DNA from: an uncultured bacterium
GTDB lineage: Bacteria; Fidelibacterota; Marinisomatia; Marinisomatales; UBA1611
NCBI GenBank assembly: GCA_943788175.1
Contig: CALSPG010000005.1
Span: 256,001 to 320,000 of the forward strand
Reading direction: 5' to 3'
Length of the DNA stretch: 64,000 nt
How positions within the stretch are numbered: position 1 is the first letter of the stretch; each line of letters opens with the position of its first letter. Below, piece after piece: positions 1 to 64,000 of this stretch. Below the pieces are notes generated by a model. That model saw only the letters and a list, made by a program, of their open reading frames with translations. It made no database searches and was not told where the DNA came from. A program made the position numbers and the translations under genes.

Positions 1-613
1 AGAACCTGGTTGTATGGGTTGGTATAATTATTTGCCAATTATGGAGTGTTATCATGGAATACTTAGTATGCATCATTCATTATCTGGTAGTCTTTCTTTA
101 AATAATCAGCAAGTAGATTTTAATGATGGCATTGGTTATACAGAAAAAGATTGGGGAAAAAATTTCCCTCAGAGTTGGGTTTGGGTACAAGCGAATCATT
201 TTAGAAAAAATAAAATAAGTTTATCTGCTTCTATAGCTAGAATACCATTACTTGGAACACAATTTGCGGGTTTTATTATTGGCCTGTTAATTGAAGATAA
301 GTTTTATCGATTTACTACATATCATTCTTCAAAGATTAAAAACTTATCATTAAAAGAGGATAAAATAGAATGGGTAGTAAAGCAGAAAGAATTAACTCTT
401 AAAATTTTTATATCACTTGGGAAAAAAACTGGTCTTCTTTTTGCTCCTGATTCAGAAGACATGATTGAAAAAGTTGAAGAGCATTTAGATTCAAAAGTTA
501 GGTTTGTATTAGAAAAAAATAGTAAAATTATTTTTGAAGATGACTCCGATTTTGCAGCAAGTGAAGTGGTTGGTGATATTGAAGCTTTGCTTAAATTGGC
601 TAACGATAACTAA
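1..613 (+). CDS. Tocopherol cyclase family protein (5'-truncated by window edge)
   Basis: Motif GYTEKDWGKNFPQSWVWVQANHF typical of tocopherol cyclase/VTE1-like proteins. The frame is open from base 2 (EPGCMGW...). Confidence 0.8.
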   Translation, partial: EPGCMGWYNYLPIMECYHGILSMHHSLSGSLSLNNQQVDFNDGIGYTEKDWGKNFPQSWVWVQANHFRKNKISLSASIARIPLLGTQFAGFIIGLLIEDKFYRFTTYHSSKIKNLSLKEDKIEWVVKQKELTLKIFISLGKKTGLLFAPDSEDMIEKVEEHLDSKVRFVLEKNSKIIFEDDSDFAASEVVGDIEALLKLANDN

Positions 614-624
614 ATTATAAATAT

Positions 625-1224
625 ATGAATAAAACAGTAATAATTTTTGTTGTAGTAATTTTAGGATTAATTTGCTTCAACATGGTTTGGGGTTTGTCAA
701 ACTCAATGCTAGAGACACCTAAATATAAATTAATTAAAAAATCTGGATCTTTTGAAATAAGGCAGTATGACCCGGTGGTAATTGCGAAAACGCAAGTACA
801 ATCAGCTTATAAAGAAGCTACTTCAACGGGTTTTCGAAGAATCGCAAATTACATTTTTGGCGGGAATGACAAAAATGTTGAAATTGCAATGACTGCCCCA
901 GTAATAACAGATAGCCCAGAAGATGCGAATGGTTCTTATGAGGTTCTATTCATTATGCCTAGTGCTTATGATACAAATAAGTTGCCAAAGCCAAATAGTC
1001 CGAATGTCGAAATTCTCGAAAGAGAATTGGGTCGGGTAGCTTCGATATCTTTCGGAGGCTGGGCAACGAGTGCAAAAATAAAAACTTACCAGCAAAAGCT
1101 TAGCAAGTGGATATCTAATCAACAGTTGCAAACTCTAGGGAACTTTAAGGTTGCTCAGTATAATTCCCCTTGGGCTTTACCGCCATTTAGACATAATGAA
1201 ATTTTGATTAAGATTGTTCAATGA
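625..1224 (+). CDS. SOUL family heme-binding protein
   Basis: ETPKY...FEIRQY, GFRRIANYIFGGN, IAMTAPV and AQYNSPWALPPFRHNEI are SOUL motifs. N-terminal hydrophobic segment. Confidence 0.9.
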   Translation: MNKTVIIFVVVILGLICFNMVWGLSNSMLETPKYKLIKKSGSFEIRQYDPVVIAKTQVQSAYKEATSTGFRRIANYIFGGNDKNVEIAMTAPVITDSPEDANGSYEVLFIMPSAYDTNKLPKPNSPNVEILERELGRVASISFGGWATSAKIKTYQQKLSKWISNQQLQTLGNFKVAQYNSPWALPPFRHNEILIKIVQ

Positions 1225-2051
1225 TTAGAGAACTTTTGAAAGTTGTTGAAGGTGTTGAAACATCTGATGGCGCTGGAGTAAAGCTGAGAAGAATCATTGG
1301 TGGTCCCGAGTTAAATATGTTTGACCCTTTTTTACTTTTTGATGAATTTGGAAGTGACAACCCAGATGATTACATGGCCGGATTCCCCGCTCACCCGCAC
1401 CGCGGATTTGAAACAGTTACCTATATGTTAAATGGTAAATTTAAACATAAAGATTCTTCTGGGAACGAAGGTATCCTAACTGATGGTTCAGTGCAGTGGA
1501 TGACTGCAGGAAGAGGGGTTATACATAGCGAAATGCCTGAAAAAACAGATGGTTTAGCAAGAGGGTTTCAATTATGGTTAAATCTTCCAAAAAATTTAAA
1601 AATGATAGATCCAGCATATAATGATATTCATCCTGACGATATCCCTTGTGTATTAATTAAGCAAGGTGAAGTAAAAGTAATCTCAGGTATTTTTGATGGT
1701 GTTGAGGGTCCTGGTCGGCCTCATACTGGAATGTTTTACTTCGATATAAAACTTAATGCAGGGGGCTTTATCGAGTTTCCGGTAGATGACCTTTGGAATA
1801 CCTTTATTTATGTTTATTCTGGCAGTGCAAATATTGAAAATAGAAGAGTTTATAAAGGTCAGTTAGGTCTTTTTAAAGACAGTGGAATGATTAAATTTAG
1901 CGCCGAAGATTCATCGAATTTACGATGTGTTGTTATCGGCGGTGAGCCTCTCAATGAGCCGGTGGCAAGAGGGGGTCCATTTGTCATGAATACTAAGGCT
2001 GAAATAATGAAAGCATTTAGTGATTATCAAGAAGGAGTATTAACAAAATAA
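1221..2051 (+). CDS. Pirin family protein
   Basis: DPFLLFDEF, GFPAHPHRGFETVTY, WMTAGRGVIHSE, GPFVMN. Confidence 0.95.
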   Translation: MIRELLKVVEGVETSDGAGVKLRRIIGGPELNMFDPFLLFDEFGSDNPDDYMAGFPAHPHRGFETVTYMLNGKFKHKDSSGNEGILTDGSVQWMTAGRGVIHSEMPEKTDGLARGFQLWLNLPKNLKMIDPAYNDIHPDDIPCVLIKQGEVKVISGIFDGVEGPGRPHTGMFYFDIKLNAGGFIEFPVDDLWNTFIYVYSGSANIENRRVYKGQLGLFKDSGMIKFSAEDSSNLRCVVIGGEPLNEPVARGGPFVMNTKAEIMKAFSDYQEGVLTK

Positions 2052-2052
2052 T

Positions 2053-2733
2053 ATGAATAAAATTTATAGATACAGTTATTTGACCTTAGTTACTGCTTCG
2101 TTTTTTGTGCTGCCTAATTGTTCTGGTAAAAAGAAACTGGATGATAGCTATAAGAAACCTATTAATACTCTATCTGAAAACTCTATAAGCTTAGCTTCTG
2201 GACAATACGAATTTGCCAAAACTTCTAGTGAAGTGCTCTGGGAATGTATGTGGCTAGGAGGAGCAAAGCACAATGGCAGTGTTCAGCTTATTGAGGGAGC
2301 TTTGGATATTTCCAAGAGCGGTCAAATAAGCGGTGCTTTTGTTGTTAGTTTAGATTCTATTAAGTGTTTTGATTTAAAAAATAAAGGTACAAATCAAAAA
2401 CTTATCAGTCACCTTAAAAGTGATGATTTTTTTGATGTTGAAAACTATCCAAAAGCGACTATTCAATTATTAAATGCTGAGCCTACAGGCGGTAATAATT
2501 TTAGATTTGAGGGCGACCTTATGATAAAGGGGAAATCTCACCCAATAGTATTTAATGGTCAAGTAATAGATCATCAAACTTATTATGAAGCTAGTTTAGA
2601 TCTGGTTTTTGATAGATCAAAATATGATGTCAGATACCGATCTGCTAGCTTATTTTCTGACCTCGGGGATAGAATAATCGCAGATGATGTCAAATTAAGT
2701 ATAAATGTGAATCTCAATAGATTAGAAAGATAA
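2053..2733 (+). CDS. YceI-like (polyisoprenoid-binding) lipoprotein
   Basis: HLKSDDFFDVENYP, GDLMIKG, DRSKYDV. Lipobox-like LPNC. Confidence 0.85.
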   Translation: MNKIYRYSYLTLVTASFFVLPNCSGKKKLDDSYKKPINTLSENSISLASGQYEFAKTSSEVLWECMWLGGAKHNGSVQLIEGALDISKSGQISGAFVVSLDSIKCFDLKNKGTNQKLISHLKSDDFFDVENYPKATIQLLNAEPTGGNNFRFEGDLMIKGKSHPIVFNGQVIDHQTYYEASLDLVFDRSKYDVRYRSASLFSDLGDRIIADDVKLSINVNLNRLER

Positions 2734-2736
2734 AAG

Positions 2737-3270
2737 GTGATGAATACCAAAATTAAAATAATCATCAATATCGTGGGCTTTTATATTGGGTGGTGGGGTT
2801 GTATTCTTGGGTCTTCAAACGGGTATCCATACATAGGTCCGCTTTTAATGCTTGTCTTTATAATTATTCATGGAAAATATTTTATTGGTAATGCAAAAGA
2901 ATTACAATTAATAGTCATAATGGGGTTAGTTGGTACTCTCGTTGACAGCTGTCTTTTCTTTTCACAATCTTTTGTATATGCGGGAGCTTATTCAGAAAAT
3001 CTATTTATTGCGCCTTTATGGATTACGGCAATGTGGGCAGGTTTTGCCGCTACGGTTAACCATTCAATGACTTTTTTTAAAGGTAAATGGATCCTTATGA
3101 TTGTCGCTGGTGCAATATTTGGGCCAGCAGCCTACTACACAGGCGAAGGCTTTGGCGCCATAACATTTCAATTGTCTCCTTTGTTATCAACTTTAATTAT
3201 TGGTGCTGTTTGGGCTGTTGCTATGCCATTGGTATTTTTTATAAATGAGAAGCTAGGATTAGGTGGTTAA
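2737..3270 (+). CDS. DUF2878-like membrane protein
   Basis: NIVGFYIGWWGC, PLWITAMW, GAIFGPAAY. Usual neighbour of cfa/DUF1365 clusters. Confidence 0.75.
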   Translation: MMNTKIKIIINIVGFYIGWWGCILGSSNGYPYIGPLLMLVFIIIHGKYFIGNAKELQLIVIMGLVGTLVDSCLFFSQSFVYAGAYSENLFIAPLWITAMWAGFAATVNHSMTFFKGKWILMIVAGAIFGPAAYYTGEGFGAITFQLSPLLSTLIIGAVWAVAMPLVFFINEKLGLGG

Positions 3271-3820
3271 TATTTTGAAAAAGTACACACTCACACTGGT
3301 TCTTTCTCTTTTAATTTATTCTAATTGTGAGGGTTTTATGAGCGATAATAAGAAATTTGGAGAATTAGAGACAGTTGACTATGTTGACTTAAAAAGATTT
3401 ATGGGAGATTGGTATGTAATTGCAAATATACCTACCTTCATTGAAAAAGGAGCTGTAAATGCTATTGAGTCGTACAGGCTTGACTCTAAAGGTAGGGTTC
3501 AAACTACTTTTACTTTCAGAAAAGACTCTCTAACTGGTCCTCAAAAAAAGTATAATCCAACAGGCTTCATTTACAATAAAGAAACAAACTCTGAATGGAG
3601 AATGCAGTTCCTATGGCCATTTAAATCACCTTTTTTGATTATTGACCTCGATGAAAAATACAATTACACTGTTATAGGTGTACCGAATAGAAAGTATGTT
3701 TGGATAATGGCGAGAAACCATGTTCTAGATGATAAGGTTTATAATGAAATAATTTCTAAACTTGAAAAAGTTGGTTATGACATCACCCAAATTCAAAAAA
3801 TTGAGCAGAATTGGGACTAG
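3263..3820 (+). CDS. blc: Bacterial lipocalin (Blc-like)
   Basis: VDLKRFMGDWYVIA lipocalin motif, QFLWPFK, YVWIMAR. Confidence 0.9.
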   Translation: MVNILKKYTLTLVLSLLIYSNCEGFMSDNKKFGELETVDYVDLKRFMGDWYVIANIPTFIEKGAVNAIESYRLDSKGRVQTTFTFRKDSLTGPQKKYNPTGFIYNKETNSEWRMQFLWPFKSPFLIIDLDEKYNYTVIGVPNRKYVWIMARNHVLDDKVYNEIISKLEKVGYDITQIQKIEQNWD

Positions 3821-3851
3821 TCTTTTCTATGCCTAAAGTTTAGTCCATTTA

Positions 3852-5099
3852 ATGAAATTAGCAATAATAGGTTCTGGTATCTCTGGATTGACAGCTGGCC
3901 ATTTGTTAAATAGAAAACATGACATATCTATTTTTGAAGCAAATGATTACATCGGTGGACACACACATACGCATAATTTAAAGGTTAGAAATAAAGACTA
4001 TTTAATTGACACTGGGTTTATCGTATATAATGAAAGAACATATCCTAGTTTTATAAATTTATTAGACAAATTGGGTGTCGAACGACAGCTTTCTACGATG
4101 GGCTTTAGCGTGAAGTCTACTAGCGAAGATTATGAATATTCAGGTGAGTCAATAAATAGCCTGTTTGCGAAAAGATCAAATATTTTTCGTTTAAGCTTTT
4201 TAAAGATGCTCTATGAAATGTATAAATTTGGTAAGGAAGCAGATTCAAGTGGTTTAGGCTTAAATGCTTCGACCACTCTAGGTGAATATTTAAAAGAAAA
4301 AAAGTATTCAAAAGAGTTTATTCATTATTTTATTACGCCAATGGGTGCGGCAATCTGGTCAACACCAGCAAACAAAGTACTAGACATGCCTGCATATTTT
4401 TTCATTAAATTTTTTTACAACCATGGCATGCTCGAAATATCTAATCGGCCTAATTGGTGGGTTATAAAAAATGGCTCTTCTCAGTACATAAGTAAAATCA
4501 TTAAAGGCTTTGAAGAAAAAATTTATTTATCATCACCAATCAAAAAGGTTGTAAGAACAGGTGATGGCATTGAATTATTTTTAGTTAAAAATGATAAAAA
4601 ATTAAACTTTGACGCTGTTATTTTTGCTACGCATAGTGACCAAGCTCTTAGTCTATTAGAGTCTCCATCTGATTTAGAAGAGGAAATACTTAAATCATTT
4701 CCTTATCAAAAAAATGAAGTTCTTTTGCATACAGATGCTACGGTTTTACCTAAGAGAAAATTAGCTTGGGCCAGTTGGAACTATCAGCTTGATGCTGATC
4801 CAAGTGCACCAGTAATTTTAACGTATAATATGAATATTCTACAATCAATTCAAAGTGATCAAACTTTTTGCGTGACTCTAAATGACCATGATTCAGTCGA
4901 TCAAAGTAAAGTAATCAAGAAGTTAAGCTATGATCACCCCTTGTTTACGGTGGACGCTGTAGCAGCGCAAAAAAGGAAACATGAAATTAGCGGTATAAAT
5001 AATACTTACTATTGCGGGGCATATTGGAGAAATGGTTTTCATGAAGACGGCGTAGTTAGTGCGTTGGATGTTTGTGAACAGTTCGGGGAAATATTGTGA
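3852..5099 (+). CDS. FAD-dependent oxidoreductase, UfaD-like fatty acyl desaturase
   Basis: GSGISGL Rossmann fold, DTGFIVYNERTYP, AWASWNY, CGAYWRNGFHEDG. Coupled to DUF1365 and cfa genes. Confidence 0.85.
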   Translation: MKLAIIGSGISGLTAGHLLNRKHDISIFEANDYIGGHTHTHNLKVRNKDYLIDTGFIVYNERTYPSFINLLDKLGVERQLSTMGFSVKSTSEDYEYSGESINSLFAKRSNIFRLSFLKMLYEMYKFGKEADSSGLGLNASTTLGEYLKEKKYSKEFIHYFITPMGAAIWSTPANKVLDMPAYFFIKFFYNHGMLEISNRPNWWVIKNGSSQYISKIIKGFEEKIYLSSPIKKVVRTGDGIELFLVKNDKKLNFDAVIFATHSDQALSLLESPSDLEEEILKSFPYQKNEVLLHTDATVLPKRKLAWASWNYQLDADPSAPVILTYNMNILQSIQSDQTFCVTLNDHDSVDQSKVIKKLSYDHPLFTVDAVAAQKRKHEISGINNTYYCGAYWRNGFHEDGVVSALDVCEQFGEIL

Positions 5100-5860
5100 A
5101 TTTATCAACCGAACATTTTCTATATACGGGTATTGTTAAGCATCGTAGATATACCCCATTCAATAGAGAGTTTTCTTATCCTATTTTTATGCTTTATCTT
5201 GATATAAATGATTTAAATAATGTAATGGAAAAATCAATTTTGTGGAATGTTAATAAAGCAGCAATGGTTTCATTTAATAGGAATGATTATCATAATGCAA
5301 AGACAAAATCTCTTGACCAGGCTGTCCGAGATACAGTTCAAAAAAAAGTTGGAGACAGACCTACCGGTAAAATCAGAATGCTGGCCCACCTCCGATATTT
5401 TGGTTATTGTTTTAATCCTGTAACTTTTTATTATTGTTTCAATCTCGAAGATAATAAGGTTGATTTTATTTTAGCGGAGGTTACAAATACACCGTGGGGA
5501 GAGAGGCACTCATACGTCTTAAGTGCTTCAAAAGATTCAAAGGAAAAAATCAAATCAACAATGAAGAAAGAACTTCATGTATCGCCTTTTTGGGACATGG
5601 ACCATCTGTATGACTGGAGTTTTAGCAGTCCGACAGAAAAGCTAGGTGTTTATATGAAAAATTTTAAAGAAGGGGAAAAAGTTTTTGATGCTACGCTTAA
5701 TTTGAAGAGACTTATTTTAAGTAAGAAGAGTTTATTGGTTACGATTTTTAAATTTCCATTTATGACGATAAAAGTCGTCTTTTGGATACATCTTCAAGCT
5801 TTTTTTTTATGGCTTCGTGGCGCAACTTTCTTTATCCATCCAAGCAAAACTAACAACTAA
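5096..5860 (+). CDS. DUF1365 protein (UfaO-like)
   Basis: HRRYTP, RYFGYCFNPVTFYYC, EVTNTPWGERHSY, KELHVSPF. Confidence 0.9.
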   Translation: MNLSTEHFLYTGIVKHRRYTPFNREFSYPIFMLYLDINDLNNVMEKSILWNVNKAAMVSFNRNDYHNAKTKSLDQAVRDTVQKKVGDRPTGKIRMLAHLRYFGYCFNPVTFYYCFNLEDNKVDFILAEVTNTPWGERHSYVLSASKDSKEKIKSTMKKELHVSPFWDMDHLYDWSFSSPTEKLGVYMKNFKEGEKVFDATLNLKRLILSKKSLLVTIFKFPFMTIKVVFWIHLQAFFLWLRGATFFIHPSKTNN

Positions 5861-5878
5861 TTTATAGAGAGATTTTAA

Positions 5879-7150
5879 ATGGCGAAAAAATTTTCAATTG
5901 AACAAGCTGCGTCTAGTACAACAATAAAAAGTAAGCCGAGTATTTTGGCGAAAATTTTTAAAAATTTAATATTATCACAATTTAGAAAAATTAATCATGG
6001 ATGTATTATTTTAAACGAAGGTAATAAAAAGATTATATTTGGTGACCAAGGGTCATCTTTAAAAGCAGAGGTAAATATTTATTCAGATGAATTTTACATT
6101 TTGGCTGGTAGCGGCGGGGACCTTGGAATTGCAGAGGCTTATGCTGCGGGTTACTGGGACGCAGATGATATGGTAAAACTAATTCAAATTGTAATTAAAA
6201 ATCAGGAAGTACAAAAAAGCTTAGAAGGGGGCCTAGCAAAATTAATTAGTCCAATTAATAGGTATATCCATAGGTCTCGTAGAAATACAGTTTCAGGTAG
6301 TAAAGAAAATATTGTAGCGCATTATGATTTAAGCAATGAGTTTTTTCAGACATGGTTAGATAAAAGCATGACTTACTCATGTGCTATTTTTGAACCAGAA
6401 GATTTATCCTTATTTGATGCTTCAAAAGAAAAGTTAGATCGTATTTGCCGCAAATTAGATATCCAAGCTGAAGATCATGTTGTTGAAATAGGAACCGGTT
6501 GGGGTAGCTTTGCTGTACATGCTGCGAAACAATATGGTTGTCGAGTAACAACAACTACGATTTCCAACGAGCAGCACGCTTATGTTTCTAATTTAATTGA
6601 AAAGGAAGGTCTGAGAGATAAAATAACATTGCTAAAAAATGATTACAGAGAGATTAAAGGACAATATGATAAACTTGTTTCTATTGAAATGATTGAGGCA
6701 GTTGGTTATAATTTTATACAGCAATTTTTTCAAACATGTTCAGATTTGCTTAAGCCCAATGGCTTGATGGCAATACAAGGGATTACTTATCACGAGCAGG
6801 GATTTGATAATCATCTTAATTCTGTTGATTTTATCAAAAAATATATTTTCCCGGGTTCAAATCTTATTTCAGTTAATCATGTTCTATCAGTTATTAAAGA
6901 TTTTACTGATCTTTCTTTAGTTCATTTAGAGGATATAACAAAATATTATGCTGAGACTTTAAAATTATGGAGGGAAAAATATAAAAAGGAGATGAGCAAA
7001 ATAAAAAAAATGGGATATAGTGATGAGTTTTTGAGAATGTGGGATTACTATTTTATTTATTGTGAGGCTGGGTTTAGGGAAAGATTTATTGGTGATGTTC
7101 AGCTTGTTATGGCGAAACCAAAAAACAAAAATATTCAAATAAACTATTAA
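5879..7150 (+). CDS. cfa: Cyclopropane-fatty-acyl-phospholipid synthase family methyltransferase (UfaM/Cfa-like)
   Basis: NIVAHYDLSNEFF, MTYSCA, EIGTGWG, SIEMIEAVG, FIKKYIFPG, YCEAGF. Confidence 0.9.
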   Translation: MAKKFSIEQAASSTTIKSKPSILAKIFKNLILSQFRKINHGCIILNEGNKKIIFGDQGSSLKAEVNIYSDEFYILAGSGGDLGIAEAYAAGYWDADDMVKLIQIVIKNQEVQKSLEGGLAKLISPINRYIHRSRRNTVSGSKENIVAHYDLSNEFFQTWLDKSMTYSCAIFEPEDLSLFDASKEKLDRICRKLDIQAEDHVVEIGTGWGSFAVHAAKQYGCRVTTTTISNEQHAYVSNLIEKEGLRDKITLLKNDYREIKGQYDKLVSIEMIEAVGYNFIQQFFQTCSDLLKPNGLMAIQGITYHEQGFDNHLNSVDFIKKYIFPGSNLISVNHVLSVIKDFTDLSLVHLEDITKYYAETLKLWREKYKKEMSKIKKMGYSDEFLRMWDYYFIYCEAGFRERFIGDVQLVMAKPKNKNIQINY

Positions 7151-7157
7151 AAAAACT

Positions 7158-8198
7158 ATGATAAAAAATTTAATTGATTTAGCAGAGAAAGGCATTTTAC
7201 CGGACTTTTTAATTCGTAGCGGAATTAGAAGAATGCAAAAAGAAAGAATTTTATGGTCGAAGTCTAAGACTGTTTCGGAGGTTGAAAAGCATCATCAGAA
7301 TTGGGTTGATGAGATGAAAAAAAGCTCAATTGCTTATGTTCCTGAGAAAGCAAATTCGCAGCATTATGAAGTGCCTCCAGCTTTTTTTGAAAATGCTCTT
7401 GGGGTCCACCTTAAGTACAGTTCTGGTTATTGGCCAGAGGGTATTAGTACGCTTGATGATTCTGAGTTGGCGATGTTAGAGTTAAGCGCTGAACGTGCAG
7501 AAATTTCAAATGGGGATCAAATTCTTGAATTGGGTTGTGGTTGGGGTTCTTTGACTATGTATATGGCAAAAAAATATCCTGACAGCTCAATTACGGCTGT
7601 TAGCAATTCTAGAGATCAAAGAAAATTCATAGAGGCGAAGTGTAAAAAGAGATCTATAAATAATGTAAAAGTAATTACAAAAGACATGAATGACTTCACA
7701 ATTGAAGAAAAATTTGATAAAATTGTTTCAATTGAAATGTTTGAGCACATGAGAAATTATGAGCAATTATTAGATAAGGTTGCTAGCTGGTTAAAACCAG
7801 GTGGAAAATTATTCATTCATATTTTTACACATAAAACATTAGTATATCCTTTCACTGAAGATGGTGAGGGTGATTGGATGGGGAGGAATTTTTTCAGCGG
7901 CGGCATTATGCCATCGCATCAGCTTCTATTATATTTTCAAAATAAATTGAATATTGAAGAGAGCTGGCGTTTTAATGGCTCACATTATGAGCAGACATCA
8001 CTTGCCTGGCTTAAAAAAATGGATAGTAATAAAAAAGAAATTATGAGCATTTTTGAAAATACTTATGGAGCAGGAGATGCTAAAATATGGTTTCAAAGAT
8101 GGAGAATTTTCTTTATGGCTTGCGAAGTCTTATTTGGTTATGATGGTGGCAAAGAATGGGGAGTTTCACATTACAGGTTTGTAAAATCTGGCAAATAG
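7158..8198 (+). CDS. Second CMAS-family SAM-dependent methyltransferase (coclaurine NMT-like clade)
   Basis: ANSQHYEVP, LKYSSGYW, LELGCGWGS, SIEMFEHMRN, RWRIFFMAC. Confidence 0.85.
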   Translation: MIKNLIDLAEKGILPDFLIRSGIRRMQKERILWSKSKTVSEVEKHHQNWVDEMKKSSIAYVPEKANSQHYEVPPAFFENALGVHLKYSSGYWPEGISTLDDSELAMLELSAERAEISNGDQILELGCGWGSLTMYMAKKYPDSSITAVSNSRDQRKFIEAKCKKRSINNVKVITKDMNDFTIEEKFDKIVSIEMFEHMRNYEQLLDKVASWLKPGGKLFIHIFTHKTLVYPFTEDGEGDWMGRNFFSGGIMPSHQLLLYFQNKLNIEESWRFNGSHYEQTSLAWLKKMDSNKKEIMSIFENTYGAGDAKIWFQRWRIFFMACEVLFGYDGGKEWGVSHYRFVKSGK

Positions 8199-8216
8199 CT
8201 TGTATAATTAAATATG
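8179..8216 (+). promoter_or_regulatory. sigma70-like promoter, leaderless architecture, for the desaturase
   Basis: TTGTAA(8179-84)-18 nt-TATAAT(8203-08)-5 nt-ATG(8214). No SD. Confidence 0.55.
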
Positions 8217-8942
8217 ACGATTATAATATTATTTATTTTACATTGGTATTCTTCGCTGTTTTTTCAAACAGTGTTCTTGCACCGTTATGCTTCCCATCAA
8301 ATGTTTACTATGTCAAAAACATGGGAGCGAATATTTTTTTTCTGTACGTTTTTAACGCAAGGTTCCTCTTTTCTTAATCCTAGAGCTTATGCAATACTCC
8401 ATAGGCTTCACCATAAATATAGTGACACAAAAAATGATCCGCATTCCCCTATATTTTCAAAAAATATTATAAAACTAAATCTTAATACCATAAAGCACTA
8501 TGAGTCCGTAAGACTCAATAAAAAAGACTATTCAAAATATGACACTGATGTTCCGAGGTGGCCATCTTTAGAAAAGATATCTGACCACTGGATAACAAGA
8601 TTATCTTTTGTAGTTTTTTACAGTCTAATCTATTTAAAGTTTACCACTGCAAATTGGCAGTATGCTCTGCTACCTATTCATTTTATCATGGGGCCTCTTC
8701 ATGGTTCTATAGTCAATTGGTGTGGGCACCGATACGGGTATACAAATGATAAAAAAACAAAAGACAATTCAAAAAATACACTACCTGTCGATTTTTTAAT
8801 GATGGGTGAACTTTTTCAAAATAATCACCACAGTAATCCATCTAAAATGAAATTTTCGCGACGATGGTTTGAGTTAGATCCCGGATACATTGCTGCGAAG
8901 ATACTTTCAAAAATAAATATACTCAGAATAAAAAACGCTTAA
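8214..8942 (+). CDS. Delta-9-type membrane fatty acid desaturase
   Basis: His boxes HRYASH, HRLHH, QNNHH. DPHSP, NWCGH. Confidence 0.9.
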   Translation: MTIIILFILHWYSSLFFQTVFLHRYASHQMFTMSKTWERIFFFCTFLTQGSSFLNPRAYAILHRLHHKYSDTKNDPHSPIFSKNIIKLNLNTIKHYESVRLNKKDYSKYDTDVPRWPSLEKISDHWITRLSFVVFYSLIYLKFTTANWQYALLPIHFIMGPLHGSIVNWCGHRYGYTNDKKTKDNSKNTLPVDFLMMGELFQNNHHSNPSKMKFSRRWFELDPGYIAAKILSKINILRIKNA

Positions 8943-8995
8943 AACGCTCAAAAGTACTTGACATTTACCATTTAGGCTAAATAATATATGCCATG
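8931..8995 (+). promoter_or_regulatory. Direct-repeat operator plus sigma70 promoter (site 1)
   Basis: AAAACGCTT AAAACGCTC (8932-8949), 8 nt, TTGACA(8958-63)-18 nt-TAATAT(8982-87)-5 nt-ATG(8993). Confidence 0.75.
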
Positions 8996-9247
8996 GCAAA
9001 TAACGTTCAAAGTATTGAAAACAACATAACGGTTAAAAAGTATGGTAGTCATGTTAAGATTAGCATGGGAGCTACATATTGTATCATTTCTTGTTCAATT
9101 CATAAGATATCTGAATTCGTCAAAGTTGTAGATAACATGTTCTTAGACGGATGGGATGCTACTTCTGGAATTACATCAGAAGACGGTATGGTGTTTCAAT
9201 CGATGACAAAAATGTCAATAAATAATAACCAATCAAACAGTAATTAA
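8993..9247 (+). CDS. Small hypothetical protein, C-terminal half DUF1737-like
   Basis: FVKVVDNMFLDGWDATSGITSEDGMVFQSMTK resembles the DUF1737 pattern. First gene after the promoter. Confidence 0.55.
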   Translation: MANNVQSIENNITVKKYGSHVKISMGATYCIISCSIHKISEFVKVVDNMFLDGWDATSGITSEDGMVFQSMTKMSINNNQSNSN

Positions 9248-9258
9248 GGAGTTTTGTT

Positions 9259-9501
9259 ATGACAATATTACAAGCTGTCGCTGCTGGGTTAGAAAACACA
9301 GAAAAGCGCAAAGAGCCAAAGAAAAAAGCAGATAGGTATTTTCTAGACGGAAAAGTTGCCGACAGAGAGTTAAAAGCTTGCAACCTATGTAAAATCGTAT
9401 GGCAAAAGCACGTTTTCAATGGTAAAACAACAATCAAGTATTATGATGAAGTTCCAAGATATGGAAAATCTCAGCAAATATGCCCAAGTTGTAGTCAATA
9501 A
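9259..9501 (+). CDS. Small putative zinc-ribbon protein
   Basis: SD TAAGGAG. CNLC...CPSC cysteine pairs. Confidence 0.65.
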   Translation: MTILQAVAAGLENTEKRKEPKKKADRYFLDGKVADRELKACNLCKIVWQKHVFNGKTTIKYYDEVPRYGKSQQICPSCSQ

Positions 9502-10213
9502 TTGAATATTTTAATAGTAAATGGATCTGGGGCCATTGGGTCCTCCATTATCAAGGGCTTGAATGATAAGTCTGTAAACCTAATCATCACTTCAAGCACA
9601 GGCGAAGATGTGCATGGCAACAAGACAATGCATTGGAAATATTCAGGTAGTGATTCTGTTGAATCGCTCTTCGAATCCATCAAAAACGAGCATAGTCAAC
9701 TTGATTCAGTTGTAAATTGTCTAGGATCAATTTTCTCTAAAGCCAGCTCACTTAACGAGTGTACAAGATTTTGATGAAGTTTTGGATATTAATTTAAAGT
9801 CTTCCTTTCTTATACTGAAAAACTCAGTACCAATGATGAGGAAAAATGGTGGAAATCTTCTTTTTTTCTCATCAGCAGCATCAAGCATAGGAATGGCTAA
9901 TCATGAAGCCATCTCTGCAGCCAAAGGAGGTATAGAGGCTATGGTAAGGTCCGCGGCTGCAACATATGCTAAGAATAATATTAAAGTAAATGCTATTGCT
10001 CCGGGTCTAGTTGATTCTAATTTATCAAAAAATATAGTTTCTAATGAAGCGGCATTAAATGTGTCAAAGAGAATGCACAGTGTTGGGAGAATTGGGACGC
10101 CTGATGATATTTCCAAATTTGCTATTCCATTAATTGTCGATAATAGTAGTTGGGTAACTGGTTCAATCATTAATATTGATGGAGGACTTTCAACTACTAA
10201 AATAGCGAGTTAA
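9502..10213 (+). CDS. SDR family oxidoreductase, split by a +1 frameshift near 9736
   Basis: GSGAIG Rossmann motif. Removing one base gives GSIFLKPAHLTSVQDFDEVLDINLKS, continuing to SAAKGG and VNAIAPG. Confidence 0.85.
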
Positions 10214-10216
10214 TAA

Positions 10217-10513
10217 ATGGATAGTATAGATCATATTGCAGTACAGACAGATTCAATAATTGATTCTGTAAAATGGTATAAAGAGATGTTTTCATGTGAA
10301 GTTGAATATGAAGATGATTCTTGGGCATTATTAAAATTTGAAAACACAAAGCTGGCCCTAGTCATTCCGAACCAGCACCCACCACACATTGCTGTTAAAA
10401 GGGATAACTTAGAGAGCTTTGGCTCTCCAGTCAAACATAGAGATGGTTCAGAATCAGTGTACGTAAAATCCCCAGACAACAATACATTCGAGTTGATTAG
10501 ATATCCTAAATAA
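10217..10513 (+). CDS. VOC/glyoxalase family protein
   Basis: IDHIAV...WY, HIAV, SVYVKSPDNNTFELI. Confidence 0.85.
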   Translation: MDSIDHIAVQTDSIIDSVKWYKEMFSCEVEYEDDSWALLKFENTKLALVIPNQHPPHIAVKRDNLESFGSPVKHRDGSESVYVKSPDNNTFELIRYPK

Positions 10514-11053
10514 ATGAAGCGTTACACAGTAATATTCCTAATTTTTATTGCAAACTTAATTTTTGCAGGAAGTCAAAACATGACGGAAAACATTTATAAC
10601 ATTAAAATAAAAAATGTTTATGGAGAAGAAACATCATTAAAAGTTTATCAGGGAAAGAAAATTCTAATTGTTAACGTTGCTTCAAACTGCGGATATACTA
10701 GTCAATATAAAGGCCTTCAACAGTTACAAGATCAGTACGGAGATAAGCTACAAGTCATTGCTTTCCCTTGTAATGATTTCGGTTCTCAAGAACCTGGAAC
10801 AGACAAACAAATTGCTCAGTTTTGCGAATCTAATTACAATGTAAAATTTCCAGTAATGAGCAAAATAAACATTAAAAGCAAGCCTATCCATCCAATTTAT
10901 GAATGGTTGTCAACCAGTGAGCTAAATGGGTGGAATGATTCAAAACCTAGGTGGAACTTTTACAAATACCTAATTGATGAAAATGGAAATTTAATCAAAT
11001 CCTTTGGAAGCAATACTAGTCCTTTAAGTTCTGAAATTATTCAAAGTTTATAG
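10514..11053 (+). CDS. gpx: Glutathione peroxidase (Cys type), with signal peptide
   Basis: NVASNCGYTSQY, FPCNDFGSQEPG, WNFYKYLID. Confidence 0.95.
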   Translation: MKRYTVIFLIFIANLIFAGSQNMTENIYNIKIKNVYGEETSLKVYQGKKILIVNVASNCGYTSQYKGLQQLQDQYGDKLQVIAFPCNDFGSQEPGTDKQIAQFCESNYNVKFPVMSKINIKSKPIHPIYEWLSTSELNGWNDSKPRWNFYKYLIDENGNLIKSFGSNTSPLSSEIIQSL

Positions 11054-11079
11054 TAATTAATACTTAAAGGTATTGAATT

Positions 11080-12564
11080 TTGGATGCTACAATTATTTTT
11101 CCTCATCAGTTATTTTCGAGCTCAAGTGCATTAAAAAGAAGTCGTAAGACTTTTATTATCAGAGACCCTTTATTTTTTAATGATAAAAAATATCCAGTTC
11201 GGTTTCATAAAAATAAAATTCTTCTTCATATTCTTTCCACAGATTACTATAGAAGTGAGTTGGTTGAAAGGGGATATGATGTCCAATTAGTTACTGAAAA
11301 AGAATTAATTGGAGAGAACTATTTTGATTCATTTTTTAAAAAAAACAATATCAATGAAGTTCATTATTGTGACCCAGTTGATTACACAATTACTAAAAGA
11401 CTAGACCACTCGATTAATAGTCTATCCATTAAATCATATAAATATGATACACCAGGTTTTATGCTAGAAGAATCAGACGTCTTTGATCATTTTACCAATA
11501 AGAAGTCACATTTTATGGCTGCCTTTTATAAGAAACAGCGTAAAAGATATAACATTCTAATGAATGATGATGGAACTCCTGTTGGCGGAAAGTGGAGTTT
11601 TGATCATGAGAACAGGAAGCGTTTTCCAAAAACAATGGAATCGCCAAAAATTTCTCAGATTATGTATCAAAATGATAAGTTTGTGCAGGCTGAAGACTCG
11701 GTCAGTGCATTTTATAATGACAATCTTGGTAATATGGATAATTTTAACTATCCTGTTACAAGAAGTCAGGCATTGAATTCTTTTCATTCATTCCTGGAAG
11801 AACGTTTAATTAACTTTGGCGCTTATGAAGATGCTATTGTCAAAGATGAATCGACCCTATTTCATAGTATCATTACTCCTTATTTAAATATCGGATTGAT
11901 AACTCCAAATGAGATTATACAACAAGTTTTAGATTTTTCATCCAATAATTCTATTCCACTGAATTCTCTGGAAGGTTTCATTAGGCAAATAATTGGTTGG
12001 AGAGAATTTATGCGAGGTATATATGTCGCTGATGGTGTCAAGCAGCGGAATTCAAATTTTTGGAATTACAATAGAGCAATGCCAAAGTCATTTTATGATG
12101 GAACAACAGGCATAGAGCCCTTAGATGACACTATCAAGAAATGTTTAAACAGTGGTTATGCTCATCATATTGAGCGGTTAATGATTTTAGGGAATATGAT
12201 GTTATTAATAGGTATTAAGCCAAATGCTGTGTACAAATGGTTTATGGAAATGTTTGTTGATTCTTATGATTGGGTTATGGTCCCCAATGTATATGGGATG
12301 AGTCAATTTGCTGATGGTGGTTTATTAGCCACAAAACCATATATAAGTGGAAGTAATTACATTTTAAAAATGAGTGATTATAAAAAAGGCGACTGGTGTC
12401 CCATTTGGGATTCTCTTTATTGGGGATTTGTTGATCGTAATAGAGAATTTTTTAGAAAAAACCCTCGCATGAGTATGATGGTTTCAATGTTTGATAAAAA
12501 AGATGATGCCTCAAAAAAGAGGCTATTCGAAACATCTCAAAATTTTATTGAAAGTTTATTTTAA
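11080..12564 (+). CDS. Bacterial (6-4) photolyase / BCP family, PhrB-like without FeS cluster
   Basis: IFPHQLF, GGKWSFDHENR, EGFIRQIIGWREF, GYAHHIERLM, KPYISGSNYILKMS. Confidence 0.9.
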   Translation: MDATIIFPHQLFSSSSALKRSRKTFIIRDPLFFNDKKYPVRFHKNKILLHILSTDYYRSELVERGYDVQLVTEKELIGENYFDSFFKKNNINEVHYCDPVDYTITKRLDHSINSLSIKSYKYDTPGFMLEESDVFDHFTNKKSHFMAAFYKKQRKRYNILMNDDGTPVGGKWSFDHENRKRFPKTMESPKISQIMYQNDKFVQAEDSVSAFYNDNLGNMDNFNYPVTRSQALNSFHSFLEERLINFGAYEDAIVKDESTLFHSIITPYLNIGLITPNEIIQQVLDFSSNNSIPLNSLEGFIRQIIGWREFMRGIYVADGVKQRNSNFWNYNRAMPKSFYDGTTGIEPLDDTIKKCLNSGYAHHIERLMILGNMMLLIGIKPNAVYKWFMEMFVDSYDWVMVPNVYGMSQFADGGLLATKPYISGSNYILKMSDYKKGDWCPIWDSLYWGFVDRNREFFRKNPRMSMMVSMFDKKDDASKKRLFETSQNFIESLF

Positions 12565-12686
12565 CAACACTGTAAAAAGATAAAAGGGTATAACAATCAC
12601 TCCAATTAAAATAAGTGAAACTACAGACCATTTAAAAAACGTTATAAAAAAGTATTTAATAGCAAAAAAAATTTTATTTTTTATTT

Positions 12687-13178
12687 TCACTTATACTTTC
12701 TATATCTGGAAATCACATCAATTATAATTGTATCATAATCTTTAATTTTAAGATGCAACTTATCATTGACAACTTTCGCTGAACCACTTAGAAGTTTGTC
12801 CTTGTAAGTCCAATTTTGATCTCTGTCGACGGCCCAGTTGAAAGTGTTGATTTTGCTATCAGACCAATCTTGTTCACCGGTCCATTCAATGTTACCTAGT
12901 AATTGAGTGAACGTAGGCCTTGTTAAATCTTTCGCGTTCGAATAATTTTTTTCAAAATCAGTTTTGGCATATGGGTGCTTCTCAATCAATACAGTACCGC
13001 TAGTAGATTTTATAAATAATCTCATATAATCTGTCCAATCTTGGAACCAGATTTCTGCAGGTCCTATATTAGAAGAGTCTGAATCCCAAACATAATGAGG
13101 TATGTTTTTATAGTCACTTTTATCTTCTGCATTTAAAAGTGTTGCTAGGTAGATGAATGTAATTATTATTTTTATCAT
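12687..13178 (-). CDS. Hypothetical secreted protein
   Basis: 163-aa ORF with signal peptide (LNA|ED). Own promoter TTGAAT-18-TAATTT-5-ATG. Confidence 0.7.
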   Translation of the reverse strand: MIKIIITFIYLATLLNAEDKSDYKNIPHYVWDSDSSNIGPAEIWFQDWTDYMRLFIKSTSGTVLIEKHPYAKTDFEKNYSNAKDLTRPTFTQLLGNIEWTGEQDWSDSKINTFNWAVDRDQNWTYKDKLLSGSAKVVNDKLHLKIKDYDTIIIDVISRYRKYK

Positions 13179-13213
13179 GTAATAAATTAACTCACTGTTT
13201 GATAAGTATTCAA
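13176..13213 (-). promoter_or_regulatory. Divergent leaderless sigma70-like promoter
   Basis: Minus strand: TTGAAT(13213-13208)-18 nt-TAATTT(13189-13184)-5 nt-ATG(13178). Confidence 0.55.
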
Positions 13214-13227
13214 ATGTTTTATATCAA

Positions 13228-13292
13228 AAAAAGTTCAAAACGCTCAAAAAAACCTTTACCTTTTGTCCATTTTTTTATTACTATCTGAAATG
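13228..13292 (+). promoter_or_regulatory. Direct-repeat operator plus promoter of the regulator gene (site 2)
   Basis: AAAAAGTTC AAAACGCTC (13228-13245), 9 nt, TTTACC(13255-60)-18 nt-TACTAT(13279-84)-5 nt-ATG(13290). Confidence 0.65.
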
Positions 13293-14172
13293 AAATATTT
13301 AAATTCTAAGGAAGTATCAGACATAATAGGTAGTAAACATCTCTACTTTAAAGAGGTGGACTGACAATGGCACTATTGGTTGCCATAAAACTGCAGGAGG
13401 TCACAGAAAATTCACTATGCAAAATGTTAGAGAATACTACAGCTCTAACAAAAAAGCTTCTAAAAGTGAAAATGTTGTATTAGAAAACTTCGAGCATAAA
13501 AAGATTTTTGAATTAATTAAAAAAGGTAATTTATCTGAACTGAGCTACAAGCTTGCAGATGCAAGTATAGAATCTGATGAAGCGACTGTTAAAACCATTA
13601 TTTCTGGTTCCTACATGAATAATATTGATGTAGAAACTTTATTTGATCAAGTTGTTGATCCTGGTAGTATGATTGTAGAAAAAGCACTACATGAAGGTTA
13701 CTTATCTCACACTGAAGCTTTTATTAGTAGAAAAATTATTACACGGGCTACAGAATCTCTAAATGATCACAAGCCAAATGGTTCACTTAATGGTAAGTAT
13801 GCTCTATGTGTTAATTTTGAAGATAATCTACCTGATTTAGGAGTGGTCATGTCAGAAGTCATTTTGAGGCATAAGGGTTATAATGTTTTTAATACAGGTT
13901 CGCATGCTGAGCTTGGAGACCTTGAAAAAGTGATTAAAAATAAAAAGATAGATCTTGTTGTTTTTTATCTCTGCAATATGCAATGCTGTATGTCAATTGT
14001 TGGGGACAACATTAATAAGACTGCAAAACAAGTGACTTCTATTTTTGAAATATCCGAAAAAATGAAAGTTGATGTAATATTTGGTGGGTTAGGCATAGAG
14101 CTTTTGCCAAATATTTCTAATACAATATCTAAAACATTTATTACGTTCAAAGAGCTAAACAAACTAGTTTAG
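13290..14172 (+). CDS. MerR/BldC-like HTH plus cobalamin-binding-fold (CarH/CarA/LitR-like) transcriptional regulator; +1 frameshift at about 13332
   Basis: Reconstructed N-terminus MKYLNSKEVSDIIGVNISTLKRWTDNGTIGCHKTAGGHRKF joins ORF 13417..14172, which has a helical cap and a B12-binding-like Rossmann domain (LGVVMSEVILRHKGYNVFNTG). Confidence 0.8.
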
Positions 14173-14191
14173 TTTACTTCCTCAATTAATT

Positions 14192-15544
14192 ATGGGTGAA
14201 AATATGGGAAGAATGCGTCAAATTAGAACTGGGCCATTTAATGGCAAGTGCGTTCTCTACTGGATGGTAAGAGACAAAAGAGTTTGTGATAATTGGGCTC
14301 TATTAGAAGCTCAAAAAAAAGCAATTGAGAATAAAGTTCCCTTAATAGTAGTTTTTAATTATCACAATTCATATCAAGATGCGAATGTAAGGCAATATAG
14401 TTTTTCATTTTATGGGCTTCAAGAAGTGGATAAAGATTTGAAAAAACTCAATATCCAATTCTTTTTATTAAGTGGGCCAGCCAATGAGACTATTTCTAAG
14501 TTTATTGAGGATTACAAAGTAGGTTTTTTAATTACAGATTTTAGCCCGCTTAAAGTTTATACAAAAAGATTAAGAACTGTAGTTAAGAATACCACTATTC
14601 CCATTACCCAGGTTGATACCCATAATATAATTCCAGTTTGGAATGCATCTCCAAAAAAAGAATATGCAGCTTATACAATAAGGCCCAAAATAAAAAAATT
14701 ACTGCCGATATATTTAACAGATATCCCTCAATTAAAGAGACATCCTGTACAAAGTGATTTTTCAAGCGTTGAAATAAATTGGAAACAAGTTGTAGAGTCA
14801 ATGAACATAGATAGAAGCGTGAAGTCTGTAGACTGGATAAATCCGGGTGAAAAAAATGCAAGAAACCTTCTAGGAAAATTGAAAACACAATTAATTGATT
14901 ATAATGAAAAAAGGAATAATCCAAATCTGCACAAATTGTCAAATATGAGTCCGTATTTTCATTTTGGTCAAATTTCGCCTCAGCGTGTAGCTTTTGAAAT
15001 AAAAAATTCAAACCTCTCTGATGTCGATAAAGAAGCTTTTTTGGAGGAGATGATTGTTAGAAGAGAATTAGCGGACAACTTTTGTTTTTATGAAGAAAAT
15101 TATGACTTTTTTGAGGGCTTTCATGCTTGGTCACAAAAGACATTAAATGAACATAGAAATGATGAAAGAGAATATGTTTATTCCCCGCAAGAGTTTGAGG
15201 CATCAACAACGCATGATGAATTATGGAATGCAGCACAAGATGAAATGAAGACTAGGGGTAAAATGCATGGTTTTATGCGGATGTATTGGGCAAAAAAAAT
15301 TCTGGAGTGGAGCCCGAGTCCTGAGTTAGCGCAGCAAACGGCAATAGATCTAAACGATAAATACCAACTTGATGGAAGAGACCCTAATGGTTACACCGGC
15401 ATAGCATGGAGCATTGGAGGCATTCATGATAGAGCCTGGTTTGAAAGACCTGTCTTTGGAAAAGTTCGATACATGAATTATAATGGATGCAAAAGAAAGT
15501 TCAATGTGGATCAATACATAGAAAGCAATAAAATAATTAGTTGA
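14192..15544 (+). CDS. phr: Class II CPD DNA photolyase
   Basis: VLYWMVRDKRVCDNWAL, LSNMSPYFHFGQIS, GKMHGFMRMYWAKKILEW, DGRDPNGY. Confidence 0.95.
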   Translation: MGENMGRMRQIRTGPFNGKCVLYWMVRDKRVCDNWALLEAQKKAIENKVPLIVVFNYHNSYQDANVRQYSFSFYGLQEVDKDLKKLNIQFFLLSGPANETISKFIEDYKVGFLITDFSPLKVYTKRLRTVVKNTTIPITQVDTHNIIPVWNASPKKEYAAYTIRPKIKKLLPIYLTDIPQLKRHPVQSDFSSVEINWKQVVESMNIDRSVKSVDWINPGEKNARNLLGKLKTQLIDYNEKRNNPNLHKLSNMSPYFHFGQISPQRVAFEIKNSNLSDVDKEAFLEEMIVRRELADNFCFYEENYDFFEGFHAWSQKTLNEHRNDEREYVYSPQEFEASTTHDELWNAAQDEMKTRGKMHGFMRMYWAKKILEWSPSPELAQQTAIDLNDKYQLDGRDPNGYTGIAWSIGGIHDRAWFERPVFGKVRYMNYNGCKRKFNVDQYIESNKIIS

Positions 15545-15579
15545 ATGTGCAACGATTTCATATTTAACTTTATGATGTG
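15541..15579 (+). promoter_or_regulatory. Putative marR promoter with an inverted repeat in the spacer
   Basis: TTGAAT(15541-46)-18 nt-TAACTT(15565-70). AATGTGCAA-CGA-TTTCATATT (15544-64) is a 7/9 inverted repeat. Confidence 0.4.
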
Positions 15580-16038
15580 TCTAATAATCAAAAATTGAAA
15601 AGTGATATCGATATAGGCATGTTGATGTCTCAAGTTGATAGGCTTTGCACTAAGCACTTTAGTCAAAACGCTCAAAATGCTGGTATAAATATCTCCCAAG
15701 ACCAATGGCTGGTTCTAGGTCCAGTTTGGAAGGTTGAGGGGATAGCACAGAAAGACATTGCTGAATATTGTGGTAAGGACAAAACAAGTGTAACAAAGAT
15801 AATTGACACGCTTGAGAAAAAAAATTTAATGGTGCGAGTTCCTGATCAGTTAGATCAAAGGATTAAGAGGGTATTCCTCAGTAACAAGGGCAAAGAGCTA
15901 ATGGAAAGTACAATGCCCATAATGGAACAGACTCGAAATGAAGTGCGTGAAGGTATTCCTGATGAAGAAATTGATTTATTTAAAACTGTATTAATTAAAA
16001 TATATAAAAACTTAACAGCGAATAAAAACTCCAACTAG
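15577..16038 (+). CDS. MarR family transcriptional regulator
   Basis: QWLVL, QKDIAE, DKTSVTKIIDTLEKK, DQRIKRVFLSNKG. Confidence 0.92.
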   Translation: MSNNQKLKSDIDIGMLMSQVDRLCTKHFSQNAQNAGINISQDQWLVLGPVWKVEGIAQKDIAEYCGKDKTSVTKIIDTLEKKNLMVRVPDQLDQRIKRVFLSNKGKELMESTMPIMEQTRNEVREGIPDEEIDLFKTVLIKIYKNLTANKNSN

Positions 16039-16060
16039 TTGAATCAGCAACTAATAATCT

Positions 16061-17491
16061 ATGAAAATATACGTTACTATTATATCTATCTTTCTGTCAT
16101 CGTGTGCAGAAAAATTTTCCTCGAATGATTTATTGATTTCAAAATCCATTCCTAGCGTATGGAATCATCCTTTCCCGGATACATCTAAGGTCATTGGAGA
16201 TTGGTGGGAATCATTTCAAGACACATCACTCAATAAAATCTTATCCGATTTTGATGAAAATAGTCCTGATTTAAAAACTGTAGCATCAAGACTTAAAATT
16301 GCAAAGCAGGTTTTGAGAATTAACAATGCGGTTCGCTTACCATCTGCATCACTTAGTTTGAATGGTTCAAGCAGGCAACAAAACTTGACTGCTTTTGGGT
16401 TATCTGGTGATTTTTTTGGAGGAGGGCAGGATTCAAATCAATCTAATACTGATAATAATAGTGTTACTAGCTTTGCTTCTAATAACTTTGGTATGAATTT
16501 ATCGATGCAGTGGGAATTAGATTTATGGGGTAAAATTTTTAATCGTTCTAAAGCAGCTTTTAAAGATTTCGAGTCTATATCCTACGATTTATCCTTCTTA
16601 AATTTTTCATTAAGAGTGCAATTGGCAAAATTATATTTTTCTACTTTAGAAGCTTTAAAGCAATATGAACTTTCGAAGGAGACTTTTAACAGTGTAGATG
16701 AGTTAGCAAATATGGTCTCTGCTAGGTATGACAAAGGATTGCGTTCATCATTAGATGTTAGGCTTACCCAATCATCTGTTTCATCTTCGCGAGCTCAGAT
16801 GGAAACTCGAAAGCAAATTTATATTAATTTAGTCAGAAGGCTGGAGTCAATGCTTGGAAAGTACCCAAGTGGAACATATAAAATTGCAAATGATATATCT
16901 TCTAAACTTCCAATTGTTAATGCGGGATTGCCTTCATCTATTTTAACCAGAAGACCCGATGTGAAATCTGCATTATCTAAATTACAAGCGGCTAGTTATA
17001 GAAAATCTGAGTCTATTAGTTCCTCTTTGCCAAGTTTCATTTTAACAAGCTCATTAGGTACTTCATCTAGCGAGCTTAGTGATATCCTGAACGATGACTA
17101 CCAGGTTTGGTCACAAGGATTGGCAATTGGGTTACCAGTTTTTCAAGGTGGTAGTGTTAGGGCAAATAAACTTATTGCTCAGGAAAATTTAGAAATTGCG
17201 AAGCAAGATTTAATCAAAGTCATTCTTAACGCATATTCGGAAGTTGAACAAACTCTTTTTGCTGAAAACTCAAATGATATTTTGCTTAACGCCTATATGG
17301 ATGCAGCAGAACAAGCTGAGGCGGCTTATAAGTTATCCAGAGAAAGATATGATTCTGGTTTGGTTAGTCTTATCGCGGTTATGGACAGTCAACAGCGGTG
17401 GTTTTTAGCAAGGTCGCAAGTATTAATCGCTAAAAAAAGTAAAATAGATACGCGTCTCAATTTGCTACTAGCGTTCGGGGGTAATTTTTAA
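16061..17491 (+). CDS. RND efflux outer membrane lipoprotein (OprM/NodT family)
   Basis: Lipobox LSSC, WWESFQD, WELDLWGK, LTRRPDV. Confidence 0.92.
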   Translation: MKIYVTIISIFLSSCAEKFSSNDLLISKSIPSVWNHPFPDTSKVIGDWWESFQDTSLNKILSDFDENSPDLKTVASRLKIAKQVLRINNAVRLPSASLSLNGSSRQQNLTAFGLSGDFFGGGQDSNQSNTDNNSVTSFASNNFGMNLSMQWELDLWGKIFNRSKAAFKDFESISYDLSFLNFSLRVQLAKLYFSTLEALKQYELSKETFNSVDELANMVSARYDKGLRSSLDVRLTQSSVSSSRAQMETRKQIYINLVRRLESMLGKYPSGTYKIANDISSKLPIVNAGLPSSILTRRPDVKSALSKLQAASYRKSESISSSLPSFILTSSLGTSSSELSDILNDDYQVWSQGLAIGLPVFQGGSVRANKLIAQENLEIAKQDLIKVILNAYSEVEQTLFAENSNDILLNAYMDAAEQAEAAYKLSRERYDSGLVSLIAVMDSQQRWFLARSQVLIAKKSKIDTRLNLLLAFGGNF

Positions 17492-17508
17492 CATGAAGCG
17501 AGAAAAAA

Positions 17509-18639
17509 ATGAAAATTAATTTTAAAAAACTTAGTCCATTCATTATCATAATTACGAGTATTGTTGTGGTTAATTTAATGGTGAAACTAAAGCCCGAAGC
17601 TGAGTTTCAAAAACCAAAAATCATTCCGCAGGTCGTAGAAACTTTGTCGGCTTATCCAACTGAAGTACAAGCCAAAATAAATTCACAGGGTACAATTAGG
17701 CCGCAGCATGAGATTTTTGTGACATCTGAAGTGAGTGGAAAAGTAGAATGGATTTCTTCAAATTTCCTGGATGGTGCAGGATTTAATTTGAGTGATACTC
17801 TAATGAAAATTGAAAAAAGAGATTATGAGCTTGCTTTAATATCATCAGAGTCTAACTTATTCCAAGCAAGGCTTGCTCTACAAAGAGAAGATGCTGAATC
17901 TAAGCTAGCTAATATAGAATGGAAAAGAGTCGGTAAAGGCGATGCTTCGAGTTTGACGTTGAGAGAGCCTCAGCTTGCGCAGGCTAGAGCAGTTTTAGCA
18001 GCAGCTGAAGCAGCGTATGAGCAGGCAAAACGAAATTTAAAAAGAACTTATATTGTTGCTCCTTTTGACGGGAGAGTTAGAAAAAAAATGGTTGATATTG
18101 GAGCTAATCTGATTCCTGGCTCTCGAATAGCAGATATTTATAATACAATGAATTATGAAGTAAGGTTGCCGATTGCAGATAAAGATATCCCTTTTCTTGG
18201 TGTTCCATTAGATGGTACGACCATCAATGAAAACAATAGACCTAATGTCAGACTGACAACTAGTTATGGTGGTGATACATTTCAAGCTAATGGTTTTATT
18301 GTAAGGTCAGAGTCTCAAATTGACCCCAGGACAAGGATGATTTCAGTTATTGCTACAATCCCAGTTAAGAATGAAAACCAAAAATTAAAAGTTGGTATGT
18401 TTGTTAATGCTGAAATTGATGGTCTTAAATATAAAAATATTACCATAGTCCCTCGAAGTTCAGTCAAAAATGATATGATTTGGGTCGTTGAGAAATTTGT
18501 CCTTCGTAAAAAATCAGTTGAAGTTATTAGACTAGAAAATGATTTCGCTTTTATAGCAGATGGCTTGGAAAAAAACGATCGAATACTTACTACTAGATTA
18601 GACTCGTATGTCGATGGTATGCCCGTAAAAGAGAACTAG
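17509..18639 (+). CDS. RND efflux periplasmic adaptor (MFP)
   Basis: SEVSGKV lipoyl half-motif, coiled coil, IVAPFDGRV. Confidence 0.92.
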   Translation: MKINFKKLSPFIIIITSIVVVNLMVKLKPEAEFQKPKIIPQVVETLSAYPTEVQAKINSQGTIRPQHEIFVTSEVSGKVEWISSNFLDGAGFNLSDTLMKIEKRDYELALISSESNLFQARLALQREDAESKLANIEWKRVGKGDASSLTLREPQLAQARAVLAAAEAAYEQAKRNLKRTYIVAPFDGRVRKKMVDIGANLIPGSRIADIYNTMNYEVRLPIADKDIPFLGVPLDGTTINENNRPNVRLTTSYGGDTFQANGFIVRSESQIDPRTRMISVIATIPVKNENQKLKVGMFVNAEIDGLKYKNITIVPRSSVKNDMIWVVEKFVLRKKSVEVIRLENDFAFIADGLEKNDRILTTRLDSYVDGMPVKEN

Positions 18640-18643
18640 ATTT

Positions 18644-21600
18644 ATGAAAAACATCATTCGTTGGTTCATTCTAAATACCGTAGCGGCAAATCTGCTAATG
18701 ATATTTATCATCATTGCAGGGCTTTTTACCTTGTCGAGATTGAGAATGGAAGTCTTTCCAGATATAACAATTCCTATTATAAATGTTTCTGTTTTATATC
18801 CTGGCGCTTCTCCTGAGGATATTGAAGAATCTATTTGTGTAAAAGTTGAGGAGCAAGTTCAGGGAATTAATGGATTAAAACGCATTACTAGCTCATCTAA
18901 TGAAAGTTATGGCTCAATTAATATCGAGGTTGAAAATGGTTATGACATAGATGAAGTGAAAGATGAAGTCAAATCCTTAGTCGATGCGATCACATCTTTT
19001 CCTGATGATGCGGAAAAGCCTACCGTTAAGAGTTTTGATGGACAGCCTGAGGTTATAACAATTGCAGTTCATGGAAATGTTGATGAAGTAAGTTTGTTAA
19101 ATATTGCAGAAAAAGTTCGAGATGAAGTAAGTGATTTGCCAAGTATAACCCAAACAAGGTTAGGGAAAAAGCCCAAAGAAATATCGATTGAAATATCAGA
19201 GAACACGCTTCAAAAATATGGTCTTTCCTTTGATTATGTAGCCAGCAAGATTCGATCTTCTTCAATGGATGTCCCAGGAGGAGCGATTGAAACATACGAT
19301 GGTGAAATTTTAATACGTTCGAAAGGGCAGGCATATTCGGGAGATGAATTTGGGGCTATCCCAGTATTATCATTATCGGATGGATCAACTGTTTTGCTTA
19401 GAGATATAGCAAATATTGTTGATGGATTCCAAGATGTTGAATATGATATTAAGTTTAATAGTGAGCCTGCTTTATTGATTAGAGTATACAGAACAGGGGA
19501 GCAGAATGCCTTAGATATAGCAGATGAAGTTCATAAGTATATAATAAAGAAAAACCCGACTATGCCGCCTGGTATCTCTTTAACTACAATGAAAGATGAG
19601 TCTGTCATCTTACGGGGTCGAATTGAGCTCTTAACTGAAAACGCATACTTGGGCTTAGTCCTTGTTTTAATTGTTCTAGCTTTATTTCTTAAACCTAAAT
19701 TAGCCGCTTGGGTTTCTTTAGGTATTCCAATCTCTTTTATGGGCGGTTTCTGGCTTCTCCCTCTTTTTGACGTTTCAATAAATATGATTTCTCTTTTTAC
19801 TTTTATACTTGTACTTGGAATTGTTGTTGATGATGCAGTAGTCGTTGGTGAGAATATCCATATTTTTAGGAAGAGGGGTTTGAATGCTGTTGATGCCGCT
19901 CTTGAGGGTGCCTATCAAGTTGCAAAGCCCGTAATATTTGCAGTTCTGACTACAATGGTTACCTTCTCCCCGATGATTCTCGTAGAGGGTGCAATGGGGA
20001 AAATATGGAGAATTATTCCGGTTGTAACAATTGTTGTTTTAATATTTTCATTAATTGAGTCTTTAACTATACTCCCTGCTCATTTAGCACATATGAAAGA
20101 TGATGATGAAGAAGAACAAAACAGGTTTCTATCCTGGTGGTCAAAAGTTCAACTTGTTATCCACAATGGATTGCAAAGCTTTATAAAAAATCAATATAAC
20201 CCTCTATTAAGGTTAGCATTAAAAAATAGAGGAAATACAATCGCAATTTCTATTTCCATCCTTATTTTTACAATTGGTTTTGTAGCTAGTGGTTTTATAA
20301 AATTTAATTTTTTTCCTCCGCTCGAAGCTGATATCGTTATTGCTGGCGTAGAATATCCTGAGGGTACTCCTGTTCAAATAACAAAAGTTGGTCTAGAGCA
20401 AGTTGAAAAATCTGCTTACAGGCTCAAAGATTCATTAGAAGTCCTCTACCCAGATAAAGAAATATTCATCAATATGGTTTCTACCGCTGGGGACCAACCA
20501 ATAAAAACTCAATCAGCTAGGGGTCCTGGTAATCTTGATGCCAACTTTTTTGGCTCTCACTTAGCAGAATGTGTTATCGAGCTTGCTCCTGGTGAAGAAA
20601 GGCCAGTAAGTACAATTGAAATTTCAAAAATATGGAGAGAGCTGACAGGGCCCATAGCAGGAGTGAAGCAAGTTACCTTCGATTCGGATCTTTTTAGTTC
20701 TGGCGCACCTATTGAAATACAGCTTTCAAGCATCAGTAGGGGAGATTTAAAGGAAGTCACTTCCATACTCAAGGATAAGTTGCAGACCTATGCTGGGGTT
20801 TTTGATATCAAAGATTCTTTTAGTGCTGGAAAAGATGAGATCAAACTTAGTCTTCGCCCTGAAGCTCAAAACTATGGGATAACCATGGCATCGCTTGCAC
20901 GTCAAGTAAGGCAAGCTTTCTATGGTGAAGAGGTGCAAAGAGTTCAAAGAGGCAGAGACGAAATCAAAGTTTTTTTAAGGTATCCAAAAGAGGAAAGAGC
21001 TAGTCTAAATAATTTAGAACAAATGAATGTAAGAGTGGGTAATGATATTGAAGTGCCTCTTGGGCAAGTTGCTAGCAGCGAATTATCTAGCGGTTATTCA
21101 ACTATTACAAGAACAGATCGAAAAAGGTCAATTAGTGTTACTGCAGATGTAGATCTTAGTGAAGCAAATGCTAATGAAATATTGGCTAAGTTTGAGAAAG
21201 AGCATATCCTTCCAATATTGGAGAGTTATCCTAATGTTATTTATAGTTTTGAAGGAGAGCAAAGAGAGCAAAGAGATACACTGGGTTCGCTATTTAAAAA
21301 TTTTGCACTAGCATTGTTTATTGTTTACGTGCTACTTGCAATTCCTTTTAAATCTTATTCGCAGCCCCTTATAATAATGTCGGCAATACCCTTTGGTTTT
21401 ACTGGAGCAGTTATAGGTCATGTTATTATGGGTATGAACTTGGCAGTGCTATCAATAATTGGAATTGTGGCGCTCTCAGGAGTAGTGGTCAATGACAGTT
21501 TGGTGATGGTAGACTTTATAAATAGATATCGTCAAGAAGATGGAAAGTCTTGCTTGGAAGCCGCATTAGCTGCTGGTCCTCGAAGGTTTAGGCCAATACT

Positions 21601-21808
21601 ACTTACTTCGGTTACCACGTTTGTGGGTTTATTCCCGCTATTAATCGAAAAGAGCGTGCAAGCACAGTTTCTAGTTCCAATGGCGGTTTCACTAGCTTTT
21701 GGTGTATTATTTGCAACTTTTATTACACTAATCTTGGTGCCAACTAGTTATTTAATTATTGAGGATATGAAAGATTTTTCCGCAAAACTATTTAATAAAA
21801 ACGCTTAA
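18644..21808 (+). CDS. RND efflux permease (AcrB family)
   Basis: 1054 aa. GIVVDDAVVVGENI, RFRPILLTS. Confidence 0.95.
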   Translation: MKNIIRWFILNTVAANLLMIFIIIAGLFTLSRLRMEVFPDITIPIINVSVLYPGASPEDIEESICVKVEEQVQGINGLKRITSSSNESYGSINIEVENGYDIDEVKDEVKSLVDAITSFPDDAEKPTVKSFDGQPEVITIAVHGNVDEVSLLNIAEKVRDEVSDLPSITQTRLGKKPKEISIEISENTLQKYGLSFDYVASKIRSSSMDVPGGAIETYDGEILIRSKGQAYSGDEFGAIPVLSLSDGSTVLLRDIANIVDGFQDVEYDIKFNSEPALLIRVYRTGEQNALDIADEVHKYIIKKNPTMPPGISLTTMKDESVILRGRIELLTENAYLGLVLVLIVLALFLKPKLAAWVSLGIPISFMGGFWLLPLFDVSINMISLFTFILVLGIVVDDAVVVGENIHIFRKRGLNAVDAALEGAYQVAKPVIFAVLTTMVTFSPMILVEGAMGKIWRIIPVVTIVVLIFSLIESLTILPAHLAHMKDDDEEEQNRFLSWWSKVQLVIHNGLQSFIKNQYNPLLRLALKNRGNTIAISISILIFTIGFVASGFIKFNFFPPLEADIVIAGVEYPEGTPVQITKVGLEQVEKSAYRLKDSLEVLYPDKEIFINMVSTAGDQPIKTQSARGPGNLDANFFGSHLAECVIELAPGEERPVSTIEISKIWRELTGPIAGVKQVTFDSDLFSSGAPIEIQLSSISRGDLKEVTSILKDKLQTYAGVFDIKDSFSAGKDEIKLSLRPEAQNYGITMASLARQVRQAFYGEEVQRVQRGRDEIKVFLRYPKEERASLNNLEQMNVRVGNDIEVPLGQVASSELSSGYSTITRTDRKRSISVTADVDLSEANANEILAKFEKEHILPILESYPNVIYSFEGEQREQRDTLGSLFKNFALALFIVYVLLAIPFKSYSQPLIIMSAIPFGFTGAVIGHVIMGMNLAVLSIIGIVALSGVVVNDSLVMVDFINRYRQEDGKSCLEAALAAGPRRFRPILLTSVTTFVGLFPLLIEKSVQAQFLVPMAVSLAFGVLFATFITLILVPTSYLIIEDMKDFSAKLFNKNA

Positions 21809-21853
21809 AACGCTCATTATTGATTGACAAGGTCAGCTGGTTTCAATTAAATT
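21797..21853 (+). promoter_or_regulatory. Direct-repeat operator plus sigma70 promoter (site 3)
   Basis: AAAACGCTT AAAACGCTC (21798-21815), 8 nt, TTGACA(21824-29)-18 nt-TAAATT(21848-53). The 20-mer is identical to 8931-8950. Confidence 0.75.
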
Positions 21854-21896
21854 ATAAATAATATATTTGTGGCATTTAAATAATAAGGTATAAAAA

Positions 21897-22826
21897 ATGA
21901 AAGTTGCAGTTTTTGGTGGCACTGGGTTCGTAGGTTCATACTTAATAGAGCATCTTCTTGAACAGGGTCATCATCCAAGGCTTCTAGTTCGTAAGGGCTC
22001 AGATAGTAAAGTGATTTCTTCTCAGAATTGTGAGATTATCAACGGTGACATCAATGATAAAAATTCAATTAAAGAAACTATTTCCGGTGTAGAAGCAGTT
22101 ATTTATACGATTGGAATTATTAGAGAGTTCAAATCAAAGGGCGTGACTTTTGAAAATGCCCACTTTGATGGAGCTGTTAAATGTATTGACGCTGCAGAAG
22201 AGGCAGGTGTAAATAAGTTCATTCTCATGAGCGCAAATGGTGTTTGCCCTGATGGGACGGGTTATCAAAAAACAAAATGGATGTCTGAACAATATCTTAA
22301 GAATACGAAATTGAATTGGACAATTTTTAGACCCTCCACAATTTTTGGAGATCCAAGAGGTAGCGGCCGTCCTGAATTTTGTTCGCAACTGAAAAAAGAT
22401 ATGATTGGTTTGCCATTTCCTGCTCCCCTTTTTCATGAGGGTCTTAATCCTTTTGATGCGGGAAATTTTTCTATGTCCCCGATTCATATTAAAGATGTCG
22501 CTAAAAGTTTTATCAGCTCGTTAAACAATAAAAAGCTAGAAAAAAAAACAATAGAGCTCGGGGGACAGGCTTTTACTTGGAAACAAATTATTAAAAATAT
22601 AGGCATAGCTTCTGGTAAAAATAAATTTATGGTTCCTGCGCCAGTATTTGCTGTCAAATTAGTTGCTAATATTTTAGATAGATTTAGTTGGTTTCCAGTT
22701 ACGGCTGACCAGTTAACCATGCTGGTTGAGGGCAATACTTGTGATTCTTCAAAGTTTTTTACTGAAAATGAATTAATACCAATTCCTTTTAATGAAGAAA
22801 ATCTTTCCTATCTAGGTAAAGATTAA
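21897..22826 (+). CDS. NAD(P)-dependent epimerase/dehydratase (NDUFA9-like atypical SDR)
   Basis: GGTGFVG, YQKTK, FRPSTIFG, PIHIKDVA. Confidence 0.88.
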   Translation: MKVAVFGGTGFVGSYLIEHLLEQGHHPRLLVRKGSDSKVISSQNCEIINGDINDKNSIKETISGVEAVIYTIGIIREFKSKGVTFENAHFDGAVKCIDAAEEAGVNKFILMSANGVCPDGTGYQKTKWMSEQYLKNTKLNWTIFRPSTIFGDPRGSGRPEFCSQLKKDMIGLPFPAPLFHEGLNPFDAGNFSMSPIHIKDVAKSFISSLNNKKLEKKTIELGGQAFTWKQIIKNIGIASGKNKFMVPAPVFAVKLVANILDRFSWFPVTADQLTMLVEGNTCDSSKFFTENELIPIPFNEENLSYLGKD

Positions 22827-22828
22827 TA

Positions 22829-23338
22829 TTGAAATATTTAATTGGATTAAGTGTACTAGCTATGTTCTCACTAACTATAAATACCTTTTTTTCAAAGAAA
22901 ATTTATTTAGCTGAAGGTGAATTAGCTCCCCATTTTGAGTTGTTGGATCAAGATGAAAATCTTATTTCATCCACAGATTTTAATGGTAGAAGAAGTGTCA
23001 TATATTTTTTCCCTTACGCTGACACTCCTGGTTGAGTAAAAGAAGCTTGCGGGTTCCGCAATATTTATGAAGAATTTGAAAAAAATAATATTTCAGTTTT
23101 TGGAATTAGTTACAATAATCCAAGTGCTTTAAAAAAGTTTAAAGTTAGGTACAACCTGCCTTTTAGCTTTCTTTCAGACACAAAAAAAGTTGTTGCAAAA
23201 AGTTTTGGAGCGGATGGCTTACTTACTCCAAAAAGAATGACTTTTGTCATTGATGAAAACGGTAAAGTTGAAAAAATATATAAGAAAGTGAATATTAATA
23301 CACATGCAGAAACTATACTCAAAGATCTTATTAGCTAA
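22829..23338 (+). CDS. bcp: Selenocysteine-containing peroxiredoxin (BCP/PrxQ family), UGA at 23033-23035
   Basis: YFFPYADTPG-TGA-VKEACGFR... The frame continues with GIS, YNLPFSFLSD, RMTFVIDENG to TAA 23336-38. TGA occupies the peroxidatic Cys of PxxxTxxC. Confidence 0.88.
23047..23061 (+). promoter_or_regulatory. Bacterial SECIS-like hairpin
   Basis: TTGCGG-GTT-CCGCAA, perfect 6-bp stem. The G-first loop begins 17 nt after the UGA. Confidence 0.7.
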
Positions 23339-25664
23339 GATAATTACCATAACCGCTCTGCAGCTAAATATTGCAAGCGCTCAACAAGATGGTTCTGTAT
23401 ACGGTTTTGTTACCGATAGCTCAAATGGTGAAGCACTAATTGGGGCAAACGTATTTATTAATGAACTTGGACTTGGAATGGCAACTGATATTAATGGTTA
23501 TTACGTATTGCAAGGAATAACTCCAGGTACACATGAGATCTTAGTATCATATGTTGGATACGAAATTTTATCTGAAAGAATTGAAATAGTCGATGGTGAT
23601 GCTCTAAAACTTGATTTGGTTTTAAGGGAAGAAATTGTTTCAATTGGTGAGGTTGAAGTAACTGCCGAAAAATTAAAGAGGAAAAACAATATTCAGCCAA
23701 GCACAGTAAACCTTTCGCCCAGAATGCTTAGGTCTGCACCTGCTCTTGCTGAACCCGATTTATTTAGAACAATCCAAGCCCTGCCTGGGGTACTGACTAC
23801 ATCGGAATTTAGCACTGGTCTAGTCATTAGAGGTGGTAATACAGATCAAAACCTCATACTCCTCGATGGTGTGACAGTGTATAACCCCTCACATTTGGGA
23901 GGGATTTTCTCTAATTTTATTGTCGATGGTGTAAAAGAAGCAGAGTTAATTAAAGGTGCCTACAATGCTGAATATGGTGGTCGATTATCTGCAGTATTAA
24001 ATATTATAAGTAGAGAGGGAAACAAAAAGAAAGTTGAAGGAAAAGCGAACCTTTCTTTGTTATCTGCTCAAGCGACATTAGAAGGACCTTTTTACAAAGG
24101 TGCTTGGGTTTTTTCTGGTAGAAGGACATACTTTGACAAGATATTTCAAAATGTTCCTAGTATTCCTCCATATTATTTTTACGATATTCAGAGTCATATA
24201 TATTCTGATTTAACACCTAAAGATAGAATCTCGTTGAGCTTCTACAATGGTGTTGATGATTTAATTTTTGATACGTTTGGTCTTGCTGGGCGTTGGGGTA
24301 ATAGAACGATAAGCACACAATATAGACGAGTTTTTTCTGAAAAACTTATTGGAAATTTTTTACTCGCGAATAGTCTATTTTTTACAGAATTTGGTTTAGG
24401 TGGATCTAATGGATTAAACAGTGATAACGAAATAGATGATGCTACTTTAGCGGCTAATTTTTCATGGTTTAAATCATCTACTTCTGTGATAAAATTCGGT
24501 GCACAGATCAAAAATTTGGGTTTTCTATATACAAACTCCTTTAATGATTCTTTACAGTTTAAAATTAAAACAAAACCAAAAGAGTATGCTGGTTACGCAA
24601 AATTAAAATATTCTCCATCTGAAAAGTTTATTCTTGAGCCAGGAGTGAGAATTAACTTATATAATGTATATAGCGATTCTATTTTTCCTGATTTGCGTTT
24701 TGGTATGAAATATTTATTAACAGAAGATAGGTATATCAATTTCTCTGTCGGTAATTATCATCAATTTATTGCCACTTTTCAAGATGATTACAATCCAACT
24801 ATTTTGGACCAATGGATAGCTGTAGACAATACAGTAGATCCAGCTAAGTCTTCTCAAATCGTTTTAGGCTATGAAGAATACATAAATGATTTGTATAAAC
24901 TACAGATCGAGGGGTATTACAAAGATATTAAAAATTTATTCACCTTTGAAGAATCCAGATCAACTACAGATGAGGCTATTTCTGATACTGCTCTTTCTGA
25001 TATTGTAACGCCTTCGAATGGTTACGCTTACGGCTTAGAGTTGTTTGCACAAAAAATGAGTGGAAGATTAAGCGGTTGGTTAGCATATACATATTCTGTT
25101 TCTAGAAAATCAATGAACAGCATTTTTTATGATAAAAATGAAGAATATTATAATAGTTGGGATAGAACTCATTCTTTTAGTGCGCTGGGCAACTACCAGA
25201 TAAGCAAGAAGTGGGATATGAACTGGAAAATGTCTCTGCAGTCTGGTCAAGCTTATACGCCTATCATTGGATATTATAACCAGATATTGCCCGAGAGTCC
25301 TGATGAGGTTTATAGAACAATTCCCGGGACTAGGAACTCAGCGAGATATTCACCATATAGCAGATTAGATCTAGGTTTTGTATACCACACTAAATTCTTT
25401 GGTTCAAAAATGGATGTATATGTCCAAATAATTAACCTTTTTAATAGAAAAAATACTTTTAGAAAATCATACAATGTAGGAAGTATATATAATGGCATCG
25501 ATGATGATAGAGATTGGGATGAAGAAAAACATGATACCAACGGGAACGGGCAACCAGATGTTGGCGAATATAATGTTGATGAAGAAGATGAAGGCAGACT
25601 CCAAGTCAATGATATCAGCTTATTTCCAATCATTCCTACAATTGGCTTTAGTTGGGAGTTTTAA
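23304..25664 (+). CDS. TonB-dependent receptor with N-terminal carboxypeptidase-regulatory-like domain
   Basis: GEALIGANV...VSYVGY, plug IRGGNTDQNLILLDG, YGGRLSAV, terminal WEF. Confidence 0.92.
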   Translation: MQKLYSKILLAKIITITALQLNIASAQQDGSVYGFVTDSSNGEALIGANVFINELGLGMATDINGYYVLQGITPGTHEILVSYVGYEILSERIEIVDGDALKLDLVLREEIVSIGEVEVTAEKLKRKNNIQPSTVNLSPRMLRSAPALAEPDLFRTIQALPGVLTTSEFSTGLVIRGGNTDQNLILLDGVTVYNPSHLGGIFSNFIVDGVKEAELIKGAYNAEYGGRLSAVLNIISREGNKKKVEGKANLSLLSAQATLEGPFYKGAWVFSGRRTYFDKIFQNVPSIPPYYFYDIQSHIYSDLTPKDRISLSFYNGVDDLIFDTFGLAGRWGNRTISTQYRRVFSEKLIGNFLLANSLFFTEFGLGGSNGLNSDNEIDDATLAANFSWFKSSTSVIKFGAQIKNLGFLYTNSFNDSLQFKIKTKPKEYAGYAKLKYSPSEKFILEPGVRINLYNVYSDSIFPDLRFGMKYLLTEDRYINFSVGNYHQFIATFQDDYNPTILDQWIAVDNTVDPAKSSQIVLGYEEYINDLYKLQIEGYYKDIKNLFTFEESRSTTDEAISDTALSDIVTPSNGYAYGLELFAQKMSGRLSGWLAYTYSVSRKSMNSIFYDKNEEYYNSWDRTHSFSALGNYQISKKWDMNWKMSLQSGQAYTPIIGYYNQILPESPDEVYRTIPGTRNSARYSPYSRLDLGFVYHTKFFGSKMDVYVQIINLFNRKNTFRKSYNVGSIYNGIDDDRDWDEEKHDTNGNGQPDVGEYNVDEEDEGRLQVNDISLFPIIPTIGFSWEF

Positions 25665-26879
25665 ATGATAAATAATATGAAATTAATAATTCAAATCTTT
25701 TTTATATCAACCTTATTTCAATCATGTTCTTTTGATAACAATAATATAGAATATGAAGAACAGCTTGTAGTCTTTGCATCAATAAATGCTGGATTTCCTG
25801 TATTTGATACTGTATTTGTGTCTAGAACGGCAGGTGTTGAAGAGTCAGTAGATGCGGCAAATCTGTATATTGAAAATGCGAACGTAAAATTGATAAATAT
25901 GTCAGATAGTACAGAATTGAATTTTTATTCGATAGGTAACGGAAGATACTATCCAGTAGATATTTCGATGCAAAACGTAGACTCAATTTCAAGATACTGG
26001 CTTGATTACATTATTAAATCTGGAACTTCTTATCGTTTAGTCGTGAGTAGCGGTCAGGATTCTGTGATTGCTCAAACTAATGTACCTGAAAAAATAAGCA
26101 TCACGCCAGCAAATATGCCTGACTACAATTGTCCTGATGGTAGTAATCAGCCAGTGAGCACTATTGATGTAAATAATTTAGACAATTTGACATTTGATCA
26201 AATGCTTTCTCTTTATTTAGACCCATTAGATTACATTGAAAGTAATAGTATAAATGTAGATTCTGTTGAATTTAAAATTGGAGATTGTTACACCAAAAGC
26301 TTCGCAAGTATCCCTATGTTTGCAGTTGATTTTAATCAAGATGATTACAATACAATACAAATTATATCAAATGCTCTAGAGACTGACGCCGTCGGTCTTG
26401 AGCCGTTTAATGATGAAAATGGTAATGGTACCTTTGATGAAGGGGAAAGTTTTTCAGATAGAAACAGTAACAGTGTGCGAGACAGTTGTTACATCAATCT
26501 AATTTATAGTGATGAAAAGGGCCTTTTTGATAATGATAGTTTAGAATATAACAGATTAGCAAATATTTGGAAAAACCCTCTGAAAAAAGGTGGAGCAGAT
26601 GGAACATGGCGTGAAAACAGCCCATATAGAAATAATCCATGGCTATGGAATGCAGATAGAGCGCCATCTCCAATTATGTGGCTTTATTTTGATTATTATG
26701 GTCACTACATGATGACATATAAGTCGACTAGTGATTCATATTTTAATTATTTCAAAGGAGACCCTGTTGGGCAAAACATATACTTGCTTCCAGAATCAAA
26801 TTTTGAAGGCGGTCTTGGCGTATTTTATAGTTCTTCCTCAGCGTCTTTTCTTGTTAAAATAATAGAGCCAAGTAATTGA
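25665..26879 (+). CDS. DUF4249-like lipoprotein partner of the TonB-dependent receptor
   Basis: Lipobox FQSC, YEEQLVVFASI, C-terminal SNFEGGLGVF. Confidence 0.7.
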   Translation: MINNMKLIIQIFFISTLFQSCSFDNNNIEYEEQLVVFASINAGFPVFDTVFVSRTAGVEESVDAANLYIENANVKLINMSDSTELNFYSIGNGRYYPVDISMQNVDSISRYWLDYIIKSGTSYRLVVSSGQDSVIAQTNVPEKISITPANMPDYNCPDGSNQPVSTIDVNNLDNLTFDQMLSLYLDPLDYIESNSINVDSVEFKIGDCYTKSFASIPMFAVDFNQDDYNTIQIISNALETDAVGLEPFNDENGNGTFDEGESFSDRNSNSVRDSCYINLIYSDEKGLFDNDSLEYNRLANIWKNPLKKGGADGTWRENSPYRNNPWLWNADRAPSPIMWLYFDYYGHYMMTYKSTSDSYFNYFKGDPVGQNIYLLPESNFEGGLGVFYSSSSASFLVKIIEPSN

Positions 26880-26898
26880 GCCGTTGTTAATAAAAGAG

Positions 26899-26970
26899 TA
26901 GCCCGTAGGAGAATCGAACTCCTGTTGCCAGGATGAAAACCTGGAGTCCTAACCACTAGACGAACGGGCC
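26899..26970 (-). tRNA. tRNA-Glu (TTC), CCA not encoded
   Basis: Reverse complement GGCCCGTTCGTCTAGTGGTTAGGACTCCAGGTTTTCATCCTGGCAACAGGAGTTCGATTCTCCTACGGGCTA. Anticodon arm CCAGG-TTTTCAT-CCTGG, T loop TTCGA. Confidence 0.97.
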
Positions 26971-27051
26971 AAATTGTTTAGAATGTCTTGCAGACAGATG
27001 TCAAATTTATTTAAACATCTAAGCGAGGCCAACAACTTTTAACAGTTAAGT

Positions 27052-27366
27052 CTAACTATTTGCTTTGTCGAGTATATCAAGGAGTTGTCCATTCTGATGA
27101 AGCTCATTAGTGATATCAGCTCCTCCAACTAGTTCTCCTTTTACAAATAACTGAGGAATGGTCGGCCAACCAGAATGCTCACTTAATTTTATACGAATGT
27201 TTGGATCTGTTAAAACATTTACATCCTTATAATTTATTCCATAATGGTTGAGAATTTGTACTACATTGTTAGAAAAACCACACTGGGGCATCTCTTTTGT
27301 CCCCTTCATGTAAAGAATGATCGAGTTATTACTTATATCATCAACTATTTGTTCTTTTAAATCCAT
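27052..27366 (-). CDS. grxD: Monothiol glutaredoxin Grx4
   Basis: MKGT...PQCGFS, WPTIPQLFVKGELVGGADI. Confidence 0.95.
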   Translation of the reverse strand: MDLKEQIVDDISNNSIILYMKGTKEMPQCGFSNNVVQILNHYGINYKDVNVLTDPNIRIKLSEHSGWPTIPQLFVKGELVGGADITNELHQNGQLLDILDKANS

Positions 27367-27443
27367 ATTATAACCTTATTTATAATTTTTTTATTGGTAG
27401 AGTTTAAGAATGTTTTATGATAAACATAAAAACCTATCATAAT

Positions 27444-28319
27444 TTATTTTTTATTAATTAGGTAAACAGCGACGACTGATAAAATACCACCTAAAATAGT
27501 TGTAAATAAAATCTCTTCGCTAAGAATTATTTTTGAAAAAACAATGGCAGTTAATGGAACAATAAAAATAAATGAACTGGCTTTTACAGCTCCAATTTTA
27601 GATGAAGCAAAGAAATACATTGTATTTGCAAATGACATTACAACTATTGAAAGCAGAAAAATATTTATCCAAAAAGGCGAGTCGTAGTTTGTGACTCGGG
27701 AAATAGAATCTAATTCACAAAAAGATAATGAAATTATTGAAGCAAATAAAAAGCTCCAAAAACTGAAAGCAAGAAAATGAATACGGTTTTTAGATTTTTG
27801 AGATGCAATTGTAACAGAAACCCATGAACAAGATGCCAATATATAAAATAGATTTCCAGAACGAATCATTAAATCCAAGTCCATTTCCCACAATCGCATG
27901 ATAATGCCTCCACCAATAAGACCTAAAATTAGGCCCAGTAGTTCTTTTGACTTTGCTGATGATCTATCTAAGAATGAAAAAACAAACAAAGATGTAAGAA
28001 TTGGATTTAAAGTTGTTACTAGTACTCCTCCAACACCTGCAAGTCCCATATGTGTTGATCTAAAATAAAAATAATTGTAAGAACATAATGAAACTGCATT
28101 CCAAAAAATGAAGATAAATCCTTTTTTGTCCACTTTAAATGAGATGTGATACTTTATTAAAATTGGGATTAAGGCAATTGAAGCAAAAAAGAAGCGTAAG
28201 AATATTTTATCAGCAACATTTCCATAGGGTCCAAGTATTTTTGCGCCTACCCAAGAATAACCCCATGTTATCATTGCAAAAATCATAAGCAATGTGAATT
28301 TTTTTTCTTCGTTTTTCAA
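27444..28319 (-). CDS. DMT/EamA family transporter
   Basis: About 10 TM segments, WGYSW, two EamA repeats. Confidence 0.88.
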   Translation of the reverse strand: MKNEEKKFTLLMIFAMITWGYSWVGAKILGPYGNVADKIFLRFFFASIALIPILIKYHISFKVDKKGFIFIFWNAVSLCSYNYFYFRSTHMGLAGVGGVLVTTLNPILTSLFVFSFLDRSSAKSKELLGLILGLIGGGIIMRLWEMDLDLMIRSGNLFYILASCSWVSVTIASQKSKNRIHFLAFSFWSFLFASIISLSFCELDSISRVTNYDSPFWINIFLLSIVVMSFANTMYFFASSKIGAVKASSFIFIVPLTAIVFSKIILSEEILFTTILGGILSVVAVYLINKK

Positions 28320-28384
28320 AATATGATTATAAAATAGATTACAAGATACTAGGAAATAAATATGTTCTCCACGTAAAATAAATC

Positions 28385-29275
28385 ATGGAAACTAAATATC
28401 CACTAATAAAAAGAGGTTGGTTAAGGGCACTTTTGTTCTTCTTTACTTTTTTTATATTCATAACGCTATTTGATTTAGTAGGTATAGCTATTGTCGCATA
28501 TTATAGTGAATATGGTTTTGAAGAATTCATTTCAGATCCAGAATTAATAATGGAAAATAAAATGATGTTGTTGATGATGGTATGTCAACTTATTGGCACT
28601 ATTTTCACTGTTGGTCTTTTTCAAAAGTTTATTAATAGAGAAGGTTTTGCTTCCATTGGTTTGAATTTTGTTGGTTTTAAAATTGACTTTTATAAAGGGC
28701 TCTTGGCAGGAACTGTTTTAATTTGCTCTGGTTTCATACTACTAACAGTTTTAAATCTTACGTTAATAGATTTAACTTATTTTTCTTTATATGATCAAAT
28801 ATTTTATTTTTTCCTTTTTGCGATTGTATCGTTAAATGAGGAAATAGCAATAAGAGGATACATTTTACATAATTTGAGTAGCTCCTTTAATAAGTATGTT
28901 GCTTTGATTATATCTTCCTTGGTTTTTATGATTATGCATCTCGGAAATCCAAATATTGGAATTTTGCCTTTAGTAAATTTATTTCTTGCTGGAATATTTT
29001 TAGGAATTTATACAATACATAAAAATAATTTATGGTTTCCCATAGGTGCACATTTAACATGGAATTATCTGCAAGGACCAATATTTGGTTTTGAAGTTAG
29101 TGGAAATAAAATTAATAGTTTATTTGAACAAAAACCAAATGGCCATGAATTATTAACAGGTGGAAACTTTGGATTTGAAGGTTCTATTATTTTGACTCTT
29201 TTTCTCATGATAAGTATTTTTTATATGGATGGATATTTTCAGAAGACTGAGATATTTAAGCCAAGTACTTTATAA
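28385..29275 (+). CDS. CPBP (CAAX/Abi) intramembrane metalloprotease
   Basis: EEIAIRG, FMIMHLGN, HLTWN. Confidence 0.9.
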   Translation: METKYPLIKRGWLRALLFFFTFFIFITLFDLVGIAIVAYYSEYGFEEFISDPELIMENKMMLLMMVCQLIGTIFTVGLFQKFINREGFASIGLNFVGFKIDFYKGLLAGTVLICSGFILLTVLNLTLIDLTYFSLYDQIFYFFLFAIVSLNEEIAIRGYILHNLSSSFNKYVALIISSLVFMIMHLGNPNIGILPLVNLFLAGIFLGIYTIHKNNLWFPIGAHLTWNYLQGPIFGFEVSGNKINSLFEQKPNGHELLTGGNFGFEGSIILTLFLMISIFYMDGYFQKTEIFKPSTL

Positions 29276-29318
29276 TTCAAACGTTCGCTGAACTACTGAT
29301 AATTAATTAAATTTTCCC

Positions 29319-29960
29319 ATGGTGGAATCATACACAAGCACCTTCATAAATAATTTCATACTGATTTTTGTAGCAATAGATCCTTTTGCTCTTATTCCTA
29401 TTTTTGCAGGTATAACTCATGGTCTAAAAAAAAATGAAATAAAACGTATCTATTTAAGAGCTACTGTTATCTCATTCGTGATCTTATTTTTCTTCTCTAT
29501 TCTTGGGCATTCTTTATTGAGTGTCATGGGCATAAATATAAATTCTTTTAAAATTATTGGTGGACTATTTCTCATTTTTATAGCATTTGAAATGGTGTTT
29601 GAAAAAAGAGACGAAAGACGCCAAAATTTAGCAGATACGGCTCTCGATGAAGCCTCAGTTATTTCATTGGCAACATTTCCTTTAGCGATTCCGCTTATCG
29701 CTGGACCTGGGTCAATTACGATAACGATGCTCATTGCAGAAAATTCGGGACCAGATATAATAAGTAAAATGATTAATTTTTTTCCAGTTACCCTTTCTGT
29801 GTTTTTAGCAGGAATATGTATGTGGCTATCCTCTAAACTTGTTGAAACTATAAGTATGTCTTTATTAAGTGTAATTCAAAGAGTATTTGGATTGCTTCTT
29901 GGAGCGCTTGCAATAGAATATGTTATTTCAGGGATTAAGAACACATTTGGATTAGTATAG
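29319..29960 (+). CDS. marC: MarC family membrane protein
   Basis: IDPFALIPIF, FPLAIPLIAGPGSI, RVFGLLLGALA. Confidence 0.92.
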   Translation: MVESYTSTFINNFILIFVAIDPFALIPIFAGITHGLKKNEIKRIYLRATVISFVILFFFSILGHSLLSVMGININSFKIIGGLFLIFIAFEMVFEKRDERRQNLADTALDEASVISLATFPLAIPLIAGPGSITITMLIAENSGPDIISKMINFFPVTLSVFLAGICMWLSSKLVETISMSLLSVIQRVFGLLLGALAIEYVISGIKNTFGLV

Positions 29961-29991
29961 GTATTTAATAATTAAATAAAGAGGTGTCAAA

Positions 29992-30174
29992 TTGCCAAAC
30001 GTAAGAAAATTAAAGAGTGGAGAAGAAGCTGAAGAATTAAATTCTTCTGTTCAGCTAATAATTAAAACTAAATGTCCAAAAAAATGGATTATTGAAGATC
30101 TTGAAACTGGACAAAGATATAGAGCAAATGGTACTACTGAAGTCGGTACAATGTTTGATCTAATCGACTATTGA
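29992..30174 (+). CDS. Small hypothetical protein
   Basis: SD GAGGTG, TTG start, 60 aa with TKCPKKW...DLETGQ. Fills the intergenic gap. Confidence 0.6.
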   Translation: MPNVRKLKSGEEAEELNSSVQLIIKTKCPKKWIIEDLETGQRYRANGTTEVGTMFDLIDY

Positions 30175-30191
30175 TTTAAAAAGATTATTTT

Positions 30192-31076
30192 TTGTTAAAT
30201 AAAAATATTTTTTACTATTGTCTATTTTTCTTAACCCTCTTTCTAACATCAAGTGGTTTATATTCACAAAATAGGAAATCTTATTTTGATTGTCCCTGCC
30301 CACAAATAATTGCTCACCAGGGATCATCTCTGGAACTGCCTCCAAACACAGTTGAAGCTTTTGAGTTAGCACTAAACCAAGGTGCAGACATAATTGAACT
30401 AGATATTTGGCTAACTAAAGATGAAGAATGGGTAGTTGTGCATGATGAAAACTTATTAAAAATAACGGGAATTAATAAAAATGTTGGTGAATTGACTTTG
30501 TTGGAGATCAATTCTTTAGATGCCGGATATGGTTTTTATAAAAACAATACTGAACGTACAAGCCTCATTGCTAAGCAATATAAAATTCCATCATTAGAAA
30601 AAATTTTTAAAACTTTTTCAGATGAAAGAATTAATATTGAAATCAAAGATTCAAACCTGAGAGGTCTAGTAAGTCTTATTGATTTAATAAATGAATATAA
30701 AATGAGTGATAACATTCTTATTGTATCATCACATTATAACATAATTAAAAAATTTAGAAAGATGACTGCATATCAAATAATTACAGCAGCTTCAAGGAGC
30801 GATATAATAGGTATGATGTATTGGAGTTGGTTACCTTTATATGAACATAAATTTGATGCTTTTCAACTACCATTCTATTCTAAAACTGTGGAAAAATATA
30901 ATATGAATCATGCTTCATGGCTAAAAGACAAACAAGAAAAGCAATTAGAGGTCCATTATTACACATTAGATGATACAACAGATATCAAGCAAGCAATTTT
31001 AATCGGGGCTAATGGGATTATTACTAACAAGCCAAGGGTAGTGTATGATATCCTTAAAAATTTAGGGATGCGTTAG
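30192..31076 (+). CDS. Glycerophosphodiester phosphodiesterase
   Basis: IIAHQG, PPNT, IELDIWLTKD, VVHD, NIEIK, GIITNKP. Confidence 0.9.
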   Translation: MLNKNIFYYCLFFLTLFLTSSGLYSQNRKSYFDCPCPQIIAHQGSSLELPPNTVEAFELALNQGADIIELDIWLTKDEEWVVVHDENLLKITGINKNVGELTLLEINSLDAGYGFYKNNTERTSLIAKQYKIPSLEKIFKTFSDERINIEIKDSNLRGLVSLIDLINEYKMSDNILIVSSHYNIIKKFRKMTAYQIITAASRSDIIGMMYWSWLPLYEHKFDAFQLPFYSKTVEKYNMNHASWLKDKQEKQLEVHYYTLDDTTDIKQAILIGANGIITNKPRVVYDILKNLGMR

Positions 31077-31084
31077 TTAAGCCT

Positions 31085-32194
31085 ATGAATATTAAGTCTA
31101 AGCCTCATGAATCCTACGTTTTCCCTAGAACAAAAAAGGAAATTAGAAATAGATCTGTTTTAGCTGCTATGACAAACAAACAAAGTCACCATGATGGTAC
31201 ATTGTCAGATGAAGAAATTAATTGGCTTACAAGACGAGCAAAAGATGGGTTTGGAATTATAACTACTGCGGCTACGCATGTTTCTAAGAACGGCCAAGGA
31301 TGGGAAGGTGAATTTGGAGTTTATGAAGACTCCTTTATTGATAGGTTAAAAGTTTTAACAGATAGTATTCATGAGCATGATTGTTTGGTTTTCGCTCAAC
31401 TATTTCATGGGGGTATGAGAGCACCAGAAAGATTAACAGGTAATATTCCAATTTCAGCCAGTAAAATTCCTTGTAAGGAATCCTCAACAGGTTATACAAA
31501 ATCTGCTAATCAAAAAGATATAGAAAACATTATATTTGATTTTAAATCTGCTGCAGTCAGGTGTGTGGAAGCAGGATTTGATGGAATCGAACTCCATGGA
31601 GCTCATGGGTATTTGATATCTCAGTTTCTTGGTAAAAAAACTAATCACCGAAATGATATTTGGGGAGGAGACATCCATAATAGATCAAAATTTTTAATAA
31701 ATATTATCGATGAAATTAAAAAATCTGTCCCAGACTCTTTCATTGTTGGAGTCAGAATTTCGCCAGAAGTAAAAGATATGGGAATATTTTTAGACGATAG
31801 TCTAGAGCTTGCGAATATGTTAACAAAGAGTGGAATTGATTTTATTCATTTATCTTGTTGGGATTGTTTTAAAATATCTGATGAATATTCAAAAGACAAA
31901 AAAACAATAACTGAATGGTTTACTCAGACCATTCCAAACTTGCCTACTATAATAAGTACAGGAGGAATTTGGTCATCAAAAGATGCAACTGATGTTATGA
32001 TGCAAGGAGCTGACTTGATTGGTGTAGGTAGAGCAGCAATACCTTACCCAGATTGGAGTCTAAACCTTAAAGATGATAACTACAATCCTCCAAAGATGCC
32101 GTTTACATCAGCGCAGCTAACTAAAGCGGGGTTAAGTGATGTGTTTATTGCTTATATGAAAAATTGGAAAGGATTTGTTGAAGATGAAAAGTGA
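31085..32194 (+). CDS. NADH:flavin oxidoreductase (Old Yellow Enzyme family)
   Basis: QLFHGG, AGFDGIELHGAHGYLISQFL, NHRNDIWGG. Confidence 0.92.
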   Translation: MNIKSKPHESYVFPRTKKEIRNRSVLAAMTNKQSHHDGTLSDEEINWLTRRAKDGFGIITTAATHVSKNGQGWEGEFGVYEDSFIDRLKVLTDSIHEHDCLVFAQLFHGGMRAPERLTGNIPISASKIPCKESSTGYTKSANQKDIENIIFDFKSAAVRCVEAGFDGIELHGAHGYLISQFLGKKTNHRNDIWGGDIHNRSKFLINIIDEIKKSVPDSFIVGVRISPEVKDMGIFLDDSLELANMLTKSGIDFIHLSCWDCFKISDEYSKDKKTITEWFTQTIPNLPTIISTGGIWSSKDATDVMMQGADLIGVGRAAIPYPDWSLNLKDDNYNPPKMPFTSAQLTKAGLSDVFIAYMKNWKGFVEDEK

Positions 32195-33056
32195 TAATAA
32201 TCCATATGCAGATGCATTAAATGGACTTGATCTAAAAGATCCTGTATCAGCATTCTTTAAATTTTGTAGAGAACGTGAACAAATCAGAATAAAAAGGGAA
32301 AAAGGAGAGCCATTCCCTTGGTCACAGGATCAAATATTCCAAAAAGGTAGATTTCTAAATGTGTTTAGAGAAGATGACCGTGTAAGTAAATCTATTATAA
32401 AGTTTGCTGAGGGCCTCGAACAAAATCTGCCAGATTTAGTTCAAGCATTATTTTTTGCAAGATGGTGCAATAAAGGAGTAGTACTTGATGCTATTTCTAA
32501 AGATGTTTTAGCTGATAAAGCACTAATAAAAAATAAAATGATTGCTTTTGACTCCTGGTCAAATAAAACAGCTTATCCAGTAGAAGAAATAGAATGGAAT
32601 GGTAAAAAGTACTCTAGGCTAGAAGCTGCAACAACATTATTTCATGATATTAAAGATTCTTTATGTGAAATAATAAAAAGATCTGCCGGTGATGTAATAG
32701 TTGCTACTCAAGCTGTAAATCATGAGTTTAAAATGAACAATGATTTTCCAATATTTATGGCAGTCATTGACATTGCTTGGTTTCGGCCAGATATTATCAA
32801 GCCGACTAGCCCTGTGCCTACAGGTATTGGGGCGGTCGCATTTTTAGATAGACTTCAAAAATTTCTTGGTACTAAAAGCCATGAGGCAACATGTGATGAG
32901 ATGATTAAACTTCAAAATAGATATTGGCCAAATGCAAAACGTGAGTTTTTACCTATTGATGTTGAATATTTATCTTGTGAATGTCGTAAATATTACAGCT
33001 ATGTAAATGGCACAAAAAGATTTGAAGGTAAAAATATTTTCACTCCACCTACTTAA
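32175..33056 (+). CDS. aGPT-Pplase1 / 5-hmdU DNA kinase helical-domain protein
   Basis: FFKFCREREQIR...PWSQDQIFQKGRFLNVFREDDRVS and C-terminal DVEYLSCECRKY match my recollection of this family. Confidence 0.7.
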   Translation: MLKMKSDNNPYADALNGLDLKDPVSAFFKFCREREQIRIKREKGEPFPWSQDQIFQKGRFLNVFREDDRVSKSIIKFAEGLEQNLPDLVQALFFARWCNKGVVLDAISKDVLADKALIKNKMIAFDSWSNKTAYPVEEIEWNGKKYSRLEAATTLFHDIKDSLCEIIKRSAGDVIVATQAVNHEFKMNNDFPIFMAVIDIAWFRPDIIKPTSPVPTGIGAVAFLDRLQKFLGTKSHEATCDEMIKLQNRYWPNAKREFLPIDVEYLSCECRKYYSYVNGTKRFEGKNIFTPPT

Positions 33057-33071
33057 CTATGAAAGTGGTTT

Positions 33072-34130
33072 TTATTTAATTTTTCGAATGAAGTCAACGG
33101 CTCTTTGTGTGCTTTTTCCATCATTAAAATAAAAGCAATTATTAAGCATTTCATTATACAGGTTTACCAGGTTAGGATTATTTAAGTCCTCTGCTACCAT
33201 ATCACTAATATCAGATTTCTCACCATTATAATTTTTTGCTATAGATAGAACGCTCATTTCTTCTGGCATATTATGAAGCTGGTCGTAGTCATTATTTGCA
33301 ATGATTATAGGTTTTTTTGTAACCAAATATTCATAAATGATTGATGACGTATCACTAATCATCAAATCTGATATGGCAAAATCATTCATTGTGCTATTTT
33401 TAATTATTTTCGCTGGATTCGAAAAATAGACATTTTTATAGCCATTATATTTTGCCCAAAGCTTTAACAGCTTAATCTTCCCTCTATCATGGAAATGAGG
33501 TCTTATAATAAGATTATAATTTTTATCGAGCTCCCTGATAAATTTCTTTCCATATATTTCTAACGTGCCATTGCCCCACTTCCATGTTGGGGCATATAAT
33601 ATATTTTTTCTATCTTTATCTCTTATCTTCAAAAAATCATAATATTTTTCTCTATCAATTCGATCATTGATATAATCATCAAATTTTGGGTAACCAATTT
33701 TGATTAACTTTTCTTCTGGAATATGAATATCCATATCTTTTTGCTTGTGTATGTGTTTAGGTCCTGACACAAAATGGTAATCATATGTTTCTAAAGTATT
33801 TCCAGATCCTCCAAATTTTTTGTCTCCTGCTCCATGGCCAATAAATATTGAAATGGACTTATTTTTATCATGTTTAATTTCTGAATTTGAACCTGATATT
33901 ATTACTCCCTCTAAATCATAAACTTCATTTTTAGGTTTTTTCAATACTTTCGGTGCTTTAAATATTCCACCGCCAGTTATTTCTGTATTTCGGAGATAGT
34001 ACTTAAATCTTAGAGCTCTATTTAATTTATTTACAACAAATACCCCTCCAGTCTTATCGTAAATTGGTTTTGCATGACCATACTGATACACTTGATTGGC
34101 AAAGAAATATATATTATTCATTTCTGGCAA
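33072..34130 (-). CDS. CDP-glycerol glycerophosphotransferase (TagB/TagF) family protein
   Basis: FIGHG, IGYPKFD, ILYAPTW, IIRPH, SDLMISDTSSIIYEY, DGKSTQR. Confidence 0.85.
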   Translation of the reverse strand: MPEMNNIYFFANQVYQYGHAKPIYDKTGGVFVVNKLNRALRFKYYLRNTEITGGGIFKAPKVLKKPKNEVYDLEGVIISGSNSEIKHDKNKSISIFIGHGAGDKKFGGSGNTLETYDYHFVSGPKHIHKQKDMDIHIPEEKLIKIGYPKFDDYINDRIDREKYYDFLKIRDKDRKNILYAPTWKWGNGTLEIYGKKFIRELDKNYNLIIRPHFHDRGKIKLLKLWAKYNGYKNVYFSNPAKIIKNSTMNDFAISDLMISDTSSIIYEYLVTKKPIIIANNDYDQLHNMPEEMSVLSIAKNYNGEKSDISDMVAEDLNNPNLVNLYNEMLNNCFYFNDGKSTQRAVDFIRKIK

Positions 34131-34148
34131 AATTACGTTTAATCGATA

Positions 34149-34871
34149 TTAAATAAACTTTTTAGGATTTTGATTAATAAAATCAAGTGCCTCGGGAGTA
34201 TCAATATCTATCCAAGGGTAACTTTTTATATCTACACTACCCATTAAGCCCTTACTCATTAGTAAATTGCATGCATCGGACAATGAGCACTCATCTTTTT
34301 CTTTAGCTTCTTTTAAATAATCAAAGAATTCGTATTTGCATTTAAAAATACCGCAATCAATTGCATTGTAGTTTGATAATGTTTTAGACATAAAACGTAT
34401 CAAATTTGAATCTTCATCGATCTTTAATTTCATCCCGTCATCAATATCGTGGATCTCATCAATTTTATAGTCAGCCCCTACGCTTGCAATAGTATTACTA
34501 TCTGACTTGTCATTTATGATTTTTAAAATATCACTCGTATAATAATGATCACTCATAGATATCATAAAATCTTCTCCAGTAGGTATATGCTTTTGAGCAG
34601 ATAAAACGCTTACACCATTTGCAAGTTTCCAGTCTGGATTATATGCTACTTCGATTTGGATTGGGGTTTGAAGCGTTTTTAAATGATTTTCAATAATATG
34701 ATTATTGAAGCCAGTTACCACTACGATGTTTTTAATACCAGCATCTATACAATTAGATAATAATTTATTTACAAGAGGTTGCCCCATTACAGGCACCAAA
34801 AGTTTAGGCGTATTATTTGATACGGATGATAGCCTTGAGCCTAAACCTGCAGCTATGATTACTAATTTCAA
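34149..34871 (-). CDS. CTP:inositol-1-phosphate cytidylyltransferase (IPCT)-like NTP transferase
   Basis: AAGLGSRL, NGVSVL, MSDHYY, AIDCGIF, WIDIDT parallel archaeal IPCT motifs. Directly downstream of ino1. Confidence 0.78.
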   Translation of the reverse strand: MKLVIIAAGLGSRLSSVSNNTPKLLVPVMGQPLVNKLLSNCIDAGIKNIVVVTGFNNHIIENHLKTLQTPIQIEVAYNPDWKLANGVSVLSAQKHIPTGEDFMISMSDHYYTSDILKIINDKSDSNTIASVGADYKIDEIHDIDDGMKLKIDEDSNLIRFMSKTLSNYNAIDCGIFKCKYEFFDYLKEAKEKDECSLSDACNLLMSKGLMGSVDIKSYPWIDIDTPEALDFINQNPKKFI

Positions 34872-34886
34872 TTAATACTTTTCTTA

Positions 34887-36173
34887 TTAATCTTGGTCTA
34901 AATGTGTGATAAGCTCTTCGCCCATAATATGACGGAGGGTATTTTTCAGCTTTGCTAGCTGAACAAATATATCATGTTCAGGACCAACATTAGGCCTAGT
35001 CATTGGACTTTTGAAGTAAAAGGATAGCCATTCTTGCACACCAAACATATTAGATTTTTTAGCTAAATCAAGAAATAAAACTAAATCTAAAACTATTGGA
35101 GCCGCTAAAATACTATCTCGACATAGAAAATCAACTTTGATTTGCATAGGGTATCCAAGCCAACCAAATATATCAATATTGTCCCAACCTTCTTTATCGT
35201 CTCCTCTTGGAGGGTAATAATTAATTCTCACTTTATGATAAAGGTCACTATAAAGATCAGGATTTTTTTCTGGTTCTAATATTGTGTCTAGTACACCAAG
35301 TTTACTTTCTTCTTTTGTTTTGAAAGCATCGGGGTCATCCAAGACTTCACCATCCCTGTTACCAAGAATATTAGTTGAGAACCAGCCATTTATTCCAAGT
35401 TGTCTAGCTTTCAAGCCTGGAGCTAATATGGTTTTCATTAGAGTTTGCCCAGTCTTAAAGTCTTTTCCCGCAATTGGAGTTTTTGTGGTTTCAGCTAATT
35501 CGACTAATGCTGGGATATCTGCAGATAAATTTGGTGCGCCATTTGCAAATGGAATACCTAGTTTGATAGCAGCATATGCATATATCATGCTTGGAGATAT
35601 AGCCGGACTATCATTTCGAAGGCCTTCCTCAAATTTATTAATAGATGAGTGAACATCAGATGGCTCAAAATATATTTCTGTGCTTCCACACCAAATCATC
35701 ACGTTAGATGTAATATTATTCTTTTCATTAAATGATTTTATATCATTCATTACTTGTTCAGCCAAGTCCATTTTGGAAGTTCCTGTTTTTATCCAGTTTC
35801 CATCTAAACGACGAACATACTCTTTATCGAAAACAGCTTTAAAAACATTGATATTTTCAAGCTCTGGCTTTAATTGATCTAAAAGAGTTTTGTCTAATAC
35901 TTTAGAGCGGATGCTAACATCGTAAACATTCTCGTTACTTATATCCCAACCGCCAAAAACTAGATTATTCATATCAGCAACAGGTGCAAAATCTTTAATA
36001 ATTGGAGAGCGTTTTTCAGATCTTTTTCCTAACCGGATTGAACCCATTTGGGTCATACTTCCGATTGGTTTTGATAATCCTTTATTACAAGCTAAAACAC
36101 CACAAATAAATGTGCTGGCAACTGCTCCCATTCCTGGAATTAATACTCCGACTTTTGGATTTTCATTGTTCAT
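34887..36173 (-). CDS. ino1: myo-inositol-1-phosphate synthase
   Basis: GMGAVAST, GKDFKTGQT, STNILGNRDG, RDSILAAP, LSFYFKSP. Confidence 0.95.
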   Translation of the reverse strand: MNNENPKVGVLIPGMGAVASTFICGVLACNKGLSKPIGSMTQMGSIRLGKRSEKRSPIIKDFAPVADMNNLVFGGWDISNENVYDVSIRSKVLDKTLLDQLKPELENINVFKAVFDKEYVRRLDGNWIKTGTSKMDLAEQVMNDIKSFNEKNNITSNVMIWCGSTEIYFEPSDVHSSINKFEEGLRNDSPAISPSMIYAYAAIKLGIPFANGAPNLSADIPALVELAETTKTPIAGKDFKTGQTLMKTILAPGLKARQLGINGWFSTNILGNRDGEVLDDPDAFKTKEESKLGVLDTILEPEKNPDLYSDLYHKVRINYYPPRGDDKEGWDNIDIFGWLGYPMQIKVDFLCRDSILAAPIVLDLVLFLDLAKKSNMFGVQEWLSFYFKSPMTRPNVGPEHDIFVQLAKLKNTLRHIMGEELITHLDQD

Positions 36174-36259
36174 ATTTTATTTCTTTATTTGTTAATTATG
36201 ATAAATTATTAATCGATTAATTTAGTAAAAAAAAGGTTAGTTTCTAACTATTCCAATCA

Positions 36260-37369
36260 CTATTTAAACCTATCTGCCCATGTTTTTGTTCTTAAAAGGT
36301 AATAATTATTATCTTGAGGTAGGTAATTTTCATAACTGTAGTCATTTATATTTTTTGGCTTTGCCGGTTCAATTTGCGACCCTTCATGCCACTCATTAAA
36401 TGAAGTTATACCTATGATGTTAGGTTTTGATTTTATCGCGGCATTAAACACGGCATCATAGTATTCCCCCGAATTTCTATCTTTATAATTTTGAGCATTC
36501 CAAGGCCTTATCCTAGTATCAGAATATCCAGGGCCAACGCAAGGTATAAATATTTTATTATTGTTTTTAGCCCAATTTGATAAAAACTGCCAATTTTTGC
36601 TACTAGACCCAAATGTGAATCCATCGCTGGCAAAATAAGTATAAATCCCATCAAAACCTCCATCGATGAAAAAGTCACTTTCATTTTCGTGTACCCATAG
36701 GCCTATTACATACGAATCTACTTTAGTGTCTCTAATTGTATTTAAGCCTTCGGGTTTCAGTATGGATGCCCAGTCATATTTCGATATATGATAGGAATCA
36801 TATACATAAAATAATGGCTTACCTTCAAAACGATAAAACGCACCATGCTTCCCATAAATTTTTATTATATAATTCATCATTTCTACGACCATTTCGGAAG
36901 ATCTGTTATTTATTGGCTCAAGGTGAAAATTGACTTTAATATTTCTAGACTCTGCTATATCCATAATGAGTCTTACATTTTTATCTTCAAATGAGTTTTT
37001 CCCCCACCAAGATAAAGTAACAACTCCAATACCTGATTGCTCAATCATTTGCATATGCTTGGATATAATAGATGTGTCGTTACTACTGTAACAACCTAGT
37101 TCAGGATAAAAGTTCGCTCCGATATCTTCATGACCTAAAAATTTAGGATAATTATCCCAAGTGGTATCAGACCAGTGAGGCAGTACTTCATGGTCCCAAT
37201 GCCTTTGTGTACCATCAATTTCATCATTACCATACCAGGCATAGTAAAACGTATGTAGATTGTAGTTTAAATTCTTTTTTTGCCGTGGCATTATATTTTT
37301 ACAACCAAAAAGAGTGATTAAAAATATAGTAGTAATCTTTAACGAATTGTTTTTTTTATATTTAATCAT
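36260..37369 (-). CDS. GH99 endo-alpha-mannosidase/mannanase, lipoprotein
   Basis: FYYAWYGN, IGANFYPELGCYSS, YTYFAS, ITSFNEWHEG. Lipobox LFGC. Confidence 0.9.
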   Translation of the reverse strand: MIKYKKNNSLKITTIFLITLFGCKNIMPRQKKNLNYNLHTFYYAWYGNDEIDGTQRHWDHEVLPHWSDTTWDNYPKFLGHEDIGANFYPELGCYSSNDTSIISKHMQMIEQSGIGVVTLSWWGKNSFEDKNVRLIMDIAESRNIKVNFHLEPINNRSSEMVVEMMNYIIKIYGKHGAFYRFEGKPLFYVYDSYHISKYDWASILKPEGLNTIRDTKVDSYVIGLWVHENESDFFIDGGFDGIYTYFASDGFTFGSSSKNWQFLSNWAKNNNKIFIPCVGPGYSDTRIRPWNAQNYKDRNSGEYYDAVFNAAIKSKPNIIGITSFNEWHEGSQIEPAKPKNINDYSYENYLPQDNNYYLLRTKTWADRFK

Positions 37370-37448
37370 TATTGTTTAAATAGATATAATTATCATATGA
37401 ATGATAATTAAATAATATAAAAGAAATATTTTTATATACATACTAGCA

Positions 37449-38375
37449 ATGAAAAAAAGAGTATTGTCACTATTATCATCTACCACAGAAATTGTTTATG
37501 CATTAGGCTGTCAAAGTCTTTTGGTCGGTAGATCACATGAATGCGATTATCCGAAATCGGCTTTGAAATTGCCTATATGCACTCAACCTAAATTTAATGT
37601 TAATGGCTCTAGTCGAGAAGTCGATGGTGAGGTAAAGTCAATTCTTCAAAATGCCCTTTCACTTTACAATATTGATGAAAATCTACTAAAAAAGTTAAAA
37701 CCAGATATTATTCTTACACAATCTCAGTGCGAAGTATGTGCTGTTAGTGAAAAAGATGTAATAGCTGTCGTTGAAAATATTACGGGGATTTCGCCATTAA
37801 TTATTTCCGTAAAGCCAAATTGTTTAGAGGATGTTTACAACGATATAATCACAATTGCAGAAGTGCTAGAAGTAAAAAACACAGGTATGGACATAGTCTC
37901 TTCTCTTAAAATGAGGATGAAAAAAACTATAAATTTTATCAATAATGAAGTGTCATTGAGTGTTGCTACTATTGAGTGGATCGATCCATTAATGGCTGCG
38001 GGGAATTGGGTACCCGAAATGATAAAAATGACTGGTGCAAAAAATCTTTTTGGGGAGCCAGGGAAGCATTCGCCTTGGATGAAATATGGCGATCTATTAA
38101 AAAAAGACCCAGAGGTTATTATTATCATGCCTTGTGGATATGATATCCAAAAATCTATTATTGAAATAAAGATGCTATCTAAGAAAAAAGATTGGCAAAA
38201 AATCAGAGCTGTAAAAAATGATAAGGTTTTTATCACAGATGGAAATCAGTATTTTAATAGACCCGGGCCAAGATTAGTGGAAAGTCTAGAAATATTAGTA
38301 GAAATATTGAATTTTAAAGAAAGTAATTTCAAACATAATAACACCGGCTGGATCAAATTCAACACTATTAACTAA
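37449..38375 (+). CDS. TroA/BtuF-like (cobalamin-binding family) substrate-binding protein, no signal peptide
   Basis: RVLSLLSSTTEIVYALG, VGRSHECDYP, EWIDP, FNRPGPRL. Confidence 0.85.
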   Translation: MKKRVLSLLSSTTEIVYALGCQSLLVGRSHECDYPKSALKLPICTQPKFNVNGSSREVDGEVKSILQNALSLYNIDENLLKKLKPDIILTQSQCEVCAVSEKDVIAVVENITGISPLIISVKPNCLEDVYNDIITIAEVLEVKNTGMDIVSSLKMRMKKTINFINNEVSLSVATIEWIDPLMAAGNWVPEMIKMTGAKNLFGEPGKHSPWMKYGDLLKKDPEVIIIMPCGYDIQKSIIEIKMLSKKKDWQKIRAVKNDKVFITDGNQYFNRPGPRLVESLEILVEILNFKESNFKHNNTGWIKFNTIN

Positions 38376-38379
38376 TTAT

Positions 38380-39216
38380 ATGGGCATAGAAAAAAAAATA
38401 TCTTCAAAAGAAGTAGGTTTAGAGATCGGGCTAGTTTTAAGCAAGTTCTTTTTTAAGACTGAACATCTACATTTTGGTTTTTGGCCTGATGATTTGGAAA
38501 TATCTATAGATAATCTTAAAAAATCTCAAGATTACCACTCCGCAAAAATAATAGATTCAATTCCAGACGGCGTTCAAACTATCCTTGATGTTGGAAGTGG
38601 CTCTGGTGGACTAGCAAAAAAATTAGTTAATAGAGGCTATGAGGTAGAGTGTGTTTCCCCAAGTGATTATCTATCAGAAGCCATTGAAAAAAAACTTAAA
38701 TCAAGTGTTAAAGTTCATAGAAATACTTTTGAAAATTTAGAAGTTAAAAAATCGTTTGACCTAATTCTTTTTAGTGAAAGTTTTCAATATGTAAATATTG
38801 AAAAAGCGCTTAATAAAATCCCGGGATTAGTAAATGAAAATGGATATCTTTTAATTTGTGACTTTTTTCGGCAGCCTGGCACTGGTACAAAGCCACTAGG
38901 CGGAGGGCATGATTGGAAAGTTTTTCTAGAACACTTAAGCAACCATTCTTTTCTTAATTCTCTTGATATTGATATTACAAAAGAAACAGCTCGAACTTTT
39001 GATTTAATTAATAAAATAGTCGAAGAGGTGGCAAACCCAATTCGTGAACTTTCTTCAAAGTATTTAGGCAGTCACTATCCAAGGGGGATGAAAATCTTAA
39101 ATTGGTATTTTGACAAAAAGATAAGAAGATTGAACCGAATTTATTTTTCAGGAAATATGACAGGAGAAATGTTTAACAAACTAAAAACATATCGAATTTT
39201 AGTTTATAAACTATGA
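38380..39216 (+). CDS. Class I SAM-dependent methyltransferase
   Basis: HLHFGFW, ILDVGSGSGG, FSESFQY. Confidence 0.85.
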   Translation: MGIEKKISSKEVGLEIGLVLSKFFFKTEHLHFGFWPDDLEISIDNLKKSQDYHSAKIIDSIPDGVQTILDVGSGSGGLAKKLVNRGYEVECVSPSDYLSEAIEKKLKSSVKVHRNTFENLEVKKSFDLILFSESFQYVNIEKALNKIPGLVNENGYLLICDFFRQPGTGTKPLGGGHDWKVFLEHLSNHSFLNSLDIDITKETARTFDLINKIVEEVANPIRELSSKYLGSHYPRGMKILNWYFDKKIRRLNRIYFSGNMTGEMFNKLKTYRILVYKL

Positions 39217-41683
39217 TAGCTCATTTCTTAAAAAATGGTTTTATTCGACAAATTATTTTTTATGGAGTATTAATACTAATATGCACGTATAATAATTTAT
39301 TTTCTCAATCCGTCAACGGGTTTGTCAGAGAATCTTCTTCCGGGGAACCAATTTCTTACGCGAATGTTTTTTTAAGTAATACTGTATTAGGGGCAGCGAC
39401 CACCAGAGATGGATATTTTGTATTATCAGATATCCCACCTGGGAAATATGTAATAAATGTTACAATGATTGGTTACAGCATTTTTAAAGAAGACATTGAA
39501 ATTAATGACTCAACTTCTCTCAGGTTAGATATTCGATTGAAAGAAGAAGTGCAATTAAGGCTTCAGAGGTCGTTGTTACTGCTGAAAGGCAAAAGTTTGA
39601 AAGAGCTATTGAAAGTAGTCAAATATCATTAGACCTGAGAGAAATAAATTCAGCCCCCGCGTTTATAGAGCCTGATGTCTTTAGAACTCTACAGATGCTT
39701 GCCAGGGGTGCAAGCGTCAAGTGACTTTTCCAGTGCGCTATATGTTAGAGGTAGCACTCCTGATCAAAATTTAATTATGTTAGATGGAATAGCGATTTAC
39801 AACCCTTATCACCTGGGAGGTATTTTTTCTACGTTTAATACAGATGCAATTAAGGAAGCGGATTTCCATGCTGGTGGTTTCCCTGCTCGCTATGGAGGAA
39901 GAATGGGCGCTATCTTAAACATTATAAACAGGGAAGGGAATGTAAATGAAATTAAAGGTGCGGCAAATATCTCTCTAATCTCCAGTAAAATCTTATTGGA
40001 AGGCCCAGTCCCAAAGTACAAAGGGATGAAAGGATCTTGGATGATATCTGGGCGCAGAACATATTTTGATAGAATAATTAAAGCATTAAAAATACCTCTA
40101 AGTAAAAATGAAGATGGCTCGAATAATTATTTCGAATTTCCTTATTACTTCTATGATTATCAATTAAAAGCGAATTTGGACATCAATGCGAACCATCGCC
40201 TCACCTACTCGCGTTTTTATGGCGATGATGTATTATATTATGACTTTGATGAAACCGACAACTATAGTGATTCAAATGTTAATGTTAATCAGGATTTTCA
40301 ATTTGGTATAGATTGGCCATGGGGCAACAAAACTAACGGCTTGACATGGAGGTGGATTATGTCTCCAGAGCTTATATCCAAGACCTTCATTTCTAATAGC
40401 TACTATAGATTTAATTTTAACTTAGGCTTCGATCAAAAGAACACATATACTTATTCAGACTCTGCAATTGCTGTATTTCAAAATATTGATTATAGTGTTT
40501 TTGATAAAATCAATGACAACACTATTGAAACAGAAATCACCTGGAAGGCTGATGATCGTCATGAAATTACTGGTGGTTTCCAGTTTAAAGATGTTAGCTA
40601 TGATTTAGGCATAGGCATCGGTATTGAAACACAGGATACGGTTTTTAATTTTTCCCCATTAGGTTTAAAAAACAAAACGCGCGAAACTTCACTATATGCG
40701 CAGGATAAGATTAGTTATTCTGACAAATTAAAACTTCAATTAGGGTTTAGAGCTACAGATTATAATCTCCACAATAAAATTTATATGGACCCAAGAATAG
40801 GTATTAAGTATCATTATAATTCAGACTTAGCATTGAAATTAAATTGGGGTATCTATCATCAATTTCTAACCACTGCCAATAACCAAGATGAAAACCTTAG
40901 ACTTGTTGAATTATGGATGGGGATTCCTGCAGACAAAGATGCTAGTGTATCGCAACATTTTATAAGCGGCATTGAATACATGTCTCCAAAAAATATATTT
41001 TATCGTTTAGAGCTATACAGTAAATCATTTGATAATCTTCTAACTGTTAAGCAAGATAATCCGAATACTATTGAAGAAGGTATCTTCTGACTCTACGATA
41101 AATGAATTTTGGGATACAAAAGGAAATAGCTGGGGGGTTGAATTTCTACTTAAAAAATCTTCGGGTAAATTAAATGGATGGTTAGGATATACCTACGCAG
41201 AAGCTAACTATTTTAATGAACCCAGCGGTTGGCATCATCCTAATTTTGATAGAACCCACACCGTTAATATCGTTGCTAACTACGATTTAACTCCTGAAAT
41301 ACAAACTAACTTTGGGTTAACAATGTCAAGTGGGAATCCATATACAAAAATAATGGGTAGAGTTTATGACTGGCAGCAGAAGCCTTGATAGTGATACATA
41401 TTGGTACCCTGTTGATAGTTATATTATTGGTGAGAAAAACACTGAAAGGTATGATGATTATTTTAGAATAGATATTGGGATGACTCGCAAAAAAGGTAAT
41501 TTATTTGGGGTCAACTATGATACATATTGGCAAATTATGAATGTAACTAGACATTTGAATATTCTTAGTTATGCATACAGAACTAAAATTGACCCTTGGA
41601 CTGGTAATCGTACGGGAGTGGAACGCAGGGCTATTCCAATGTTTCCTCTAATCATCACATTTGGAATTAAGTTTGACTTTTAA
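39213..41683 (+). CDS. TonB-dependent receptor, split by four frameshifts (about 39550, 39698, 41080, 41380)
   Basis: Fragments join into EVVVTAE...EPDVFRTLQMLPGV...VRGSTPDQNL...FDRTHT...FGIKFDF. Paralog of 23304..25664. Confidence 0.85.
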
Positions 41684-41706
41684 GCGAATATATCACCCGA
41701 GCTTTA

Positions 41707-42770
41707 ATGGTTTTTTTACTACTCATGATAAGTTGTATTGGAGTTAATAGACAATGGGAAGAAGTAGAATCCGACTACGATCATGTATTAAATGTCTTCG
41801 GGATCTTGAACCTAGACCCTGGTTATTCAAGTTTCATAGGCCTTTATAGAACAACCAATTTGAACGAAGTTTCACAAAAGTTTTCAAGAGTTGACACGCT
41901 ATATTATTGTGATTGCGCGAGCGATGAAGGTAAAGAAGGCGATAACTGCTGGTGTGAAGATGAAAACGGTTATTGGGTTGTAGATTCCATTTTCGAACCA
42001 GCTGCAATTATAAAAGATGCTTCTATACACATTACCGACGACTTAGGTCAAAGTTTTGAATTTAATTTCATGGAGAATTTGACTAGAATTGATTCTTTGA
42101 ATATTGACACGACACTTAACATTGATGGTTATGTTATAGAATTAGATACAACTATTTTTGATACGAATAATATAAGATTAAATTTTTATGTTGACACTAC
42201 AGGTTATTTTAAGCCAGAACCTGGAAGGGAGTATGGTCTTAGTATAACAGCTCCTGGTTATAACTCTATATCGGGTAATCTTAAAACGCCACTCAGAACA
42301 AAGATTAATTCGGTTTATCAAAGGGGCAATTTGATTGATACAGTCCTTGTTAATGAGCCTTTTGAAATTAGCTATGATTATCAGGAAATTGGAAGAGCAC
42401 TCGTATCAGGCCAAGTATTGTTAGGCGACGTGCGCGGACTGAAATAGCACTAGTTCAGGCTGGTGTGGGGGAGAGTTCGACCCTTTTATGGTAGACTTAG
42501 ATGACGGGGAGCTTTATAAACAGACAATTGATCCATGGATTTGTTTAGAGCAAAGTGAGCTAGGGAAGGCAAAAGATTACGTTCTTGCGTCTGACTTCAA
42601 TGGATAATAATTATTATGATTATTTCGTCGTTGGGGAATCAGGTGAGTATTCAAATGCACTTCTTAATTATCCTACGACAAAAGGGCGGTCTGTTGGTCT
42701 AGAAGGCGGGTTTGGTTTGTTTGGTTCAATCGCTTCTGACTGGAAAGTTGTAAAAATAATTAGACGTTAG
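41707..42770 (+). CDS. DUF4249-like lipoprotein, split by frameshifts at about 42442 and 42581
   Basis: Lipobox MISC. The middle frame NSTSSGWCGGEFDPF...KDY is open. C-terminus GLEGGFGLFGS. Confidence 0.65.
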
Positions 42771-42775
42771 GCTTT

Positions 42776-42970
42776 CTAATTATCATACAGCCATTCAAAG
42801 AGTCCTTGTATCAGCATTGACCCTATTAATACGGATAATGAAAGACCTGCAGATTTCATCGGGTCCCCTGTCCAGAACCAAGAGCAAAAGAGTACCCAAG
42901 TAAAAGTGGCAGCTCGAATTTTTATAGATTTTGGACTAAAAATATGATATAAAAATCTTCTTTTTTTCAT
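42776..42970 (-). CDS. Small membrane protein
   Basis: 64 aa, basic N-terminus, two hydrophobic helices, non-overlapping position. Confidence 0.55.
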   Translation of the reverse strand: MKKRRFLYHIFSPKSIKIRAATFTWVLFCSWFWTGDPMKSAGLSLSVLIGSMLIQGLFEWLYDN

Positions 42971-43081
42971 TTAATATTTAGCATTAATGGTTGATTAAAT
43001 AGATTCAATCAAAAATGTAGATCTTATTATAGATAATCTAAAAAAAAGTATTTTAAAATTAAAATCAAATAAGAGAGAGAA

Positions 43082-43849
43082 ATGATGAAACTATTTTCTT
43101 GGAATGTAAATGGTGTAAGGGCTGCTACAAAAAAGGGCCTGTTTCAATGGTTAGAATATGAAGCTCCTGATGTTTTGTGTATTCAAGAAACAAAAGCCCA
43201 TGTCGATCAATTAACTGCTGAAATATTAACGGATCATGGTTATCATGCATCATGGCACTCAGGTGAGAGGCGCGGTTATAGCGGAGTCGCGACTTTTAGT
43301 AAGAAAGAACCTCTTTTTGTGCAGGAAGGTCTTGGTATTGATAAATATGATGTCGAGGGCAGAGTTTTATTAACAGAGCATGAAGATTTTTTATTATATA
43401 ATATTTATTTTCCAAATGGTCAAAAAGATGAAACGCGGCTAAAGTATAAATTGGATTTTTATGATGATTTACTTCCGATAATAAATGAGCAAGTTGAATC
43501 TGGTAGTAATGTGATTGTTGCTGGTGATTGGAATACTGCTCACTATCCAATTGATTTAGCAAGGCCGAAAGAAAATATAAAAACTTCTGGTTTTATGCCA
43601 ATAGAGAGAGAAAAACTAGATGATTATGTGAATGATGGATGGACGGATACTTTCAGGCTTTTTAATAATGAGCCTGAGAAATATTCATGGTGGTCATACA
43701 GAATGGGTGCAAGAGCGAGAAATGTTGGTTGGCGCATCGATTATTTTTTTGTTAATTCTGACTTTTCAGATTTATGTAAAAATGCAGATATTCACCAAGA
43801 TGTTATGGGCTCAGACCATTGCCCTGTTTCGCTAGAGCTTGATCTATAA
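43082..43849 (+). CDS. xth: Exodeoxyribonuclease III
   Basis: SWNVNG, CIQETK, GYSGVA, GDWN, GWRIDY, GSDHCP. Confidence 0.96.
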   Translation: MMKLFSWNVNGVRAATKKGLFQWLEYEAPDVLCIQETKAHVDQLTAEILTDHGYHASWHSGERRGYSGVATFSKKEPLFVQEGLGIDKYDVEGRVLLTEHEDFLLYNIYFPNGQKDETRLKYKLDFYDDLLPIINEQVESGSNVIVAGDWNTAHYPIDLARPKENIKTSGFMPIEREKLDDYVNDGWTDTFRLFNNEPEKYSWWSYRMGARARNVGWRIDYFFVNSDFSDLCKNADIHQDVMGSDHCPVSLELDL

Positions 43850-43896
43850 TTATTAATTAAACTATAAAATAACTCATTTCATTTAAATAAATCTTA

Positions 43897-45726
43897 ATGA
43901 ATAAATCGATTTATAAACGACTTTACAGCCTGGTTTCTGGATATTGGCCATTTTTAGTAATGTCCTCATTATCAGCATTTATTTATGTTGCATTCAATGG
44001 ACTATCTGTGTGGCTAACAGCTACTTTATTTAATAATATTTTAACTGATTTTGATGAGTTGCTCAAGAGTCAAATTTTATTATCTGAATCAAAAGACAGT
44101 TTAAATGGACAGTTAAAATTCTGGACAAATGAATTAATTCTTAGAGATACCGCGATTGAATCTCTTCGTGTTTTGTGTTACACATTAATTGGTTCATTTT
44201 TGATTAAAAACTTTTTTCTTTATATAAAGAATATCGCTCTTACATATATTCAGTTTAACCTTATCAAAAAGTTACGAGCTCAATTATATGCTCATTTACA
44301 ATCCATGTCATTATCTTTTTTTGATAAAAGGCAAACGGGCGAGCTTTCATCTATTGTTATTAACGATGTCTCAAATATGCGAGTAGCATTTGGGACTAGT
44401 TTCCATAAACTGTTCGTTGAGCCGATTAATATTATTGTTTTTATAGCGTTGCTATTTATAATCAATGTTAAACTAGCATTGTTATCAATTGTTATCGTTC
44501 CTCTAACAGGCGTAGTGGTAGTAATAATAGGTAAGAGTATCCGAAGGCGATCAAAAAGAACCGCTGAAAAAATTGCAAGAATAATGGGTATAATGAGTGA
44601 AAATCTTAATTCAATTAGAATCGTAAAGTCTTTCGCTATGGAAGCCTTTGAAACTAATCGATTTGAGAAAGAACAAGACCGGCATTATGCTCTAGATTTG
44701 AGGCAAGCGAAACTCCGTCTAATTTCATCTCCTATTACCGAAATGATTGGCGCTTTCATTGCTGTTATTCTTCTTTGGATTGGTGGTCATGATGTCCTGG
44801 TATCTAATGATATGAGTTCAGAAGACTTTATTCGATTTATTTTAATCCTTTTTAGCGTATTGCAGCCTATACGCTCTCTGAGTAATGTGAGTATTAATTT
44901 ACAAAAGGGCTTCGCTTCAGCTGATAGAGTATTTGATGTGTTAGATACGCAACCTTCAATAGTATCAAAACCCAATGCAATGAAAATCGATGATGTGAAT
45001 GAACAGATTACGTTTAAAAACGTTGGTTTTAATTATGAAGGAACTAAAAATATTTTGGAAAATATTTCTTTTTCTTTGAAAAAAGGAACAGTTACTGCTT
45101 TAGTTGGTGCTAGTGGAGCAGGTAAATCAACTATCGCTGATTTGATACCAAGGTTTTACGACGTTGTTGATGGTAAAATAGAAATTGATGGAATTGATAT
45201 CAAAAATCTGGATATTAATGCTCTGCGAAAAATGATGGGTATTGTTTCTCAGGAGACAATACTTTTTAATGATACCATTGGTGGAAATATTAAATACGGC
45301 CTCCGGAATGTAAATGACCAGCAATTAAAAAATGCTGCTAAAAATGCAAATGCCTTAGATTTTATTTTAGAGCAACCTAATGGTTTTGAAACGATGATAG
45401 GTGAAAAAGGTGTCAGGCTTTCTGGTGGTCAAAGGCAACGAATTGCTATTGCTAGAGCTATTTTAAAAAATCCTTCTATACTCATTTTAGATGAAGCTAC
45501 ATCCTCTTTAGATACTGAGTCTGAATATTTAGTTCAAAAAGCTATAGATAATCTTCTGGTTGATAGAACGGTATTGGTCATTGCTCATAGGCTTACTACT
45601 GTAGAGAATGCCGATACTATTATTGTGATGAAAGATGGCCAAATAGTAGATCTTGGTTCTCATGACGACTTGCTTAAAAAAGATGGATTGTACACCCGAT
45701 TATATAAAAAACAGTTCAAAAAATAA
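43897..45726 (+). CDS. msbA: MsbA-like ABC transporter (permease plus ATPase)
   Basis: TM domain plus GASGAGKS, LSGGQRQR, ILDEATS. Clustered with a GT9 gene. Confidence 0.8.
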   Translation: MNKSIYKRLYSLVSGYWPFLVMSSLSAFIYVAFNGLSVWLTATLFNNILTDFDELLKSQILLSESKDSLNGQLKFWTNELILRDTAIESLRVLCYTLIGSFLIKNFFLYIKNIALTYIQFNLIKKLRAQLYAHLQSMSLSFFDKRQTGELSSIVINDVSNMRVAFGTSFHKLFVEPINIIVFIALLFIINVKLALLSIVIVPLTGVVVVIIGKSIRRRSKRTAEKIARIMGIMSENLNSIRIVKSFAMEAFETNRFEKEQDRHYALDLRQAKLRLISSPITEMIGAFIAVILLWIGGHDVLVSNDMSSEDFIRFILILFSVLQPIRSLSNVSINLQKGFASADRVFDVLDTQPSIVSKPNAMKIDDVNEQITFKNVGFNYEGTKNILENISFSLKKGTVTALVGASGAGKSTIADLIPRFYDVVDGKIEIDGIDIKNLDINALRKMMGIVSQETILFNDTIGGNIKYGLRNVNDQQLKNAAKNANALDFILEQPNGFETMIGEKGVRLSGGQRQRIAIARAILKNPSILILDEATSSLDTESEYLVQKAIDNLLVDRTVLVIAHRLTTVENADTIIVMKDGQIVDLGSHDDLLKKDGLYTRLYKKQFKK

Positions 45727-45732
45727 TATTAA

Positions 45733-46857
45733 ATGAAGCCTCAAATTTCCATTTTGTTTGATGCTTATCATTTATATCATCTTGCCCAATTTGAGCCTTT
45801 AATGACTCTATTAGAAAAAGATGATAGGTTCGATGTTTATTATTCTACTTCAAGTGAAAACAGGAAAGATGAAATTGAACTATGCTCGTCTATTTTATTA
45901 AAGAGGAAAGGCCAGTTTGTTTTTCATAAAGATGAAAATATTCGGTGTGAGAAAATAAAAGATATTGGGCTCGATGTTTTTATTTGTGGTTGGTCTAGAT
46001 ATGATATTCATAATTATGTTAATGATAATACTCTTGTTGCAATGATCTACCATGGAATAGGTGTAAAACCTTCTTATTGGAATGATAATCATTCGAGGCT
46101 AGACCTTAGGTTTGTTGAAGGTGAATACAGGATAAATCAACTGAGAGAAAATGGGGTTAGTACAGATCTTTCATTGACAGGATATATAAAACTTGATCCA
46201 TTATTCAACAATGAAGCTTCTTCTTTTGAAGATAAAAAAAAAATGCTTGGTTTAAATAAATCTAGACCAACTATTTTATATGCTCCCACTTTTTACCCTA
46301 GCTCATTAGAAAAATTGGGAATGCAATTGGGTCATCTCACTAAAGAATATAATTTAATTATTAAACCACACATGTGGACCTATTATCTTGATAGCTTTGG
46401 AGGGGTAAATCTTAAAGGGCAAAGAAAATTAATTTATAATTTATCGGAAAAATTTGATCATGTAAAATTGTTGAGCCCGGATGAACATAATATTATACCC
46501 TATTATTCAATTTCAGATCTTTTATTAACCGAAGCGAGCAGTACCATATATGAGATGATTGCATTATCCAAACCAGTAGTAGTAAATAGGTTTTATCATT
46601 TAAAATTATCACACAGAATTTTTCAAAAAAGATTATATAAGCGAAGATTAAATCAAGAAATGAATGATGAAGTCAAAAACTTTTGCTTCTTGGCTGATAA
46701 TATCAAGCAATTGCCGTTTGTCTTAGATGAGGCCATAAAGCATAAGCATAAAGATATTGTTTCAATGCGAGAATATCAGAAAAAGATGCTATATAAGCTT
46801 GACGGTCAAGCCTCTAATAGGGCGAGAGATGAAATATTAAGAAGGTTAAAAAATTAA
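45733..46857 (+). CDS. CDP-glycerol glycerophosphotransferase (TagB/F) family protein
   Basis: IYHGIG, TGYIKLD, ILYAPTF, IIKPH, SDLLLTEASS, DGQASNR. Confidence 0.8.
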   Translation: MKPQISILFDAYHLYHLAQFEPLMTLLEKDDRFDVYYSTSSENRKDEIELCSSILLKRKGQFVFHKDENIRCEKIKDIGLDVFICGWSRYDIHNYVNDNTLVAMIYHGIGVKPSYWNDNHSRLDLRFVEGEYRINQLRENGVSTDLSLTGYIKLDPLFNNEASSFEDKKKMLGLNKSRPTILYAPTFYPSSLEKLGMQLGHLTKEYNLIIKPHMWTYYLDSFGGVNLKGQRKLIYNLSEKFDHVKLLSPDEHNIIPYYSISDLLLTEASSTIYEMIALSKPVVVNRFYHLKLSHRIFQKRLYKRRLNQEMNDEVKNFCFLADNIKQLPFVLDEAIKHKHKDIVSMREYQKKMLYKLDGQASNRARDEILRRLKN

Positions 46858-46862
46858 TATTT

Positions 46863-47948
46863 ATGATAAAAATACTCTTCGAAACACATCACCTTTATTA
46901 TTTACCAAACTTTGAACCAATTATTAATGAATTAAAAAAGAGAGGTAATTATGATGTCAATATATCTATGCCTCAATATATTAATGAAAGTGAAAAGGTC
47001 TTATTCCAATCCGCATGTAAGCTGTTGAAATTAAATATTATTTCTAGTCAAGATGAAGAATCAAGAATCGAGAAAATCATTTCCTCTAAATTTGATGTTA
47101 TTATTGTGGGTAACGTAGGTCAATTAAATAAGATAGTTTCAGAATCAACAATTGCTGTTATGGTCTACCACGGTATTGGCCTTAAACAATCTTACTACAA
47201 AGATATTGACGATAGGATTAATATTAGAGCTGTTGAGTCAAAGTCCAGACTAAATAAACTAATTGAGCAAGGACAAAAAAATCTTGCTCTTACTGGCTTT
47301 ACCAAGTTAGATCCGCTTTATTTATCAAGTGAAAAAGAAGACCATCATCTAAAAAGTGAACTTGGTATAAATAATGATTTTCCAATTATTCTTTATGCCC
47401 CGACATTCTATCCGACATCATTCGAAAATATATATCAAGAATTAGAGTTTATATCTTCTGAATATAATATATTGATTAAACTTCATAATTTTTCGTGGTT
47501 CCAGAGCCGTTATTCTTATCAGAGTAATCTTGCAACTAAAATAGCATTAAAAAATGAAAATATACATTTACTACCCAGCAATGTCTTTAACATTATTCCA
47601 TATTATAAAATTTCAGATGTTTTAATAAGTGATATATCGTCCACAATATTCGAGTTCTTGCCTTTAAATAGACCAATAATTCAGGTTGAATGTTTAAAGC
47701 TCCGATTCAGGCACAGAATTTTTAATAAAAGGTTTAAAAGAAAGTTGGATCTTAACAGGATGCAAGAGTTAGATTTTGTCTACAAAGTAGAATCGCCTTC
47801 AGAACTTCATAGATGTATTGTTTTTTCTTCAGATCATCCTGAAGAGATGTCAAAGTTAAGAGAAGAGGCTCATGATTATTACCTACTTAATAATAATGGA
47901 AAGTCATCAATAATGCTAATTGAAGAAATAGAAAAATCCTTGGCATAA
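46863..47948 (+). CDS. CDP-glycerol glycerophosphotransferase (TagB/F) family protein, tandem paralog
   Basis: VYHGIG, TGFTKLD, ILYAPTF, IKLH, SDVLISDISS. Confidence 0.8.
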   Translation: MIKILFETHHLYYLPNFEPIINELKKRGNYDVNISMPQYINESEKVLFQSACKLLKLNIISSQDEESRIEKIISSKFDVIIVGNVGQLNKIVSESTIAVMVYHGIGLKQSYYKDIDDRINIRAVESKSRLNKLIEQGQKNLALTGFTKLDPLYLSSEKEDHHLKSELGINNDFPIILYAPTFYPTSFENIYQELEFISSEYNILIKLHNFSWFQSRYSYQSNLATKIALKNENIHLLPSNVFNIIPYYKISDVLISDISSTIFEFLPLNRPIIQVECLKLRFRHRIFNKRFKRKLDLNRMQELDFVYKVESPSELHRCIVFSSDHPEEMSKLREEAHDYYLLNNNGKSSIMLIEEIEKSLA

Positions 47949-47949
47949 A

Positions 47950-48909
47950 ATGAAAATTGCAGTCTATAGTCCGAATTGGGTTGGCGATGCGGCCTTATCT
48001 CTTCCTTTTGTTTACCATATTAAACAAAAATATCCAAACTCTGAATTGATTATTATTTGTAAAGAATGGGTGCAGTCTGTTTATCAAAATAACCCAAATA
48101 TTGATAAAATCATTAGTATTGCGGTTACTGAATCTCGTGGAATAACTAATACATTTCGGTTAGGTTTTTTGTTGCGTAAAGAAAAAATTGAAATTTTTTA
48201 TACCCTCACAGATTCATTTAGAAGTTCTTTTGTGCTTTGGCTGTCAAAATCAAAAAAGCGGATTGGATATAACTCTCAAGGACGAGGGTTTTTTTTGACT
48301 TCAAAAGTAAAATTACCTTTAAAAAAAATCCATCGATATAAAAAATATTTAAAACTAATTGAAAAAGATGATATACCAATTGAACAGACTCTAATTTATT
48401 TTAAGAAAGAAGAAGTTGAATGGGCCAAACATGAAATCGAGGAAATTGGAATTAAAAATCCGGTTGGCCTTTTCCCATTCAGTGTTTCTGAAACAAGGAC
48501 GTTTCCAAATGAAAAAATTTCTGAATGGTTAAATGGTTCAAAAGAGAATTTTTTAATATTTGGAGCAAAAAATGATGGACAAAAAGCTAATGTAATAATA
48601 AATGAAAATAAAAATATTTCTATAGTGTCACTTTGTGGTAAGTACAGCTTAAGGCAAAGTATGGCTTTGATTTCTCTATGTAAATATGCTTTAGCCGCTG
48701 ATAGTGGTTTGGGACATATTTCATCAATAATAAAAGTCCCGACGATATCTTTTTTTGGCGCGAATAGAGCTTTTGTAACCAAGCCTCTTGGTAAGAGTTG
48801 TGTAGTCATAGATCAAAGTAATCGATGCAGTCCATGTAAAAAAAATATTTGTTGTCTTAAATCAATCCATAAGGATGATGTAAATTCGAGCATTAATTCG
48901 TTGATATAA
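47950..48909 (+). CDS. waaF: GT9 LPS heptosyltransferase II-like
   Basis: PNWVGDA, DSFRSS, DSGLGHIS, C-terminal CSPC...C. Confidence 0.82.
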   Translation: MKIAVYSPNWVGDAALSLPFVYHIKQKYPNSELIIICKEWVQSVYQNNPNIDKIISIAVTESRGITNTFRLGFLLRKEKIEIFYTLTDSFRSSFVLWLSKSKKRIGYNSQGRGFFLTSKVKLPLKKIHRYKKYLKLIEKDDIPIEQTLIYFKKEEVEWAKHEIEEIGIKNPVGLFPFSVSETRTFPNEKISEWLNGSKENFLIFGAKNDGQKANVIINENKNISIVSLCGKYSLRQSMALISLCKYALAADSGLGHISSIIKVPTISFFGANRAFVTKPLGKSCVVIDQSNRCSPCKKNICCLKSIHKDDVNSSINSLI

Positions 48910-48929
48910 GACTTATAATTTGAGGTGAT

Positions 48930-49640
48930 ATGAAAGCATTTATTTTAGCAGCAGGTGTATCCAGGAGACTTTATCCTGAAACGTATAATACTCCAAAATG
49001 TCTTTTAGATGTTGGAGGGAAGCCAATTATTAATTATCAATTAGAAGCGCTTGAAAATATTGGAATTCAAGATGTGACAATGATTATAGGATATCATCGT
49101 GAAATGTTAGTCAACCACGTAACAAAGCAATTTCCAAAACTGAAGTTTGATTTTATTGTAAACAATCATTATTTTGAAACAAACACTGCTTATTCAGTCT
49201 ACCTAGGTCGGAAAAAACTTGTTACTGATAATCATATTTTAATGAACGCCGATGTAATATACCCACCTGAACTCATAACGAGAATTAATGACTCTTCACA
49301 TGAAACAGTCCTTGCCGTGGACATTAAAAAATGCGGAAGAGAAGAAGTCAAAGTGATTGAAGGGAGTAACTTTAAAATAAGAGCCATAGGAAAAGAACTA
49401 ATTGAAGAACAATGTTTAGGTGAATTTCTTGGCGTGGCTAAATTCTCTTTAGCGTTTAATCATTTATTTTCTGAGTCATTGTCAAAATTAATAAATGCTG
49501 GAGGAAAGTCTGATTATTTTGAGGCTGGTATTGAATCTCTTTTAAGTAAAACGGATGTCTTTTATAGTGATGTGTCTGACCTACCATGCCTTGAAATTGA
49601 TTTTTTAGAGGATTTAAATGAAGCTCGTAAATTATTTTAA
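48930..49640 (+). CDS. Phosphocholine cytidylyltransferase (LicC)-like NTP transferase
   Basis: ILAAGVSRRL, PKCLL, TNTAYS, NADV, GEFLGV, EIDFLED. Confidence 0.8.
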   Translation: MKAFILAAGVSRRLYPETYNTPKCLLDVGGKPIINYQLEALENIGIQDVTMIIGYHREMLVNHVTKQFPKLKFDFIVNNHYFETNTAYSVYLGRKKLVTDNHILMNADVIYPPELITRINDSSHETVLAVDIKKCGREEVKVIEGSNFKIRAIGKELIEEQCLGEFLGVAKFSLAFNHLFSESLSKLINAGGKSDYFEAGIESLLSKTDVFYSDVSDLPCLEIDFLEDLNEARKLF

Positions 49641-49661
49641 ACTAAATAATAGAACATAATA

Positions 49662-50912
49662 ATGGCAAAAGTTTTCCCATTCAAAGGTTGGCGATATAAT
49701 GAAGACAATATTAATCTTTTTGAAGATGTAATTGTCCCCCCATATGATGTAATCACTCGTGAAGAGCAAGAAGAGTATTATAATAAATCTCCTTATAACT
49801 ACATTCGCATTAATTTGAACAATACAATAGGTGAAGAAAAATACGTATCTGCTGAGAACACATTAAATATGTGGATTGGAAGTGGCATATTAGTTGAAGA
49901 ACGTAAGCCTGCAATTTATATTTTATCTCAATCTTTTTTAGTGGATAACGCTAGAGTTGAAAGGATTAGTTGTATATGCGCTTTAACGTTATCTGAGCTA
50001 GGGGATGATGTTCTTGCTCATGAACAAACAATCGATAAGCATTTAGATGACCGTTATAAGTTAATGAGTTCAACTTCTGCAAATACGGGACAAATATTTA
50101 TGAGTTATAAAGATCAAAAAATGACCTTAGAGGAGCTACATCAGAATTTGAAAAGTGACCCATCAATGGAAGCTGATCTTGATGGCGTCTATTATAAATT
50201 ATGGCCCATTACAGATACAGATTCTATAAATAAGTTTGTAGTTAGTTTAAGAGATAAAAAATTAGTTATTGCTGATGGTCATCATCGTTATAAAACTGCT
50301 TTAAAATATTCAAAAAATCATGAAGGTGCTCAATCTGATAAGGTCATGGTAACATTGGTTAACAGTGAAAACCCCGGAATGCAAATTTTACCTACCCATC
50401 GAATTGTAAAAAAATCTAATATTGATATTCAGGAAATTAAAAAAAAAGTAATTGAAAATTTTAATTATAAAGAATTTGATGGGGTTGAACAATTATTAAT
50501 AAGTATGGAAAAATTTAAAACAGATAAAGGATTTTTAGGTTTATTCCATAAGCCCTCAAACATAGGATTCTTGTTAGAGTTTAATGCCTGGGAATTACTT
50601 AAAAATAATAAGAAAGAGAAAAGTAGAGCTTTAGACGAATTGGATACAAATATTTTGCATCAATTTTTATTGAAAGATATCTTTGGAATAGATACAAATA
50701 ATCAAGAAGATTTAGAAAACTTGGCTTATTTAAGAGGGAACAATTCTCCAATAGAAATGTTAGCAAAAGAAGAATATGATGTCGTTTGCTTCGTTAATCC
50801 TCCTTCACTTGATGACGTTTTCACGATTGCAGAAAGCGGTGAGGTGATGCCTCAAAAGTCTACATATTTTTTCCCAAAAGTATATTCTGGTCTAGTGACT
50901 AGGAATTTTTAA
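49662..50912 (+). CDS. DUF1015 family protein
   Basis: PPYDVI, HEQT, IADGHHRY, MPQKSTYFFPK. Confidence 0.92.
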   Translation: MAKVFPFKGWRYNEDNINLFEDVIVPPYDVITREEQEEYYNKSPYNYIRINLNNTIGEEKYVSAENTLNMWIGSGILVEERKPAIYILSQSFLVDNARVERISCICALTLSELGDDVLAHEQTIDKHLDDRYKLMSSTSANTGQIFMSYKDQKMTLEELHQNLKSDPSMEADLDGVYYKLWPITDTDSINKFVVSLRDKKLVIADGHHRYKTALKYSKNHEGAQSDKVMVTLVNSENPGMQILPTHRIVKKSNIDIQEIKKKVIENFNYKEFDGVEQLLISMEKFKTDKGFLGLFHKPSNIGFLLEFNAWELLKNNKKEKSRALDELDTNILHQFLLKDIFGIDTNNQEDLENLAYLRGNNSPIEMLAKEEYDVVCFVNPPSLDDVFTIAESGEVMPQKSTYFFPKVYSGLVTRNF

Positions 50913-50931
50913 AAAACAGGAACACATAAAT

Positions 50932-52204
50932 ATGAATTTATTAAAAAAAGAGCTTGAAAAACTGATACCGGAGACTAAGCAAGATATTAAAACCTTAATA
51001 AAAAATAAGGGCGAAAGTCAAATAAGCACAGTTTCTGTTGCTCAAGCATATTCTGGGTTAAGAGGAATAAAAGCTTTTGTTTGTGATACCTCATCTGTTT
51101 CTGCAGATAAAGGGTTAATTATTCGTGGGTATCCACTTCTCGATATTGTCAATATTCTTCCAGAAGAAGTGTTTTATTTACTTTTAACTGGACGCCTTCC
51201 AAATTCAGAAGAGCTTTCAGATTTGCAAGGGCAGTATCTAATGCATTCTAAAGTTCCAAGCTACGTATGGTCTGTGCTTGAAAAATTACCTAAGGACACT
51301 CATCCAATGACAATGTTTAACCTTGGCATATTGGCGATGCAAAACGAAAGCATCTTTCAAAAAAAGTATGATGAAGGCATGCATAAAAATGAGTTTTGGG
51401 AGTACATCCTTGAAGATGGAATCCAATTGATAGCAAAACTTCCTGAATTAGGAGCAGGTATTTATAGGATGAGATTTAATAAAGGTGACAGAATTGAATC
51501 TAACAAAGATTTAGATTGGTCTGGCAACTTTGTTCATATGATGGGTATGTCTGATCAAGGAAAAGATTTCCAAAAATTAATGCAATTATATTTTATGTTA
51601 CATTGTGACCACGAAGGCGGAAATGTAAGCGCATTTGCTTCGCACACTGTCGCTTCAGCGCTGTCAGATCCTTTTTATTCTGTTTCTGCAGGATTGAATG
51701 GTTTAGCTGGGCCTTTACATGGCTTAGCAAATCAAGAGTGCCTTAAATTCGTTCTAGATATTCAAAAGCATTTTGATGGAGCTCCTACAAAAGAAGAGCT
51801 GAGAAGTTTTTGCTGGGACAGGCTCGAATCAGGTCAGGTCATTCCTGGATATGGGCACGCAGTTTTACGTTGCCCTGATCCTAGGTTTACTGCATTTATT
51901 AATTTTGGTAGAGAACATATTAAAGATGATGATGTTTTTCATATTGTAAATTCTTTATTTGATGTTGCTCCTAAGGTATTAACGGAACAAGGGAAAGCTA
52001 AGAACCCTTGGCCAAATGTTGATGCAGCATCGGGGGTCGCTGCTTTATCATTATGGTTTGAAGGAATTCAATTTTTATACGGTATTATTCAGCATCTCAA
52101 GAAGTATGGGGATGATAGCGCAAATGGTTTGGGAAAGAGCACTTGGGATTCCTATAACACGTCCAAAATCGGTTACGACAGATTGGATAAAAGAAAATTC
52201 CTAA
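50932..52204 (+). CDS. gltA: Citrate (Si)-synthase, eukaryotic type; extra G in the G5 run at 52032-52036
   Basis: [41 protein letters not shown]. The true C-terminus SLLYHYG...PITRPKS is in ORF 52016..52204. Confidence 0.93.
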
Positions 52205-54450
52205 TTCACTTTTTTAAAAAAGGTTTAGTCCTTTTTTTTGTCAACATAAGTTTATTTGCATCAGATAATACTTTCTCCTCGATAAGAGTATGGTATCCAA
52301 GCTCAGAAACTATTAGTGCTATTCAACAAGCTGGTGTTGCTCTAGACCATAGTAGTTCTAGGTCTGATGTGTACATAGATTTTGTAGCATCGAATTATGA
52401 AAAAAAGATTTTATCGAAGATTGGAATTTCATTTGAAATTTTAATTGATGATTTATCAGCATTTTATAAAGAAAGAAGTATTCCCGCAATGAGTAGAAAT
52501 TTTCCTTTAGGTTCTATGCAAGGCAACTATACATGGGATGAATTAAACCAAAGGTTCGATGAGTTAAAAAGTTTATATCCCGAAATTATTTCTGATAAAG
52601 TTGTTTTAGGACAGTCAATTGAGGGGAATGATATATGGGCATTTAAATTGTCAGATAATGCTAATGTTGATGAAGACGAGCCTGAGATTCTTTACACTGG
52701 TCTCACTCATTCTAGAGAACCATTAAGCATGATGAATTTATTTTATTTTGTTCAAAATTTGTGCGAAGGTTATCAATCAAACTCTAGCCTTGAAGCTAAT
52801 TATTTAATTAATGAAAGAGAAATGTGGTTTATCCCTGTAATCAACCCCGATGGTTATATATACAATGAGCAAATTGAGCCTGATGGTGGGGGTATGCATA
52901 GAAAAAATAGAAAAGACACAGGTTGCGGACAGGGCACCCAAAGAGGTGTAGACTTAAATAGAAATTTTAGTTTTGGATGGGGGATAAACGACACAGGTTC
53001 TAGTCCTGACCCTTGCTATGCAACATACAGAGGCGAAGGTGGTTTTTCGGAACCTGAAACTCAAGTTGTTCGAGACTTTATTAATACTAGAGAATTTGTG
53101 AATGTTTTACATTATCATAGTTATGGTAATATGTATATCCATCCTTTCGGAGATGGGTCTTATCCTGATAGTCTAAGCCTCTTGACTTTTCGTGGTTTGG
53201 CTAATGAAATGTCTGATTATAATAATTTTATATTTGGAACAGGTTACGAAACTGTTGGCTACACTGTAAATGGAGATGCTGTTGATTGGGCATACGGAGT
53301 TAAAAATATAATAGCTTATACTCCAGAAGTTGGATTAGCTAGTCAAGGGTTTTGGCCATCTGCTGATGAGGTTGAGTCAATATGTATAAATCAGTTTGAG
53401 CCTAATAAAGTTTTTGCTTTTGTTGCGGGGAGTGATTTTATTCTAGATGAATTTTCTCTTTCGAATGAATTCCAGGCTGGCATTGACAATGAACTTTTAT
53501 TAAATATTAAAAATAGGGGACTCGTTAATTCCTCAGGTCCGGTAGTTGTCTTAATTGAATCATTGACAAATTTAATTGTCATAGATGATTCATTAAAAGA
53601 GATCAGCAGCTTAAGCAGTTGGGAAAATCAAACTTTGGGTTTTGATTTAAGCGTACAAGAACAAATACCCTATTTTTCTGAAGCATCAATTCGACTTGTA
53701 ATTTATGATTCAGAAAGTTATCAATATGAAGATACAATTAACTTTTTTATAGGAACGCCAATATCTATTTACGAAGAAAGTTTTGATTTAGGTTTGGGAG
53801 AATGGGTAGTTGATGGAGACTGGGGTCTAACCGATGAACCTGCAATAGGTTCATACGCATTAACAGATAGTCCGAATGGTGATTATGGCGCGGAACTGAC
53901 TTCAGTTGCGAGGTTAAATGTGGATCTTAATCTAGATTTTATAGCAAACCCTTATGTATCTTTCTCAGCACAATGGGATATTGAAGATGGTTATGATTTC
54001 ATTCGCTTTCAAGCATATTCGGAAGACACTGGATGGATAAGTATGCAAGGTGCATATACAAACACAGGTAATGGAGCATCTGCTCAGCCAATAGGAGAGT
54101 TTGGATATGATGGTATTCAAAGCAATTGGGTAGAAGAGAAGTTCTACCTTGCTCAATTAGGTGGCATTAAACCATCGGCTTTTAGATTTATTCAAAATTC
54201 AGATCAATTTGTTGAAGGCGATGGTTTTGTGGTGGATGCATTTTCAATTAATGGTTATTCAATAGGTAAGCTAGGTGATTATTTCCCTGATGGCGATGTT
54301 AATATATTTGATATTGTGGGTTTGGCTGACCTTATATCTTATGGCACAGAGCCGAGTGAATACACTTTAAGTTTTTGCGACATAGATAGCAATGGGGAAA
54401 TAAATATTTATGATTTGCTTACAATTATTAATTTGGTTTCAAATCAATAA
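52183..54450 (+). CDS. Secreted M14 zinc carboxypeptidase (CPT-like) with C-terminal dockerin-like domain
   Basis: Probable TTG start plus signal peptide. [26 protein letters not shown]. Tail has [13 protein letters not shown] / [12 protein letters not shown] repeats. Confidence 0.87.
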
Positions 54451-56103
54451 ATGAATCTTATTTTTAATATTCTTTTATTTTCATTCCTTGGAGCTCAAAA
54501 TTTTGTATCCTTGGATTTTGAAGCAGGGCGGAGAGGTAAAGAGTATCGAGTCTGGGTATATTTTGATAAAAAAGACAAATCTAAAGTTACTAAATTGGAC
54601 CCAGCTGCAATAAAAAGAAGGGTAAAACACAATATTTTTACCGCGACGAAGTATGACTATAATATCCAAGAGGAATATATAAGAAAGCTTGTAGAAGTTG
54701 GAGCAGAAATAAAAAATCAAAGTCGTTGGCTCAATGCTGTATCCTTAATTGTCGATAGCAATGAACTTGAGCTAATTCAAAAGCTTTCATTTGTAAAAAA
54801 AATCGAACCTGTCAGACAACACAAAAAAAAGAAAGCTATACAAACTGTTGAAAATCAGATATTGGTTAATAGAGATATTGATTATGGTTCGAGTTTTAAT
54901 CAAATAGAACAAATTAATTGTCGCATACCTCACATCGCGGGGTATTATGGGCAGGGTGTAAGAGTTTTATATATAGATACTGGATTCGAACTAAATCATG
55001 AAGCTTATGATTCACTTAATCTCATAGGTCAATATGACTTTATTAATAATGATCAAAATGCTGCAAATGAAACTGATCAAGAAATTCTTGAGAATCAAGA
55101 CGATCACGGTACGCTATGCCTTAGTGTTATGGCTGGCTATTCTCCAGGTAGCCTTATAGGCCCAGCATTTAAATCTGAATATCTATTAGCAAAAACAGAA
55201 ATTATGGCTGAAGAAATCCAGCAAGAAGAGGATAATTATATTGCTGCGCTAGAATGGGGTGAATCTCTGGGAGCGGATATTGCATGTGCTTCATTAGGCT
55301 ATTTAGATTGGTATTCTTATGAAGATTTAGATGGCAATACTGCTGCTACCACCAAAGCGATTGATATAGCTTCAGGGCTTGGAGTTTTATGTGTTAATTC
55401 CGCAGGAAATGAAGGTAATGATCCTTGGTATCATATTATAACGCCAGCGGATGCTGATTCAGTTTTATCTGTCGGAGCCGTAGACGCAAATGATATCATC
55501 GCTAATTTTAGCAGTAGAGGTCCAACTTTTGATGGCAGAATTAAACCTGAAGTTTGTGCCATGGGTGTGAGTACATATTGTGTTAGGTCAAATACGGAAA
55601 ATATATATAGGAATGCCTCAGGTACTTCTTTTTCTGCTCCTTTAGCAGCAGGTGCTGCAGCTGTAGTCATGAGTGCAAACCCAGAATGGACAAATATGCA
55701 AGTAAGGGAGGCTCTTATGATGACAGCTTCACAATTTAATAGTCCAGATAATGAATATGGTTATGGCATTCTAAACGCCTGGGCTGCAATCAATTATCAG
55801 TTCACAACGAGTATAAAAGATGAAACCTTTTTACCAGATGTTATATCTGTAGAAAATGCTTACCCGAACCCTTTTAATCCAGAGGTATCAATAAAAATTA
55901 ATGGGTTATCAAACTCTCAACATGTTTCTGTGGGGGTATATGATCTTCACGGAACATTAGTTACGTCTTTGCATAATCAAAAAGTAAGACATAATGTGCT
56001 TATGTTAACTTGGAATGCGGAGATATTTAGTAGTGGTATATATTTGCTACGTACAGATTGGCAATATGGTAATGATACTCAAAAAATCACATTGCTTAAG
56101 TAA
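54451..56103 (+). CDS. S8 subtilisin-like serine peptidase with T9SS-like C-terminal domain
   Basis: Triad IDTG, DHGT, GTSFS. SAGNEG. AYPNPFNP...SGIY...QKITLLK. Confidence 0.92.
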   Translation: MNLIFNILLFSFLGAQNFVSLDFEAGRRGKEYRVWVYFDKKDKSKVTKLDPAAIKRRVKHNIFTATKYDYNIQEEYIRKLVEVGAEIKNQSRWLNAVSLIVDSNELELIQKLSFVKKIEPVRQHKKKKAIQTVENQILVNRDIDYGSSFNQIEQINCRIPHIAGYYGQGVRVLYIDTGFELNHEAYDSLNLIGQYDFINNDQNAANETDQEILENQDDHGTLCLSVMAGYSPGSLIGPAFKSEYLLAKTEIMAEEIQQEEDNYIAALEWGESLGADIACASLGYLDWYSYEDLDGNTAATTKAIDIASGLGVLCVNSAGNEGNDPWYHIITPADADSVLSVGAVDANDIIANFSSRGPTFDGRIKPEVCAMGVSTYCVRSNTENIYRNASGTSFSAPLAAGAAAVVMSANPEWTNMQVREALMMTASQFNSPDNEYGYGILNAWAAINYQFTTSIKDETFLPDVISVENAYPNPFNPEVSIKINGLSNSQHVSVGVYDLHGTLVTSLHNQKVRHNVLMLTWNAEIFSSGIYLLRTDWQYGNDTQKITLLK

Positions 56104-56177
56104 AATCCCTTAAAAATTAAATACTTGCCATATCATTAATTAAGGTCCAAATTTTAGGTATAAACCTATAAATATTC

Positions 56178-57965
56178 ATGGTTAAAAAATTATTCATATA
56201 CATACTATTCTATTTTGGATTGATATGCGGTCTCTGCTCGGAAACGATCTATTCAAGTAATGCCAAAACCAACTCCATTGATTTAAACATCTATGATGGT
56301 CCCAAATCATTACTATTAAATTGGATTGCTTCTGATACAATTCAATCAAAAAGAATTAAAATATTTAGAAAATCTGGTATTGATGGTGAGTTTGAACTAG
56401 TCGCAAATATTCTAGAAAGTAAAAGCATGAATAATAGATATTTGGATGATTCCTGCAAAAATTCAATAAGGTACTTCTACTATGTTGAGATTGTTGATGG
56501 CCTAGGGAATATTTATAAAAGTGATAATTTAAGACCTAGCTTTGGTGCGCTTACAAAGCCTCCTAAGGTTTTATTGAAATCATACAATAATCTATGGGAA
56601 CTTTTTGTGACCGTGTTAAGAAATTCTATATTGAAATCAAATCCTGAAGCAAACTATGATCACATCCATGCTATCACGAACTTATTATCTAAGCAAGGCA
56701 GTAATAAAAACACATGGGTTGATAATTTTCCTATACAGTATTTAAATGGTGCCAAGAGCATTATTGAAAATCAAGAAATCAATTATTTTGGAAATAATTT
56801 CTTTGATCAATTTCAAAAATATGAAGAATTACATCGTAATCAATTTTTTCTAACCCCTTCAGAATGGGACTCTGAGTTAAAAAATAATTTTATATTTGCC
56901 AAGGAAAAATGGTTTTTATTAAAAGACTCTTTTGAAGATTATAAAAATATTATAGGTAGTTTACCTTCAGTATTTATTTTAGCTGCTGAAAAAGGGTTTG
57001 AAGATAGGAACGAAGTTAAATTGTTGGTTGTTGATTTTGAAATGCTCACTCAGCAAAAAGTTAACTTATCACATTTTGAGGAAAGTATTGAAGTCGACCT
57101 TTCTAATATGCTTGATTCAAAAACTATTATTTCTATAAATACGCCAAGCGATTGGGACTTCGTAAAACTAAATATTGATGATCTAGAAGTTGATAGAATT
57201 GATTTTATCAACAATAAGAAAGTTATGAAAACCTTGGCTCAAGAAATAGTGTTGACTGATAAGCCGCATCTTACAATGTCCAAAGAAAATTCAGAAATCT
57301 GGCTGAATGAATTTTATTGGAATCCTATTACTTCAAATATCACCGTAGAAGTTGCTGGTATTTATACAGGATTAAATAGCTATATTATTTCTATAGATGG
57401 GGAAGAAATCTGGAGTCTCGATCTAGATCCTTCATTTGACATGCAGTATATAGATTCTACTTTCAATCTTAAACTTGATAGTATGATTGATAATGTTATG
57501 GAATTTAAAATCAAAGGTGAAAATAACACTTCTCGCTCATTAGAAGTTGTTAAGCTATCAAAAGCAGAGTCTATTAGTAATCATCGTTTTCCTGACGGTG
57601 AAGCTTGGCGAAAATCAAGCAAAAATTCTTTTGGTTCTAAAAACATTGATAAAAAAACCATGATGGATTCTAGTTTAATACCCGAGCTTTTTGTTTTATA
57701 TCAGAATTACCCGAACCCATTTAACAGTAATACAAGAATTTCATTTGATTTGCTTCAGGATGCCACACTATCTCTCTATGTAACAGACGCGACGGGGCGA
57801 ATTAAAACAATATTCTCTGATCGAGAATTTTATAATAGTGGAAAATATAGTTTTGATTGGAATGCGGAAATTTTTTCAACGGGTGTTTATTTTTTCACTA
57901 TAAATGCTGAAGTAGATGGTTATGCCTCAGTCATTTTTAGCCGAAAAATGATATACCTTAAGTAG
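56178..57965 (+). CDS. Secreted protein with FN3-like N-terminus and T9SS type A-like C-terminal domain
   Basis: Signal peptide, LNW...YFYYV, QNYPNPFN...STGVYF...RKMIYLK. Confidence 0.75.
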   Translation: MVKKLFIYILFYFGLICGLCSETIYSSNAKTNSIDLNIYDGPKSLLLNWIASDTIQSKRIKIFRKSGIDGEFELVANILESKSMNNRYLDDSCKNSIRYFYYVEIVDGLGNIYKSDNLRPSFGALTKPPKVLLKSYNNLWELFVTVLRNSILKSNPEANYDHIHAITNLLSKQGSNKNTWVDNFPIQYLNGAKSIIENQEINYFGNNFFDQFQKYEELHRNQFFLTPSEWDSELKNNFIFAKEKWFLLKDSFEDYKNIIGSLPSVFILAAEKGFEDRNEVKLLVVDFEMLTQQKVNLSHFEESIEVDLSNMLDSKTIISINTPSDWDFVKLNIDDLEVDRIDFINNKKVMKTLAQEIVLTDKPHLTMSKENSEIWLNEFYWNPITSNITVEVAGIYTGLNSYIISIDGEEIWSLDLDPSFDMQYIDSTFNLKLDSMIDNVMEFKIKGENNTSRSLEVVKLSKAESISNHRFPDGEAWRKSSKNSFGSKNIDKKTMMDSSLIPELFVLYQNYPNPFNSNTRISFDLLQDATLSLYVTDATGRIKTIFSDREFYNSGKYSFDWNAEIFSTGVYFFTINAEVDGYASVIFSRKMIYLK

Positions 57966-58003
57966 TAATATTTGTTTTTTTTAGATAAATATTTTTTATT
58001 TGA

Positions 58004-58756
58004 ATGAAAAAATTATCCGTAATTATATTATTAGCAGTCTTGTTTTTTATTGTTGGTTGTGCTTCTCACCCTGTTGTACATCCTGGGACTTTAAAAAAAA
58101 ATGAACAAGTTTGGGGTTATTCCTTAGCTGCAGAAAATGTTTTGCCAGTTGTTTGGTTCAGAAAAGGCTTAGATGCGAAAACAGAAATAGGTTACAGGGT
58201 CGGATTACCGATATATGGTACGGGAGTTGATCTCAGTAGAGTGGTAATGCGTCGAGAAAAATCATGGGACGTAATGAATTTTTCATGGAGTTATAATCCA
58301 AATCGCAATATCGATATCACGTATTATCGGTTTAAAGAAAAATCGGGTGGCCTCTTTTCAAAAATGAAAAAGAAAAAACAAGAAACGCCTTCTATTTCAT
58401 GGAAAGGGACTCGGTTTATGCTCATTCCAGAGGGGATTACACCTGATGGAAAATCAAGTATGCGTCTAGGGTTTTTGAGGGGTGGTAAAATTTCTGAAAA
58501 ATTTGGATACGAGATTGGTTATTACCACGATTTTAATGCGATGCCATTGTCAAAAGTTTTTGACTCGAAGTGGAATGTCACTGGCGAGGATTGGCAGACT
58601 TCCACTCGTTTAGATTCATCATATGACGGGAGGTATAATGATTATGACCCGATGTTCCCTGGAAAAGGTTCTGGTGCTCCTTCAGAGTATTCAAGAGCAA
58701 CGGGTTTTTCACTACAGTTATTTTATTATCTAGGCCGTTATAAAAAGAAGTCATAG
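58004..58756 (+). CDS. Hypothetical lipoprotein
   Basis: Lipobox IVGC, 250-aa ORF. Confidence 0.7.
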   Translation: MKKLSVIILLAVLFFIVGCASHPVVHPGTLKKNEQVWGYSLAAENVLPVVWFRKGLDAKTEIGYRVGLPIYGTGVDLSRVVMRREKSWDVMNFSWSYNPNRNIDITYYRFKEKSGGLFSKMKKKKQETPSISWKGTRFMLIPEGITPDGKSSMRLGFLRGGKISEKFGYEIGYYHDFNAMPLSKVFDSKWNVTGEDWQTSTRLDSSYDGRYNDYDPMFPGKGSGAPSEYSRATGFSLQLFYYLGRYKKKS

Positions 58757-58761
58757 TCTAG

Positions 58762-59745
58762 ATGGGTCATGATTCCTTGTTTAGCCACTTGCTTAAAGGT
58801 GATGCCGAAAAATCTTTTTCATATTTAGAAGATGCCTTAAAGGGAGGGAAAGACCTTATATATTTTTTAGATGAAGTATTATTCACAGCTGCATCTATAA
58901 AATACAAAAACGAGAAGCAGTCACACCCAATAATGACTATAAATTCCATAAAAAATATTATTGGGGATAATAAGTCAACACCCTCCAAAATTTTACTAAA
59001 ATATTGTTTAGATATATGTTTAGAAAATGAAATTGTAGATTACAATAAAAAATTAGATGTAACGTACAGTGAGAGTATTATTCCATCAGTTTTTGTTGGT
59101 GCCTTTGAAGATGCTATTCAATCTGGTAGTTGGGATGAGGTTGAAGAAATGATGTTGAAAATATATTATGCTTCCGATAGGTCGCATTCAATTATTGAAA
59201 CAATAGCAGACCTTGGACTTCAAAATATTGATATAAATGGATTAATGATATTCCATTTATTAAGAGCCTTTAATTTCAAACAAAATAAATCCCATGTTTG
59301 GACATATGCCTCCTGTTTAATCAGTTTTTTAAAAAAAGACGCTCTTCCAAGACCGAGCAAAAGAAAAACTATAAACCCCATGAATTTGATAAAAATAATT
59401 TTAAATCATGATAATATTGATGATATAATAAAATATTCTGCAATGATAAGAATTTGGGAAGGTGACTATGTGCGAATTAGTAGCTATCAAAGAGAAATTT
59501 CTTCGTGGCTTGATATAAAATTTTTAGATCAGAGTATAATTGATGAAAAAAATAAACAGATTTTTTTAAAGGATAGAGTTCAATATAATGATTTTGTGAA
59601 GATTGCTGAATCAATTATTATAAATAAGAGTTCAGTTGAAAAAAAATCAAGAGATATTATTACATTAGATGCTTTAAGATATTTAAAGAATAAAAGTGGT
59701 AATGAAGCGTTTAATTTTTACATAAAGGATTTGTTATCATCATGA
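58762..59745 (+). CDS. Hypothetical protein
   Basis: 327-aa ORF in operon, no motif recognised. Confidence 0.65.
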   Translation: MGHDSLFSHLLKGDAEKSFSYLEDALKGGKDLIYFLDEVLFTAASIKYKNEKQSHPIMTINSIKNIIGDNKSTPSKILLKYCLDICLENEIVDYNKKLDVTYSESIIPSVFVGAFEDAIQSGSWDEVEEMMLKIYYASDRSHSIIETIADLGLQNIDINGLMIFHLLRAFNFKQNKSHVWTYASCLISFLKKDALPRPSKRKTINPMNLIKIILNHDNIDDIIKYSAMIRIWEGDYVRISSYQREISSWLDIKFLDQSIIDEKNKQIFLKDRVQYNDFVKIAESIIINKSSVEKKSRDIITLDALRYLKNKSGNEAFNFYIKDLLSS

Positions 59746-60584
59746 AGATAGGTCAGTATGATTTATACAGTATTGAGACAAGCGAGTTTAGCTTAGATGG
59801 GGGTGCGATGTTTGGTATTATCCCAAAAACTTTATGGAAAGAAAAATTATCGCCTGATAGACTAAACAGAGTAGATATGGTAACGAGATCTTTATTAATG
59901 GTTACTGATAATAGAAAAGTATTAATCGACACTGGCAATGGTTCTAAATGGGCAAAAAAGTACCTAGATATGTATAATATAGATTTTAGTAAGTATAATA
60001 TTTTATCATCTTTAAAAAAAAGCGGTTTTGAAACGGATGATATCACAGACGTAATCTGTACTCATCTGCATTTTGACCATATTGGTGGGAATACATTTTA
60101 TCAAAACGATATTATAGAACCAACTTTTCCAAATGCGACATACTGGATAAGTAAAGATAATTGGGCTCTTGCGAATCAGCCAAGTGTAAAAGATCAGGGT
60201 AGTTTCATTAGCAAAGACTGGGAAGTATTAGAAAAAAATAATATGATTAAATTAGTAGATGAACAATTCTTAGATGGTATTGATATTTTTTTTACATATG
60301 GACATACGAATGGATTGATGCATCCTATAATTTCAGATAGTAATAAAAAGTTATTTTATGGCGCTGATATTTTTCCAACACATGCTCATTTACCCGTTCC
60401 TTGGGTTATGGCTTATGATTTGCATCCAGCAAAAACGATGTCAGAGAAAAGTAAGTTGTTAAAAAAAATGTATGAGGAAGAATGGATATTATTTTTTGAA
60501 CACGACCCCTTTTATCAAGCTTGTACAATTGATATGAAAGGGAAATATTACTGCATCAAAAACATTGTGAAAATAAGTGAGTGA
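59742..60584 (+). CDS. MBL-fold metallo-hydrolase (YtnP-like)
   Basis: LDGGAMFG, LIDTG, THLHFDHIGG, GHT, FEHD. Confidence 0.92.
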   Translation: MKIGQYDLYSIETSEFSLDGGAMFGIIPKTLWKEKLSPDRLNRVDMVTRSLLMVTDNRKVLIDTGNGSKWAKKYLDMYNIDFSKYNILSSLKKSGFETDDITDVICTHLHFDHIGGNTFYQNDIIEPTFPNATYWISKDNWALANQPSVKDQGSFISKDWEVLEKNNMIKLVDEQFLDGIDIFFTYGHTNGLMHPIISDSNKKLFYGADIFPTHAHLPVPWVMAYDLHPAKTMSEKSKLLKKMYEEEWILFFEHDPFYQACTIDMKGKYYCIKNIVKISE

Positions 60585-60939
60585 TCAAGAAAAAATAGAA
60601 AGCCTATTTAACGAAGGTCTTCAGCATTATAGGTCTGGTGATTATTTTGAAGCACATGAGTCTTGGGAGGAATTGTGGTCAGACTTTTACCTTGAGGATC
60701 GAAAATTCATTCAAGGTTTAATCCAACTGAGCGTTAGCTTTGTTCATCTAGAAAATAATAATTTAAAAGGTGCTAAGAGTTTACTTAACAAGTGCAAAGA
60801 AAAATTTATGGATTTTAAAAATATCCATCGTGGTATAGATGCAAGTAAACTGTTATTAGAATTAGATATAGTTGAAAAAGAGTATGGTGGACTAAATTCT
60901 AATAATGAATTCAATTGGGAAATAATCCCAAAAATTTAA
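60577..60939 (+). CDS. DUF309 protein
   Basis: YFEAHESWEELW, QGLIQL. Confidence 0.9.
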   Translation: MSDQEKIESLFNEGLQHYRSGDYFEAHESWEELWSDFYLEDRKFIQGLIQLSVSFVHLENNNLKGAKSLLNKCKEKFMDFKNIHRGIDASKLLLELDIVEKEYGGLNSNNEFNWEIIPKI

Positions 60940-60944
60940 ATTTT

Positions 60945-61289
60945 ATGAAAAATATTTTATTATTTATTAAAGATTTCGAATTAGGGTCAAAAGTTTCTAG
61001 CGCGTGTGTAGACGCTGAAATGAATGTTGAGTTTTGCGATGAAAATACTAGCCCTGATGATTTTTTAGAAGAATCATTATTAGCTATTATTGATTTAGAT
61101 CAAGATGTCTTTTTTTCTGTCGGTTTAGTATCTGAATTAAAGCGACATGGGTTAAAAATTATTGCCTCTATGGAAGAGTTAAAAGCGCGGGACTTAAAAA
61201 AAATAAAGACAGCTGGTTGTGACCTGGTACTTACAAAATCAAGTTTGGTAAAGAATTTACCGAAGTTGATTAATGAATTAACTAGTTAG
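60945..61289 (+). CDS. Degenerate receiver-like domain protein
   Basis: ILLFIKD, AIIDLD, AGCDLVLTK resemble a CheY-like fold. ATG 60945 preferred as start. Confidence 0.55.
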   Translation: MKNILLFIKDFELGSKVSSACVDAEMNVEFCDENTSPDDFLEESLLAIIDLDQDVFFSVGLVSELKRHGLKIIASMEELKARDLKKIKTAGCDLVLTKSSLVKNLPKLINELTS

Positions 61290-61386
61290 TTGTATTTTAT
61301 AAAAAAAATAAACTTAAATTTAGTTTTGGCCTATTTTAGCTAAAAAAGTTAGATTTAGACAATAAATATTTGCATAATACAAGTAT

Positions 61387-61818
61387 ATGGAAGGCAAAAA
61401 TAAAAATATGAGTCACCCAGTTTTAACAAAAAAATATCACTTCTGTGCTTCTCATAAGTATGGAAATGATTCTTGGAGTGAAGAAAAAAATCTTGAGGTC
61501 TTTGGCAAGGACTACAACACGCATGGACACAATTATATACTTGAAATCTCTGTAACGGGTCCTATTGATTCTGGTTCTGGTTGGTTGGTTGATTTGCAGA
61601 ATCTCAGCAAGGTAGTTAAAAAAAAAGTAATTAATGTTTTAGACCACTCTCAAATTGAAATAGATGTTGAGTGGTTTAAAGATAAGCAACCTTCCTCCGA
61701 AAATATTTTATTGTGGATATGGCAAGAAATATGCGATGACATTACTGATTGCACTTTACATCGATTAAGGTTAGTAGAGACTCATTCCATTCACACAGAT
61801 TACTATGGACCTGCATAA
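61387..61818 (+). CDS. queD: 6-pyruvoyl/6-carboxy-tetrahydropterin synthase family (PTPS/QueD)
   Basis: FCASH, HGHNY, LDH, PSSEN, LVET. Next to folE and yhhQ. Confidence 0.85.
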   Translation: MEGKNKNMSHPVLTKKYHFCASHKYGNDSWSEEKNLEVFGKDYNTHGHNYILEISVTGPIDSGSGWLVDLQNLSKVVKKKVINVLDHSQIEIDVEWFKDKQPSSENILLWIWQEICDDITDCTLHRLRLVETHSIHTDYYGPA

Positions 61819-62473
61819 CAATAATTTCAAAGATCAATTCTATTTAGTTTTAACCGGGATTTTTATTGCTTCTCTCGTAGCAAGCAATCTGATTTTTCAA
61901 AAGTTTTTTACATGGAATTTTCTAGGCATAAATTTTGAGCTTTCCGTAGGGATCATTGCATATCCAGTAACTTTTTTAGTTACAGATTTAATCTCTGAGC
62001 TTTATGGTCAGAAGCGTGCTAATCAAGTAGTAGTATCTGGGTTTTTTGCAAGCGTTTTTACGACTTTATTGGTACTTGTTTCTGTGAATGCTTCTGCTGT
62101 GGAATGGTCTCCGATAGATGACATGACATTTACAAAAGTTTTTGGCCTTACTGGCCCTGCTTTTTTTGCATCTATGGTAGCATATTTAACTGCACAATTA
62201 ATAGATGTGAGAATATTCCATTTTTGGAAGCGTCTTACTAAAGGCAAGCATTTATGGCTTAGAAATAATGCTTCTACCATTTTTTCTCAGCTTGTGGACA
62301 CATCTGTTATTTTGGTAATTCTCTGTTTAGCTGGAGTAATTGAATGGGAGCGATTTTATGGTTTATGGATGATGGGATGGCTTTTCAAAGTATTGGTTGC
62401 CTTAATTGATACGCCAATAATTTATGGAATTATTTATCTTCTTAAGGGCAAGATAGATATTGCAAAAGAGTGA
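61805..62473 (+). CDS. yhhQ: Queuosine precursor transporter (YhhQ/VUT family)
   Basis: YPVTFLVTDLISELYG, ASMVAYLTAQLID, LWLRNNASTIFSQLVDT. Confidence 0.92.
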   Translation: MDLHNNNFKDQFYLVLTGIFIASLVASNLIFQKFFTWNFLGINFELSVGIIAYPVTFLVTDLISELYGQKRANQVVVSGFFASVFTTLLVLVSVNASAVEWSPIDDMTFTKVFGLTGPAFFASMVAYLTAQLIDVRIFHFWKRLTKGKHLWLRNNASTIFSQLVDTSVILVILCLAGVIEWERFYGLWMMGWLFKVLVALIDTPIIYGIIYLLKGKIDIAKE

Positions 62474-62489
62474 TGAAAGGAATTAGAAA

Positions 62490-63056
62490 GTGCAAAATAA
62501 AAATATTGAAGATCTTACTCACGAACTTTTAAAACAGATAGGAGAAAACCCATTGAGAGAGGGTCTAGTTAGGACTCCGTCTCGAGTTGCCAAGGCTTGG
62601 GAATTTTTTTCTAAAGGCTATAATCAAGATATCCATAGTATTATAAATAATGCTATATTTAATGAAGAGGCTAAAGACATGGTTGTTGTCCTAGACGTTG
62701 AATTCTTTAGTTTATGTGAGCATCATTTATTACCCTTTTTTGGAAGAGCTCACGTAGCTTATTTACCTAGTGGCAAAGTAGTAGGGCTTTCAAAGATACC
62801 TAGAATAATAGATATGTTTTCAAGACGATTGCAAGTTCAAGAACGATTGACTAGACAAATAGCAGAAACTGTTATGAATATTTTAGATCCAGTTGGTGCT
62901 GCAGTTATCATGGAGGGTCAGCACATGTGTATGCAAATGCGGGGTGTTGAAAAACAAAATAGTTTAACGACTACGTCTTCGATGCTTGGAAAATTTAGAG
63001 AATCTGACAGGACCAGAACAGAATTTTTATCAATTATTGGTTTGAATAGAAAATAA
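62490..63056 (+). CDS. folE: GTP cyclohydrolase I
   Basis: [43 protein letters not shown]. Confidence 0.97.
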
Positions 63057-63058
63057 AA

Positions 63059-63694
63059 TTGGCAATTGCATACAACATAATTGATCTTGGTACTTCAGAA
63101 TTTAAAGACACTTGGAACCTTCAAAAAGAACTCCAAGAAAAAAGAATTTTGGGTGAAATTGAAGATCAATTAATATTAGTTGAGCATCCGGCTGTTTATA
63201 CATTAGGAAAAAATGCTTCTAGGGAGCACATACTTAAAAAAAGGGAAGGTGTTTCGGTCATTCAAACTGACCGAGGAGGAAATATTACTTTCCATGGTCC
63301 CGGGCAACTCGTTGGGTACCCCATAGTAGATTTAAGCTTTTATAAACGTAGCATAACATGGTACATGCGAGAATTAGAGCAGCTTATGATTGATGTTCTT
63401 AAAGAATATGGAATAGAAGGATCGACCAAAAAAGGACTTACTGGGACATGGGTTAAAAACCATAAAATAGCTGCCTTGGGTGTTCGAATAAGCAGATGGG
63501 TCACCATGCATGGTTTTTCCCTAAATATTAATCCCGACTTAAAGTACTACCAAGATATAGTCCCATGTGGAATTGAAGGGTATGGTGTGACATCTATGGC
63601 TATGATAATGGGAGAAGAAGTTCCAAGCATGGCGGAAGTAAAAATAAAAATGGTTGATTATTTTAAAAACAGATTTGTGGGCTTTAAAAACTAA
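63059..63694 (+). CDS. lipB: Lipoyl(octanoyl) transferase
   Basis: EHPAVYTLG, RGGNITFHGPGQLVGYP, KIAALG, HGFSLN, IVPCG. Confidence 0.97.
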   Translation: MAIAYNIIDLGTSEFKDTWNLQKELQEKRILGEIEDQLILVEHPAVYTLGKNASREHILKKREGVSVIQTDRGGNITFHGPGQLVGYPIVDLSFYKRSITWYMRELEQLMIDVLKEYGIEGSTKKGLTGTWVKNHKIAALGVRISRWVTMHGFSLNINPDLKYYQDIVPCGIEGYGVTSMAMIMGEEVPSMAEVKIKMVDYFKNRFVGFKN

Positions 63695-64000
63695 TGGCTA
63701 GGTTAAACGGGTTTACAAAAAAACAATTAATGGACATATATGGCCTTATGGTTTTAGCGAGGGAACTCGACAATAAGATGCTTATTTTATTAAAGCAGGG
63801 GAAAGGCTTTTTTCATATGGGTTGTTCCGGGCACGAAGCTGCTCAAGTTGCGGCAGGATTAACGTTCAAAAAAGAAAAAGATTGGTCTTATCCTTATTAT
63901 AGAGATGGTGCATATACACTTACGCTCGGAGTAACTATAAAAGAGCATTTATTATCATTTCTTGCTAGGGCAGATGACCCAGCATCTGGTGGAAGGCAAA
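63694..64000 (+). CDS. 2-oxoacid (branched-chain type) dehydrogenase E1 alpha domain, 3'-truncated; not in ORF track
   Basis: ATG overlaps the lipB stop. MARLNGFTKKQL...RELD...QGKGFFHMGCSGHEAAQ...PYYRD...DPASGGRQ. Confidence 0.88.
   Translation, partial: MARLNGFTKKQLMDIYGLMVLARELDNKMLILLKQGKGFFHMGCSGHEAAQVAAGLTFKKEKDWSYPYYRDGAYTLTLGVTIKEHLLSFLARADDPASGGRQ

Follow-up and report, generated by a model that had tools for sequence, protein, structure and literature searches.

A predicted photo-oxidative stress regulon under a CarH/LitR-family regulator lacking B12-binding motifs in SAR406 bacteria

We identified in a SAR406 (Marinisomatota) genome a set of light- and oxidative-stress genes that probably form a regulon under a CarH/LitR-family factor, with B12-independent sensing and with repression that is relieved by light or oxidative stress. 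SAR406 bacteria are abundant, uncultured, and marine, and to our knowledge nothing in their gene regulation has been tested. The genes lie in the first part of the 64,000-nucleotide stretch of DNA that was analyzed (here called the window), and their coordinates are given in Table 1.

Gene cluster and regulator

The full set of Pfam-annotated genes from 2 to 23338 is on the forward strand, the lone exception being a 163-aa ORF on the reverse strand (12687-13178), and Pfam annotation over the window thus bears out the co-oriented antioxidant, peroxidase, photorepair, and efflux genes described in an earlier sequence-only reading of this DNA. The first operon encodes tocopherol-cyclase-like, SOUL, pirin, YceI, DUF2878, and lipocalin proteins, a UfaD-like amine oxidase, DUF1365 (UfaO family), two CMAS-type methyltransferases, and one desaturase. 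Those for DUF1365 (UfaO), the amine-oxidase-like desaturase (UfaD), and a CMAS-type methylase are adjacent (3852-8198, by Pfam), and the operon is predicted to contain the furan fatty acid pathway gene set UfaM/UfaD/UfaO; the equation of DUF1365 with UfaO and the roles of the three families follow the accessible part of PMC7380195.

Table 1. Features of the gene cluster in window coordinates
Feature	Position	Strand	Basis or remark
First operon, about 11 genes, furan-fatty-acid-like	2..8942	+	Pfam; enters from upstream (MMPL + tocopherol-cyclase-like)
Operator site 1	8932..8949	+	PWM 30.7; 8 nt upstream of TTGACA (8958-8963)
84-aa protein, no assigned family, first gene past operator site 1	8993..9247	+	genus g1
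80-aa four-Cys zinc-ribbon-like protein	9259..9501	+	alignments A4 and A5
SDR, interrupted in assembly by an additional base near 9735/9736	9502..10213	+	Pfam
VOC/glyoxalase-like 98-aa protein and glutathione peroxidase (GPx, Cys type)	10217..11053	+	Pfam
DPRP/CryPro-type photolyase-related protein	11080..12564	+	PF04244 at 2e-45
Operator site 2, upstream of regulator gene	13228..13245	+	PWM 29.1
CarH/LitR-family regulator, Cys-type clade	13290..14172	+	about 293 aa without extra base
Class II CPD photolyase	14192..15544	+	NCBIfam phr2, TIGR00591 at 2e-178; starts 20 nt past regulator
MarR and TolC/MFP/RND efflux operon	15577..21808	+	Pfam; without own operator
Operator site 3	21798..21815	+	PWM 30.1; TTGACA (21824-21829) follows 8 nt behind
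NmrA-like NAD(P)-binding reductase	21897..22826	+	Pfam
PrxQ/Bcp peroxiredoxin, in-frame TGA (23033-23035) at peroxidatic Cys position	22829..23338	+	

Neither of the two small proteins that follow operator site 1 matched a Pfam or NCBIfam family. Orthologs of the 84-aa protein sit behind the same operator in two other genomes (G006 and G002), and in four other genera it is the 80-aa four-Cys protein whose gene comes first behind the operator. Runs X1, X4, and X15 gave contigs that lack the extra base splitting the SDR gene, and the ortholog in G011 is unbroken (231 aa). The VOC-like/GPx gene order is kept in G011, G010, and G022, the class II photolyase is placed identically in these three and in G002, and across genera the regulator stays syntenic with the genes for photolyase, GPx, and CryPro and with ufa-like genes. 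The association with the MarR/efflux genes is genus-specific, being found in G002 and not adjoining the regulator in G011 or G022. The PrxQ/Bcp peroxiredoxin at the end of the cluster is a probable selenoprotein and not a gene fragment, with the in-frame TGA at the peroxidatic Cys position.

The regulator gene as assembled is an ORF of only 13417-14172 because of one extra base at about 13331-13333, which is absent from the X1 and X4 contigs; the frameshift is an assembly error. The protein combines a winged HTH of the BldC/CtMerR type with a four-helix bundle and a Rossmann-like domain and is therefore a CarH/LitR relative; in the model, it has both the HTH domain and the four-helix bundle plus Rossmann fold that define class I LitR/CarH proteins. 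Its best sequence match among solved structures is PDB 8JBS (CtMerR; E 1.6e-15). Foldseek searches with the AlphaFold model (pLDDT 86, pTM 0.84) aligned it over the full length with TtCarH (5C8F at E 2e-11; also 5C8E and 5C8D) and matched the cobalamin-binding domains of 8JBS, 5C8A, 3WHP, and 8C3x at TM 0.68-0.83, the best domain superposition being with 8JBS (TM 0.81-0.83, rmsd 2.7-3.0). The frameshift-shortened protein gave weak matches to HTH_17, MerR_1, and BldC and to NCBIfam BldC and CarH, and its intact orthologs carry precomputed PF12728/PF13411 assignments. Sequence match and fold thus agree with the MerR/BldC-CarH-like regulator that had been placed behind one of the repeat-bearing promoters.

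Operator sites and their co-occurrence with the regulator gene

The operator is a tandem 9-bp direct repeat (AWAACGCTY, twice) with an A-rich continuation, and it ends 8 nt upstream of the -35 hexamer. In the window, AAAACGCTYAAAACGCTC occurs exactly at 8932 and 21798 and with two mismatches at 13228 and 15665, which amounts to four matches versus 0.10 expected, a number that 0 of 100 shuffles reached. Scanning the genome with a matrix built from 20 sites of other genomes yielded four sites at 29.1-30.7, with runners-up at 21.6, 19.8, and 17.2; the last of these, the 15665 match inside the MarR ORF, is probably due to chance. The fourth site lies outside the window in reverse orientation, beside a DUF4397 gene. 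At site 2, the distal repeat is degenerate (AAAAAGTTC) and the -35 hexamer is CTTTAC/TTTACC, versus TTGACA at sites 1 and 3.

The sequence-only reading had reported the same repeat at three internal promoters, and both this and its tandem arrangement stand, whereas perfect copies are not found everywhere. Its description of a shared operator was too broad: the operator covers only the genes from 8993 onward, and the genome-wide scan added a fourth copy but none upstream of the operon entering at base 1, with no motif at that operon's start and no PWM match before it in the genome. In G012 and G021 the operator stands directly before DUF2878, and in sister species it is also found ahead of DUF2878, a photolyase-like gene, and proteorhodopsin, a gene that is present in the window's organism as well. 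A counterpart of site 3 precedes the ortholog of the downstream gene in G001-G004.

Of 41 related SAR406 (Marinisomatota) genomes, 13 contained the strict motif, with 39 matches in total versus 7 for a reversed control pattern. It was present in 10 of the 13 regulator-bearing genomes versus 3 of the 28 in which no regulator was matched. Among these three, the expected regulator position falls past the contig end in G004, G012 is 76% complete, and the match in G026 resembles coding sequence. The three regulator genomes without the strict motif have mismatched versions (G022 and G024) or a weak one (G031, with two mismatches 79 nt upstream of the regulator gene). The motif lies directly upstream of the regulator gene at 12 of the 15 loci from the regulator search, including all 10 of the Cys-type and both in G020; these comprise Cys-type loci spanning 52-95% protein identity and distant B12-type loci. 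The site upstream of the regulator gene and this co-occurrence uphold the earlier proposal of a dedicated regulator behind a shared operator, and the comparison of sequences suggests that the regulator is apparently dedicated to this operator and autoregulated.

Remodeled cobalamin pocket and proposed circuit

In all 116 close full-length homologs, the lower-axial His is replaced by Pro (in an 'NLPDLG' segment) and a Cx3CC insertion is present; Wx9EH occurs in none of them and is absent from every Cys-type locus. Of the second class I LitR/CarH motif, D/ExHxxG/P…SxT/V…GG with the lower-axial His, only GG is retained, with YLC in place of SxT and the Cys-rich insertion after it. A further conserved Cys lies at the end of strand 1, and among the structured domains, model confidence is lowest at the Cys loop (pLDDT 59, residues 231-240). 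B12-type homologs of the same order keep both B12 motifs and the same operator. In a quick tree with a midpoint root, the Cys-type sequences form one clade (SH-aLRT 98) inside the B12-type sequences. P0134 is transitional, with EH kept and yet with the Pro and the Cys motif present. W131, H142, and H177 of CarH are key for AdoCbl binding and photochemistry, as stated in the available portion of PMC11796333. With the B12-binding residues lost in the window's clade, the regulator can be read as B12 independent, as had been suggested. The genome retains B12-dependent enzyme domains (MetH-size and MCM-size matches), and therefore B12 is available to the cell.

We suggest that the Cys-type clade descended from AdoCbl-type photoreceptors using the same operator, with Wx9EH and the lower-axial His lost and the SxT loop rebuilt as a Cys-rich segment. 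AdoCbl photolysis would then no longer be the light sensor, and sensing may instead proceed via the cysteines, which would either switch by thiol oxidation or bind a metal/Fe-S center, or via a partner protein. That the cobalamin pocket of this CarH-derived factor was rebuilt as a four-cysteine site (thiol switch or metal/Fe-S) sensing photo-oxidative stress directly is a tentative and rather doubtful proposal.

BldC-type domains bind tandem direct repeats. CarH-type domains do likewise, according to the accessible part of PMC9304148, and the regulator most likely binds the 9-bp repeats head-to-tail. Four targets are predicted. The first is the regulator's own operon, which also includes the class II CPD photolyase and is possibly read through to the MarR/efflux pump. 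A second operon carries the small-protein, SDR, VOC-like, GPx, and CryPro genes, a third carries those of the NmrA-like reductase and Sec-peroxiredoxin, and the last target is the reverse-oriented site beside the DUF4397 gene. These putative links across operons come from comparison between genomes. RNA-library contigs from two studies span the regulator and target genes; they indicate presence only and may contain DNA. The Cys-type regulator would act as a repressor, relieved under light or oxidative stress, and reverse-oriented operator sites, which for DUF4397 and proteorhodopsin genes are 19-28 nt away from the ATG, have a position that fits repression.

The same regulator and operator might instead work by activation, with the protein sitting just upstream of -35 and recruiting RNA polymerase upon signal, which we consider possible but somewhat unlikely. 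BldC-type proteins are able to activate, the conserved repeats stop short of the -35 hexamers without covering them at all three window promoters, and the position of the two well-conserved repeats (about -44 to -61, assuming leaderless mRNAs) is equally compatible with activation and repression. However, the reverse-oriented sites fall inside or downstream of the core promoter, the A-rich degenerate third and fourth units could extend an oligomer across -35, and the LitR/CarH members characterized in the accessible parts of PMC9758184 and PMC9304148 are all repressors.

A regulator that is still a tetrapyrrole photoreceptor, sensing light directly through a corrinoid bound in a non-canonical way (for example base-on or Cys-ligated) or through another chromophore such as heme or a bilin, would fit the cobalamin-binding-domain fold that the model keeps entire with high confidence, the conserved GG motif, the B12-dependent enzymes of the cell, and the SOUL heme-binding gene of the cluster. 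SCHIC domains, which are B12-like domains proposed to bind heme, provide a precedent. Such a photoreceptor is nonetheless unlikely given that the counterparts of the three key CarH residues, as named in the part of PMC11796333 at hand, have been lost from all 116 close homologs by replacement, as has the SxT motif from the Cys-type proteins. It is more improbable still that the repeat is a site of another transcription factor or a UP-like promoter-strength element, the CarH-like protein being a mere regulon member: the motif is A-rich, lies where UP elements lie, and occurs without a detected regulator in G004 and G012, but its CGCTC core does not vary, whereas UP elements consist of A and T alone. 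The motif also precedes the regulator gene in every Cys-type locus as well as in distant loci of the B12 type, the search did not find it in 25 of the 28 genomes that gave no regulator match, and the missing regulators belong to fragmented or incomplete assemblies.

Relation to known light-stress regulators

CtMerR (PDB 8JBS/8JBT), the AdoCbl-dependent MerR-family photoreceptor of Chloracidobacterium thermophilum, has the same HTH subtype (…KRW…GGHR…F). It binds AdoCbl and retains both Wx9EH and the DxHxxA His (PMC11796333, in the part accessible), whereas the window protein lacks both motifs and has the Cx3CC insertion. With CarH and class I LitR (Thermus, Myxococcus, and Bacillus), the regulator shares the three-part architecture and predicted control of photoprotective genes, and its candidate operator likewise has tandem direct repeats near -35. 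The CarH operator, however, consists of an 11-bp repeat in three or four copies (available part of PMC9304148) at the -35 region, whereas two conserved copies with a 9-bp period end upstream of the hexamer here; CarH targets carotenoid genes, whereas the candidate targets here are photolyases and peroxidases and the regulator is without AdoCbl motifs. CarA of Myxococcus xanthus resembles the window clade in that it, too, does not depend on B12 and arose within one lineage from a CarH-type ancestor. It keeps the classic B12-binding motif and EH without the Trp and relies on CarS as antirepressor, on CarQ/CarR, and on further factors (PMC9304148, same portion); a CarA-type B12-independent repressor is ruled out, as the B12 motif and the EH His are absent from the window clade.

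The closest match in regulon content is class II LitR (PplR1/PmlR2) of Pseudomonas, a B12-free repressor of phrB (photolyase), ufaM (furan fatty acid), a cryptochrome-like gene, and its own paralog, whose regulon also includes unknown genes (accessible part of PMC9758184). The C-terminal part of that protein is just a four-helix bundle, it has a short-LOV partner, and its operator is TGTACA-N12-TGTACA, whereas the window regulator has kept the Rossmann domain and is paired with a direct-repeat operator. GxNC[RK]F[LM], which we take as the LOV signature, was not found in the six-frame translation; two PAS_9 matches were present, in 427-aa and 609-aa frames. The retained Rossmann domain, the different operator, and the missing LOV signature rule out a class II LitR of the Pseudomonas type.

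The RpoE-ChrR singlet-oxygen regulon of Rhodobacter/Cereibacter, and of Vibrio, where a MerR-like factor takes part, overlaps in its UfaD/UfaO/CFA-type lipid genes and photolyase (accessible parts of PMC7380195 and PMC5241685), but the present promoters look like those of sigma-70 and carry a repeat operator. An RpoE-ChrR regulon is disfavored because no ChrR cupin (PF12973) was matched in the 92%-complete genome and no ECF sigma stands beside the cluster; the three ECF-type sigma matches in the genome are all outside the window. This agrees with the earlier statement that the window holds neither an ECF sigma nor ChrR.

LitR classes II to V are B12-independent relatives of CarH. CarA is another (PMC9304148, in part), and LitR/CarH-family photolyase/ufaM regulons have been published for Pseudomonas (PMC9758184, in part), so that the regulon is less undescribed than it had been called. 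No paper linking Marinimicrobia with CarH was found in the literature searched, and none of the 8 matches listed of 221 from a looser search concerned this phylum.

The locus offers a complete, testable circuit in which a single regulator is paired with a sharply delimited operator at about four promoters in each genome. One order contains a series from canonical AdoCbl-type sensors through the transitional P0134 to the Cys-type proteins with the operator unchanged, and a change of photoreceptor cofactor is therefore directly approachable. If the four-cysteine sensor is real, one of the most abundant uncultured phyla of the ocean would have no need of scarce vitamin B12 to control photolyases, a selenoperoxiredoxin, and (in sister species) the proteorhodopsin gene, and a cofactor would have been naturally replaced inside a photoreceptor fold with the operator unaltered. 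With the operator as a guide, light-stress regulons could also be predicted from metagenomes, together with their link to proteorhodopsin.

The regulator and its altered cofactor site

The ORF list gives the regulator only in shortened form (251 aa), with a B12-binding match below threshold. A typical MerR-type N-terminus begins at an upstream ATG and runs into a stop, the remainder of the HTH lying in the +1 frame. Alignment with four same-genus genomes showed one extra base in the regulator gene of G000, the window's genome, and contigs of ~99% identity from two independent metagenome studies lack this base as well as an extra base that splits the SDR gene. As these near-identical contigs have neither, both breaks are single-base assembly insertions, and the natural regulator is ~293 aa long. 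Among the 120 homologs listed for the regulator, 2 bear the NCBI name "Candidatus Neomarinimicrobiota bacterium," which places the organism in SAR406/Marinisomatota. An MMPL gene just 5′ of the window also looks split.

By sequence, the closest solved relative of the regulator is CtMerR (PDB 8JBS; E = 1.6e-15), an AdoCbl-binding photoreceptor (PMC11796333). We modeled the ortholog from the related genome G001 (95% identical) with AlphaFold on a 77-row alignment (pLDDT 86.2, pTM 0.84). The top Foldseek match of this model is full-length TtCarH (5C8F; E = 2e-11), and its C-terminal two domains superpose on 8JBS with a TM of 0.81 to 0.83. The CarH-like identity proposed in the sequence-only reading is supported by these matches.

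Two motifs, Wx9EH and D/ExHxxG/P-x41-SxT/V-x22-27-GG, define LitR/CarH proteins (PMC9304148). In the window's clade, both the Trp and the His of Wx9EH are substituted, a Pro ("NLPDLG") occupies the position of the lower-axial His, and YLC replaces SxT, with an insertion (NMQCC) behind it that creates Cx3CC (here termed the Cys type). Where strand 1 ends, the clade has a further Cys, which most relatives share. All 116 close full-length homologs share the Cys-type pattern, and none carries Wx9EH, consistent with the proposal that the regulator is apparently B12 independent. Both B12 motifs are kept by homologs from the same order (G038, G031, and G020).

Among 103 aligned family representatives, 64 are canonical, 12 are of the Cys type, 19 have neither the two motifs nor the Cys insertion, and 8 are mixed. 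In a quick maximum likelihood tree with a midpoint root only, the Cys-type rows and one truncated row form a single clade (SH-aLRT 98) nested among B12-type rows. One alignment row, P0134, looks like a transitional form, having kept EH together with the Pro and the Cys motif. The Cys type makes up a narrow part of the family: at 50% clustering, it accounts for only three full-length clusters beyond the query's own, among 338 family clusters (E ≤ 0.001).

Operator sites and their co-occurrence with the regulator

The claim that about 25 genes share one operator held only in part: three promoters in the window carry the tandem repeat (AWAACGCTY twice), but the first operon, which encodes lipid genes, has none. 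The region upstream of that operon had been singled out for an operator search, and none was found in the intergenic region 5′ of the MMPL gene, where no position matrix (PWM) match scores 8 or more. A perfect TTGACA starts 8 nt past the repeat at sites 1 and 3, and the hexamer at site 2 is weaker.

Sites 1 and 3 match the 18-mer AAAACGCTYAAAACGCTC exactly, whereas site 2 and the sequence at 15665 each differ from it at two positions (4 matches observed in the window versus 0.10 expected). Across the G000 genome (2.27 Mb, 12 contigs, 33% G+C), in which the window spans C5:256001-320000, the single 8-mer occurs 94 times, and the tandem form is confined to these four places. A PWM derived from 20 sites, all in other genomes, gave four sites scoring 29.1 to 30.7 in a genome scan, everything else scoring at most 21.6; the window contains three of these sites. 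Lower-scoring matches were set aside: that at 15665 (17.2) lies within the MarR coding frame and was taken as chance, a second (19.8) lies within a 365-aa ORF, and a third (21.6) was deemed coding by eye only. Occurrences of TAATGGTTAAAACGCTC in G002 and G004 look like coding or chance matches, as do matches in G026 and on contig C66 of G012. No Rfam family reached its gathering score in window positions 1 to 24000.

Positions of features (window coordinates unless a contig, C, or an extracted locus, L, is named)
Feature	Position	Strand
Lipid operon	2-8942	+
Operator site 1	8932	
Zn-ribbon-like protein	9259-9501	+
Extra base in SDR gene	9735/9736	
163-aa protein	12687-13178	-
Operator site 2	13228	
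Regulator, full	13290-14172	+
Regulator, extra base	~13331-13333	
Regulator as in ORF list	13417-14172	+
Rejected match in MarR gene	15665	
Contig joint skipping efflux pump	16000->21848	
Operator site 3	21798	
Peroxiredoxin	22829-23338	+
In-frame TGA of peroxiredoxin	23033-23035	
MMPL gene 5′ of window	L007 9426-9985	
Operator site 4, G000	C5:463971-463987 (L006 1501-1517)	-
Rejected match in 365-aa ORF	C1:154107	
Rejected match deemed coding	C1:123490	
SelA and SelB genes	C3:49137-52111	
Proteorhodopsin operator, G004	L030 1501-1517	
Degraded proteorhodopsin operator, G000	L066 1400-1458	

The co-occurrence of motif and regulator expected from the sequence-only reading was borne out. A regulator search returned matches in 14 of 41 related genomes (G000 included), that in G005 being doubtful. 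The strict pattern (WAANGNTYANAACGCTC) gave 39 matches in 13 of the 41 genomes, compared with 7 for a reversed control pattern; the motif is present in 10 of 13 genomes with the regulator (not found in 3) versus 3 of 28 with no regulator match (not found in 25). Of the 15 loci from this search, 12 have the repeat directly 5′ of the regulator start; among these are every Cys-type locus, even at protein identities as low as 52%, and the two B12-type loci of G020. The copy 5′ of the regulator in G031 has two mismatches, and G038 carries a perfect one between divergent genes, in the intergenic region adjoining the regulator operon.

Assembly gaps, mismatched sites, and chance matches likely account for the exceptions. 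Operator sites in G022 and G024 carry mismatches, the expected regulator position in G004 falls past the start of the contig bearing the NmrA site, the G012 assembly is 76% complete, and the single motif match in G026 resembles coding sequence. A profile search also turned up part of a regulator gene in G007, where the contig ends.

Genes associated with the operator

The gene content proposed for positions 1 to 23338 was confirmed with Pfam and NCBIfam, giving 25 plus-strand genes from 2 to 23338 and one minus-strand ORF of 163 aa. Immediately 3′ of the operator lie the regulator gene, with a class II CPD photolyase gene 20 nt behind it; the genes for an NmrA-like reductase and a peroxiredoxin; and an operon for small proteins, SDR, VOC, GPx, and CryPro (a photolyase relative). 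In other genera this position is taken by genes for DUF2878 (G012 and G021), a photolyase-like FAD_binding_7 protein (G010), an unknown 163-aa protein (G011), and an MFS transporter (G038). One of the small proteins (80 aa) has two CxxC pairs and is zinc-ribbon-like with no family assignment; its gene comes directly behind the operator in four to five genera, including those of G021, G011, G010, and G022.

A second class of sites is reverse oriented, 19 to 28 nt from a start codon. In G000, G001, G003, G006, and G011, such a site adjoins a gene for a DUF4397/T9SS-secreted protein; in G000 this is site 4, and the divergent gene, which begins 26 nt away, encodes 470 aa with a T9SS tail. A 492-aa divergent ORF is similarly placed in G010, and the divergent gene in G021 encodes a different, 128-aa protein. 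In the motif's own direction at site 4, we found no conserved small ORF or RNA (no Rfam match at E ≤ 0.1 around the site). Three congeneric species (G004, G002 [locus L075], and G006 [locus L076]) have a reverse-oriented operator 23 nt 5′ of the proteorhodopsin start codon, and in G000 the corresponding operator is degraded. Such sites suggest that the regulator may control proteorhodopsin in some species.

Across genera, the regulator is syntenic with photolyase, GPx, CryPro, NmrA-like, peroxiredoxin, and UfaD/UfaO/CMAS lipid genes, and the same synteny is seen beside B12-type regulators. The lipid operon of G000 encodes DUF1365 (UfaO), CMAS methylases, and a relative of UfaD that resembles amine oxidases, with roles assigned after PMC7380195. 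It has no operator in G000 and is tied to the regulon there by adjacency only. RNA-library contigs of two studies span the regulator and its targets, and all contigs, from four runs, report presence only, not start, strand, level, or induction.

The peroxiredoxin gene, which appears truncated, contains an in-frame TGA at the peroxidatic Cys position (TPG-U-VKEAC). This TGA is kept in G001, G002, G003, G004, and G031 (TGC in G038), and G000 encodes SelA and SelB; hence, the product is probably a selenoprotein. A 6-bp hairpin begins 11 nt 3′ of the TGA, and its folding energy adds nothing to this assignment, not being significant for the 51-nt stretch folded (z = −0.24).

The 163-aa protein encoded divergently from the regulator has a signal-peptide-like N-terminus and no match in Pfam or NCBIfam. 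G002 has a 163-aa ORF at the matching position, and an RNA-library contig of run X17 spans the gene. Another RNA-library contig (run X15) contains a joint that skips the efflux pump, its short side being only 21 letters long, and a pump-less population variant is possible.

Comparison with known systems and proposed mechanism

The fold's usual strand order is 2-1-3-4-5, in which strands 1 and 3 end next to each other, and the cysteines of the Cys type stand in for residues that line the former cofactor pocket on its lower face. Given these two features, our preferred reading is that the cysteines may form a thiol switch or a metal/Fe-S center. BldC-type domains bind repeats head-to-tail. The regulator would do likewise, as does CarH on its 11-bp repeats (PMC9304148), would repress in the unstressed state, and would be released by a signal other than AdoCbl photolysis. 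Binding, repression, and release are thus inferred, whereas the motif, its distribution, the fold, and the residue changes are observed directly.

We conclude that the regulon is real and conserved and that what is new is the Cys type, as a variant of the known LitR/CarH kind. In content, the regulon is nearest to the Pseudomonas class II LitR regulon, which includes phrB, ufaM, cryB, and its own regulator (PMC9758184); the protein itself is nearest to CtMerR and CarH, and the evolutionary logic is nearest to CarA. Unlike class I LitR/CarH, the regulator has no cofactor motifs, and unlike class II LitR, the system differs in both architecture and operator. The sequence-only reading was correct in its main lines but too broad in two respects: the operator does not extend to all 25 genes, and this logic of control is not without precedent. 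In the literature searched, no paper linked Marinimicrobia to CarH, and a looser search on phylum, photolyase, and MerR gave none on this phylum among the matches listed (8 of 221).

The main alternative to Cys sensing is that a partner protein supplies the signal to the regulator, for which CryPro and the conserved Zn-ribbon protein, the operator's first gene in several genera and a candidate antirepressor, are candidates. Searches of G000 found no ChrR cupin, in keeping with the earlier proposal of a response without ChrR, and no BLUF domain or LOV signature. The genome does encode proteorhodopsin, and B12-dependent enzyme domains are present.

Follow-up and report, generated by a model that had tools for sequence, protein, structure and literature searches.

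A 20-nt sequence, AAAAACGCTTAAAACGCTCA, which recurs in the genome of an uncultured Marinisomatales bacterium, most likely serves as the place on the DNA where a B12-sensor-like regulator, the co-ordinator of DNA-photorepair and oxidative-stress genes, docks. The 20-mer is composed of two head-to-tail 9-bp units, AWAW-CGCT-C, and very probably functions as an autoregulated operator. By a modest preference, our best full explanation is that it is the operator of a CarH/LitR-like regulator, which would bind the two tandem units as an oligomer and repress a photo-oxidative-stress regulon; that the regulator represses from this operator is, taken alone, likewise somewhat favoured. The analysis started from the window, the whole stretch of 64,000 nt of contig CALSPG010000005.1. 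SAR406/Marinimicrobia is a lineage abundant in the ocean and uncultured, and a literature search outside the subscription journals turned up no publication in which a regulator of light or oxidative-stress responses, or the site of one, is described for these bacteria. The acquisition of photolyases and peroxide-stress genes by epipelagic Marinimicrobia is described in the accessible text of a pangenome study (PMC6143742).

The 20-mer was found twice as an exact copy on the + strand, at 8931-8950 and 21797-21816, the same pair that the earlier note had claimed, and in 100 dinucleotide-preserving shuffles of the window (0/100) no match with up to 3 mismatches appeared. A third copy with 3 mismatches, AAAAAAGTTCAAAACGCTCA, was found on the + strand at 13227-13246, and a fourth, inverted site outside the window at C5:463970 of the same assembly (G000). 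These two sites were absent from the earlier note. The whole 2.27-Mb genome (33% G+C) was then scanned with a position-weight matrix, which had been trained on pattern matches from relatives so that its core columns are circular; the four sites scored 28-30 bits and the runner-up 19.3. No further copy of the 20-mer was found in the whole genome, and the suspicion that it might be a generic genome-wide repeat was thereby removed. In the same type of scan, no site of at least 14 bits was detected before the long upstream operon (14-8942).

At both exact copies 8 nt separate the end of the second unit from a perfect TTGACA, which is followed by an 18-nt spacer and TAnnnT, and the two copies have different intervening and flanking bases, all of which agrees with what had been described before. 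The third copy has the same geometry (8 nt, CTTTAC, 18 nt, TTACTA, 6 nt and the ATG at 13290), with a weak -35. Between 8000 and 23000, a perfect TTGACA occurs together with a -10-like hexamer at just two places, each next to a 20-mer, and P1 was the best promoter-like match there; promoter-like matches overall were barely above the shuffles (72 vs 59.3 ± 8.1). Since the first ATG is at 8993, the mRNA from the predicted promoter P1 is probably leaderless or nearly so. The coordinates are collected in the table, where the open reading frames were called with our own scripts.

Table. Proposed operators, predicted promoters and genes in the window
Feature	Position	Strand	Details
Operator O1	8931..8950	+	Units AAAACGCTT (8932-8940) and AAAACGCTC (8941-8949); 30.0 bits; TAA stop of upstream desaturase gene (8940-8942) lies inside
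Core promoter P1 (predicted)	8958..8987	+	TTGACA 8958-8963, 18-nt spacer, TAATAT 8982-8987
P1 operon	8993..12564	+	Homologous operon and motif in other genera
P1 operon, two small ORFs		+	84 and 80 aa; first ATG 8993
P1 operon, SDR	9502-10213	+	Split
P1 operon, 98-aa ORF		+	Between SDR and glutathione peroxidase
P1 operon, glutathione peroxidase	10514-11053	+	
P1 operon, photolyase-related DPRP protein	11080-12564	+	
Operator O2, autoregulatory (predicted)	13227..13246	+	Units AAAAAGTTC (13228-13236) and AAAACGCTC (13237-13245); 28.0 bits
Core promoter P2 (predicted)	13254..13284	+	Weak -35 CTTTAC/TTTACC, 18-nt spacer, -10 TTACTA/TACTAT; ATG 13290, 6 nt on
Regulator gene	13290..14172	+	wHTH (HTH_17/MerR), CarH-type helical bundle, Rossmann domain
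DNA photolyase gene	14192..15544	+	Downstream of regulator, one operon; order kept in relatives
MarR gene	15577-16038		Adjoins RND efflux operon
Operator O3	21797..21816	+	Units AAAACGCTT (21798-21806) and AAAACGCTC (21807-21815); 29.7 bits; TAA stop of AcrB-type gene (21806-21808) lies inside
Core promoter P3 (predicted)	21824..21853	+	TTGACA 21824-21829, 18-nt spacer, TAAATT 21848-21853
NmrA/NAD(P)-binding protein gene, P3 target	21897..22826	+	309 aa

The arrangement of P3 and the NmrA gene was likewise seen in three same-genus genomes (L082, L094 and L097), and the target of the fourth site is a secreted DUF4397 protein. The sites lie in a gene neighbourhood typical of photo-oxidative defence, which encodes tocopherol-cyclase-like, SOUL, pirin, YceI, DUF2878 and lipocalin proteins, an amine oxidase, DUF1365, two cyclopropane-fatty-acid-synthase-type proteins and a desaturase. 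Transcription was inspected in Logan contigs of four metatranscriptome runs. In X17-X19 the bin 8068-8601 was uncovered and the bin 9136-9669 had depths of 20.9, 39.3 and 48.4, and one contig starts at 21873. Transcripts beginning at P1 and P3 would give such a picture, but contigs show neither starts nor levels, and the pattern is not used here as evidence. A SusC-type TonB receptor prompted a look at Bacteroidota-type promoters with -33 TTTG and -7 TAnnTTTG boxes, which were rejected: upstream of genes (848 regions, crude ORF calls) TAnnTTTG occurred 100 times and its reverse complement 96 times.

The motif was followed through the family. Orthologues of the regulator were found in 20 of the 54 family genomes, with distant paralogues in 3 more. 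At 37 of the 38 orthologue loci (species representatives) the motif stands 41-44 nt before the start codon in the form G(Y/A/C)(T/C)CAWAWCGCTC(A/n), a conserved autoregulatory position that makes the 13290..14172 protein, already named as candidate in the earlier note, the predicted binder. The pattern GYTYAWWWCGCTCA occurred 121 times in the 54 genomes and its reversed control 17 times. Matches were present in 20/20 regulator-positive genomes (85 in total) and in 19/34 genomes without a detected orthologue (36 in total), counts that come from genomes many of which are incomplete and from relatives that are not independent. One genome of 88% completeness (G013) has 7 motif sites and no detected regulator, which may lie beyond a contig end.

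Column counts at 107 sites gave the units [A/T x4]-C-G-Y-T-Y and [A/T x4]-C-G-C-T-C. Unit positions 1-4 are A or T in 89-95% of these sites and are followed by C-G-Y-T and then, in unit 1, by C or T; the core of unit 2 was fixed by the search pattern. Same-genus species have retained the exact 20-mer at P1 as well as at P3 in spite of diverged spacers, which points to selection and not to recent copying. The earlier suggestion that sequence and phase are conserved as in a protein-binding site finds strong support in the fixed distance of the motif to the -10 region and the start codon across genera, with the DNA between diverging, and we accordingly predict such a site.

The exception among the 38 orthologue loci was L133, whose regulator is 43% identical and which has a different repeat of 9-bp period, TTGCACGAWTTGCACGA, of which its genome has 5 copies (0-2 mismatches). 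The wing of this regulator reads GGNRFF, vs GGHRKF elsewhere. That a changed wing goes along with a changed repeat of the same period argues for the regulator as the binder. The canonical AdoCbl-type paralogues, which have a like HTH, also carry 9-bp tandem repeats at the equivalent place, ATAACGCCTATAACGCCT and the degenerate TTCGCTCGAAACACTCA, and this points to the same protein.

The regulator gene is split in this assembly by a frameshift near 13330, and the frame is intact in relatives. It encodes 293 aa with a CarH-type C-terminal domain. In the intact same-genus orthologue the winged HTH was recognised by HTH_17 (E 8.9e-7) and MerR_1 (E 2.6e-6), and a profile match to CtMerR (8jbs) extended over residues 5-266 with E 2.7e-20. 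An AF2 model of the same-genus orthologue reached a pLDDT of 84.6; its best Foldseek matches were full-length TtCarH (5c8f, 5c8e and 5c8d) and CtMerR 8jbs, the latter with a TM of 0.82 on the target and an rmsd of 2.9. The regulator contains an invariant LCxxQCC insert, and residues 232-237 of this cysteine-rich insert were modelled at a pLDDT below 50.

The residues of the AdoCbl site were compared in an alignment (A1). The signature Wx9EH and the lower-axial histidine (E/DxH) are absent from the orthologue group. The canonical paralogues read KW..EEH and GDQHDLPL, and the orthologue group reads L/A..E(A/T)(F/Y) and an invariant NFEDNLPDLG with no histidine there. The AdoCbl signature is given as GxxW, EH and GxxH in the text available of PMC11796333; these elements are missing in the regulator and present in the canonical paralogues of two family genomes. 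The loss of the signature places the regulator outside class I, the AdoCbl photoreceptors.

The DNA-binding domain matched the BldC chains 6amk and 6ama, though weakly (E 7e-4 and 1e-3), and its likeness to a domain that binds 9-bp repeats is a further argument for the regulator as binder. BldC protomers are described as lining up head-to-tail on 9-bp direct repeats, AATTXXXX(C), where His46 enters the minor groove of the A/T part and Arg30 contacts a C-G pair (PMC5859096, in the parts available). The repeat found here fits the register of this unit, with an A/T-rich quartet, four bases and then a C. In one HMM alignment to 6amk, Arg30 and His46 align with R22 and H38 of the regulator, and we infer that these residues correspond. 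R22 is invariant and H38 at least 90% conserved, and the single orthologue with N38 has a different repeat. BldC is a small stand-alone protein with no effector domain, and the protein found here has 293 aa with a fused C-terminal domain.

The geometry of the promoters was analysed at 63 sites from the window and 41 fetched loci. Only a same-strand gene, starting 16-121 nt downstream, was present at 30 sites and only a divergent gene, starting 2-28 nt from the 5' edge of the motif, at 20; genes lay on both sides of 10 sites and on neither side of 3. At forward sites the gap to a cTTGAC-type -35 is 7 nt in this genus (spacer 18) and 8 nt in other genera (spacer 17), and the -10 begins 31±1 nt after GCTCA even where the -35 slides by 1 nt. 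Among 119 unique sites a TAa..T signal stood at +32..+37. Many of the CAAATAGATT sites lack a good -35, as do the regulator's own promoters, and sites without a -35 are still phased, with TAGATT at +32..+37. No clear column signal for a third or fourth repeat over the -35 was found in the 119 sites beyond the -35 and -10 themselves. Single promoters show plausible extra units, for example AAAAAGTTC. A classical MerR activator site is a palindrome placed within an over-long -35/-10 spacer of 19-20 bp. The direct repeat lies upstream of the -35, and the spacers of 17-18 nt contain no conserved element, so the earlier statement that this is not a classical MerR spacer site stands.

At most of the divergent sites inspected, read on the target strand, a TTG-type -35 within a conserved AATCTATTTG box is followed, after about 18 nt, by a TAnnnT that directly adjoins TGAGCG. 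The operator would thus cover roughly -6..+12 at these sites. Their recurring targets are DUF4397 proteins with a type-IX sorting domain (including that of the fourth site), DUF6370, small TonB_C-like proteins and PsiE. In one case the DUF6370 gene is followed by a photolyase gene. The forward targets are the regulator-photolyase operon, cryptochrome/photolyase genes, the DUF2878-lipocalin-amine oxidase operon, a conserved operon of 93-95-aa and 101-aa proteins, SDR and GSH peroxidase, and genes for DoxX, Rieske, AhpC/TSA, DUF2237, MFS and NmrA proteins. Photolyase genes occur under both architectures. As a whole the regulon looks like one for photo-oxidative stress, comprising photolyase/cryptochrome, DUF2878-lipocalin-amine oxidase, SDR-GSH peroxidase, AhpC, Rieske, DoxX and secreted proteins.

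From these data the following mechanism can be proposed. Each of the two units, in the register [A/T-rich x4][CGCT][C], would be read by one winged-helix domain, arranged head-to-tail as in BldC; the wing residue His38 would enter the minor groove of the A/T part, and the recognition helix would place Arg22 on the C-G pair of unit position 9. The four sites would join the regulator-photolyase operon, the operon of SDR, glutathione peroxidase and the cryptochrome-like protein, the NmrA-type reductase and the secreted DUF4397 protein under one control. At inverted sites the bound oligomer would block the -10 and start region. At P1-P3 its place would be -61..-44, from where it would either spread onto the neighbouring -35 or keep RNA polymerase from making upstream contacts. 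A light- or oxidant-triggered change of the sensor domain would release the repressor, and this release may come about by light-driven oxidative chemistry at the cysteine loop and not by AdoCbl.

The readings differ in the sign of regulation and in the binder. P1 and P3 carry a perfect TTGACA, which in the upstream regions of the genome is at chance level (38 vs about 33 expected by our own estimate); repressed stress genes typically have such strong promoters. At the 20 divergent-only sites (DUF4397, DUF6370 and TonB_C-like targets) the motif lies over the start region, which is the position of a repressor, and at most of the divergent sites inspected it abuts the -10. For this reason, and because the characterised CarH and CarA (PMC9304148) and the class II LitR proteins (PMC9758184) are repressors as far as the available texts describe them, repression is favoured. 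In the light state, moreover, the dark tetramer of the CtMerR sensor domain dissociates according to the available text of PMC11796333. Less probable, though a serious alternative, is that the regulator activates P1-P3 from -61..-44 via RNA polymerase, and either represses at the inverted sites as a dual regulator or works on a forward promoter that is relevant at all sites. The distance of 31±1 nt to the -10, held in nearly all of the 119 unique sites including those with a weak or no -35, is what a stereospecific contact to RNA polymerase would predict; the spacers of 17-18 nt are suboptimal, and the weak -35 at the regulator's own and many other sites is as in activator-dependent promoters. 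Some targets of BldC are reportedly activated and others repressed. A position at -61..-44 is also unusual for a simple steric repressor, no clear third repeat reaches over the -35, and BldC-type binding is reported to bend DNA (PMC5859096, as available). Against activation, P1 and P3 already have their perfect TTGACA, activation from over the start region is implausible at the divergent-only sites, and opposite signs would split one function, that of the photolyase genes, between both architectures. Of the earlier proposal of an activator or a head-to-tail filament, the head-to-tail part fits the BldC-like domain; between an activator and a filament-type repressor, the divergent sites tilt the reading to repression.

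That the 20-mer is a real regulatory site with another binder, for example the MarR protein, or part of an alternative-sigma promoter, the CarH-like gene being only a member of the regulon, is improbable. It would account for the motif matches in the 19 of 34 genomes where no orthologue was found, which count against the regulator as binder, but the motif is fixed before 37/38 orthologues, the divergent orthologue has changed both wing and repeat with the 9-bp period kept, and the repeat has the register in which BldC, the nearest DNA-binding domain of known structure, binds its DNA. MarR proteins typically bind palindromes, and the repeat here is direct. Two copies 9 bp apart are unable to serve as a -35/-10 pair; an ECF-sigma promoter was rejected on the identical cores at this distance and on a conserved box not being found 16-17 nt after the first core. 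Very improbable is a site for no protein at all, namely an UP-like element or phased A-tract, a terminator or RNA structure where the upstream genes end, or a recent duplication. The units do contain A4-5 tracts in phase, and both exact 20-mers overlap the stop codons of upstream genes. Yet it is the G+C core CGCTC that is conserved and the A/T part that varies, the flanking DNA is not alike, and within the genus both loci have retained the 20-mer with diverged spacers. The transcripts fold no better than shuffles (z = 0.12, 0.66 and -0.06), no Rfam match was obtained, and no terminator-like site was found at these places. The 20-mer as operator of the regulator is the reading we retain.

This reading supplies a cis-element whose units and phasing are defined, together with a candidate protein and a predicted regulon, and the sites can be used for interpreting diel metatranscriptomes. 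It is the first proposed operator design for the CtMerR-type branch of the B12-photoreceptor relatives, and it would link a CarH sensor scaffold to BldC-style head-to-tail DNA binding. The parts may serve as compact light- or redox-responsive switches. Rather doubtful, in our view, is a wider idea in which 9-bp head-to-tail tandem repeats are the general operator design of an unrecognised CarH-like clade with BldC-type domains, including the CtMerR-type AdoCbl photoreceptors. The B12-free SAR406 member with its cysteine loop would then be a phase-locked two-way switch, which activates from -52 when forward, represses over the start when inverted and runs daily photoprotection without cobalamin.

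The closest systems were compared with the one proposed here. The CarH operators of Thermus thermophilus, Bacillus megaterium and the Myxococcales resemble it in the CarH fold, autoregulation, tandem direct repeats and photoprotective targets, as far as the available descriptions go, and can mix strong with degenerate repeats (PMC9304148, in part). The CarH repeats are described as three or four repeats of 11 bp (nnnnTnnACAn), one of which embeds the -35, whereas here the period is 9 bp and two strong CGCTC units lie 8 nt upstream of the -35 or inverted over the start. CarH also needs AdoCbl, whereas the regulator lacks Wx9EH and the lower-ligand histidine. BldC of Streptomyces (6AMA, 6AMK) shares the 9-bp register of A/T quartet, four bases and C and the equivalents of Arg30 and His46. 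In the sources at hand it is a 68-residue stand-alone domain without a sensor, devoted to developmental control and binding variable numbers of repeats, whereas the domain here is joined to a sensor of the CarH type, and the units have a CGCT-C core.

CtMerR of Chloracidobacterium thermophilum (8JBS/8JBT) is the closest solved relative and has a GGHR-type wHTH. It binds AdoCbl, whose signature the regulator lacks, and its tetramers become monomers in the light; in the text available its DNA site is termed an 'alternative DNA-binding site' without a definition, and no operator or promoter was found there (PMC11796333). Class II LitR proteins (PplR1 of Pseudomonas putida and PmlR2 of P. mendocina) are B12-independent CarH relatives as well and are described as repressing photolyase, cryptochrome-like and fatty-acid-modifying genes (PMC9758184, in part). 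They are reported to consist of the helical bundle only, to bind T(G/A)TACA...TGTACA and to be released by a LOV partner, whereas the regulator here has kept the Rossmann domain, carries a Cys-rich insert and has a direct repeat of 9 bp as its predicted site. CarA of Myxococcus xanthus is a B12-independent CarH paralogue and a repressor, but according to the available text it needs the antirepressor CarS and has a different operator (PMC9304148). As judged from the sequences, the system predicted here differs from CarH systems in its 9-bp period, its CGCTC core, its two strong units, their placement upstream of the -35 or over the start and the loss of the cofactor signature, and shares with them the fold, the autoregulation, the direct repeats and the targets.

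The gene for the regulator, the CarH/LitR-like protein predicted to bind the motif, is broken in this assembly by a +1 frameshift, with MKYLNSKEVSDIIG in the first frame and VNISTLKRW... in the following one. In every relative examined, the regulator reading frame was unbroken and 293-299 aa long. In the P1 operon, the SDR gene is likewise made up of two ORFs. Since a contig of the public metatranscriptome run X15 lacks one base there, this split probably reflects either a difference between strains or an indel in the assembly.

The operator overlaps the ends of the genes lying upstream. The first operator unit encodes the terminal codons, K-N-A-stop, which are identical in the desaturase gene and the AcrB-type pump gene, and the T at unit position 9 makes the TAA stop of both genes. 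These common ends may have arisen by chance or may be the trace of a promoter module that was placed on gene ends. One X15 contig fuses two distant positions of the window with 7 other letters in between, and the first of them is 6 nt upstream of the first 20-mer; the junction may come either from a rearrangement in a strain or from chimeric assembly.

The desaturase gene belongs to a long row of genes that all lie on one strand. No operator was found ahead of this row within the window, whereas in other genera the motif is present at the DUF2878 operon. After the NmrA-type gene follows an ORF of 68 aa, which matches only the first 40 AhpC/TSA positions. It is a peroxiredoxin gene, either truncated or frameshifted.

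Coordinates of the features in the window and in the family genomes
Feature	Position	Content
Frameshift, regulator gene	13325-13340	
SDR gene, two ORFs	9502-10213	
Base absent from X15 contig	9736	
K-N-A-stop, desaturase	8931-8942	
K-N-A-stop, AcrB-type pump	21797-21808	
X15 contig junction	8925 to 20038	
Gene row	14-8942	tocopherol-cyclase-like, SOUL, pirin, YceI, DUF2878, lipocalin, amine oxidase, DUF1365, two CFA-synthase-type, desaturase
Peroxiredoxin ORF	22829-23035	
10-mer CAAATAGATT	L063, L070, L072, L076, L079-L081, L093	
Motif sites, G013	C2, C24, C39, C43	
TTGCACGAWTTGCACGA copies, G054	C9:13754, 13822, 18146; C31:4437, 4505	

At many sites of other genera a conserved 10-mer stands 27 nt past the motif. 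Two readings of it are possible: in the forward direction it would supply a -10 (TAGATT at +32), and on the opposite strand the divergent gene's -35 region (TTTG). The sites with the 10-mer may be overlapping face-to-face promoters.

The family genome G013, with 7 motif sites, gave no regulator match at a completeness of 88%. Its C2 cluster reaches the contig start at the place where the sister genomes have the regulator, and the gene is therefore probably unassembled.

Upstream of a regulator orthologue of 43% identity (locus L133 of genome G054), a different repeat, TTGCACGAWTTGCACGA, was observed that again has a 9-bp period. It occurs in 5 copies in the G054 genome, two times as tandem pairs, and looks like a re-specified operator. 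In 2 family genomes, G050 (locus L025) and G030 (locus L026), there are CarH-type paralogues of the canonical form, in which both Wx9EH and the lower-ligand His are present, and upstream of these paralogues stand ATAACGCCTATAACGCCT and TTCGCTCGAAACACTCA.

Follow-up and report, generated by a model that had tools for sequence, protein, structure and literature searches.

A CarH-type regulator of a SAR406 photodamage regulon with a lost B12 signature and a conserved cysteine triad

CarH-type proteins serve as the model for light sensing with B12 and have found use as optogenetic parts. CarH is a repressor of photoprotection genes and acts as an oligomer on tandem direct repeats. The CarH operator has three 11-bp repeats, whereas those of the regulator described here measure 9 bp. 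CarH, or class I LitR, of Thermus thermophilus (5C8D/E/F) has the same helix bundle and Rossmann fold as this regulator; its HTH, however, is of the classical MerR type, and its oligomerisation depends on AdoCbl. Among relatives with a solved structure the closest is the AdoCbl photoreceptor CtMerR of Chloracidobacterium thermophilum (8JBS/8JBT), which shares the three-part architecture and the BldC-like type of HTH. CtMerR is described as dimerising and tetramerising head to tail, with one chain's GxxxP loop against its partner's helix bundle, as binding AdoCbl via His204, and as having the light-responsive B12 signature GxxW, EH, GxxH and GxxxP (PMC11796333).

B12-independent relatives are known, namely LitR classes II-V (PMC9758184) and the SCHIC domain of AppA (PMC3760249), and how B12-less CarH relatives sense is still only partly understood. 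Class II LitR (PmlR2/PplR1) is presented in PMC9758184 as a member of the CarH family that works without B12 and represses a light-induced regulon; the regulon contains genes for a photolyase and a furan-fatty-acid synthase as well as a CryB-like gene, a content that overlaps the island around the present regulator. Its C-terminal domain has 19.3% similarity to the Thermus LitR domain that binds B12, its signal comes from a LOV partner, and that account describes no cysteine triad (PMC9758184). Its MerR-type HTH binds TGTACA-N12-TGTACA, from which the operator reported below differs when the two are compared by description. AppA SCHIC of Rhodobacter sphaeroides (4HEH) has, like our regulator, a B12-like fold without cobalamin, and is reported to take redox input via cysteines and to be bound by a CryB-type protein (PMC3760249, PMC3401432). 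Unlike our regulator, it is part of an anti-repressor that also contains a BLUF domain, it lacks a DNA-binding domain, and its Cys-rich stretch forms a C-terminal tail of its own. BldC of Streptomyces (6AMA/6AMK) uses operators with variable numbers of head-to-tail 9-bp direct repeats, each protomer taking one repeat; it differs in being a 68-residue stand-alone protein that oligomerises via its wHTH alone, has no sensor, and recognises the repeat AATTxxxxC, as set out in PMC5859096.

Here we describe a 293-aa protein that is the master regulator of a photodamage regulon in SAR406. SAR406 is a major surface-to-mesopelagic bacterial group, among the most abundant heterotrophs of the ocean, and is not known to have cultured marine representatives. 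Among the papers listed by our literature search, none dealt with a light regulator of Marinimicrobia/SAR406, judged by title, and none with a Cys-bearing B12-independent CarH, judged by title or abstract. The DNA analysed, called the window below, is the whole stretch of 64,000 nt. In the regulator a BldC/HTH_17-type DNA-binding domain is followed by a four-helix bundle and then by a Rossmann domain; its gene reads as follows.

13290..13331, + strand: first 14 codons and start of the HTH (MKYLNSKEVSDIIG), in frame 1
13332..13332, + strand: frame-breaking extra 'a', absent from DNA contigs and relatives
13333..14172, + strand: rest of the regulator, 279 codons and stop (Pfam/NCBIfam, models, fold searches)
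To about 13440, + strand: remainder of the BldC/HTH_17 domain, followed by a linker
About 13468-13770, + strand: four-helix bundle
About 13780-14169, + strand: Rossmann domain

The protein is encoded by positions 13290-14172 of the + strand once the extra base at 13332 is discounted. Frame 1 starts with ATG at 13290 and meets a TGA at 13362, while frame 2 reads from 13333 as VNISTLKRWTDNG... to the stop at 14170-14172. The two frames abut at 13332/13333, in agreement with the preliminary description, which had stated that a 1-nt insertion near 13332 hides the HTH from the ORF track; that track holds only 13417-14172, or 251 aa. The insertion is not a homopolymer slip, and the codon that it hits is GTA, GTT or ATT (Val or Ile) across strains. 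The base is missing in all contig depth of 3/3 DNA runs, where the letter is dropped at 13331/13333 (both contigs of X1, one contig of X4 that spans the whole stretch, and one of X5). Contigs of the RNA run X15 end at 13319 and restart at 13342, so that 13320-13341 and with them the extra base fall outside their coverage. The gene as such is covered by RNA-library contigs; transcription is not proven by such coverage. The N-terminus is identical in P0001/P0002 and in L003-L006, and the insertion is uncompensated relative to L003 and L004. The HTH is in frame in 26/26 related loci that retain the 5' end, and a frameshift common to relatives, which the preliminary description had named as counting against it, therefore does not apply. 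Because the base is missing from all three DNA runs and from the 26 relatives, the gene is intact in nature.

It is improbable that the frameshift is real in the source strain and has left a pseudogene, or an HTH-less 251-aa product from ATG 13417. Such a frameshift would account for the presence of the base in the assembly and for the identical 251-aa product (P0003) recorded from four contigs; a second uncompensated 1-nt insertion, at about 9737, splits an SDR gene of the same regulon, and a rare frameshift allele could escape the Logan contigs, which lose rare variants. However, besides lacking the base in full depth, the contigs without it differ from the window at no more than four other sites over up to 1401 nt, and the insertion lies in a strain-variable codon and inside an assembly bubble of X1, consistent with a chimeric consensus. 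The frame break is most likely an assembly artefact, and in annotation the regulator gene in GCA_943788175.1 should be treated as intact.

The models of the regulator contain the four-helix bundle and Rossmann fold of the AdoCbl photoreceptors. The model of the window protein matches CtMerR 8jbs with a Foldseek E of 3.9e-10 and TM 0.82, and via the full-length model of P0009, an 84%-identical orthologue, the match to 8jbt/8jbs reaches Z 21.3/21.2 (rmsd 2.6, 220 residues). CtMerR is the best structural match, with a sequence identity of only about 15%; AppA SCHIC gives Z 17.0 (rmsd 3.1, 203 residues) and the TtCarH CBD chains give Z about 15.5. The A1 profile also finds the sequence of 8jbs_A (E 6.1e-19, residues 5-215, HTH included), and the only further PDB sequence matches are the BldC chains 6amk/6ama (E 6e-4 and 1e-3). 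NCBIfam CarH gives 25-27 bits against a cut-off of 400 bits. HTH_17 scores 35.3 bits in the intact orthologues P0009 and P0122 (cut-off 27) and only 17.2 bits in the frameshifted window copy. NCBIfam BldC is the best-scoring family for the HTH, although the 34.3 bits of P0009 lie below the 77-bit cut-off of that family (NF033787). Both the CarH fold and the BldC-like HTH proposed earlier are borne out by these searches. Judged from sequence, the regulator would act on DNA like BldC, yet it stands outside NF033787 and carries a sensor module of 230 residues.

The operators and the genes near them are listed here.

13229..13249, + strand: autoregulatory operator 44 nt ahead of the ATG, made of two head-to-tail 9-bp units (AAAGTTCAA-AACGCTCAA; core 13233-13246)
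8931..8985, + strand: second operator (AACGCTTAA-AACGCTCAA), core 8937-8950, preceding the operon 8993-12564
21797..21853, + strand: third operator (AACGCTTAA-AACGCTCAA), core 21803-21816, preceding an NmrA-like gene (21897-22826)
8993-12564, + strand: operon of two small ORFs (8993-9247 and 9259-9501), the split SDR gene, a glyoxalase-like gene, a glutathione peroxidase gene and a CryB/PhrB-type photolyase-family gene
11080..12564, + strand: CryB/PhrB-family (FeS-BCP/CryPro, Pfam DPRP) flavoprotein, DPRP 2e-45
14192..15544, + strand: class II CPD photolyase (TIGR00591, 594 bits)
15577-16038: neighbouring MarR-type regulator
625-1224: SOUL heme-binding gene in the same island

Ahead of the regulator gene the repeat GTTCAAAACGCTCA occupies 13233-13246. 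Its core, G-Y-T-C-A-W-A-A-C-G-C-T-C-A, lies 42-45 nt before the start codon in 25/26 relatives and in the window, and the flanking intergenic DNA is unconserved. The preliminary description had likened a 9-bp direct repeat to BldC operators, and this repeat is real. The regulator's own operator is a tandem AACGCTCAW, and the general unit is WAWCGCTYA in two, sometimes three, head-to-tail copies. At the second site the core is followed after 7 nt by TTGACA-16-AATAAT (promoter matches 11/12), and at the third, again after 7 nt, by TTGACA-18-TAAATT (10/12). The repeat stands 7-8 nt upstream of consensus -35 boxes at neighbouring operons for photolyase and ROS defence, and would also be placed shortly ahead of a -35 box at the regulator's own promoter. 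This is not the classical MerR layout, a palindrome inside a 19-20-bp spacer: the direct repeat is upstream of the -35 box and the spacers are of 16 and 18 bp. A sigma-70 scan between the regulator's own operator and its ATG found no consensus promoter, and within the window no operator was found ahead of the lipid-gene block 625-8942.

The 26 related loci, 261,663 nt in total, contain 53 operator sites, of which 51 lie on the gene strand; TTGNN follows 5-9 nt downstream in 21 of the 27 sites not scored as the regulator's own promoter. A scan of the window with at most two mismatches gave 5 matches against 1.1 expected, and a relaxed repeat scan gave 8 against 2.7, of which only the three promoter-linked sites are convincing. 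Genome-wide, with one mismatch, the operator is not enriched (7 sites forward and 7 reverse, the reversed control pattern giving 0 and 8), and our operator evidence is limited to exact or near-exact sites beside promoters. One relative, L027, has an altered recognition helix and, as its operator, another 9-bp tandem repeat. Taken together with the HTH family, the sequences suggest that the HTH domain matches the conserved 9-bp head-to-tail operator.

The photolyase gene begins 19 nt after the regulator gene, is directly downstream of it in 18/26 loci, and is probably co-transcribed with it. The product of 11080..12564 is a homologue of PhrB (4dja, 5e-87) and CryB (3zxs, 1.3e-74), and a gene of this type is present in 13/26 related loci.

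The sensor module is where the regulator departs from B12-type proteins. Its main features are the following.

13687..13722, + strand: helix of the former W-x9-EH motif, L119...H126-T-E128-A129-F130 (alignments; predicted dimer interface)
13819..13842, + strand: EDNLPDLG loop, the former GxxH / DxHxxG, with Pro167 for His, aligned to '...egdlHeia' of CtMerR
13966..13992, + strand: Y212-L-C214-N-M-Q-C218-C219-M, cysteine triad at the end of beta-3, in a low-confidence loop of the model
13807..13809, + strand: C159 in beta-1, invariant in the clade and ancestral

None of the four published elements of the B12 signature is intact (0/4). In the GxxW column the regulator has E116-K-A-L119, the last position being Trp in 62/66 canonical relatives and Leu in 7/7 clade members, and the EH dipeptide, ten residues past the Trp, is replaced by A129-F130. 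In describing the loss of W-x9-EH the earlier reading was right about the motif, but its register was one residue off, as alignment to CtMerR and the 66 canonical relatives showed. P0131, a deep member of the clade, retains EH. The GxxH element reads D164-N-L-P167, and Pro167 aligns to the cobalt-ligating His of CtMerR; the His-to-Pro replacement in EDNLPDLG had also been noticed beforehand and is confirmed at 13819-13842. In the GxxxP loop after beta-2 (G189-S-H-A-E193) the Gly is retained and the Pro is gone, and alignment A1 has E, K, Q or D at position 193. After beta-4 the GG motif persists, with G251 and G252 invariant. E[DE]NLPD[LI]G occurs in 120/120 close homologues among the matches listed, down to 58% identity. 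B12-binding_2 has no match in the intact orthologue P0009, while the canonical relatives P0129 and P0199 reach 35.8 and 40.2 bits (cut-off 23). Since every B12-contact residue has been lost, the regulator would have to sense light or light damage in another way.

LC[ND]xQCC is likewise found in 120/120 close homologues among the matches listed, down to 58% identity, so that the poor conservation of the cysteines that the preliminary description had named as evidence against it does not apply. The cysteine and LPD motifs are also present in P0121, P0122 and P0131, which are 30-53% identical, and LC[ND]xQCC is absent from 84/84 aligned full-length representatives outside the clade. C214 is encoded at 13972-13974 and C218/C219 at 13984-13989. 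In the MAFFT alignment the triad segment is a clade-specific insertion after beta-3, also relative to CtMerR, and the canonical SxL motif has its Ser aligned with Y212 and hence its Leu with C214. The C159 column is Cys in 49/66 B12-type relatives. The alignments thus indicate that C214, C218 and C219 are the only gained cysteines and that C159 is ancestral; the proposed gain of a CxxxCC cluster stands for these three, whereas C159 is inherited. The triad loop is among the few low-confidence stretches of the models, with pLDDT below 50 in one and 56 in the other. This would be expected if a ligand is needed to order the loop, and could equally reflect a flexible loop.

A homodimer was predicted with two copies of residues 50-279. 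The ipSAE was 0.70 (runs 0.71, 0.70 and 0.70) against 0.00 for the best control, contacts agreed in at least 72% and pLDDT was at least 81; the pass mark is reached by 20/30 solved homo-pairs and by 1/23 proteins solved as single chains. The predicted interface comprises the former EH helix 125-134 (125-128, 130-131 and 134), the LPD loop 166-168 and the former GxxxP loop 186-191, and the partner helix is placed on the C-terminal sheet edge near 158, 160 and 166-168. The cysteine triad is not among the interface residues. The pass may reflect the model's memory of the CarH and CtMerR structures.

The Cys clade is monophyletic (support 0.988), and midpoint rooting makes it sister to all others. 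The derivation from a B12 type follows from outgroup logic and the shared operator and not from nesting in the tree. In each of six distant homologues of this phylum the B12 signature is complete, with its four elements, and the regulator-type operator is present in 3/6 B12-type loci, with a variant in a fourth. At one locus, L051, both strands carry it in the stretch that separates the regulator from an operon of lycopene cyclase, CrtI-like and phytoene synthase genes. Because B12-type homologues use the same operator, the DNA-binding part is taken as ancestral and the sensor module as the part that changed. An atlas query with the homologue P0119 brought up no clusters other than its own and B12-type HTH_17 ones. 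Altogether, the regulator very probably no longer works via AdoCbl photolysis and descends from B12-type regulators with which it shares the operator.

The source genome has no CbiC and no CobD/CbiB matches. Economy of B12 was considered as the reason for the switch and rejected: CobD/CbiB is above the cut-off in 0/5 genomes with B12-type homologues too, so that the two types cannot be told apart by auxotrophy. The genome shows that AdoCbl is handled in this cell, since it has a cobalamin riboswitch and encodes a PduO-type adenosyltransferase as well as two canonical B12 domains, and non-canonical corrinoid binding is therefore not barred by supply.

We consider it fairly probable that the regulator is a repressor that sits on DNA as a head-to-tail oligomer, with the replacements of the B12-contact residues gluing the dimer together directly. 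The repressor reading follows from the near-consensus target promoters and from the many LitR/CarH family members that are repressors (PMC9758184). The conserved operator units lie upstream of the -35 box and not over it, a position that also fits an activator; in a repressor, further protomers of the oligomer would cover the -35 box. It is possible, and we propose it tentatively, that the input is intrinsic and that C214-x3-C218-C219, perhaps with C159, binds a metal or an Fe-S centre or else closes a reversible disulfide. The triad would occupy what was once the nucleotide-tail pocket, and its oxidation under photo-oxidative stress (singlet oxygen, peroxides) would loosen the oligomer or its binding to DNA and so derepress the regulon. 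A vicinal Cys-Cys is an unusual ligand pair for Fe-S. Against an intrinsic switch stand also the small number of new cysteines, only three, and the fact that both worked-out B12-less relatives sense via a partner protein, LOV for class II LitR and BluF for BluR. As a whole, a B12-free repressor with intrinsic cysteine input is the best explanation we have, and it falls a little short of an even chance. We rank the possible inputs as cysteine/metal redox switch, CryB-like partner, and heme or other tetrapyrrole.

The regulator may instead be a light-blind constitutive repressor that is pulled off DNA by an illuminated flavoprotein, the best candidate being the CryB/PhrB-family product of 11080-12564, with the cysteines as structural elements or as a secondary redox input. 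We regard this as rather unlikely, although it has precedents: a short-LOV protein, once illuminated, frees class II LitR from DNA (PMC9758184), BluF is reported to antagonise the MerR-like repressor BluR directly (PMC3509220), and CryB binds the SCHIC domain of AppA, a close structural match to the orthologue model, in a light-dependent manner (PMC3401432). The candidate belongs to the regulon itself, but the gene was seen in only half of the related loci (these loci are short and it may sit elsewhere), and its best matches are enzymes, (6-4) photolyases. Searches of the genome, which is 92% complete, turned up neither a short LOV protein nor a BLUF domain. There were two PAS_9 matches, the stronger in a PAS-UbiA fusion, which is not a short LOV protein, and the other in a 609-aa frame. 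A partner leaves the invariance of three new cysteines down to 30% identity unexplained.

The SCHIC domain also bears on the thought that the corrin pocket binds heme, a porphyrin or a non-canonical corrinoid with a cysteine thiolate as axial ligand, and that the protein reports photosensitiser load or the oxygen/redox state. SCHIC is described as a B12-like fold that binds heme under modulation by a nearby Cys-rich region, but it ligates the heme via His (PMC3760249). The retained GG motif, the SOUL gene in the island and the available AdoCbl would all suit a tetrapyrrole; yet the four residues or loops around the corrin and adenosyl group have all changed, and the partner helix of the predicted dimer would leave little room for a macrocycle, which makes this explanation quite improbable. 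Still less probable is a constitutive or merely autoregulated factor that receives no signal, with structural cysteines (for example a Zn(Cys)3-4 staple or a buried core) and a regulon induced by other factors. C159, inherited from B12-type relatives in which it has no known ligand role, the position of the triad outside the predicted interface, and the MarR-type regulator next door agree with it. However, the cell needs the genes of this regulon only in the light or during oxidative stress, the ancestral forms that share the operator sense light through B12, and a surface-loop triad that is invariant across 30-100% identity argues for a function beyond packing.

The preliminary interpretation holds in part, for the CarH fold, the lost B12 residues and the BldC-like HTH and operator; the sensing via thiols, a metal/FeS centre, heme or an anti-repressor that it proposed would be a set of candidates, and B12-independent CarH/LitR relatives were already known. 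Returning to the B12-free repressor with cysteine input, a more speculative and on balance unlikely extension is that a B12 photoreceptor fold has been turned into a direct sensor of photo-oxidative damage, in which the B12 contacts are now a permanent interface, the DNA-binding domain and operator are as before, and the cysteine loop, with C159 as a potential fourth ligand, reads singlet oxygen or peroxide through an Fe-S or metal centre or a redox disulfide. If true, the CarH/LitR family would here have its first intrinsic sensor with a swapped cofactor. The clade is a natural experiment, since HTH, operator and regulon type are as in the B12-type homologues from this phylum and only the sensor module differs, and the system is small, with one 293-aa protein and one 18-bp operator. 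It would explain how SAR406 turns on photolyases, glutathione peroxidase and lipid-protection genes.

The regulator was read in two frames set apart by a single surplus "a" at 13332. Frame 1, from the ATG at 13290, gives MKYLNSKEVSDIIG and then a stop; frame 2, from 13333, gives VNISTLKRWTDNGTIGCHKTAGGHRKF and stays open to 14172. Because of this one base, the ORF list carries only a 251-residue piece (13417-14172). Re-reading the sequence found the coordinates and inserted base as in the preliminary description, together with its EDNLPDLG loop (13819-13842) and YLCNMQCCM (C214 at 13972-13974, C218/C219 at 13984-13989).

Contigs from four public runs were compared with window 12900-14300. One letter was absent at the 13332 site in every DNA contig crossing it: two of two in run X1, together carrying all depth, a single 2142-nt contig over the whole stretch in X4 (with four other differences) and one 1214-nt contig in X5. 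RNA run X15 had no contig over 13320-13341. The HTH was present in 116 of 120 close homologues among the matches listed and in frame in all 26 related loci with the 5' end (a 27th, L029, is a 3' part only), which contradicts a real frameshift common to relatives, the outcome named beforehand as the mark of a pseudogene. Close relatives read GTA, GTT or ATT at the codon that takes the surplus base, and the X1 graph forms a small assembly bubble around it. Another gene of this regulon, the SDR at 9502-10213, likewise has an uncompensated 1-nt insertion at about 9737, giving frames 9502-9774 and 9782-10213, and is unbroken in the close relative L003 (90% DNA identity). Both insertions are very probably consensus errors. 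That at 13332 may instead be a private mutation of the window's strain, for which there is room since Logan contigs drop rare variants. The regulator frameshift thus does not belong to the gene as such and is either an artefact or a change private to this strain. The SDR break points a second time to indel errors, or decay, in the window's assembly. The X1 graph holds two 112-nt alternative contigs over window 13251-13363, differing at 13281, 13287 and 13310. X1 thus contains two or more strains, and the frameshift site falls within this strain-variable patch.

In Pfam, the intact orthologue P0009 (84% identical) matched HTH_17 over the cut-off (35.3 vs 27 bits) and B12-binding under it (25.9 vs 32.1), with no B12-binding_2 match; the canonical relatives P0129 and P0199 each have one. 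In NCBIfam, the best family for the HTH was BldC (34.3 bits, under its 77-bit family cut-off), and CarH scored 27 bits vs 400. Against sequences of solved proteins, the family profile matched CtMerR of Chloracidobacterium thermophilum (8jbs_A, E 6.1e-19) and two BldC chains (6amk, 6e-4; 6ama, 1e-3). The match to 8jbs_A begins within the HTH, which makes this domain of the same type in CtMerR. AlphaFold models of the window protein shortened by the frameshift (mean pLDDT 76.1) and of full-length P0009 (29 sequences, mean pLDDT 83.7) both have a wHTH, a linker, a helical bundle and a five-stranded Rossmann domain. Foldseek on the former agreed with the P0009 matches listed here.

Structural matches to the full-length P0009 model
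CtMerR: Z 21.3, rmsd 2.6 A over 220
Photocobilins: Z about 19.8
AppA SCHIC domain: Z 17.0, rmsd 3.1 A over 203
TtCarH: Z about 15.5
MetH: Z 15.1
AerR: Z 15.0

According to a published account (PMC11796333), light-responsive cobalamin domains carry the signature GxxW, EH, GxxH, GxxxP; in CtMerR the lower ligand is His204, and Trp156 and the neighbouring chain's Pro228 pack on the adenosyl group. When aligned to CtMerR and 66 canonical relatives, the regulator had none of the four elements intact. The W-x9-EH motif is gone, as had been proposed, in a register one residue away from that first assigned.

B12 signature elements in the regulator
GxxW: E116-K-A-L119, lost
EH: A129-F130, lost
GxxH: D164-N-L-P167, lost
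GxxxP: G189-S-H-A-E193, Gly kept, Pro lost

LC[ND]xQCC and E[DE]NLPD[LI]G occurred together in 120 of 120 homologues among the matches listed (58-100% identity), and in the deeper P0121, P0122 and P0131 (53, 40 and 30% identical to P0009). Among the 150 best cluster representatives at 50% identity, 15 had the Cys motif (3 full-length, 12 fragments), and P0249 had an unrelated C-x3-CC elsewhere in the protein. The Cys clade was monophyletic (support 0.988) and takes in the long-branch 270-residue P0225; five multi-HTH or two-stretch proteins were left out of the alignment behind this tree. The columns of C159 (beta-1) and C17 (HTH wing) are Cys in 49 and 61 of 66 B12-type relatives, so that by alignment these two are inherited and the gain is the triad C214-x3-C218-C219. 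The CxxxCC gain of the preliminary description is thereby borne out; of four cysteines only these three are gained, and they are invariant down to 30% identity. MAFFT placed the triad as an insertion directly after beta-3, where B12 proteins carry SxL, whose Ser column aligns to Y212. The triad loop is among the few low-confidence stretches of both models (pLDDT below 50 at 217-223 in the window protein; 56 over block 231-240, P0009 numbering).

Two copies of residues 50-279 were predicted as a dimer with ipSAE 0.71, 0.70 and 0.70 (best control, 0.00); contacts agreed in at least 72% of pairs, and partner pLDDT was at least 81. Of proteins solved as one-chain pairs, 20 of 30 came up to this mark, as did 1 of 23 solved as single chains, counts that hold only roughly since our own alignment was used. 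CarH and CtMerR dimers have been solved, so the pass may reflect likeness and not independent evidence. In the predicted symmetric interface, the former EH helix of chain one (125-134, 138, 141) faces 158/160, the LPD loop (166-168) and the former GxxxP loop and helix (186-204) of chain two. It contains seven residues that are invariant in, and specific to, the clade (E128, P148, L158, P167, D168, N187, S190); the Cys triad is absent from the list. If the dimer is real, residues replacing B12 contacts would make the contact once mediated by B12.

The core G-Y-T-C-A-W-A-A-C-G-C-T-C-A, a head-to-tail 9-bp repeat, lies 42-45 nt 5' of the ATG in 25 of 26 loci, at 13233-13246 in the window, in otherwise unconserved intergenic DNA. 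The exception, L027 (NHIV01000076.1, 312-388; regulator 47% identical), has the recognition helix NESTVRRW vs NISTLKRW and another 9-bp tandem repeat, present as two pairs; the core of this repeat has four copies in 7.3 kb, every one upstream of the regulator. Helix and site covary. L027, the most divergent clade member, retains both the Pro and the triad; no photolyase lies nearby, and the neighbours are a 1032-residue protein and membrane proteins. The 26 loci (261,663 nt) hold 53 operator sites, 51 on the gene strand. Of 27 scored as other than the regulator's own promoter (one, in L005, is an own-promoter site), 24 start A[AT]C, which gives two full WAWCGCTYA units, and 21 have TTGNN 5-9 nt downstream. 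With up to two mismatches the window has 5 matches vs 1.1 expected, a number reached in 1 of 100 shuffles. BldC places one protomer per 9-bp direct repeat, head-to-tail and in variable repeat number, according to PMC5859096; the conserved predicted operator thus supports well the earlier suggestion of a BldC-type HTH on such a repeat.

Operator cores and neighbouring genes in the window
8937-8950: identical to the regulator's own site; then 7 nt and TTGACA-16-AATAAT (11/12 promoter match), ahead of an operon of two small ORFs, SDR, glyoxalase-like, glutathione peroxidase and CryB/PhrB-family genes
21803-21816: identical to the regulator's own site; then 7 nt and TTGACA-18-TAAATT, ahead of an NmrA-like gene
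Upstream genes: SOUL, pirin, YceI, DUF2878, lipocalin, amine oxidase, DUF1365, two CFA-synthase-like methyltransferases, desaturase

Only about 5-10 nt separate -10-like boxes from the start codons of the regulator and first operon gene (window 8985-8995; L007-L026); their mRNAs may be leaderless or nearly so. The genome's only other exact operator match (G000:C5:463970-463983, about 0.1 expected by our own estimate) is on the minus strand in the "wrong" orientation, in the gap before a secreted 470-residue protein and 2.2 kb from a further photolyase-family gene (G000:C5:466177-466563). The two-mismatch word AGTCAAAACGCTCA at 15661-15674, inside the 5' end of a MarR-type ORF, is probably a chance match; this ORF precedes an OEP-HlyD-AcrB efflux operon kept downstream in L004, L005, L006, L024 and L028.

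A class II photolyase starts 19 nt after the regulator and directly follows it in 18 of 26 loci. The small ORFs 8993-9247 and 9259-9501 open the main operon, and neither has a Pfam family. The second, with a zinc-ribbon-like C-x2-C...C-x2-C, is conserved in 18 of 26 loci, usually as first gene after the strongest operator, and could be a small regulator or anti-repressor. The CryB/PhrB-family protein (11080-12564) has a gap where PhrB has C-x2-C ("...sdyCdtC..."), so within the FeS-BCP/CryPro family it may be one that lacks the Fe-S cluster. A 163-residue protein (12687-13178, minus strand; probable signal peptide by eye, no Pfam family) is transcribed away from the regulator in L003-L006, the closest relatives; more distant ones have it at other places in the island. 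L017 (NHFW02000004.1), from a MAG labelled Flavobacteriaceae, is a Marinimicrobia-type locus with a 55% identical regulator, DPRP and SDR neighbours and the operator; it could reflect mis-binning or gene transfer. G000:C7:179554-182838 encodes a 426-residue protein with an N-terminal PAS and, by eye, a UbiA/MenA-type prenyltransferase membrane domain.

The wider family has 1984 representatives at E up to 1e-3, and the B12 motifs persist in most of the 87 full-length members that were aligned. Outside the Cys clade (n=84 aligned) the His is present in 66 and absent in 18, the latter spread over several lineages and lacking the CC motif. Within the phylum, 24 of 201 sampled genomes matched P0009, closely only in the window's genome (84%) and one of two congeners (86%); the other 22 were 22-31% identical. 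Six distant same-phylum loci were fetched. All six regulators carry GxxW, EH, GxxH and GxxxP; three loci have the same operator and a fourth a variant. In L051 it stands on both strands between a B12-type regulator and a divergent carotenoid operon (lycopene cyclase, CrtI-like oxidase, phytoene synthase), the classic CarH arrangement, and L048 has SRPBCC-like, NmrA-like (55% identical) and amine oxidase (47% identical) neighbours. This common operator indicates that both DNA-binding domain and site go back to the ancestor and that the sensor module has been rebuilt. In the window's genome only the Cys-type regulator occurs. B12 is still used there, the genome carrying two canonical B12 domains, a cobalamin riboswitch and a PduO-type adenosyltransferase.

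With identity, fold, B12-signature loss, conserved triad, operator and regulon established, the regulator is probably a repressor, since the promoters it targets come close to consensus and repression is the precedent in its family. It is possible that it activates: the two conserved operator units end 7-8 nt short of the -35 box, on its upstream side, and for repression a third protomer, only weakly specified, would be required.

As to the signal, we rank first, though tentatively, an intrinsic cysteine, metal or redox switch, because no new set of ligand-type residues other than the triad is clade-wide, because the triad is placed in the old cofactor pocket and because the regulon defends against photo-oxidation. 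Control by a partner photoreceptor is somewhat less likely and ranks second. Published reports place class II LitR under a LOV protein (PMC9758184) and BluR under BluF (PMC3509220) and describe light-dependent binding of CryB to the B12-like SCHIC domain of AppA (PMC3401432); a CryB/PhrB homologue is encoded in the regulon. A tetrapyrrole site like that described for SCHIC (PMC3760249), for which the AppA SCHIC match at Z 17.0 speaks, ranks third and is improbable, and the absence of any signal ranks fourth, slightly lower still.

B12-independent CarH/LitR relatives are already known (classes II-V, BluR, SCHIC), and our literature search found no published work on the Cys clade. What is new here is the corrected register of the lost B12 motifs, the frameshift recognised as artefact or private change, a triad gain limited to three of four cysteines, an operator common to B12-type homologues of the same phylum, a predicted B12-free dimer interface and, by analogy, CryB-SCHIC as a concrete precedent for a partner.

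What the first reader, a model, noticed from the sequence alone, without database searches (positions are those of the whole stretch)
33072..36173. ino1 - IPCT - TagF-like operon: candidate CDP-inositol pathway to an inositol-phosphate surface polymer or decoration
Established: Ino1 makes inositol-1-P and IPCT makes CDP-inositol, normally consumed by the membrane CDP-alcohol phosphotransferase DIPPS to make di-myo-inositol phosphate. TagB/F enzymes transfer polyol-phosphate from CDP-glycerol or CDP-ribitol. Seen: three tightly linked genes (gaps under 20 nt) in which a soluble TagF-family enzyme takes the place of DIPPS. Inference: a CDP-inositol:glycan inositol-phosphotransferase or teichoic-acid-like poly(inositol-phosphate) polymerase, an activity I do not know to be described.
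Basis: partly seen in the sequence, partly recalled or inferred. Interest (0 to 1): 0.82.

Follow-up and report, generated by a model that had tools for sequence, protein, structure and literature searches.

The report
Inositol-phosphate transfer genes linked to LPS
A marine SAR406-type bacterium carries a tightly packed three-gene set that probably makes activated inositol phosphate and attaches it to a cell-surface glycolipid, a chemistry not yet described for this enzyme family.

Summary
On the minus strand lie ino1 (36173..34887), an NTP transferase (34871..34149) and a TagF-like gene (34121..33072), separated by 15 and 27 nt.

A profile of the NTP transferase family ranks the three solved inositol-1-phosphate cytidylyltransferases first. 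Its fold model does the same. The TagF-like model matches TagF best and keeps the family's invariant histidines.

The triad is conserved. It is complete in 48 of 58 assessable metagenome loci. In 16 of the 17 sampled genomes of the phylum that hold both genes, ino1 and the TagF-like gene lie within 3.5 kb.

No DIPPS or PIP synthase was found in this genome.

In distant relatives the triad sits inside an operon of this kind: MsbA, ino1, IPCT, TagF-like x2-3, GT9, and a LicC-like NTP transferase, with GT2, GT4 and methyltransferase genes interleaved. This window holds the detached remainder of that operon at 43897-49640.

Best reading (about 0.5): CDP-inositol-dependent transfer of inositol phosphate onto an LPS-core-type glycolipid.

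Caveats:
- No biochemistry exists.
- Some orthologous pairs lack ino1.
- Single transfer versus polymerisation is unresolved.

I file it as a new variant of a known kind.

The parts
34887..36173 (-). ino1: myo-inositol-1-phosphate synthase (MIPS), 428 aa
   Evidence: PF07994 6.3e-98 and PF01658 2.9e-32. Orthologues of 64-99% identity lie directly upstream of the NTP transferase in related loci.
34149..34871 (-). NTP1: IPCT-like cytidylyltransferase, 240 aa, TTG start; predicted CTP:inositol-1-phosphate cytidylyltransferase
   Evidence: PF00483 2.4e-18. The family profile A3 ranks the IPCTs first: 2xme 7.7e-27, 4mnd 4.5e-26, 4jd0 6e-23, then ST0452 7e-19. AF2 model pLDDT 94.4. Foldseek top hits are 4jd0 (7.9e-19, TMq 0.85) and 2xme. 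R13, K23 and D108 are invariant in 30 sequences.
33072..34121 (-). TagF1: TagF/TagB-family phosphotransferase, catalytic GT-B core only, 349 aa (TTG at 34130 is an alternative start); predicted CDP-inositol-dependent inositol-phosphate transferase
   Evidence: PF04464 3.7e-23. AF2 pLDDT 89.8. Foldseek top hit is TagF 3l7k at 1.6e-13, followed by the capsule multienzymes 8qoy and 8a0m and by TarL 8va1. H96 and H209 are invariant in A1 and across paralogues in A2. It forms its own clade of 20 rows, SH-aLRT 99.
43897..45726 (+). MsbA-like ABC exporter, first gene of the partner operon
   Evidence: PF00664 plus PF00005. TIGR02203 MsbA 7.2e-149, 496.9 bits, below the cut-off of 602. It is the best MsbA match in the genome, the next scoring 363.5 bits. 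In relatives it lies directly upstream of ino1 (L016, L019, L034, L095, L100).
45733..46857 (+). TagF2: second TagF-like paralogue, 374 aa
   Evidence: PF04464 7.5e-08. It falls in a clade separate from TagF1 and keeps the invariant His, APT and SDxSS columns.
46863..47948 (+). TagF3: third TagF-like paralogue, 361 aa
   Evidence: PF04464 5.3e-16. Orthologues lie directly downstream of TagF1 in L017, L019, L093, L095 and L099.
47950..48909 (+). GT9 glycosyltransferase (LPS heptosyltransferase II-like), 319 aa
   Evidence: PF01075 5.8e-26. TIGR02195 3.3e-37, 128.4 bits against a cut-off of 134.6.
48930..49640 (+). NTP2: LicC-like cytidylyltransferase, 236 aa; substrate unknown
   Evidence: PF12804 and PF00483. 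The family profile A4 ranks LicC 1jyk (6.4e-31) and PntC-AEPT 6pd1 (2.3e-29) first; IPCTs reach only 3e-12 to 6e-11. It is separate from NTP1 in the tree.

Best explanation
The three genes form one pathway. Ino1 converts glucose-6-phosphate to inositol phosphate (established chemistry of the family). The IPCT-like NTP1 activates it with CTP to CDP-inositol (inferred). The soluble TagF-like enzyme TagF1 then transfers inositol phosphate from CDP-inositol to a hydroxyl of a lipid-anchored glycan, releasing CMP (inferred, by analogy with TagB/TagF chemistry). The most likely acceptor is the LPS core, or a lipid A-core-type glycolipid, assembled on the cytoplasmic face of the inner membrane and then flipped by MsbA. 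It would act together with the partner operon at 43897-49640: MsbA, two more TagF-like enzymes, a GT9 transferase and a LicC-like cytidylyltransferase for a second phospho-alcohol. In this genome the triad has been separated from that operon by about 7.7 kb and inverted. Shown here: gene identities, folds, conservation and synteny. Inferred: donor, acceptor, cellular location, and whether one unit or a chain is added.
For: Gene identities. IPCT assignment: the NTP1 family profile ranks the three solved IPCTs first with a margin of at least 4 orders of magnitude in E-value. The neighbouring paralogue NTP2, used as a control, ranks LicC first and the IPCTs 13th or lower. The fold model ranks 4jd0 and 2xme first. 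R13, K23 and D108 are invariant, consistent with the R16/K26/D112 named for the T. maritima enzyme in PMC12275187 (passages read). TagF assignment. Linkage: 48 of 58 assessable metagenome loci carry full-length ino1, and 58 of 58 carry NTP1 next to TagF1. In a sample of 201 genomes of the phylum, all 15 genomes with a TagF1 hit of 50% identity or more have ino1. In 16 of the 17 genomes with both, the two lie on one contig within 3.5 kb. No rival consumer was found: the three PF01066 genes of this genome look like pgsA (beside pgpA), a pgsA-like gene (beside kdtA) and pssA (beside psd), with no PIP synthase or DIPPS (genome 92% complete). Envelope-glycolipid context: L019 and L083 read MsbA, UDP-GlcNAc 2-epimerase, ino1, NTP1, TagF1, TagF3, GT9, NTP2. 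L095 reads MsbA, ino1, NTP1, GT2, methyltransferase, TagF1, TagF3, GT9, NTP2. L034 and L017 add GT4 and GT9 genes. Of 30 assessable metagenome loci with TagF1 identity under 58%, 28 carry MsbA, GT9, another TagF-like gene or NTP2. This genome also has kdtA, a second GT9 and a gmhA-like gene. Contigs from RNA libraries of two studies bridge both intergenic junctions of the triad.
Against: There is no biochemical or chemical evidence. My searches found no paper describing CDP-inositol use by a TagF-family enzyme or inositol phosphate on LPS. In this window and in its closer relatives (28 assessable loci with TagF1 identity of 58% or more) the triad stands apart from any LPS gene, so the LPS link rests on more distant relatives. 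NTP1-TagF1 pairs exist without ino1: 10 of 58 metagenome loci lack it, among them L093, which otherwise matches the ino1-bearing L095. PF07994 was not found in 3 of 3 Desulfobacterales and 2 of 2 Sabulitectum genomes that carry TagF1-clade genes (completeness not given), nor in G154, G196 or the TCS56 genome. In two Calditrichaceae genomes ino1 lies beside a PIP-synthase-like gene on another contig. The mapping of H96 and H209 onto the TagF catalytic histidines was not checked by residue-level superposition. The RNA evidence consists of assembled contigs, which do not prove a single transcript or exclude carried-over DNA.
Confidence: 0.5

Rival explanations
1. A small soluble phosphodiester solute. 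TagF1 would be a soluble stand-in for DIPPS or GPI synthase. It would join inositol phosphate to a small alcohol (inositol-P or glycerol), or transfer another CDP-activated alcohol onto inositol-P, giving an osmolyte or piezolyte of the di-myo-inositol-phosphate or glycerophosphoinositol kind.
For: TagF1 has no membrane-spanning segment in its sequence and is only the 349-aa catalytic core. In this window and its closer relatives the triad stands alone, with a glycerophosphodiester phosphodiesterase gene (GDPD, 30192-31076) conserved close by. The organism is marine.
Against: In the more distant loci the triad is interleaved with MsbA, GT9, GT2, GT4, methyltransferase and further TagF-like genes. 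That is not expected for solute synthesis. From my own knowledge, known TagF-family acceptors are lipid-linked glycans or polymers. No phosphatase gene is conserved beside the triad.
Confidence: 0.12
2. An inositol membrane lipid. TagF1 would transfer inositol phosphate from CDP-inositol to diacylglycerol or ceramide at the membrane surface. That would give phosphatidylinositol or an inositol-phosphoceramide and replace the CDP-alcohol phosphatidyltransferase of other lineages.
For: Within the phylum the two partners of ino1 largely exclude each other. Of the 48 genomes with ino1, 31 lack TagF1. In the 3 of those that I annotated (L031, L032, L033), a PIP-synthase-like gene lies beside ino1. 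A Kennedy-type route through CDP-inositol has been proposed, not proven, for Bacteroidetes (PMC9246714, passages read). MsbA also flips phospholipids (my own knowledge).
Against: No TagF-family enzyme is known to act on DAG or ceramide (my own knowledge; two searches found none). Co-clustering with GT9, GT2, GT4 and two more TagF-like genes fits a glycan acceptor better. Calditrichaceae keep both an ino1 with a PIP-synthase-like gene and an NTP1-TagF1 pair, which suggests different products.
Confidence: 0.12
3. The donor is not CDP-inositol. NTP1 and TagF1 would handle another phospho-alcohol (for example glycerol phosphate). Ino1 would be linked for another reason, such as supplying inositol phosphate as an acceptor or as a glycan building block.
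For: Intact NTP1-TagF1 pairs occur in loci and genomes without ino1. With the single sequence, NTP1's best PDB and NCBIfam hits were sugar-1-phosphate nucleotidyltransferases rather than IPCT. Source annotations for homologues are mostly 'choline kinase'.
Against: With a family profile the three IPCT structures rank first, while the control paralogue ranks LicC first. The fold search agrees. The ino1-NTP1 gap has a median of 21 nt over 48 loci. In two ino1-less genomes the NTP gene beside TagF1 is split or truncated, as expected if the loss of ino1 makes it useless (L036, L037).
Confidence: 0.15
4. A free or capsule-type poly(inositol phosphate) or mixed teichoic-acid-like polymer, not attached to LPS core.
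For: Three TagF-like paralogues and two cytidylyltransferases resemble multi-enzyme teichoic-acid and TagF-like capsule systems. One Desulfobacterales locus carries a Wzi-like gene.
Against: No capsule or teichoic-acid export genes were seen in the loci I annotated: no KpsMT- or TagGH-type two-component ABC, and no Wza or Wzc. What was seen is MsbA and GT9. TagF1 lacks the additional domains of the known polymerases.
Confidence: 0.08

Closest known systems
IPCT/DIPPS pathway for di-myo-inositol phosphate in (hyper)thermophiles (Archaeoglobus fulgidus 2xme and 4mnd; Thermotoga maritima 4jd0)
   Same: MIPS plus a cytidylyltransferase whose nearest solved relatives, by profile and by fold, are exactly these IPCTs.
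   Different: No CDP-alcohol phosphotransferase (DIPPS) domain is fused or adjacent. No longer fused form was found, and the genome's three PF01066 genes look like pgsA, a pgsA-like gene and pssA. A soluble GT-B TagF-like enzyme takes that place. The host is a mesophilic marine bacterium, and the context is envelope glycan genes.
TagB/TagF/TarF/TarL teichoic-acid phosphotransferases and TagF-like capsule polymerase domains (3l7k, 8va1, 8qoy, 8a0m)
   Same: The Pfam family, the GT-B fold and the conserved His, APT and SDxSS columns. The predicted chemistry is CDP-alcohol to a phosphodiester bond plus CMP.
   Different: The predicted donor is CDP-inositol, not CDP-glycerol or CDP-ribitol. It has only the 349-aa catalytic core. 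It occurs in a diderm, beside MsbA and GT9 rather than TagO/TagA/TagGH or group 2 capsule genes. It scores far below the NCBIfam cut-offs for TarL and TarF (35 bits against 1000 and 550).
Putative alternative inositol-lipid cluster of Bacteroides/Prevotella (MIPS, NTP transferase, CDP-alcohol phosphatidyltransferase, HAD; Heaver et al. 2022, PMC9246714, passages read)
   Same: MIPS next to an NTP transferase proposed to make CDP-inositol.
   Different: The consumer there is a membrane CDP-alcohol phosphatidyltransferase plus a HAD hydrolase, proposed to make lipids. Here it is a TagF-like enzyme, with no such genes adjacent. That paper also reports traces of MIPS-dependent inositol in the B. 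thetaiotaomicron capsule, with no enzyme assigned.
lic1-type phosphocholine decoration of lipooligosaccharide (LicA, LicC, LicD; recalled from my own knowledge)
   Same: A cytidylyltransferase activates a phospho-alcohol that is then placed on LOS or LPS. NTP2 is LicC-like, and the Desulfobacterales relatives carry LicD in the same cluster.
   Different: The transferases here are TagF-like. LicD and choline kinase were not found in this genome (92% complete).
CpgD, CDP-glycerate synthase for ceramide diphosphoglycerate in Caulobacter (PMC12275187, passages read)
   Same: An IPCT-like (COG1213-type) cytidylyltransferase adapted to a new phospho-alcohol for an anionic envelope lipid.
   Different: The substrate is different, the partner transferase (CpgA) is uncharacterised, and PF04464 did not hit the Caulobacter control genome.

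Membership tests
Myo-inositol-1-phosphate synthase (Ino1/MIPS) | Both Pfam MIPS domains over the gathering score | tested here: met
   PF07994 328.6 bits (cut-off 25) and PF01658 111.5 bits (cut-off 27).
CTP:inositol-1-phosphate cytidylyltransferase (IPCT) | NTP_transferase fold, with IPCTs as the nearest solved relatives | tested here: met
   Profile A3: 2xme 7.7e-27, 4mnd 4.5e-26, 4jd0 6e-23, against the next hit at 7e-19. Foldseek: 4jd0 and 2xme rank 1 and 2. The control paralogue profile A4 ranks LicC first.
CTP:inositol-1-phosphate cytidylyltransferase (IPCT) | Active-site Arg, Lys and Asp (R16, K26, D112 of the T. maritima enzyme, as cited in PMC12275187) | tested here: inconclusive
   R13, K23 and D108 are invariant in 30 family members with matching spacing. 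The equivalence was judged from motif position, not from a residue-level alignment to 4jd0.
CTP:inositol-1-phosphate cytidylyltransferase (IPCT) | Genomic linkage to MIPS | tested here: met
   The gap here is 15 nt. In 48 of 58 assessable metagenome loci the median gap is 21 nt. It is not universal: 10 of 58 lack ino1.
CTP:inositol-1-phosphate cytidylyltransferase (IPCT) | Forms CDP-inositol from CTP and inositol-1-phosphate | not testable with these tools
   An enzyme assay is needed.
TagB/TagF (Glyphos_transf, PF04464) | Pfam model over the gathering score and a TagF-type GT-B fold | tested here: met
   82.5 bits against 22.1. Foldseek top hits are TagF chains at 1.6e-13, TMq 0.67.
TagB/TagF (Glyphos_transf, PF04464) | Two catalytic or diphosphate-binding histidines (H444 and H584 of S. 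epidermidis TagF; numbering recalled) | tested here: inconclusive
   H96 and H209 are invariant in 34 TagF1 orthologues and in 8 paralogues. Their equivalence to the TagF residues was not checked by superposition.
TagB/TagF (Glyphos_transf, PF04464) | The donor is CDP-glycerol or CDP-ribitol | not testable with these tools
   The context predicts CDP-inositol instead. An assay is needed.
Teichoic-acid polymerases proper (TagF, TarL) | A long protein with domains beyond the catalytic core; NCBIfam equivalog score | tested here: not met
   349 aa. TarL model 35.4 bits against a cut-off of 1000; TarF model 34.4 against 550. Only residues 132-282 align to TarL 347-497 of 583.
DIPPS / PIP synthase (CDP-alcohol phosphotransferase, PF01066) | A membrane CDP-OH_P_transf domain fused to or beside IPCT or MIPS | tested here: not met
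   None is in the triad. The three PF01066 genes of the genome lie elsewhere and match pgsA and pssA best. No fused longer form was found (weak evidence).
Bacteroidetes alternative inositol-lipid cluster (Heaver 2022) | [quoted passage not shown] | tested here: not met
   Only the first two are present. The neighbours are TagF-like, GH99 and an HMUDK_hel gene.
LPS core assembly cluster | Co-location with lipid A-core genes (MsbA, GT9, HldE, WaaY) | tested here: inconclusive
   Met in distant relatives. In this window the partner operon lies 7.7 kb away on the other strand. All NCBIfam scores for MsbA and the heptosyltransferase are below their cut-offs.

The most novel reading that the evidence does not exclude
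SAR406/Marinimicrobia and some neighbouring phyla build a teichoic-acid-like, phosphodiester-linked chain directly on their lipid A-core. Three TagF-like transferases, an IPCT and a LicC-like cytidylyltransferase would add inositol phosphate and a second phospho-alcohol. The product would be exported by MsbA. CDP-inositol would then be a new donor for the TagF family, and inositol phosphate a new component of LPS.
Probability: 0.15. Interest if true: 0.85.

Novelty: new variant of a known kind. Interest (0 to 1): 0.62.

Why it matters
If true, three things follow. It would extend the donor range of TagF-type phosphotransferases to CDP-inositol. It would give CDP-inositol a role outside thermophile solutes and lipids. 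It would also predict an unusual anionic, inositol-bearing outer-membrane glycolipid in one of the most abundant uncultured bacterial groups of the dark ocean, which bears on surface charge, phage and grazer recognition, and phosphorus budgets. The prediction can be tested directly with three recombinant proteins.

Tried and rejected
- Promoter and terminator scan of 32800-37600: 20 promoter-like sites against 26.8 expected and 1 terminator-like site against 2.2 expected. Uninformative in this AT-rich DNA.
- Search for fused forms of TagF1 (612-2000 aa): none found. The tool itself calls this weak evidence.
- Single-sequence PDB and NCBIfam searches with NTP1 did not separate IPCT from sugar-1-phosphate transferases. 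Only the family profile did.
- The 359-aa gene upstream of NTP1 in Sabulitectum (L014:3228-4307), tested as a possible substitute for ino1: no Pfam or NCBIfam family, no PDB relative, and only weak beta-propeller-like atlas leads. Dropped.
- The HMUDK_hel neighbour (32175-33056): no PDB relative. The atlas shows a family common in phages. No role assigned.
- The careful tree of the TagF paralogues did not finish in 300 s, so a quick IQ-TREE with SH-aLRT support was used instead.
- GH99 upstream (86-nt gap) was considered as a fourth operon member. Rejected because it is present only in close relatives and carries a lipoprotein-like N-terminus.
- Supplementary tables of PMC9246714 (species distribution of the clusters) could not be seen. 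They might list TagF-like neighbours of MIPS.


Full report
**1. The observation**

The minus strand of the window carries three co-directional ORFs (sequence).

| Gene | Coordinates | Size | Family evidence |
|---|---|---|---|
| ino1 | 36173..34887 | 428 aa | PF07994 6.3e-98; PF01658 2.9e-32 |
| NTP transferase (NTP1) | 34871..34149 | 240 aa, TTG start | PF00483 2.4e-18 |
| TagF-like (TagF1) | 34130 or 34121..33072 | 349 aa from the ATG | PF04464 3.7e-23, over the gathering score |

The gaps are 15 nt and 18 nt. The second gap is 27 nt with the ATG at 34121, which fits the conserved N-terminus of the orthologues.

The genome is a 2.27-Mb, roughly 33% G+C assembly, 92% complete. Its relatives are named Marinimicrobia, Neomarinimicrobiota or Fidelibacterota in public records.

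**2. What the three proteins are**

ino1 is an unambiguous MIPS.

NTP1 was ambiguous as a single sequence. NCBIfam gave an archaeal GlmU-type model at 2e-25 and the IPCT/DIPPS model at 7.4e-24, both far below their cut-offs. PDB gave ST0452 at 1.7e-14 and A. fulgidus IPCT at 1.5e-11.

I then aligned 30 family members, chosen from the 120 listed plus loci (A3), and used the profile.
- The top three PDB hits are the three solved inositol-1-phosphate cytidylyltransferases, all full length: 2xme 7.7e-27, 4mnd 4.5e-26, 4jd0 6e-23. The next hit is at 7e-19.
- As a control I did the same with the paralogue NTP2 (11 sequences, A4). It ranks LicC (1jyk, 6.4e-31) and the phosphonate cytidylyltransferase 6pd1 first, and the IPCTs only at 3e-12 to 6e-11.
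- An AF2 model of NTP1 (pLDDT 94.4) has 4jd0 and 2xme as its best Foldseek matches.
- R13, K23 and D108 are invariant. A paper I read in passages names R16, K26 and D112 as the active-site residues of the T. maritima enzyme (PMC12275187). I inferred the equivalence from motif position and did not align it residue by residue.

TagF1 gives an AF2 model of pLDDT 89.8.
- Its best Foldseek matches are chains of the teichoic-acid polymerase TagF (3l7k, 1.6e-13, TMq 0.67). Next come the TagF-like domains of two capsule multienzymes (8qoy, 8a0m) and TarL (8va1).
- H96, A177-P178, H209, D252, S259 and E264 are invariant across TagF1 and seven paralogues.
- It is only the catalytic GT-B core. It scores far below the NCBIfam cut-offs for TarL and TarF.

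**3. Is there a DIPPS elsewhere?**

The genome has three CDP-alcohol phosphatidyltransferase genes.
- One matches pgsA over its cut-off and lies beside pgpA.
- One is pgsA-like and lies beside kdtA and ftsY.
- One matches pssA and lies beside psd.

None scores as a PIP synthase or DIPPS. So, within a 92%-complete genome, NTP1 is the only evident consumer of the Ino1 product.

**4. Conservation**

Genome loci. A scan of genome contigs returned 22 loci. Of these, 17 have at least 2.1 kb upstream of the TagF1 match, and 11 of the 17 carry the full triad.

The other six are:
- L007, which holds only the last 92 codons of ino1;
- two Sabulitectum loci;
- three Desulfobacterales loci.

Metagenome loci. 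A scan with alignment A1 kept 80 loci, of which 58 are assessable.
- 58 of 58 have an NTP1 homologue.
- 48 of 58 have a full-length ino1.
- 43 of 58 have all three genes directly adjacent.
- The 10 without ino1 all have TagF1 identity under 53%.

Genome sample. In a sample of 201 genomes of the phylum, TagF1 (E of 1e-20 or better) is in 39, ino1 in 48, and both in 17.
- In 16 of those 17 the two genes lie on one contig within 3.5 kb.
- All 15 genomes with a TagF1 hit of 50% identity or more have ino1.
- Of the 24 genomes with weaker hits, 22 lack ino1 (overlaps counted by hand from the two tables).

The 31 genomes with ino1 but no TagF1 are mostly one family (22 of them). In the three I annotated, ino1 lies beside a PIP-synthase-like gene (L031, L032, L033, scores below cut-offs).

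**5. Context: what the product is attached to**

In the more distant loci the triad lies inside a larger operon.

| Locus | Gene order |
|---|---|
| L019 (= L083) | MsbA-like ABC, UDP-GlcNAc 2-epimerase, ino1, NTP1, TagF1, TagF3, GT9, NTP2, then citrate synthase |
| L095 | MsbA, ino1, NTP1, GT2, methyltransferase, TagF1, TagF3, GT9, NTP2, DUF1015, citrate synthase |
| L034 | MsbA, ino1, NTP1, GT4, GT9, TagF1, NTP2, TagF2, TagF |
| L017 | GT4, GT9, ino1, NTP1, three TagF-like genes, GT9 |
| Desulfobacterales loci | TagF1-clade genes with HldE, LicD, a WaaY-GT9 fusion, GT2 and a Wzi-like gene |

Of 30 assessable metagenome loci with TagF1 identity under 58%, 28 carry MsbA, GT9, NTP2 or another TagF-like gene.

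The present window contains the same partner genes 7.7 kb away on the plus strand.

| Gene | Coordinates |
|---|---|
| MsbA-like | 43897-45726 |
| TagF2 | 45733-46857 |
| TagF3 | 46863-47948 |
| GT9 | 47950-48909 |
| NTP2 | 48930-49640 |
| DUF1015 | 49662-50912 |
| ORF with a citrate-synthase domain | from 50932 |

This MsbA-like gene is the best MsbA match in the genome.

The simplest history is that the triad was detached from this operon and inverted in the lineage of the window. The close relatives L004, L005 and L012 share the detached state.

The genome also has kdtA, a second GT9 and a gmhA-like gene, so it makes LPS-type glycolipid.

A quick tree of 36 TagF-like sequences that I chose from the loci puts TagF1 orthologues in one clade (20 rows, SH-aLRT 99), apart from TagF2 and TagF3. 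The careful search did not finish.

**6. Mechanism proposed**

- Ino1 makes inositol phosphate (established family chemistry).
- NTP1 makes CDP-inositol (inferred from profile, fold and linkage).
- TagF1 transfers inositol phosphate to a sugar hydroxyl of a lipid-anchored oligosaccharide on the cytoplasmic face, releasing CMP (inferred from the family mechanism).
- The glycolipid, most likely lipid A-core, also receives sugars from GT9, GT2 or GT4 enzymes and a second phospho-alcohol through NTP2 with TagF2 or TagF3. MsbA then flips it (inferred from synteny).
- Whether TagF1 adds one unit or a chain cannot be told. Its small size resembles the single-addition enzymes more than the polymerases.

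**7. Evidence against, and limits**

- The LPS link rests on distant relatives. The 28 assessable loci closest to the window show the triad alone.
- NTP1-TagF1 pairs persist without ino1.
  - L093 is like L095 but runs from MsbA straight into NTP1.
  - L118 keeps only a 32-codon remnant of ino1.
- In the NTP tree (89 sequences cut to 59 by removing those at least 88% identical with the same label), the ino1-less rows are of two kinds. Some are recent twins of ino1-linked rows. The others form two deeper clades, one Sabulitectum-like and one Calditrichota-like.
- PF07994 was not found in 5 of 5 Desulfobacterales and Sabulitectum genomes (completeness not given). It was also not found in G154 (95% complete), G196 (94%) or the TCS56 genome.
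- In G154 and G196 the NTP gene beside TagF1 is split or truncated. That fits decay after loss of ino1, but these are MAGs.
- The two Calditrichaceae genomes have ino1 beside a PIP-synthase-like gene on another contig.
- So the inositol assignment is well supported for the Marinimicrobia triad but not for the whole TagF1 clade.

**8. Expression**

Assembled contigs from RNA libraries cover the triad.
- X15 record 4 (33099-35597) and X19 record 29 (33813-35552, a related strain with 44 differing letters) bridge both junctions.
- X16 record 14 (34121-36420) bridges NTP1/ino1 and runs into GH99.
- X15 and X16 come from one study and X19 from another.
- Contigs do not prove one transcript or exclude DNA carry-over.

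**9. Literature**

| Search terms | Papers found |
|---|---|
| 'CDP-inositol' with 'TagF' | 2 |
| 'CDP-inositol' with 'teichoic acid' | 3 |
| 'CDP-inositol' with 'lipopolysaccharide' and 'inositol phosphate' | 1 |
| 'inositol phosphate' with 'TagF-like' | 0 |
| 'inositol phosphate', 'repeating unit', 'capsular polysaccharide', 'CDP-glycerol' (at least 3 of 4) | 25 |
| 'CDP-inositol' since 2019 | 7 |
| 'Marinimicrobia' with 'inositol' | 8 |

From their listings, and from the passages I read in PMC9246714 and PMC12275187, none describes a TagF-family enzyme using CDP-inositol or inositol phosphate on LPS. Papers from subscription journals are not in the library, and supplements were closed.

**10. 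Verdict**

The feature is real, conserved and probably expressed. It is a new variant of a known kind (TagF-type phosphotransferase chemistry with a predicted new donor and a new setting) and is supported only in silico. Confidence in the full mechanism is about 0.5. Interest is 0.62.

Noticed in passing
window 32175-33056 (+); also L009:7041-7913 and L054, L055, L057-L059, L061, L062, L070: A stand-alone HMUDK_hel protein (PF18723, 4.2e-18) lies next to TagF1. The family is common in marine phages. It is convergent with TagF1 in the window's lineage. In a lineage with about 62% TagF1 identity it is co-directional and abuts or overlaps the TagF1 stop, with a 4-nt overlap in L009. Its role is unknown, and it may be a fourth member of the unit in some lineages.
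   Followed up: partly
window 30192-32194 (+): A glycerophosphodiester phosphodiesterase (GDPD, 1.2e-29) and an Old-Yellow-Enzyme-type flavin oxidoreductase lie convergent to the triad. They are syntenic in the close relatives. A GDPD could act on inositol-phosphodiester products.
   Followed up: no
window 36260-37369 (-): A GH99 endo-alpha-mannosidase-like gene (7.7e-137) with a lipoprotein-like N-terminus lies 86 nt upstream of ino1. It is found only in close relatives.
   Followed up: partly
window 50932-54450 (+): A single 1172-aa ORF combines a citrate synthase domain (residues 42-371) with an M14 carboxypeptidase domain (540-820). In L019, L093 and L095 citrate synthase is a separate ORF of about 423-433 aa. 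This may be a real fusion or an assembly or frameshift effect.
   Followed up: no
window 39213-42447 (+): Pieces of a SusC/TonB-dependent receptor (CarboxypepD_reg, Plug and barrel) are spread over several short consecutive ORFs. This suggests a disrupted receptor gene or sequencing frameshifts.
   Followed up: no
G000 contig C4:1-6000 (L121) against window 35848-41853: An 8.8-kb contig of the same assembly is a 98.3%-identical copy of this part of the window. It starts inside ino1. This is strain-level redundancy in the MAG, not a second locus.
   Followed up: yes
L002 (G000:C1:135392-138856): A second pgsA-like CDP-alcohol phosphatidyltransferase (96.7 bits, below the pgsA cut-off of 109.1) lies between kdtA and ftsY, just downstream of the genome's other GT9 gene. 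Its substrate is unknown.
   Followed up: no
L007:2002-2301; L118:206-301; L036:382-1290; L037:5977-6258: There are signs of decay of the pathway in some relatives: ino1 reduced to a C-terminal or 32-codon remnant, and the NTP gene split or truncated beside an intact TagF1-like gene.
   Followed up: partly
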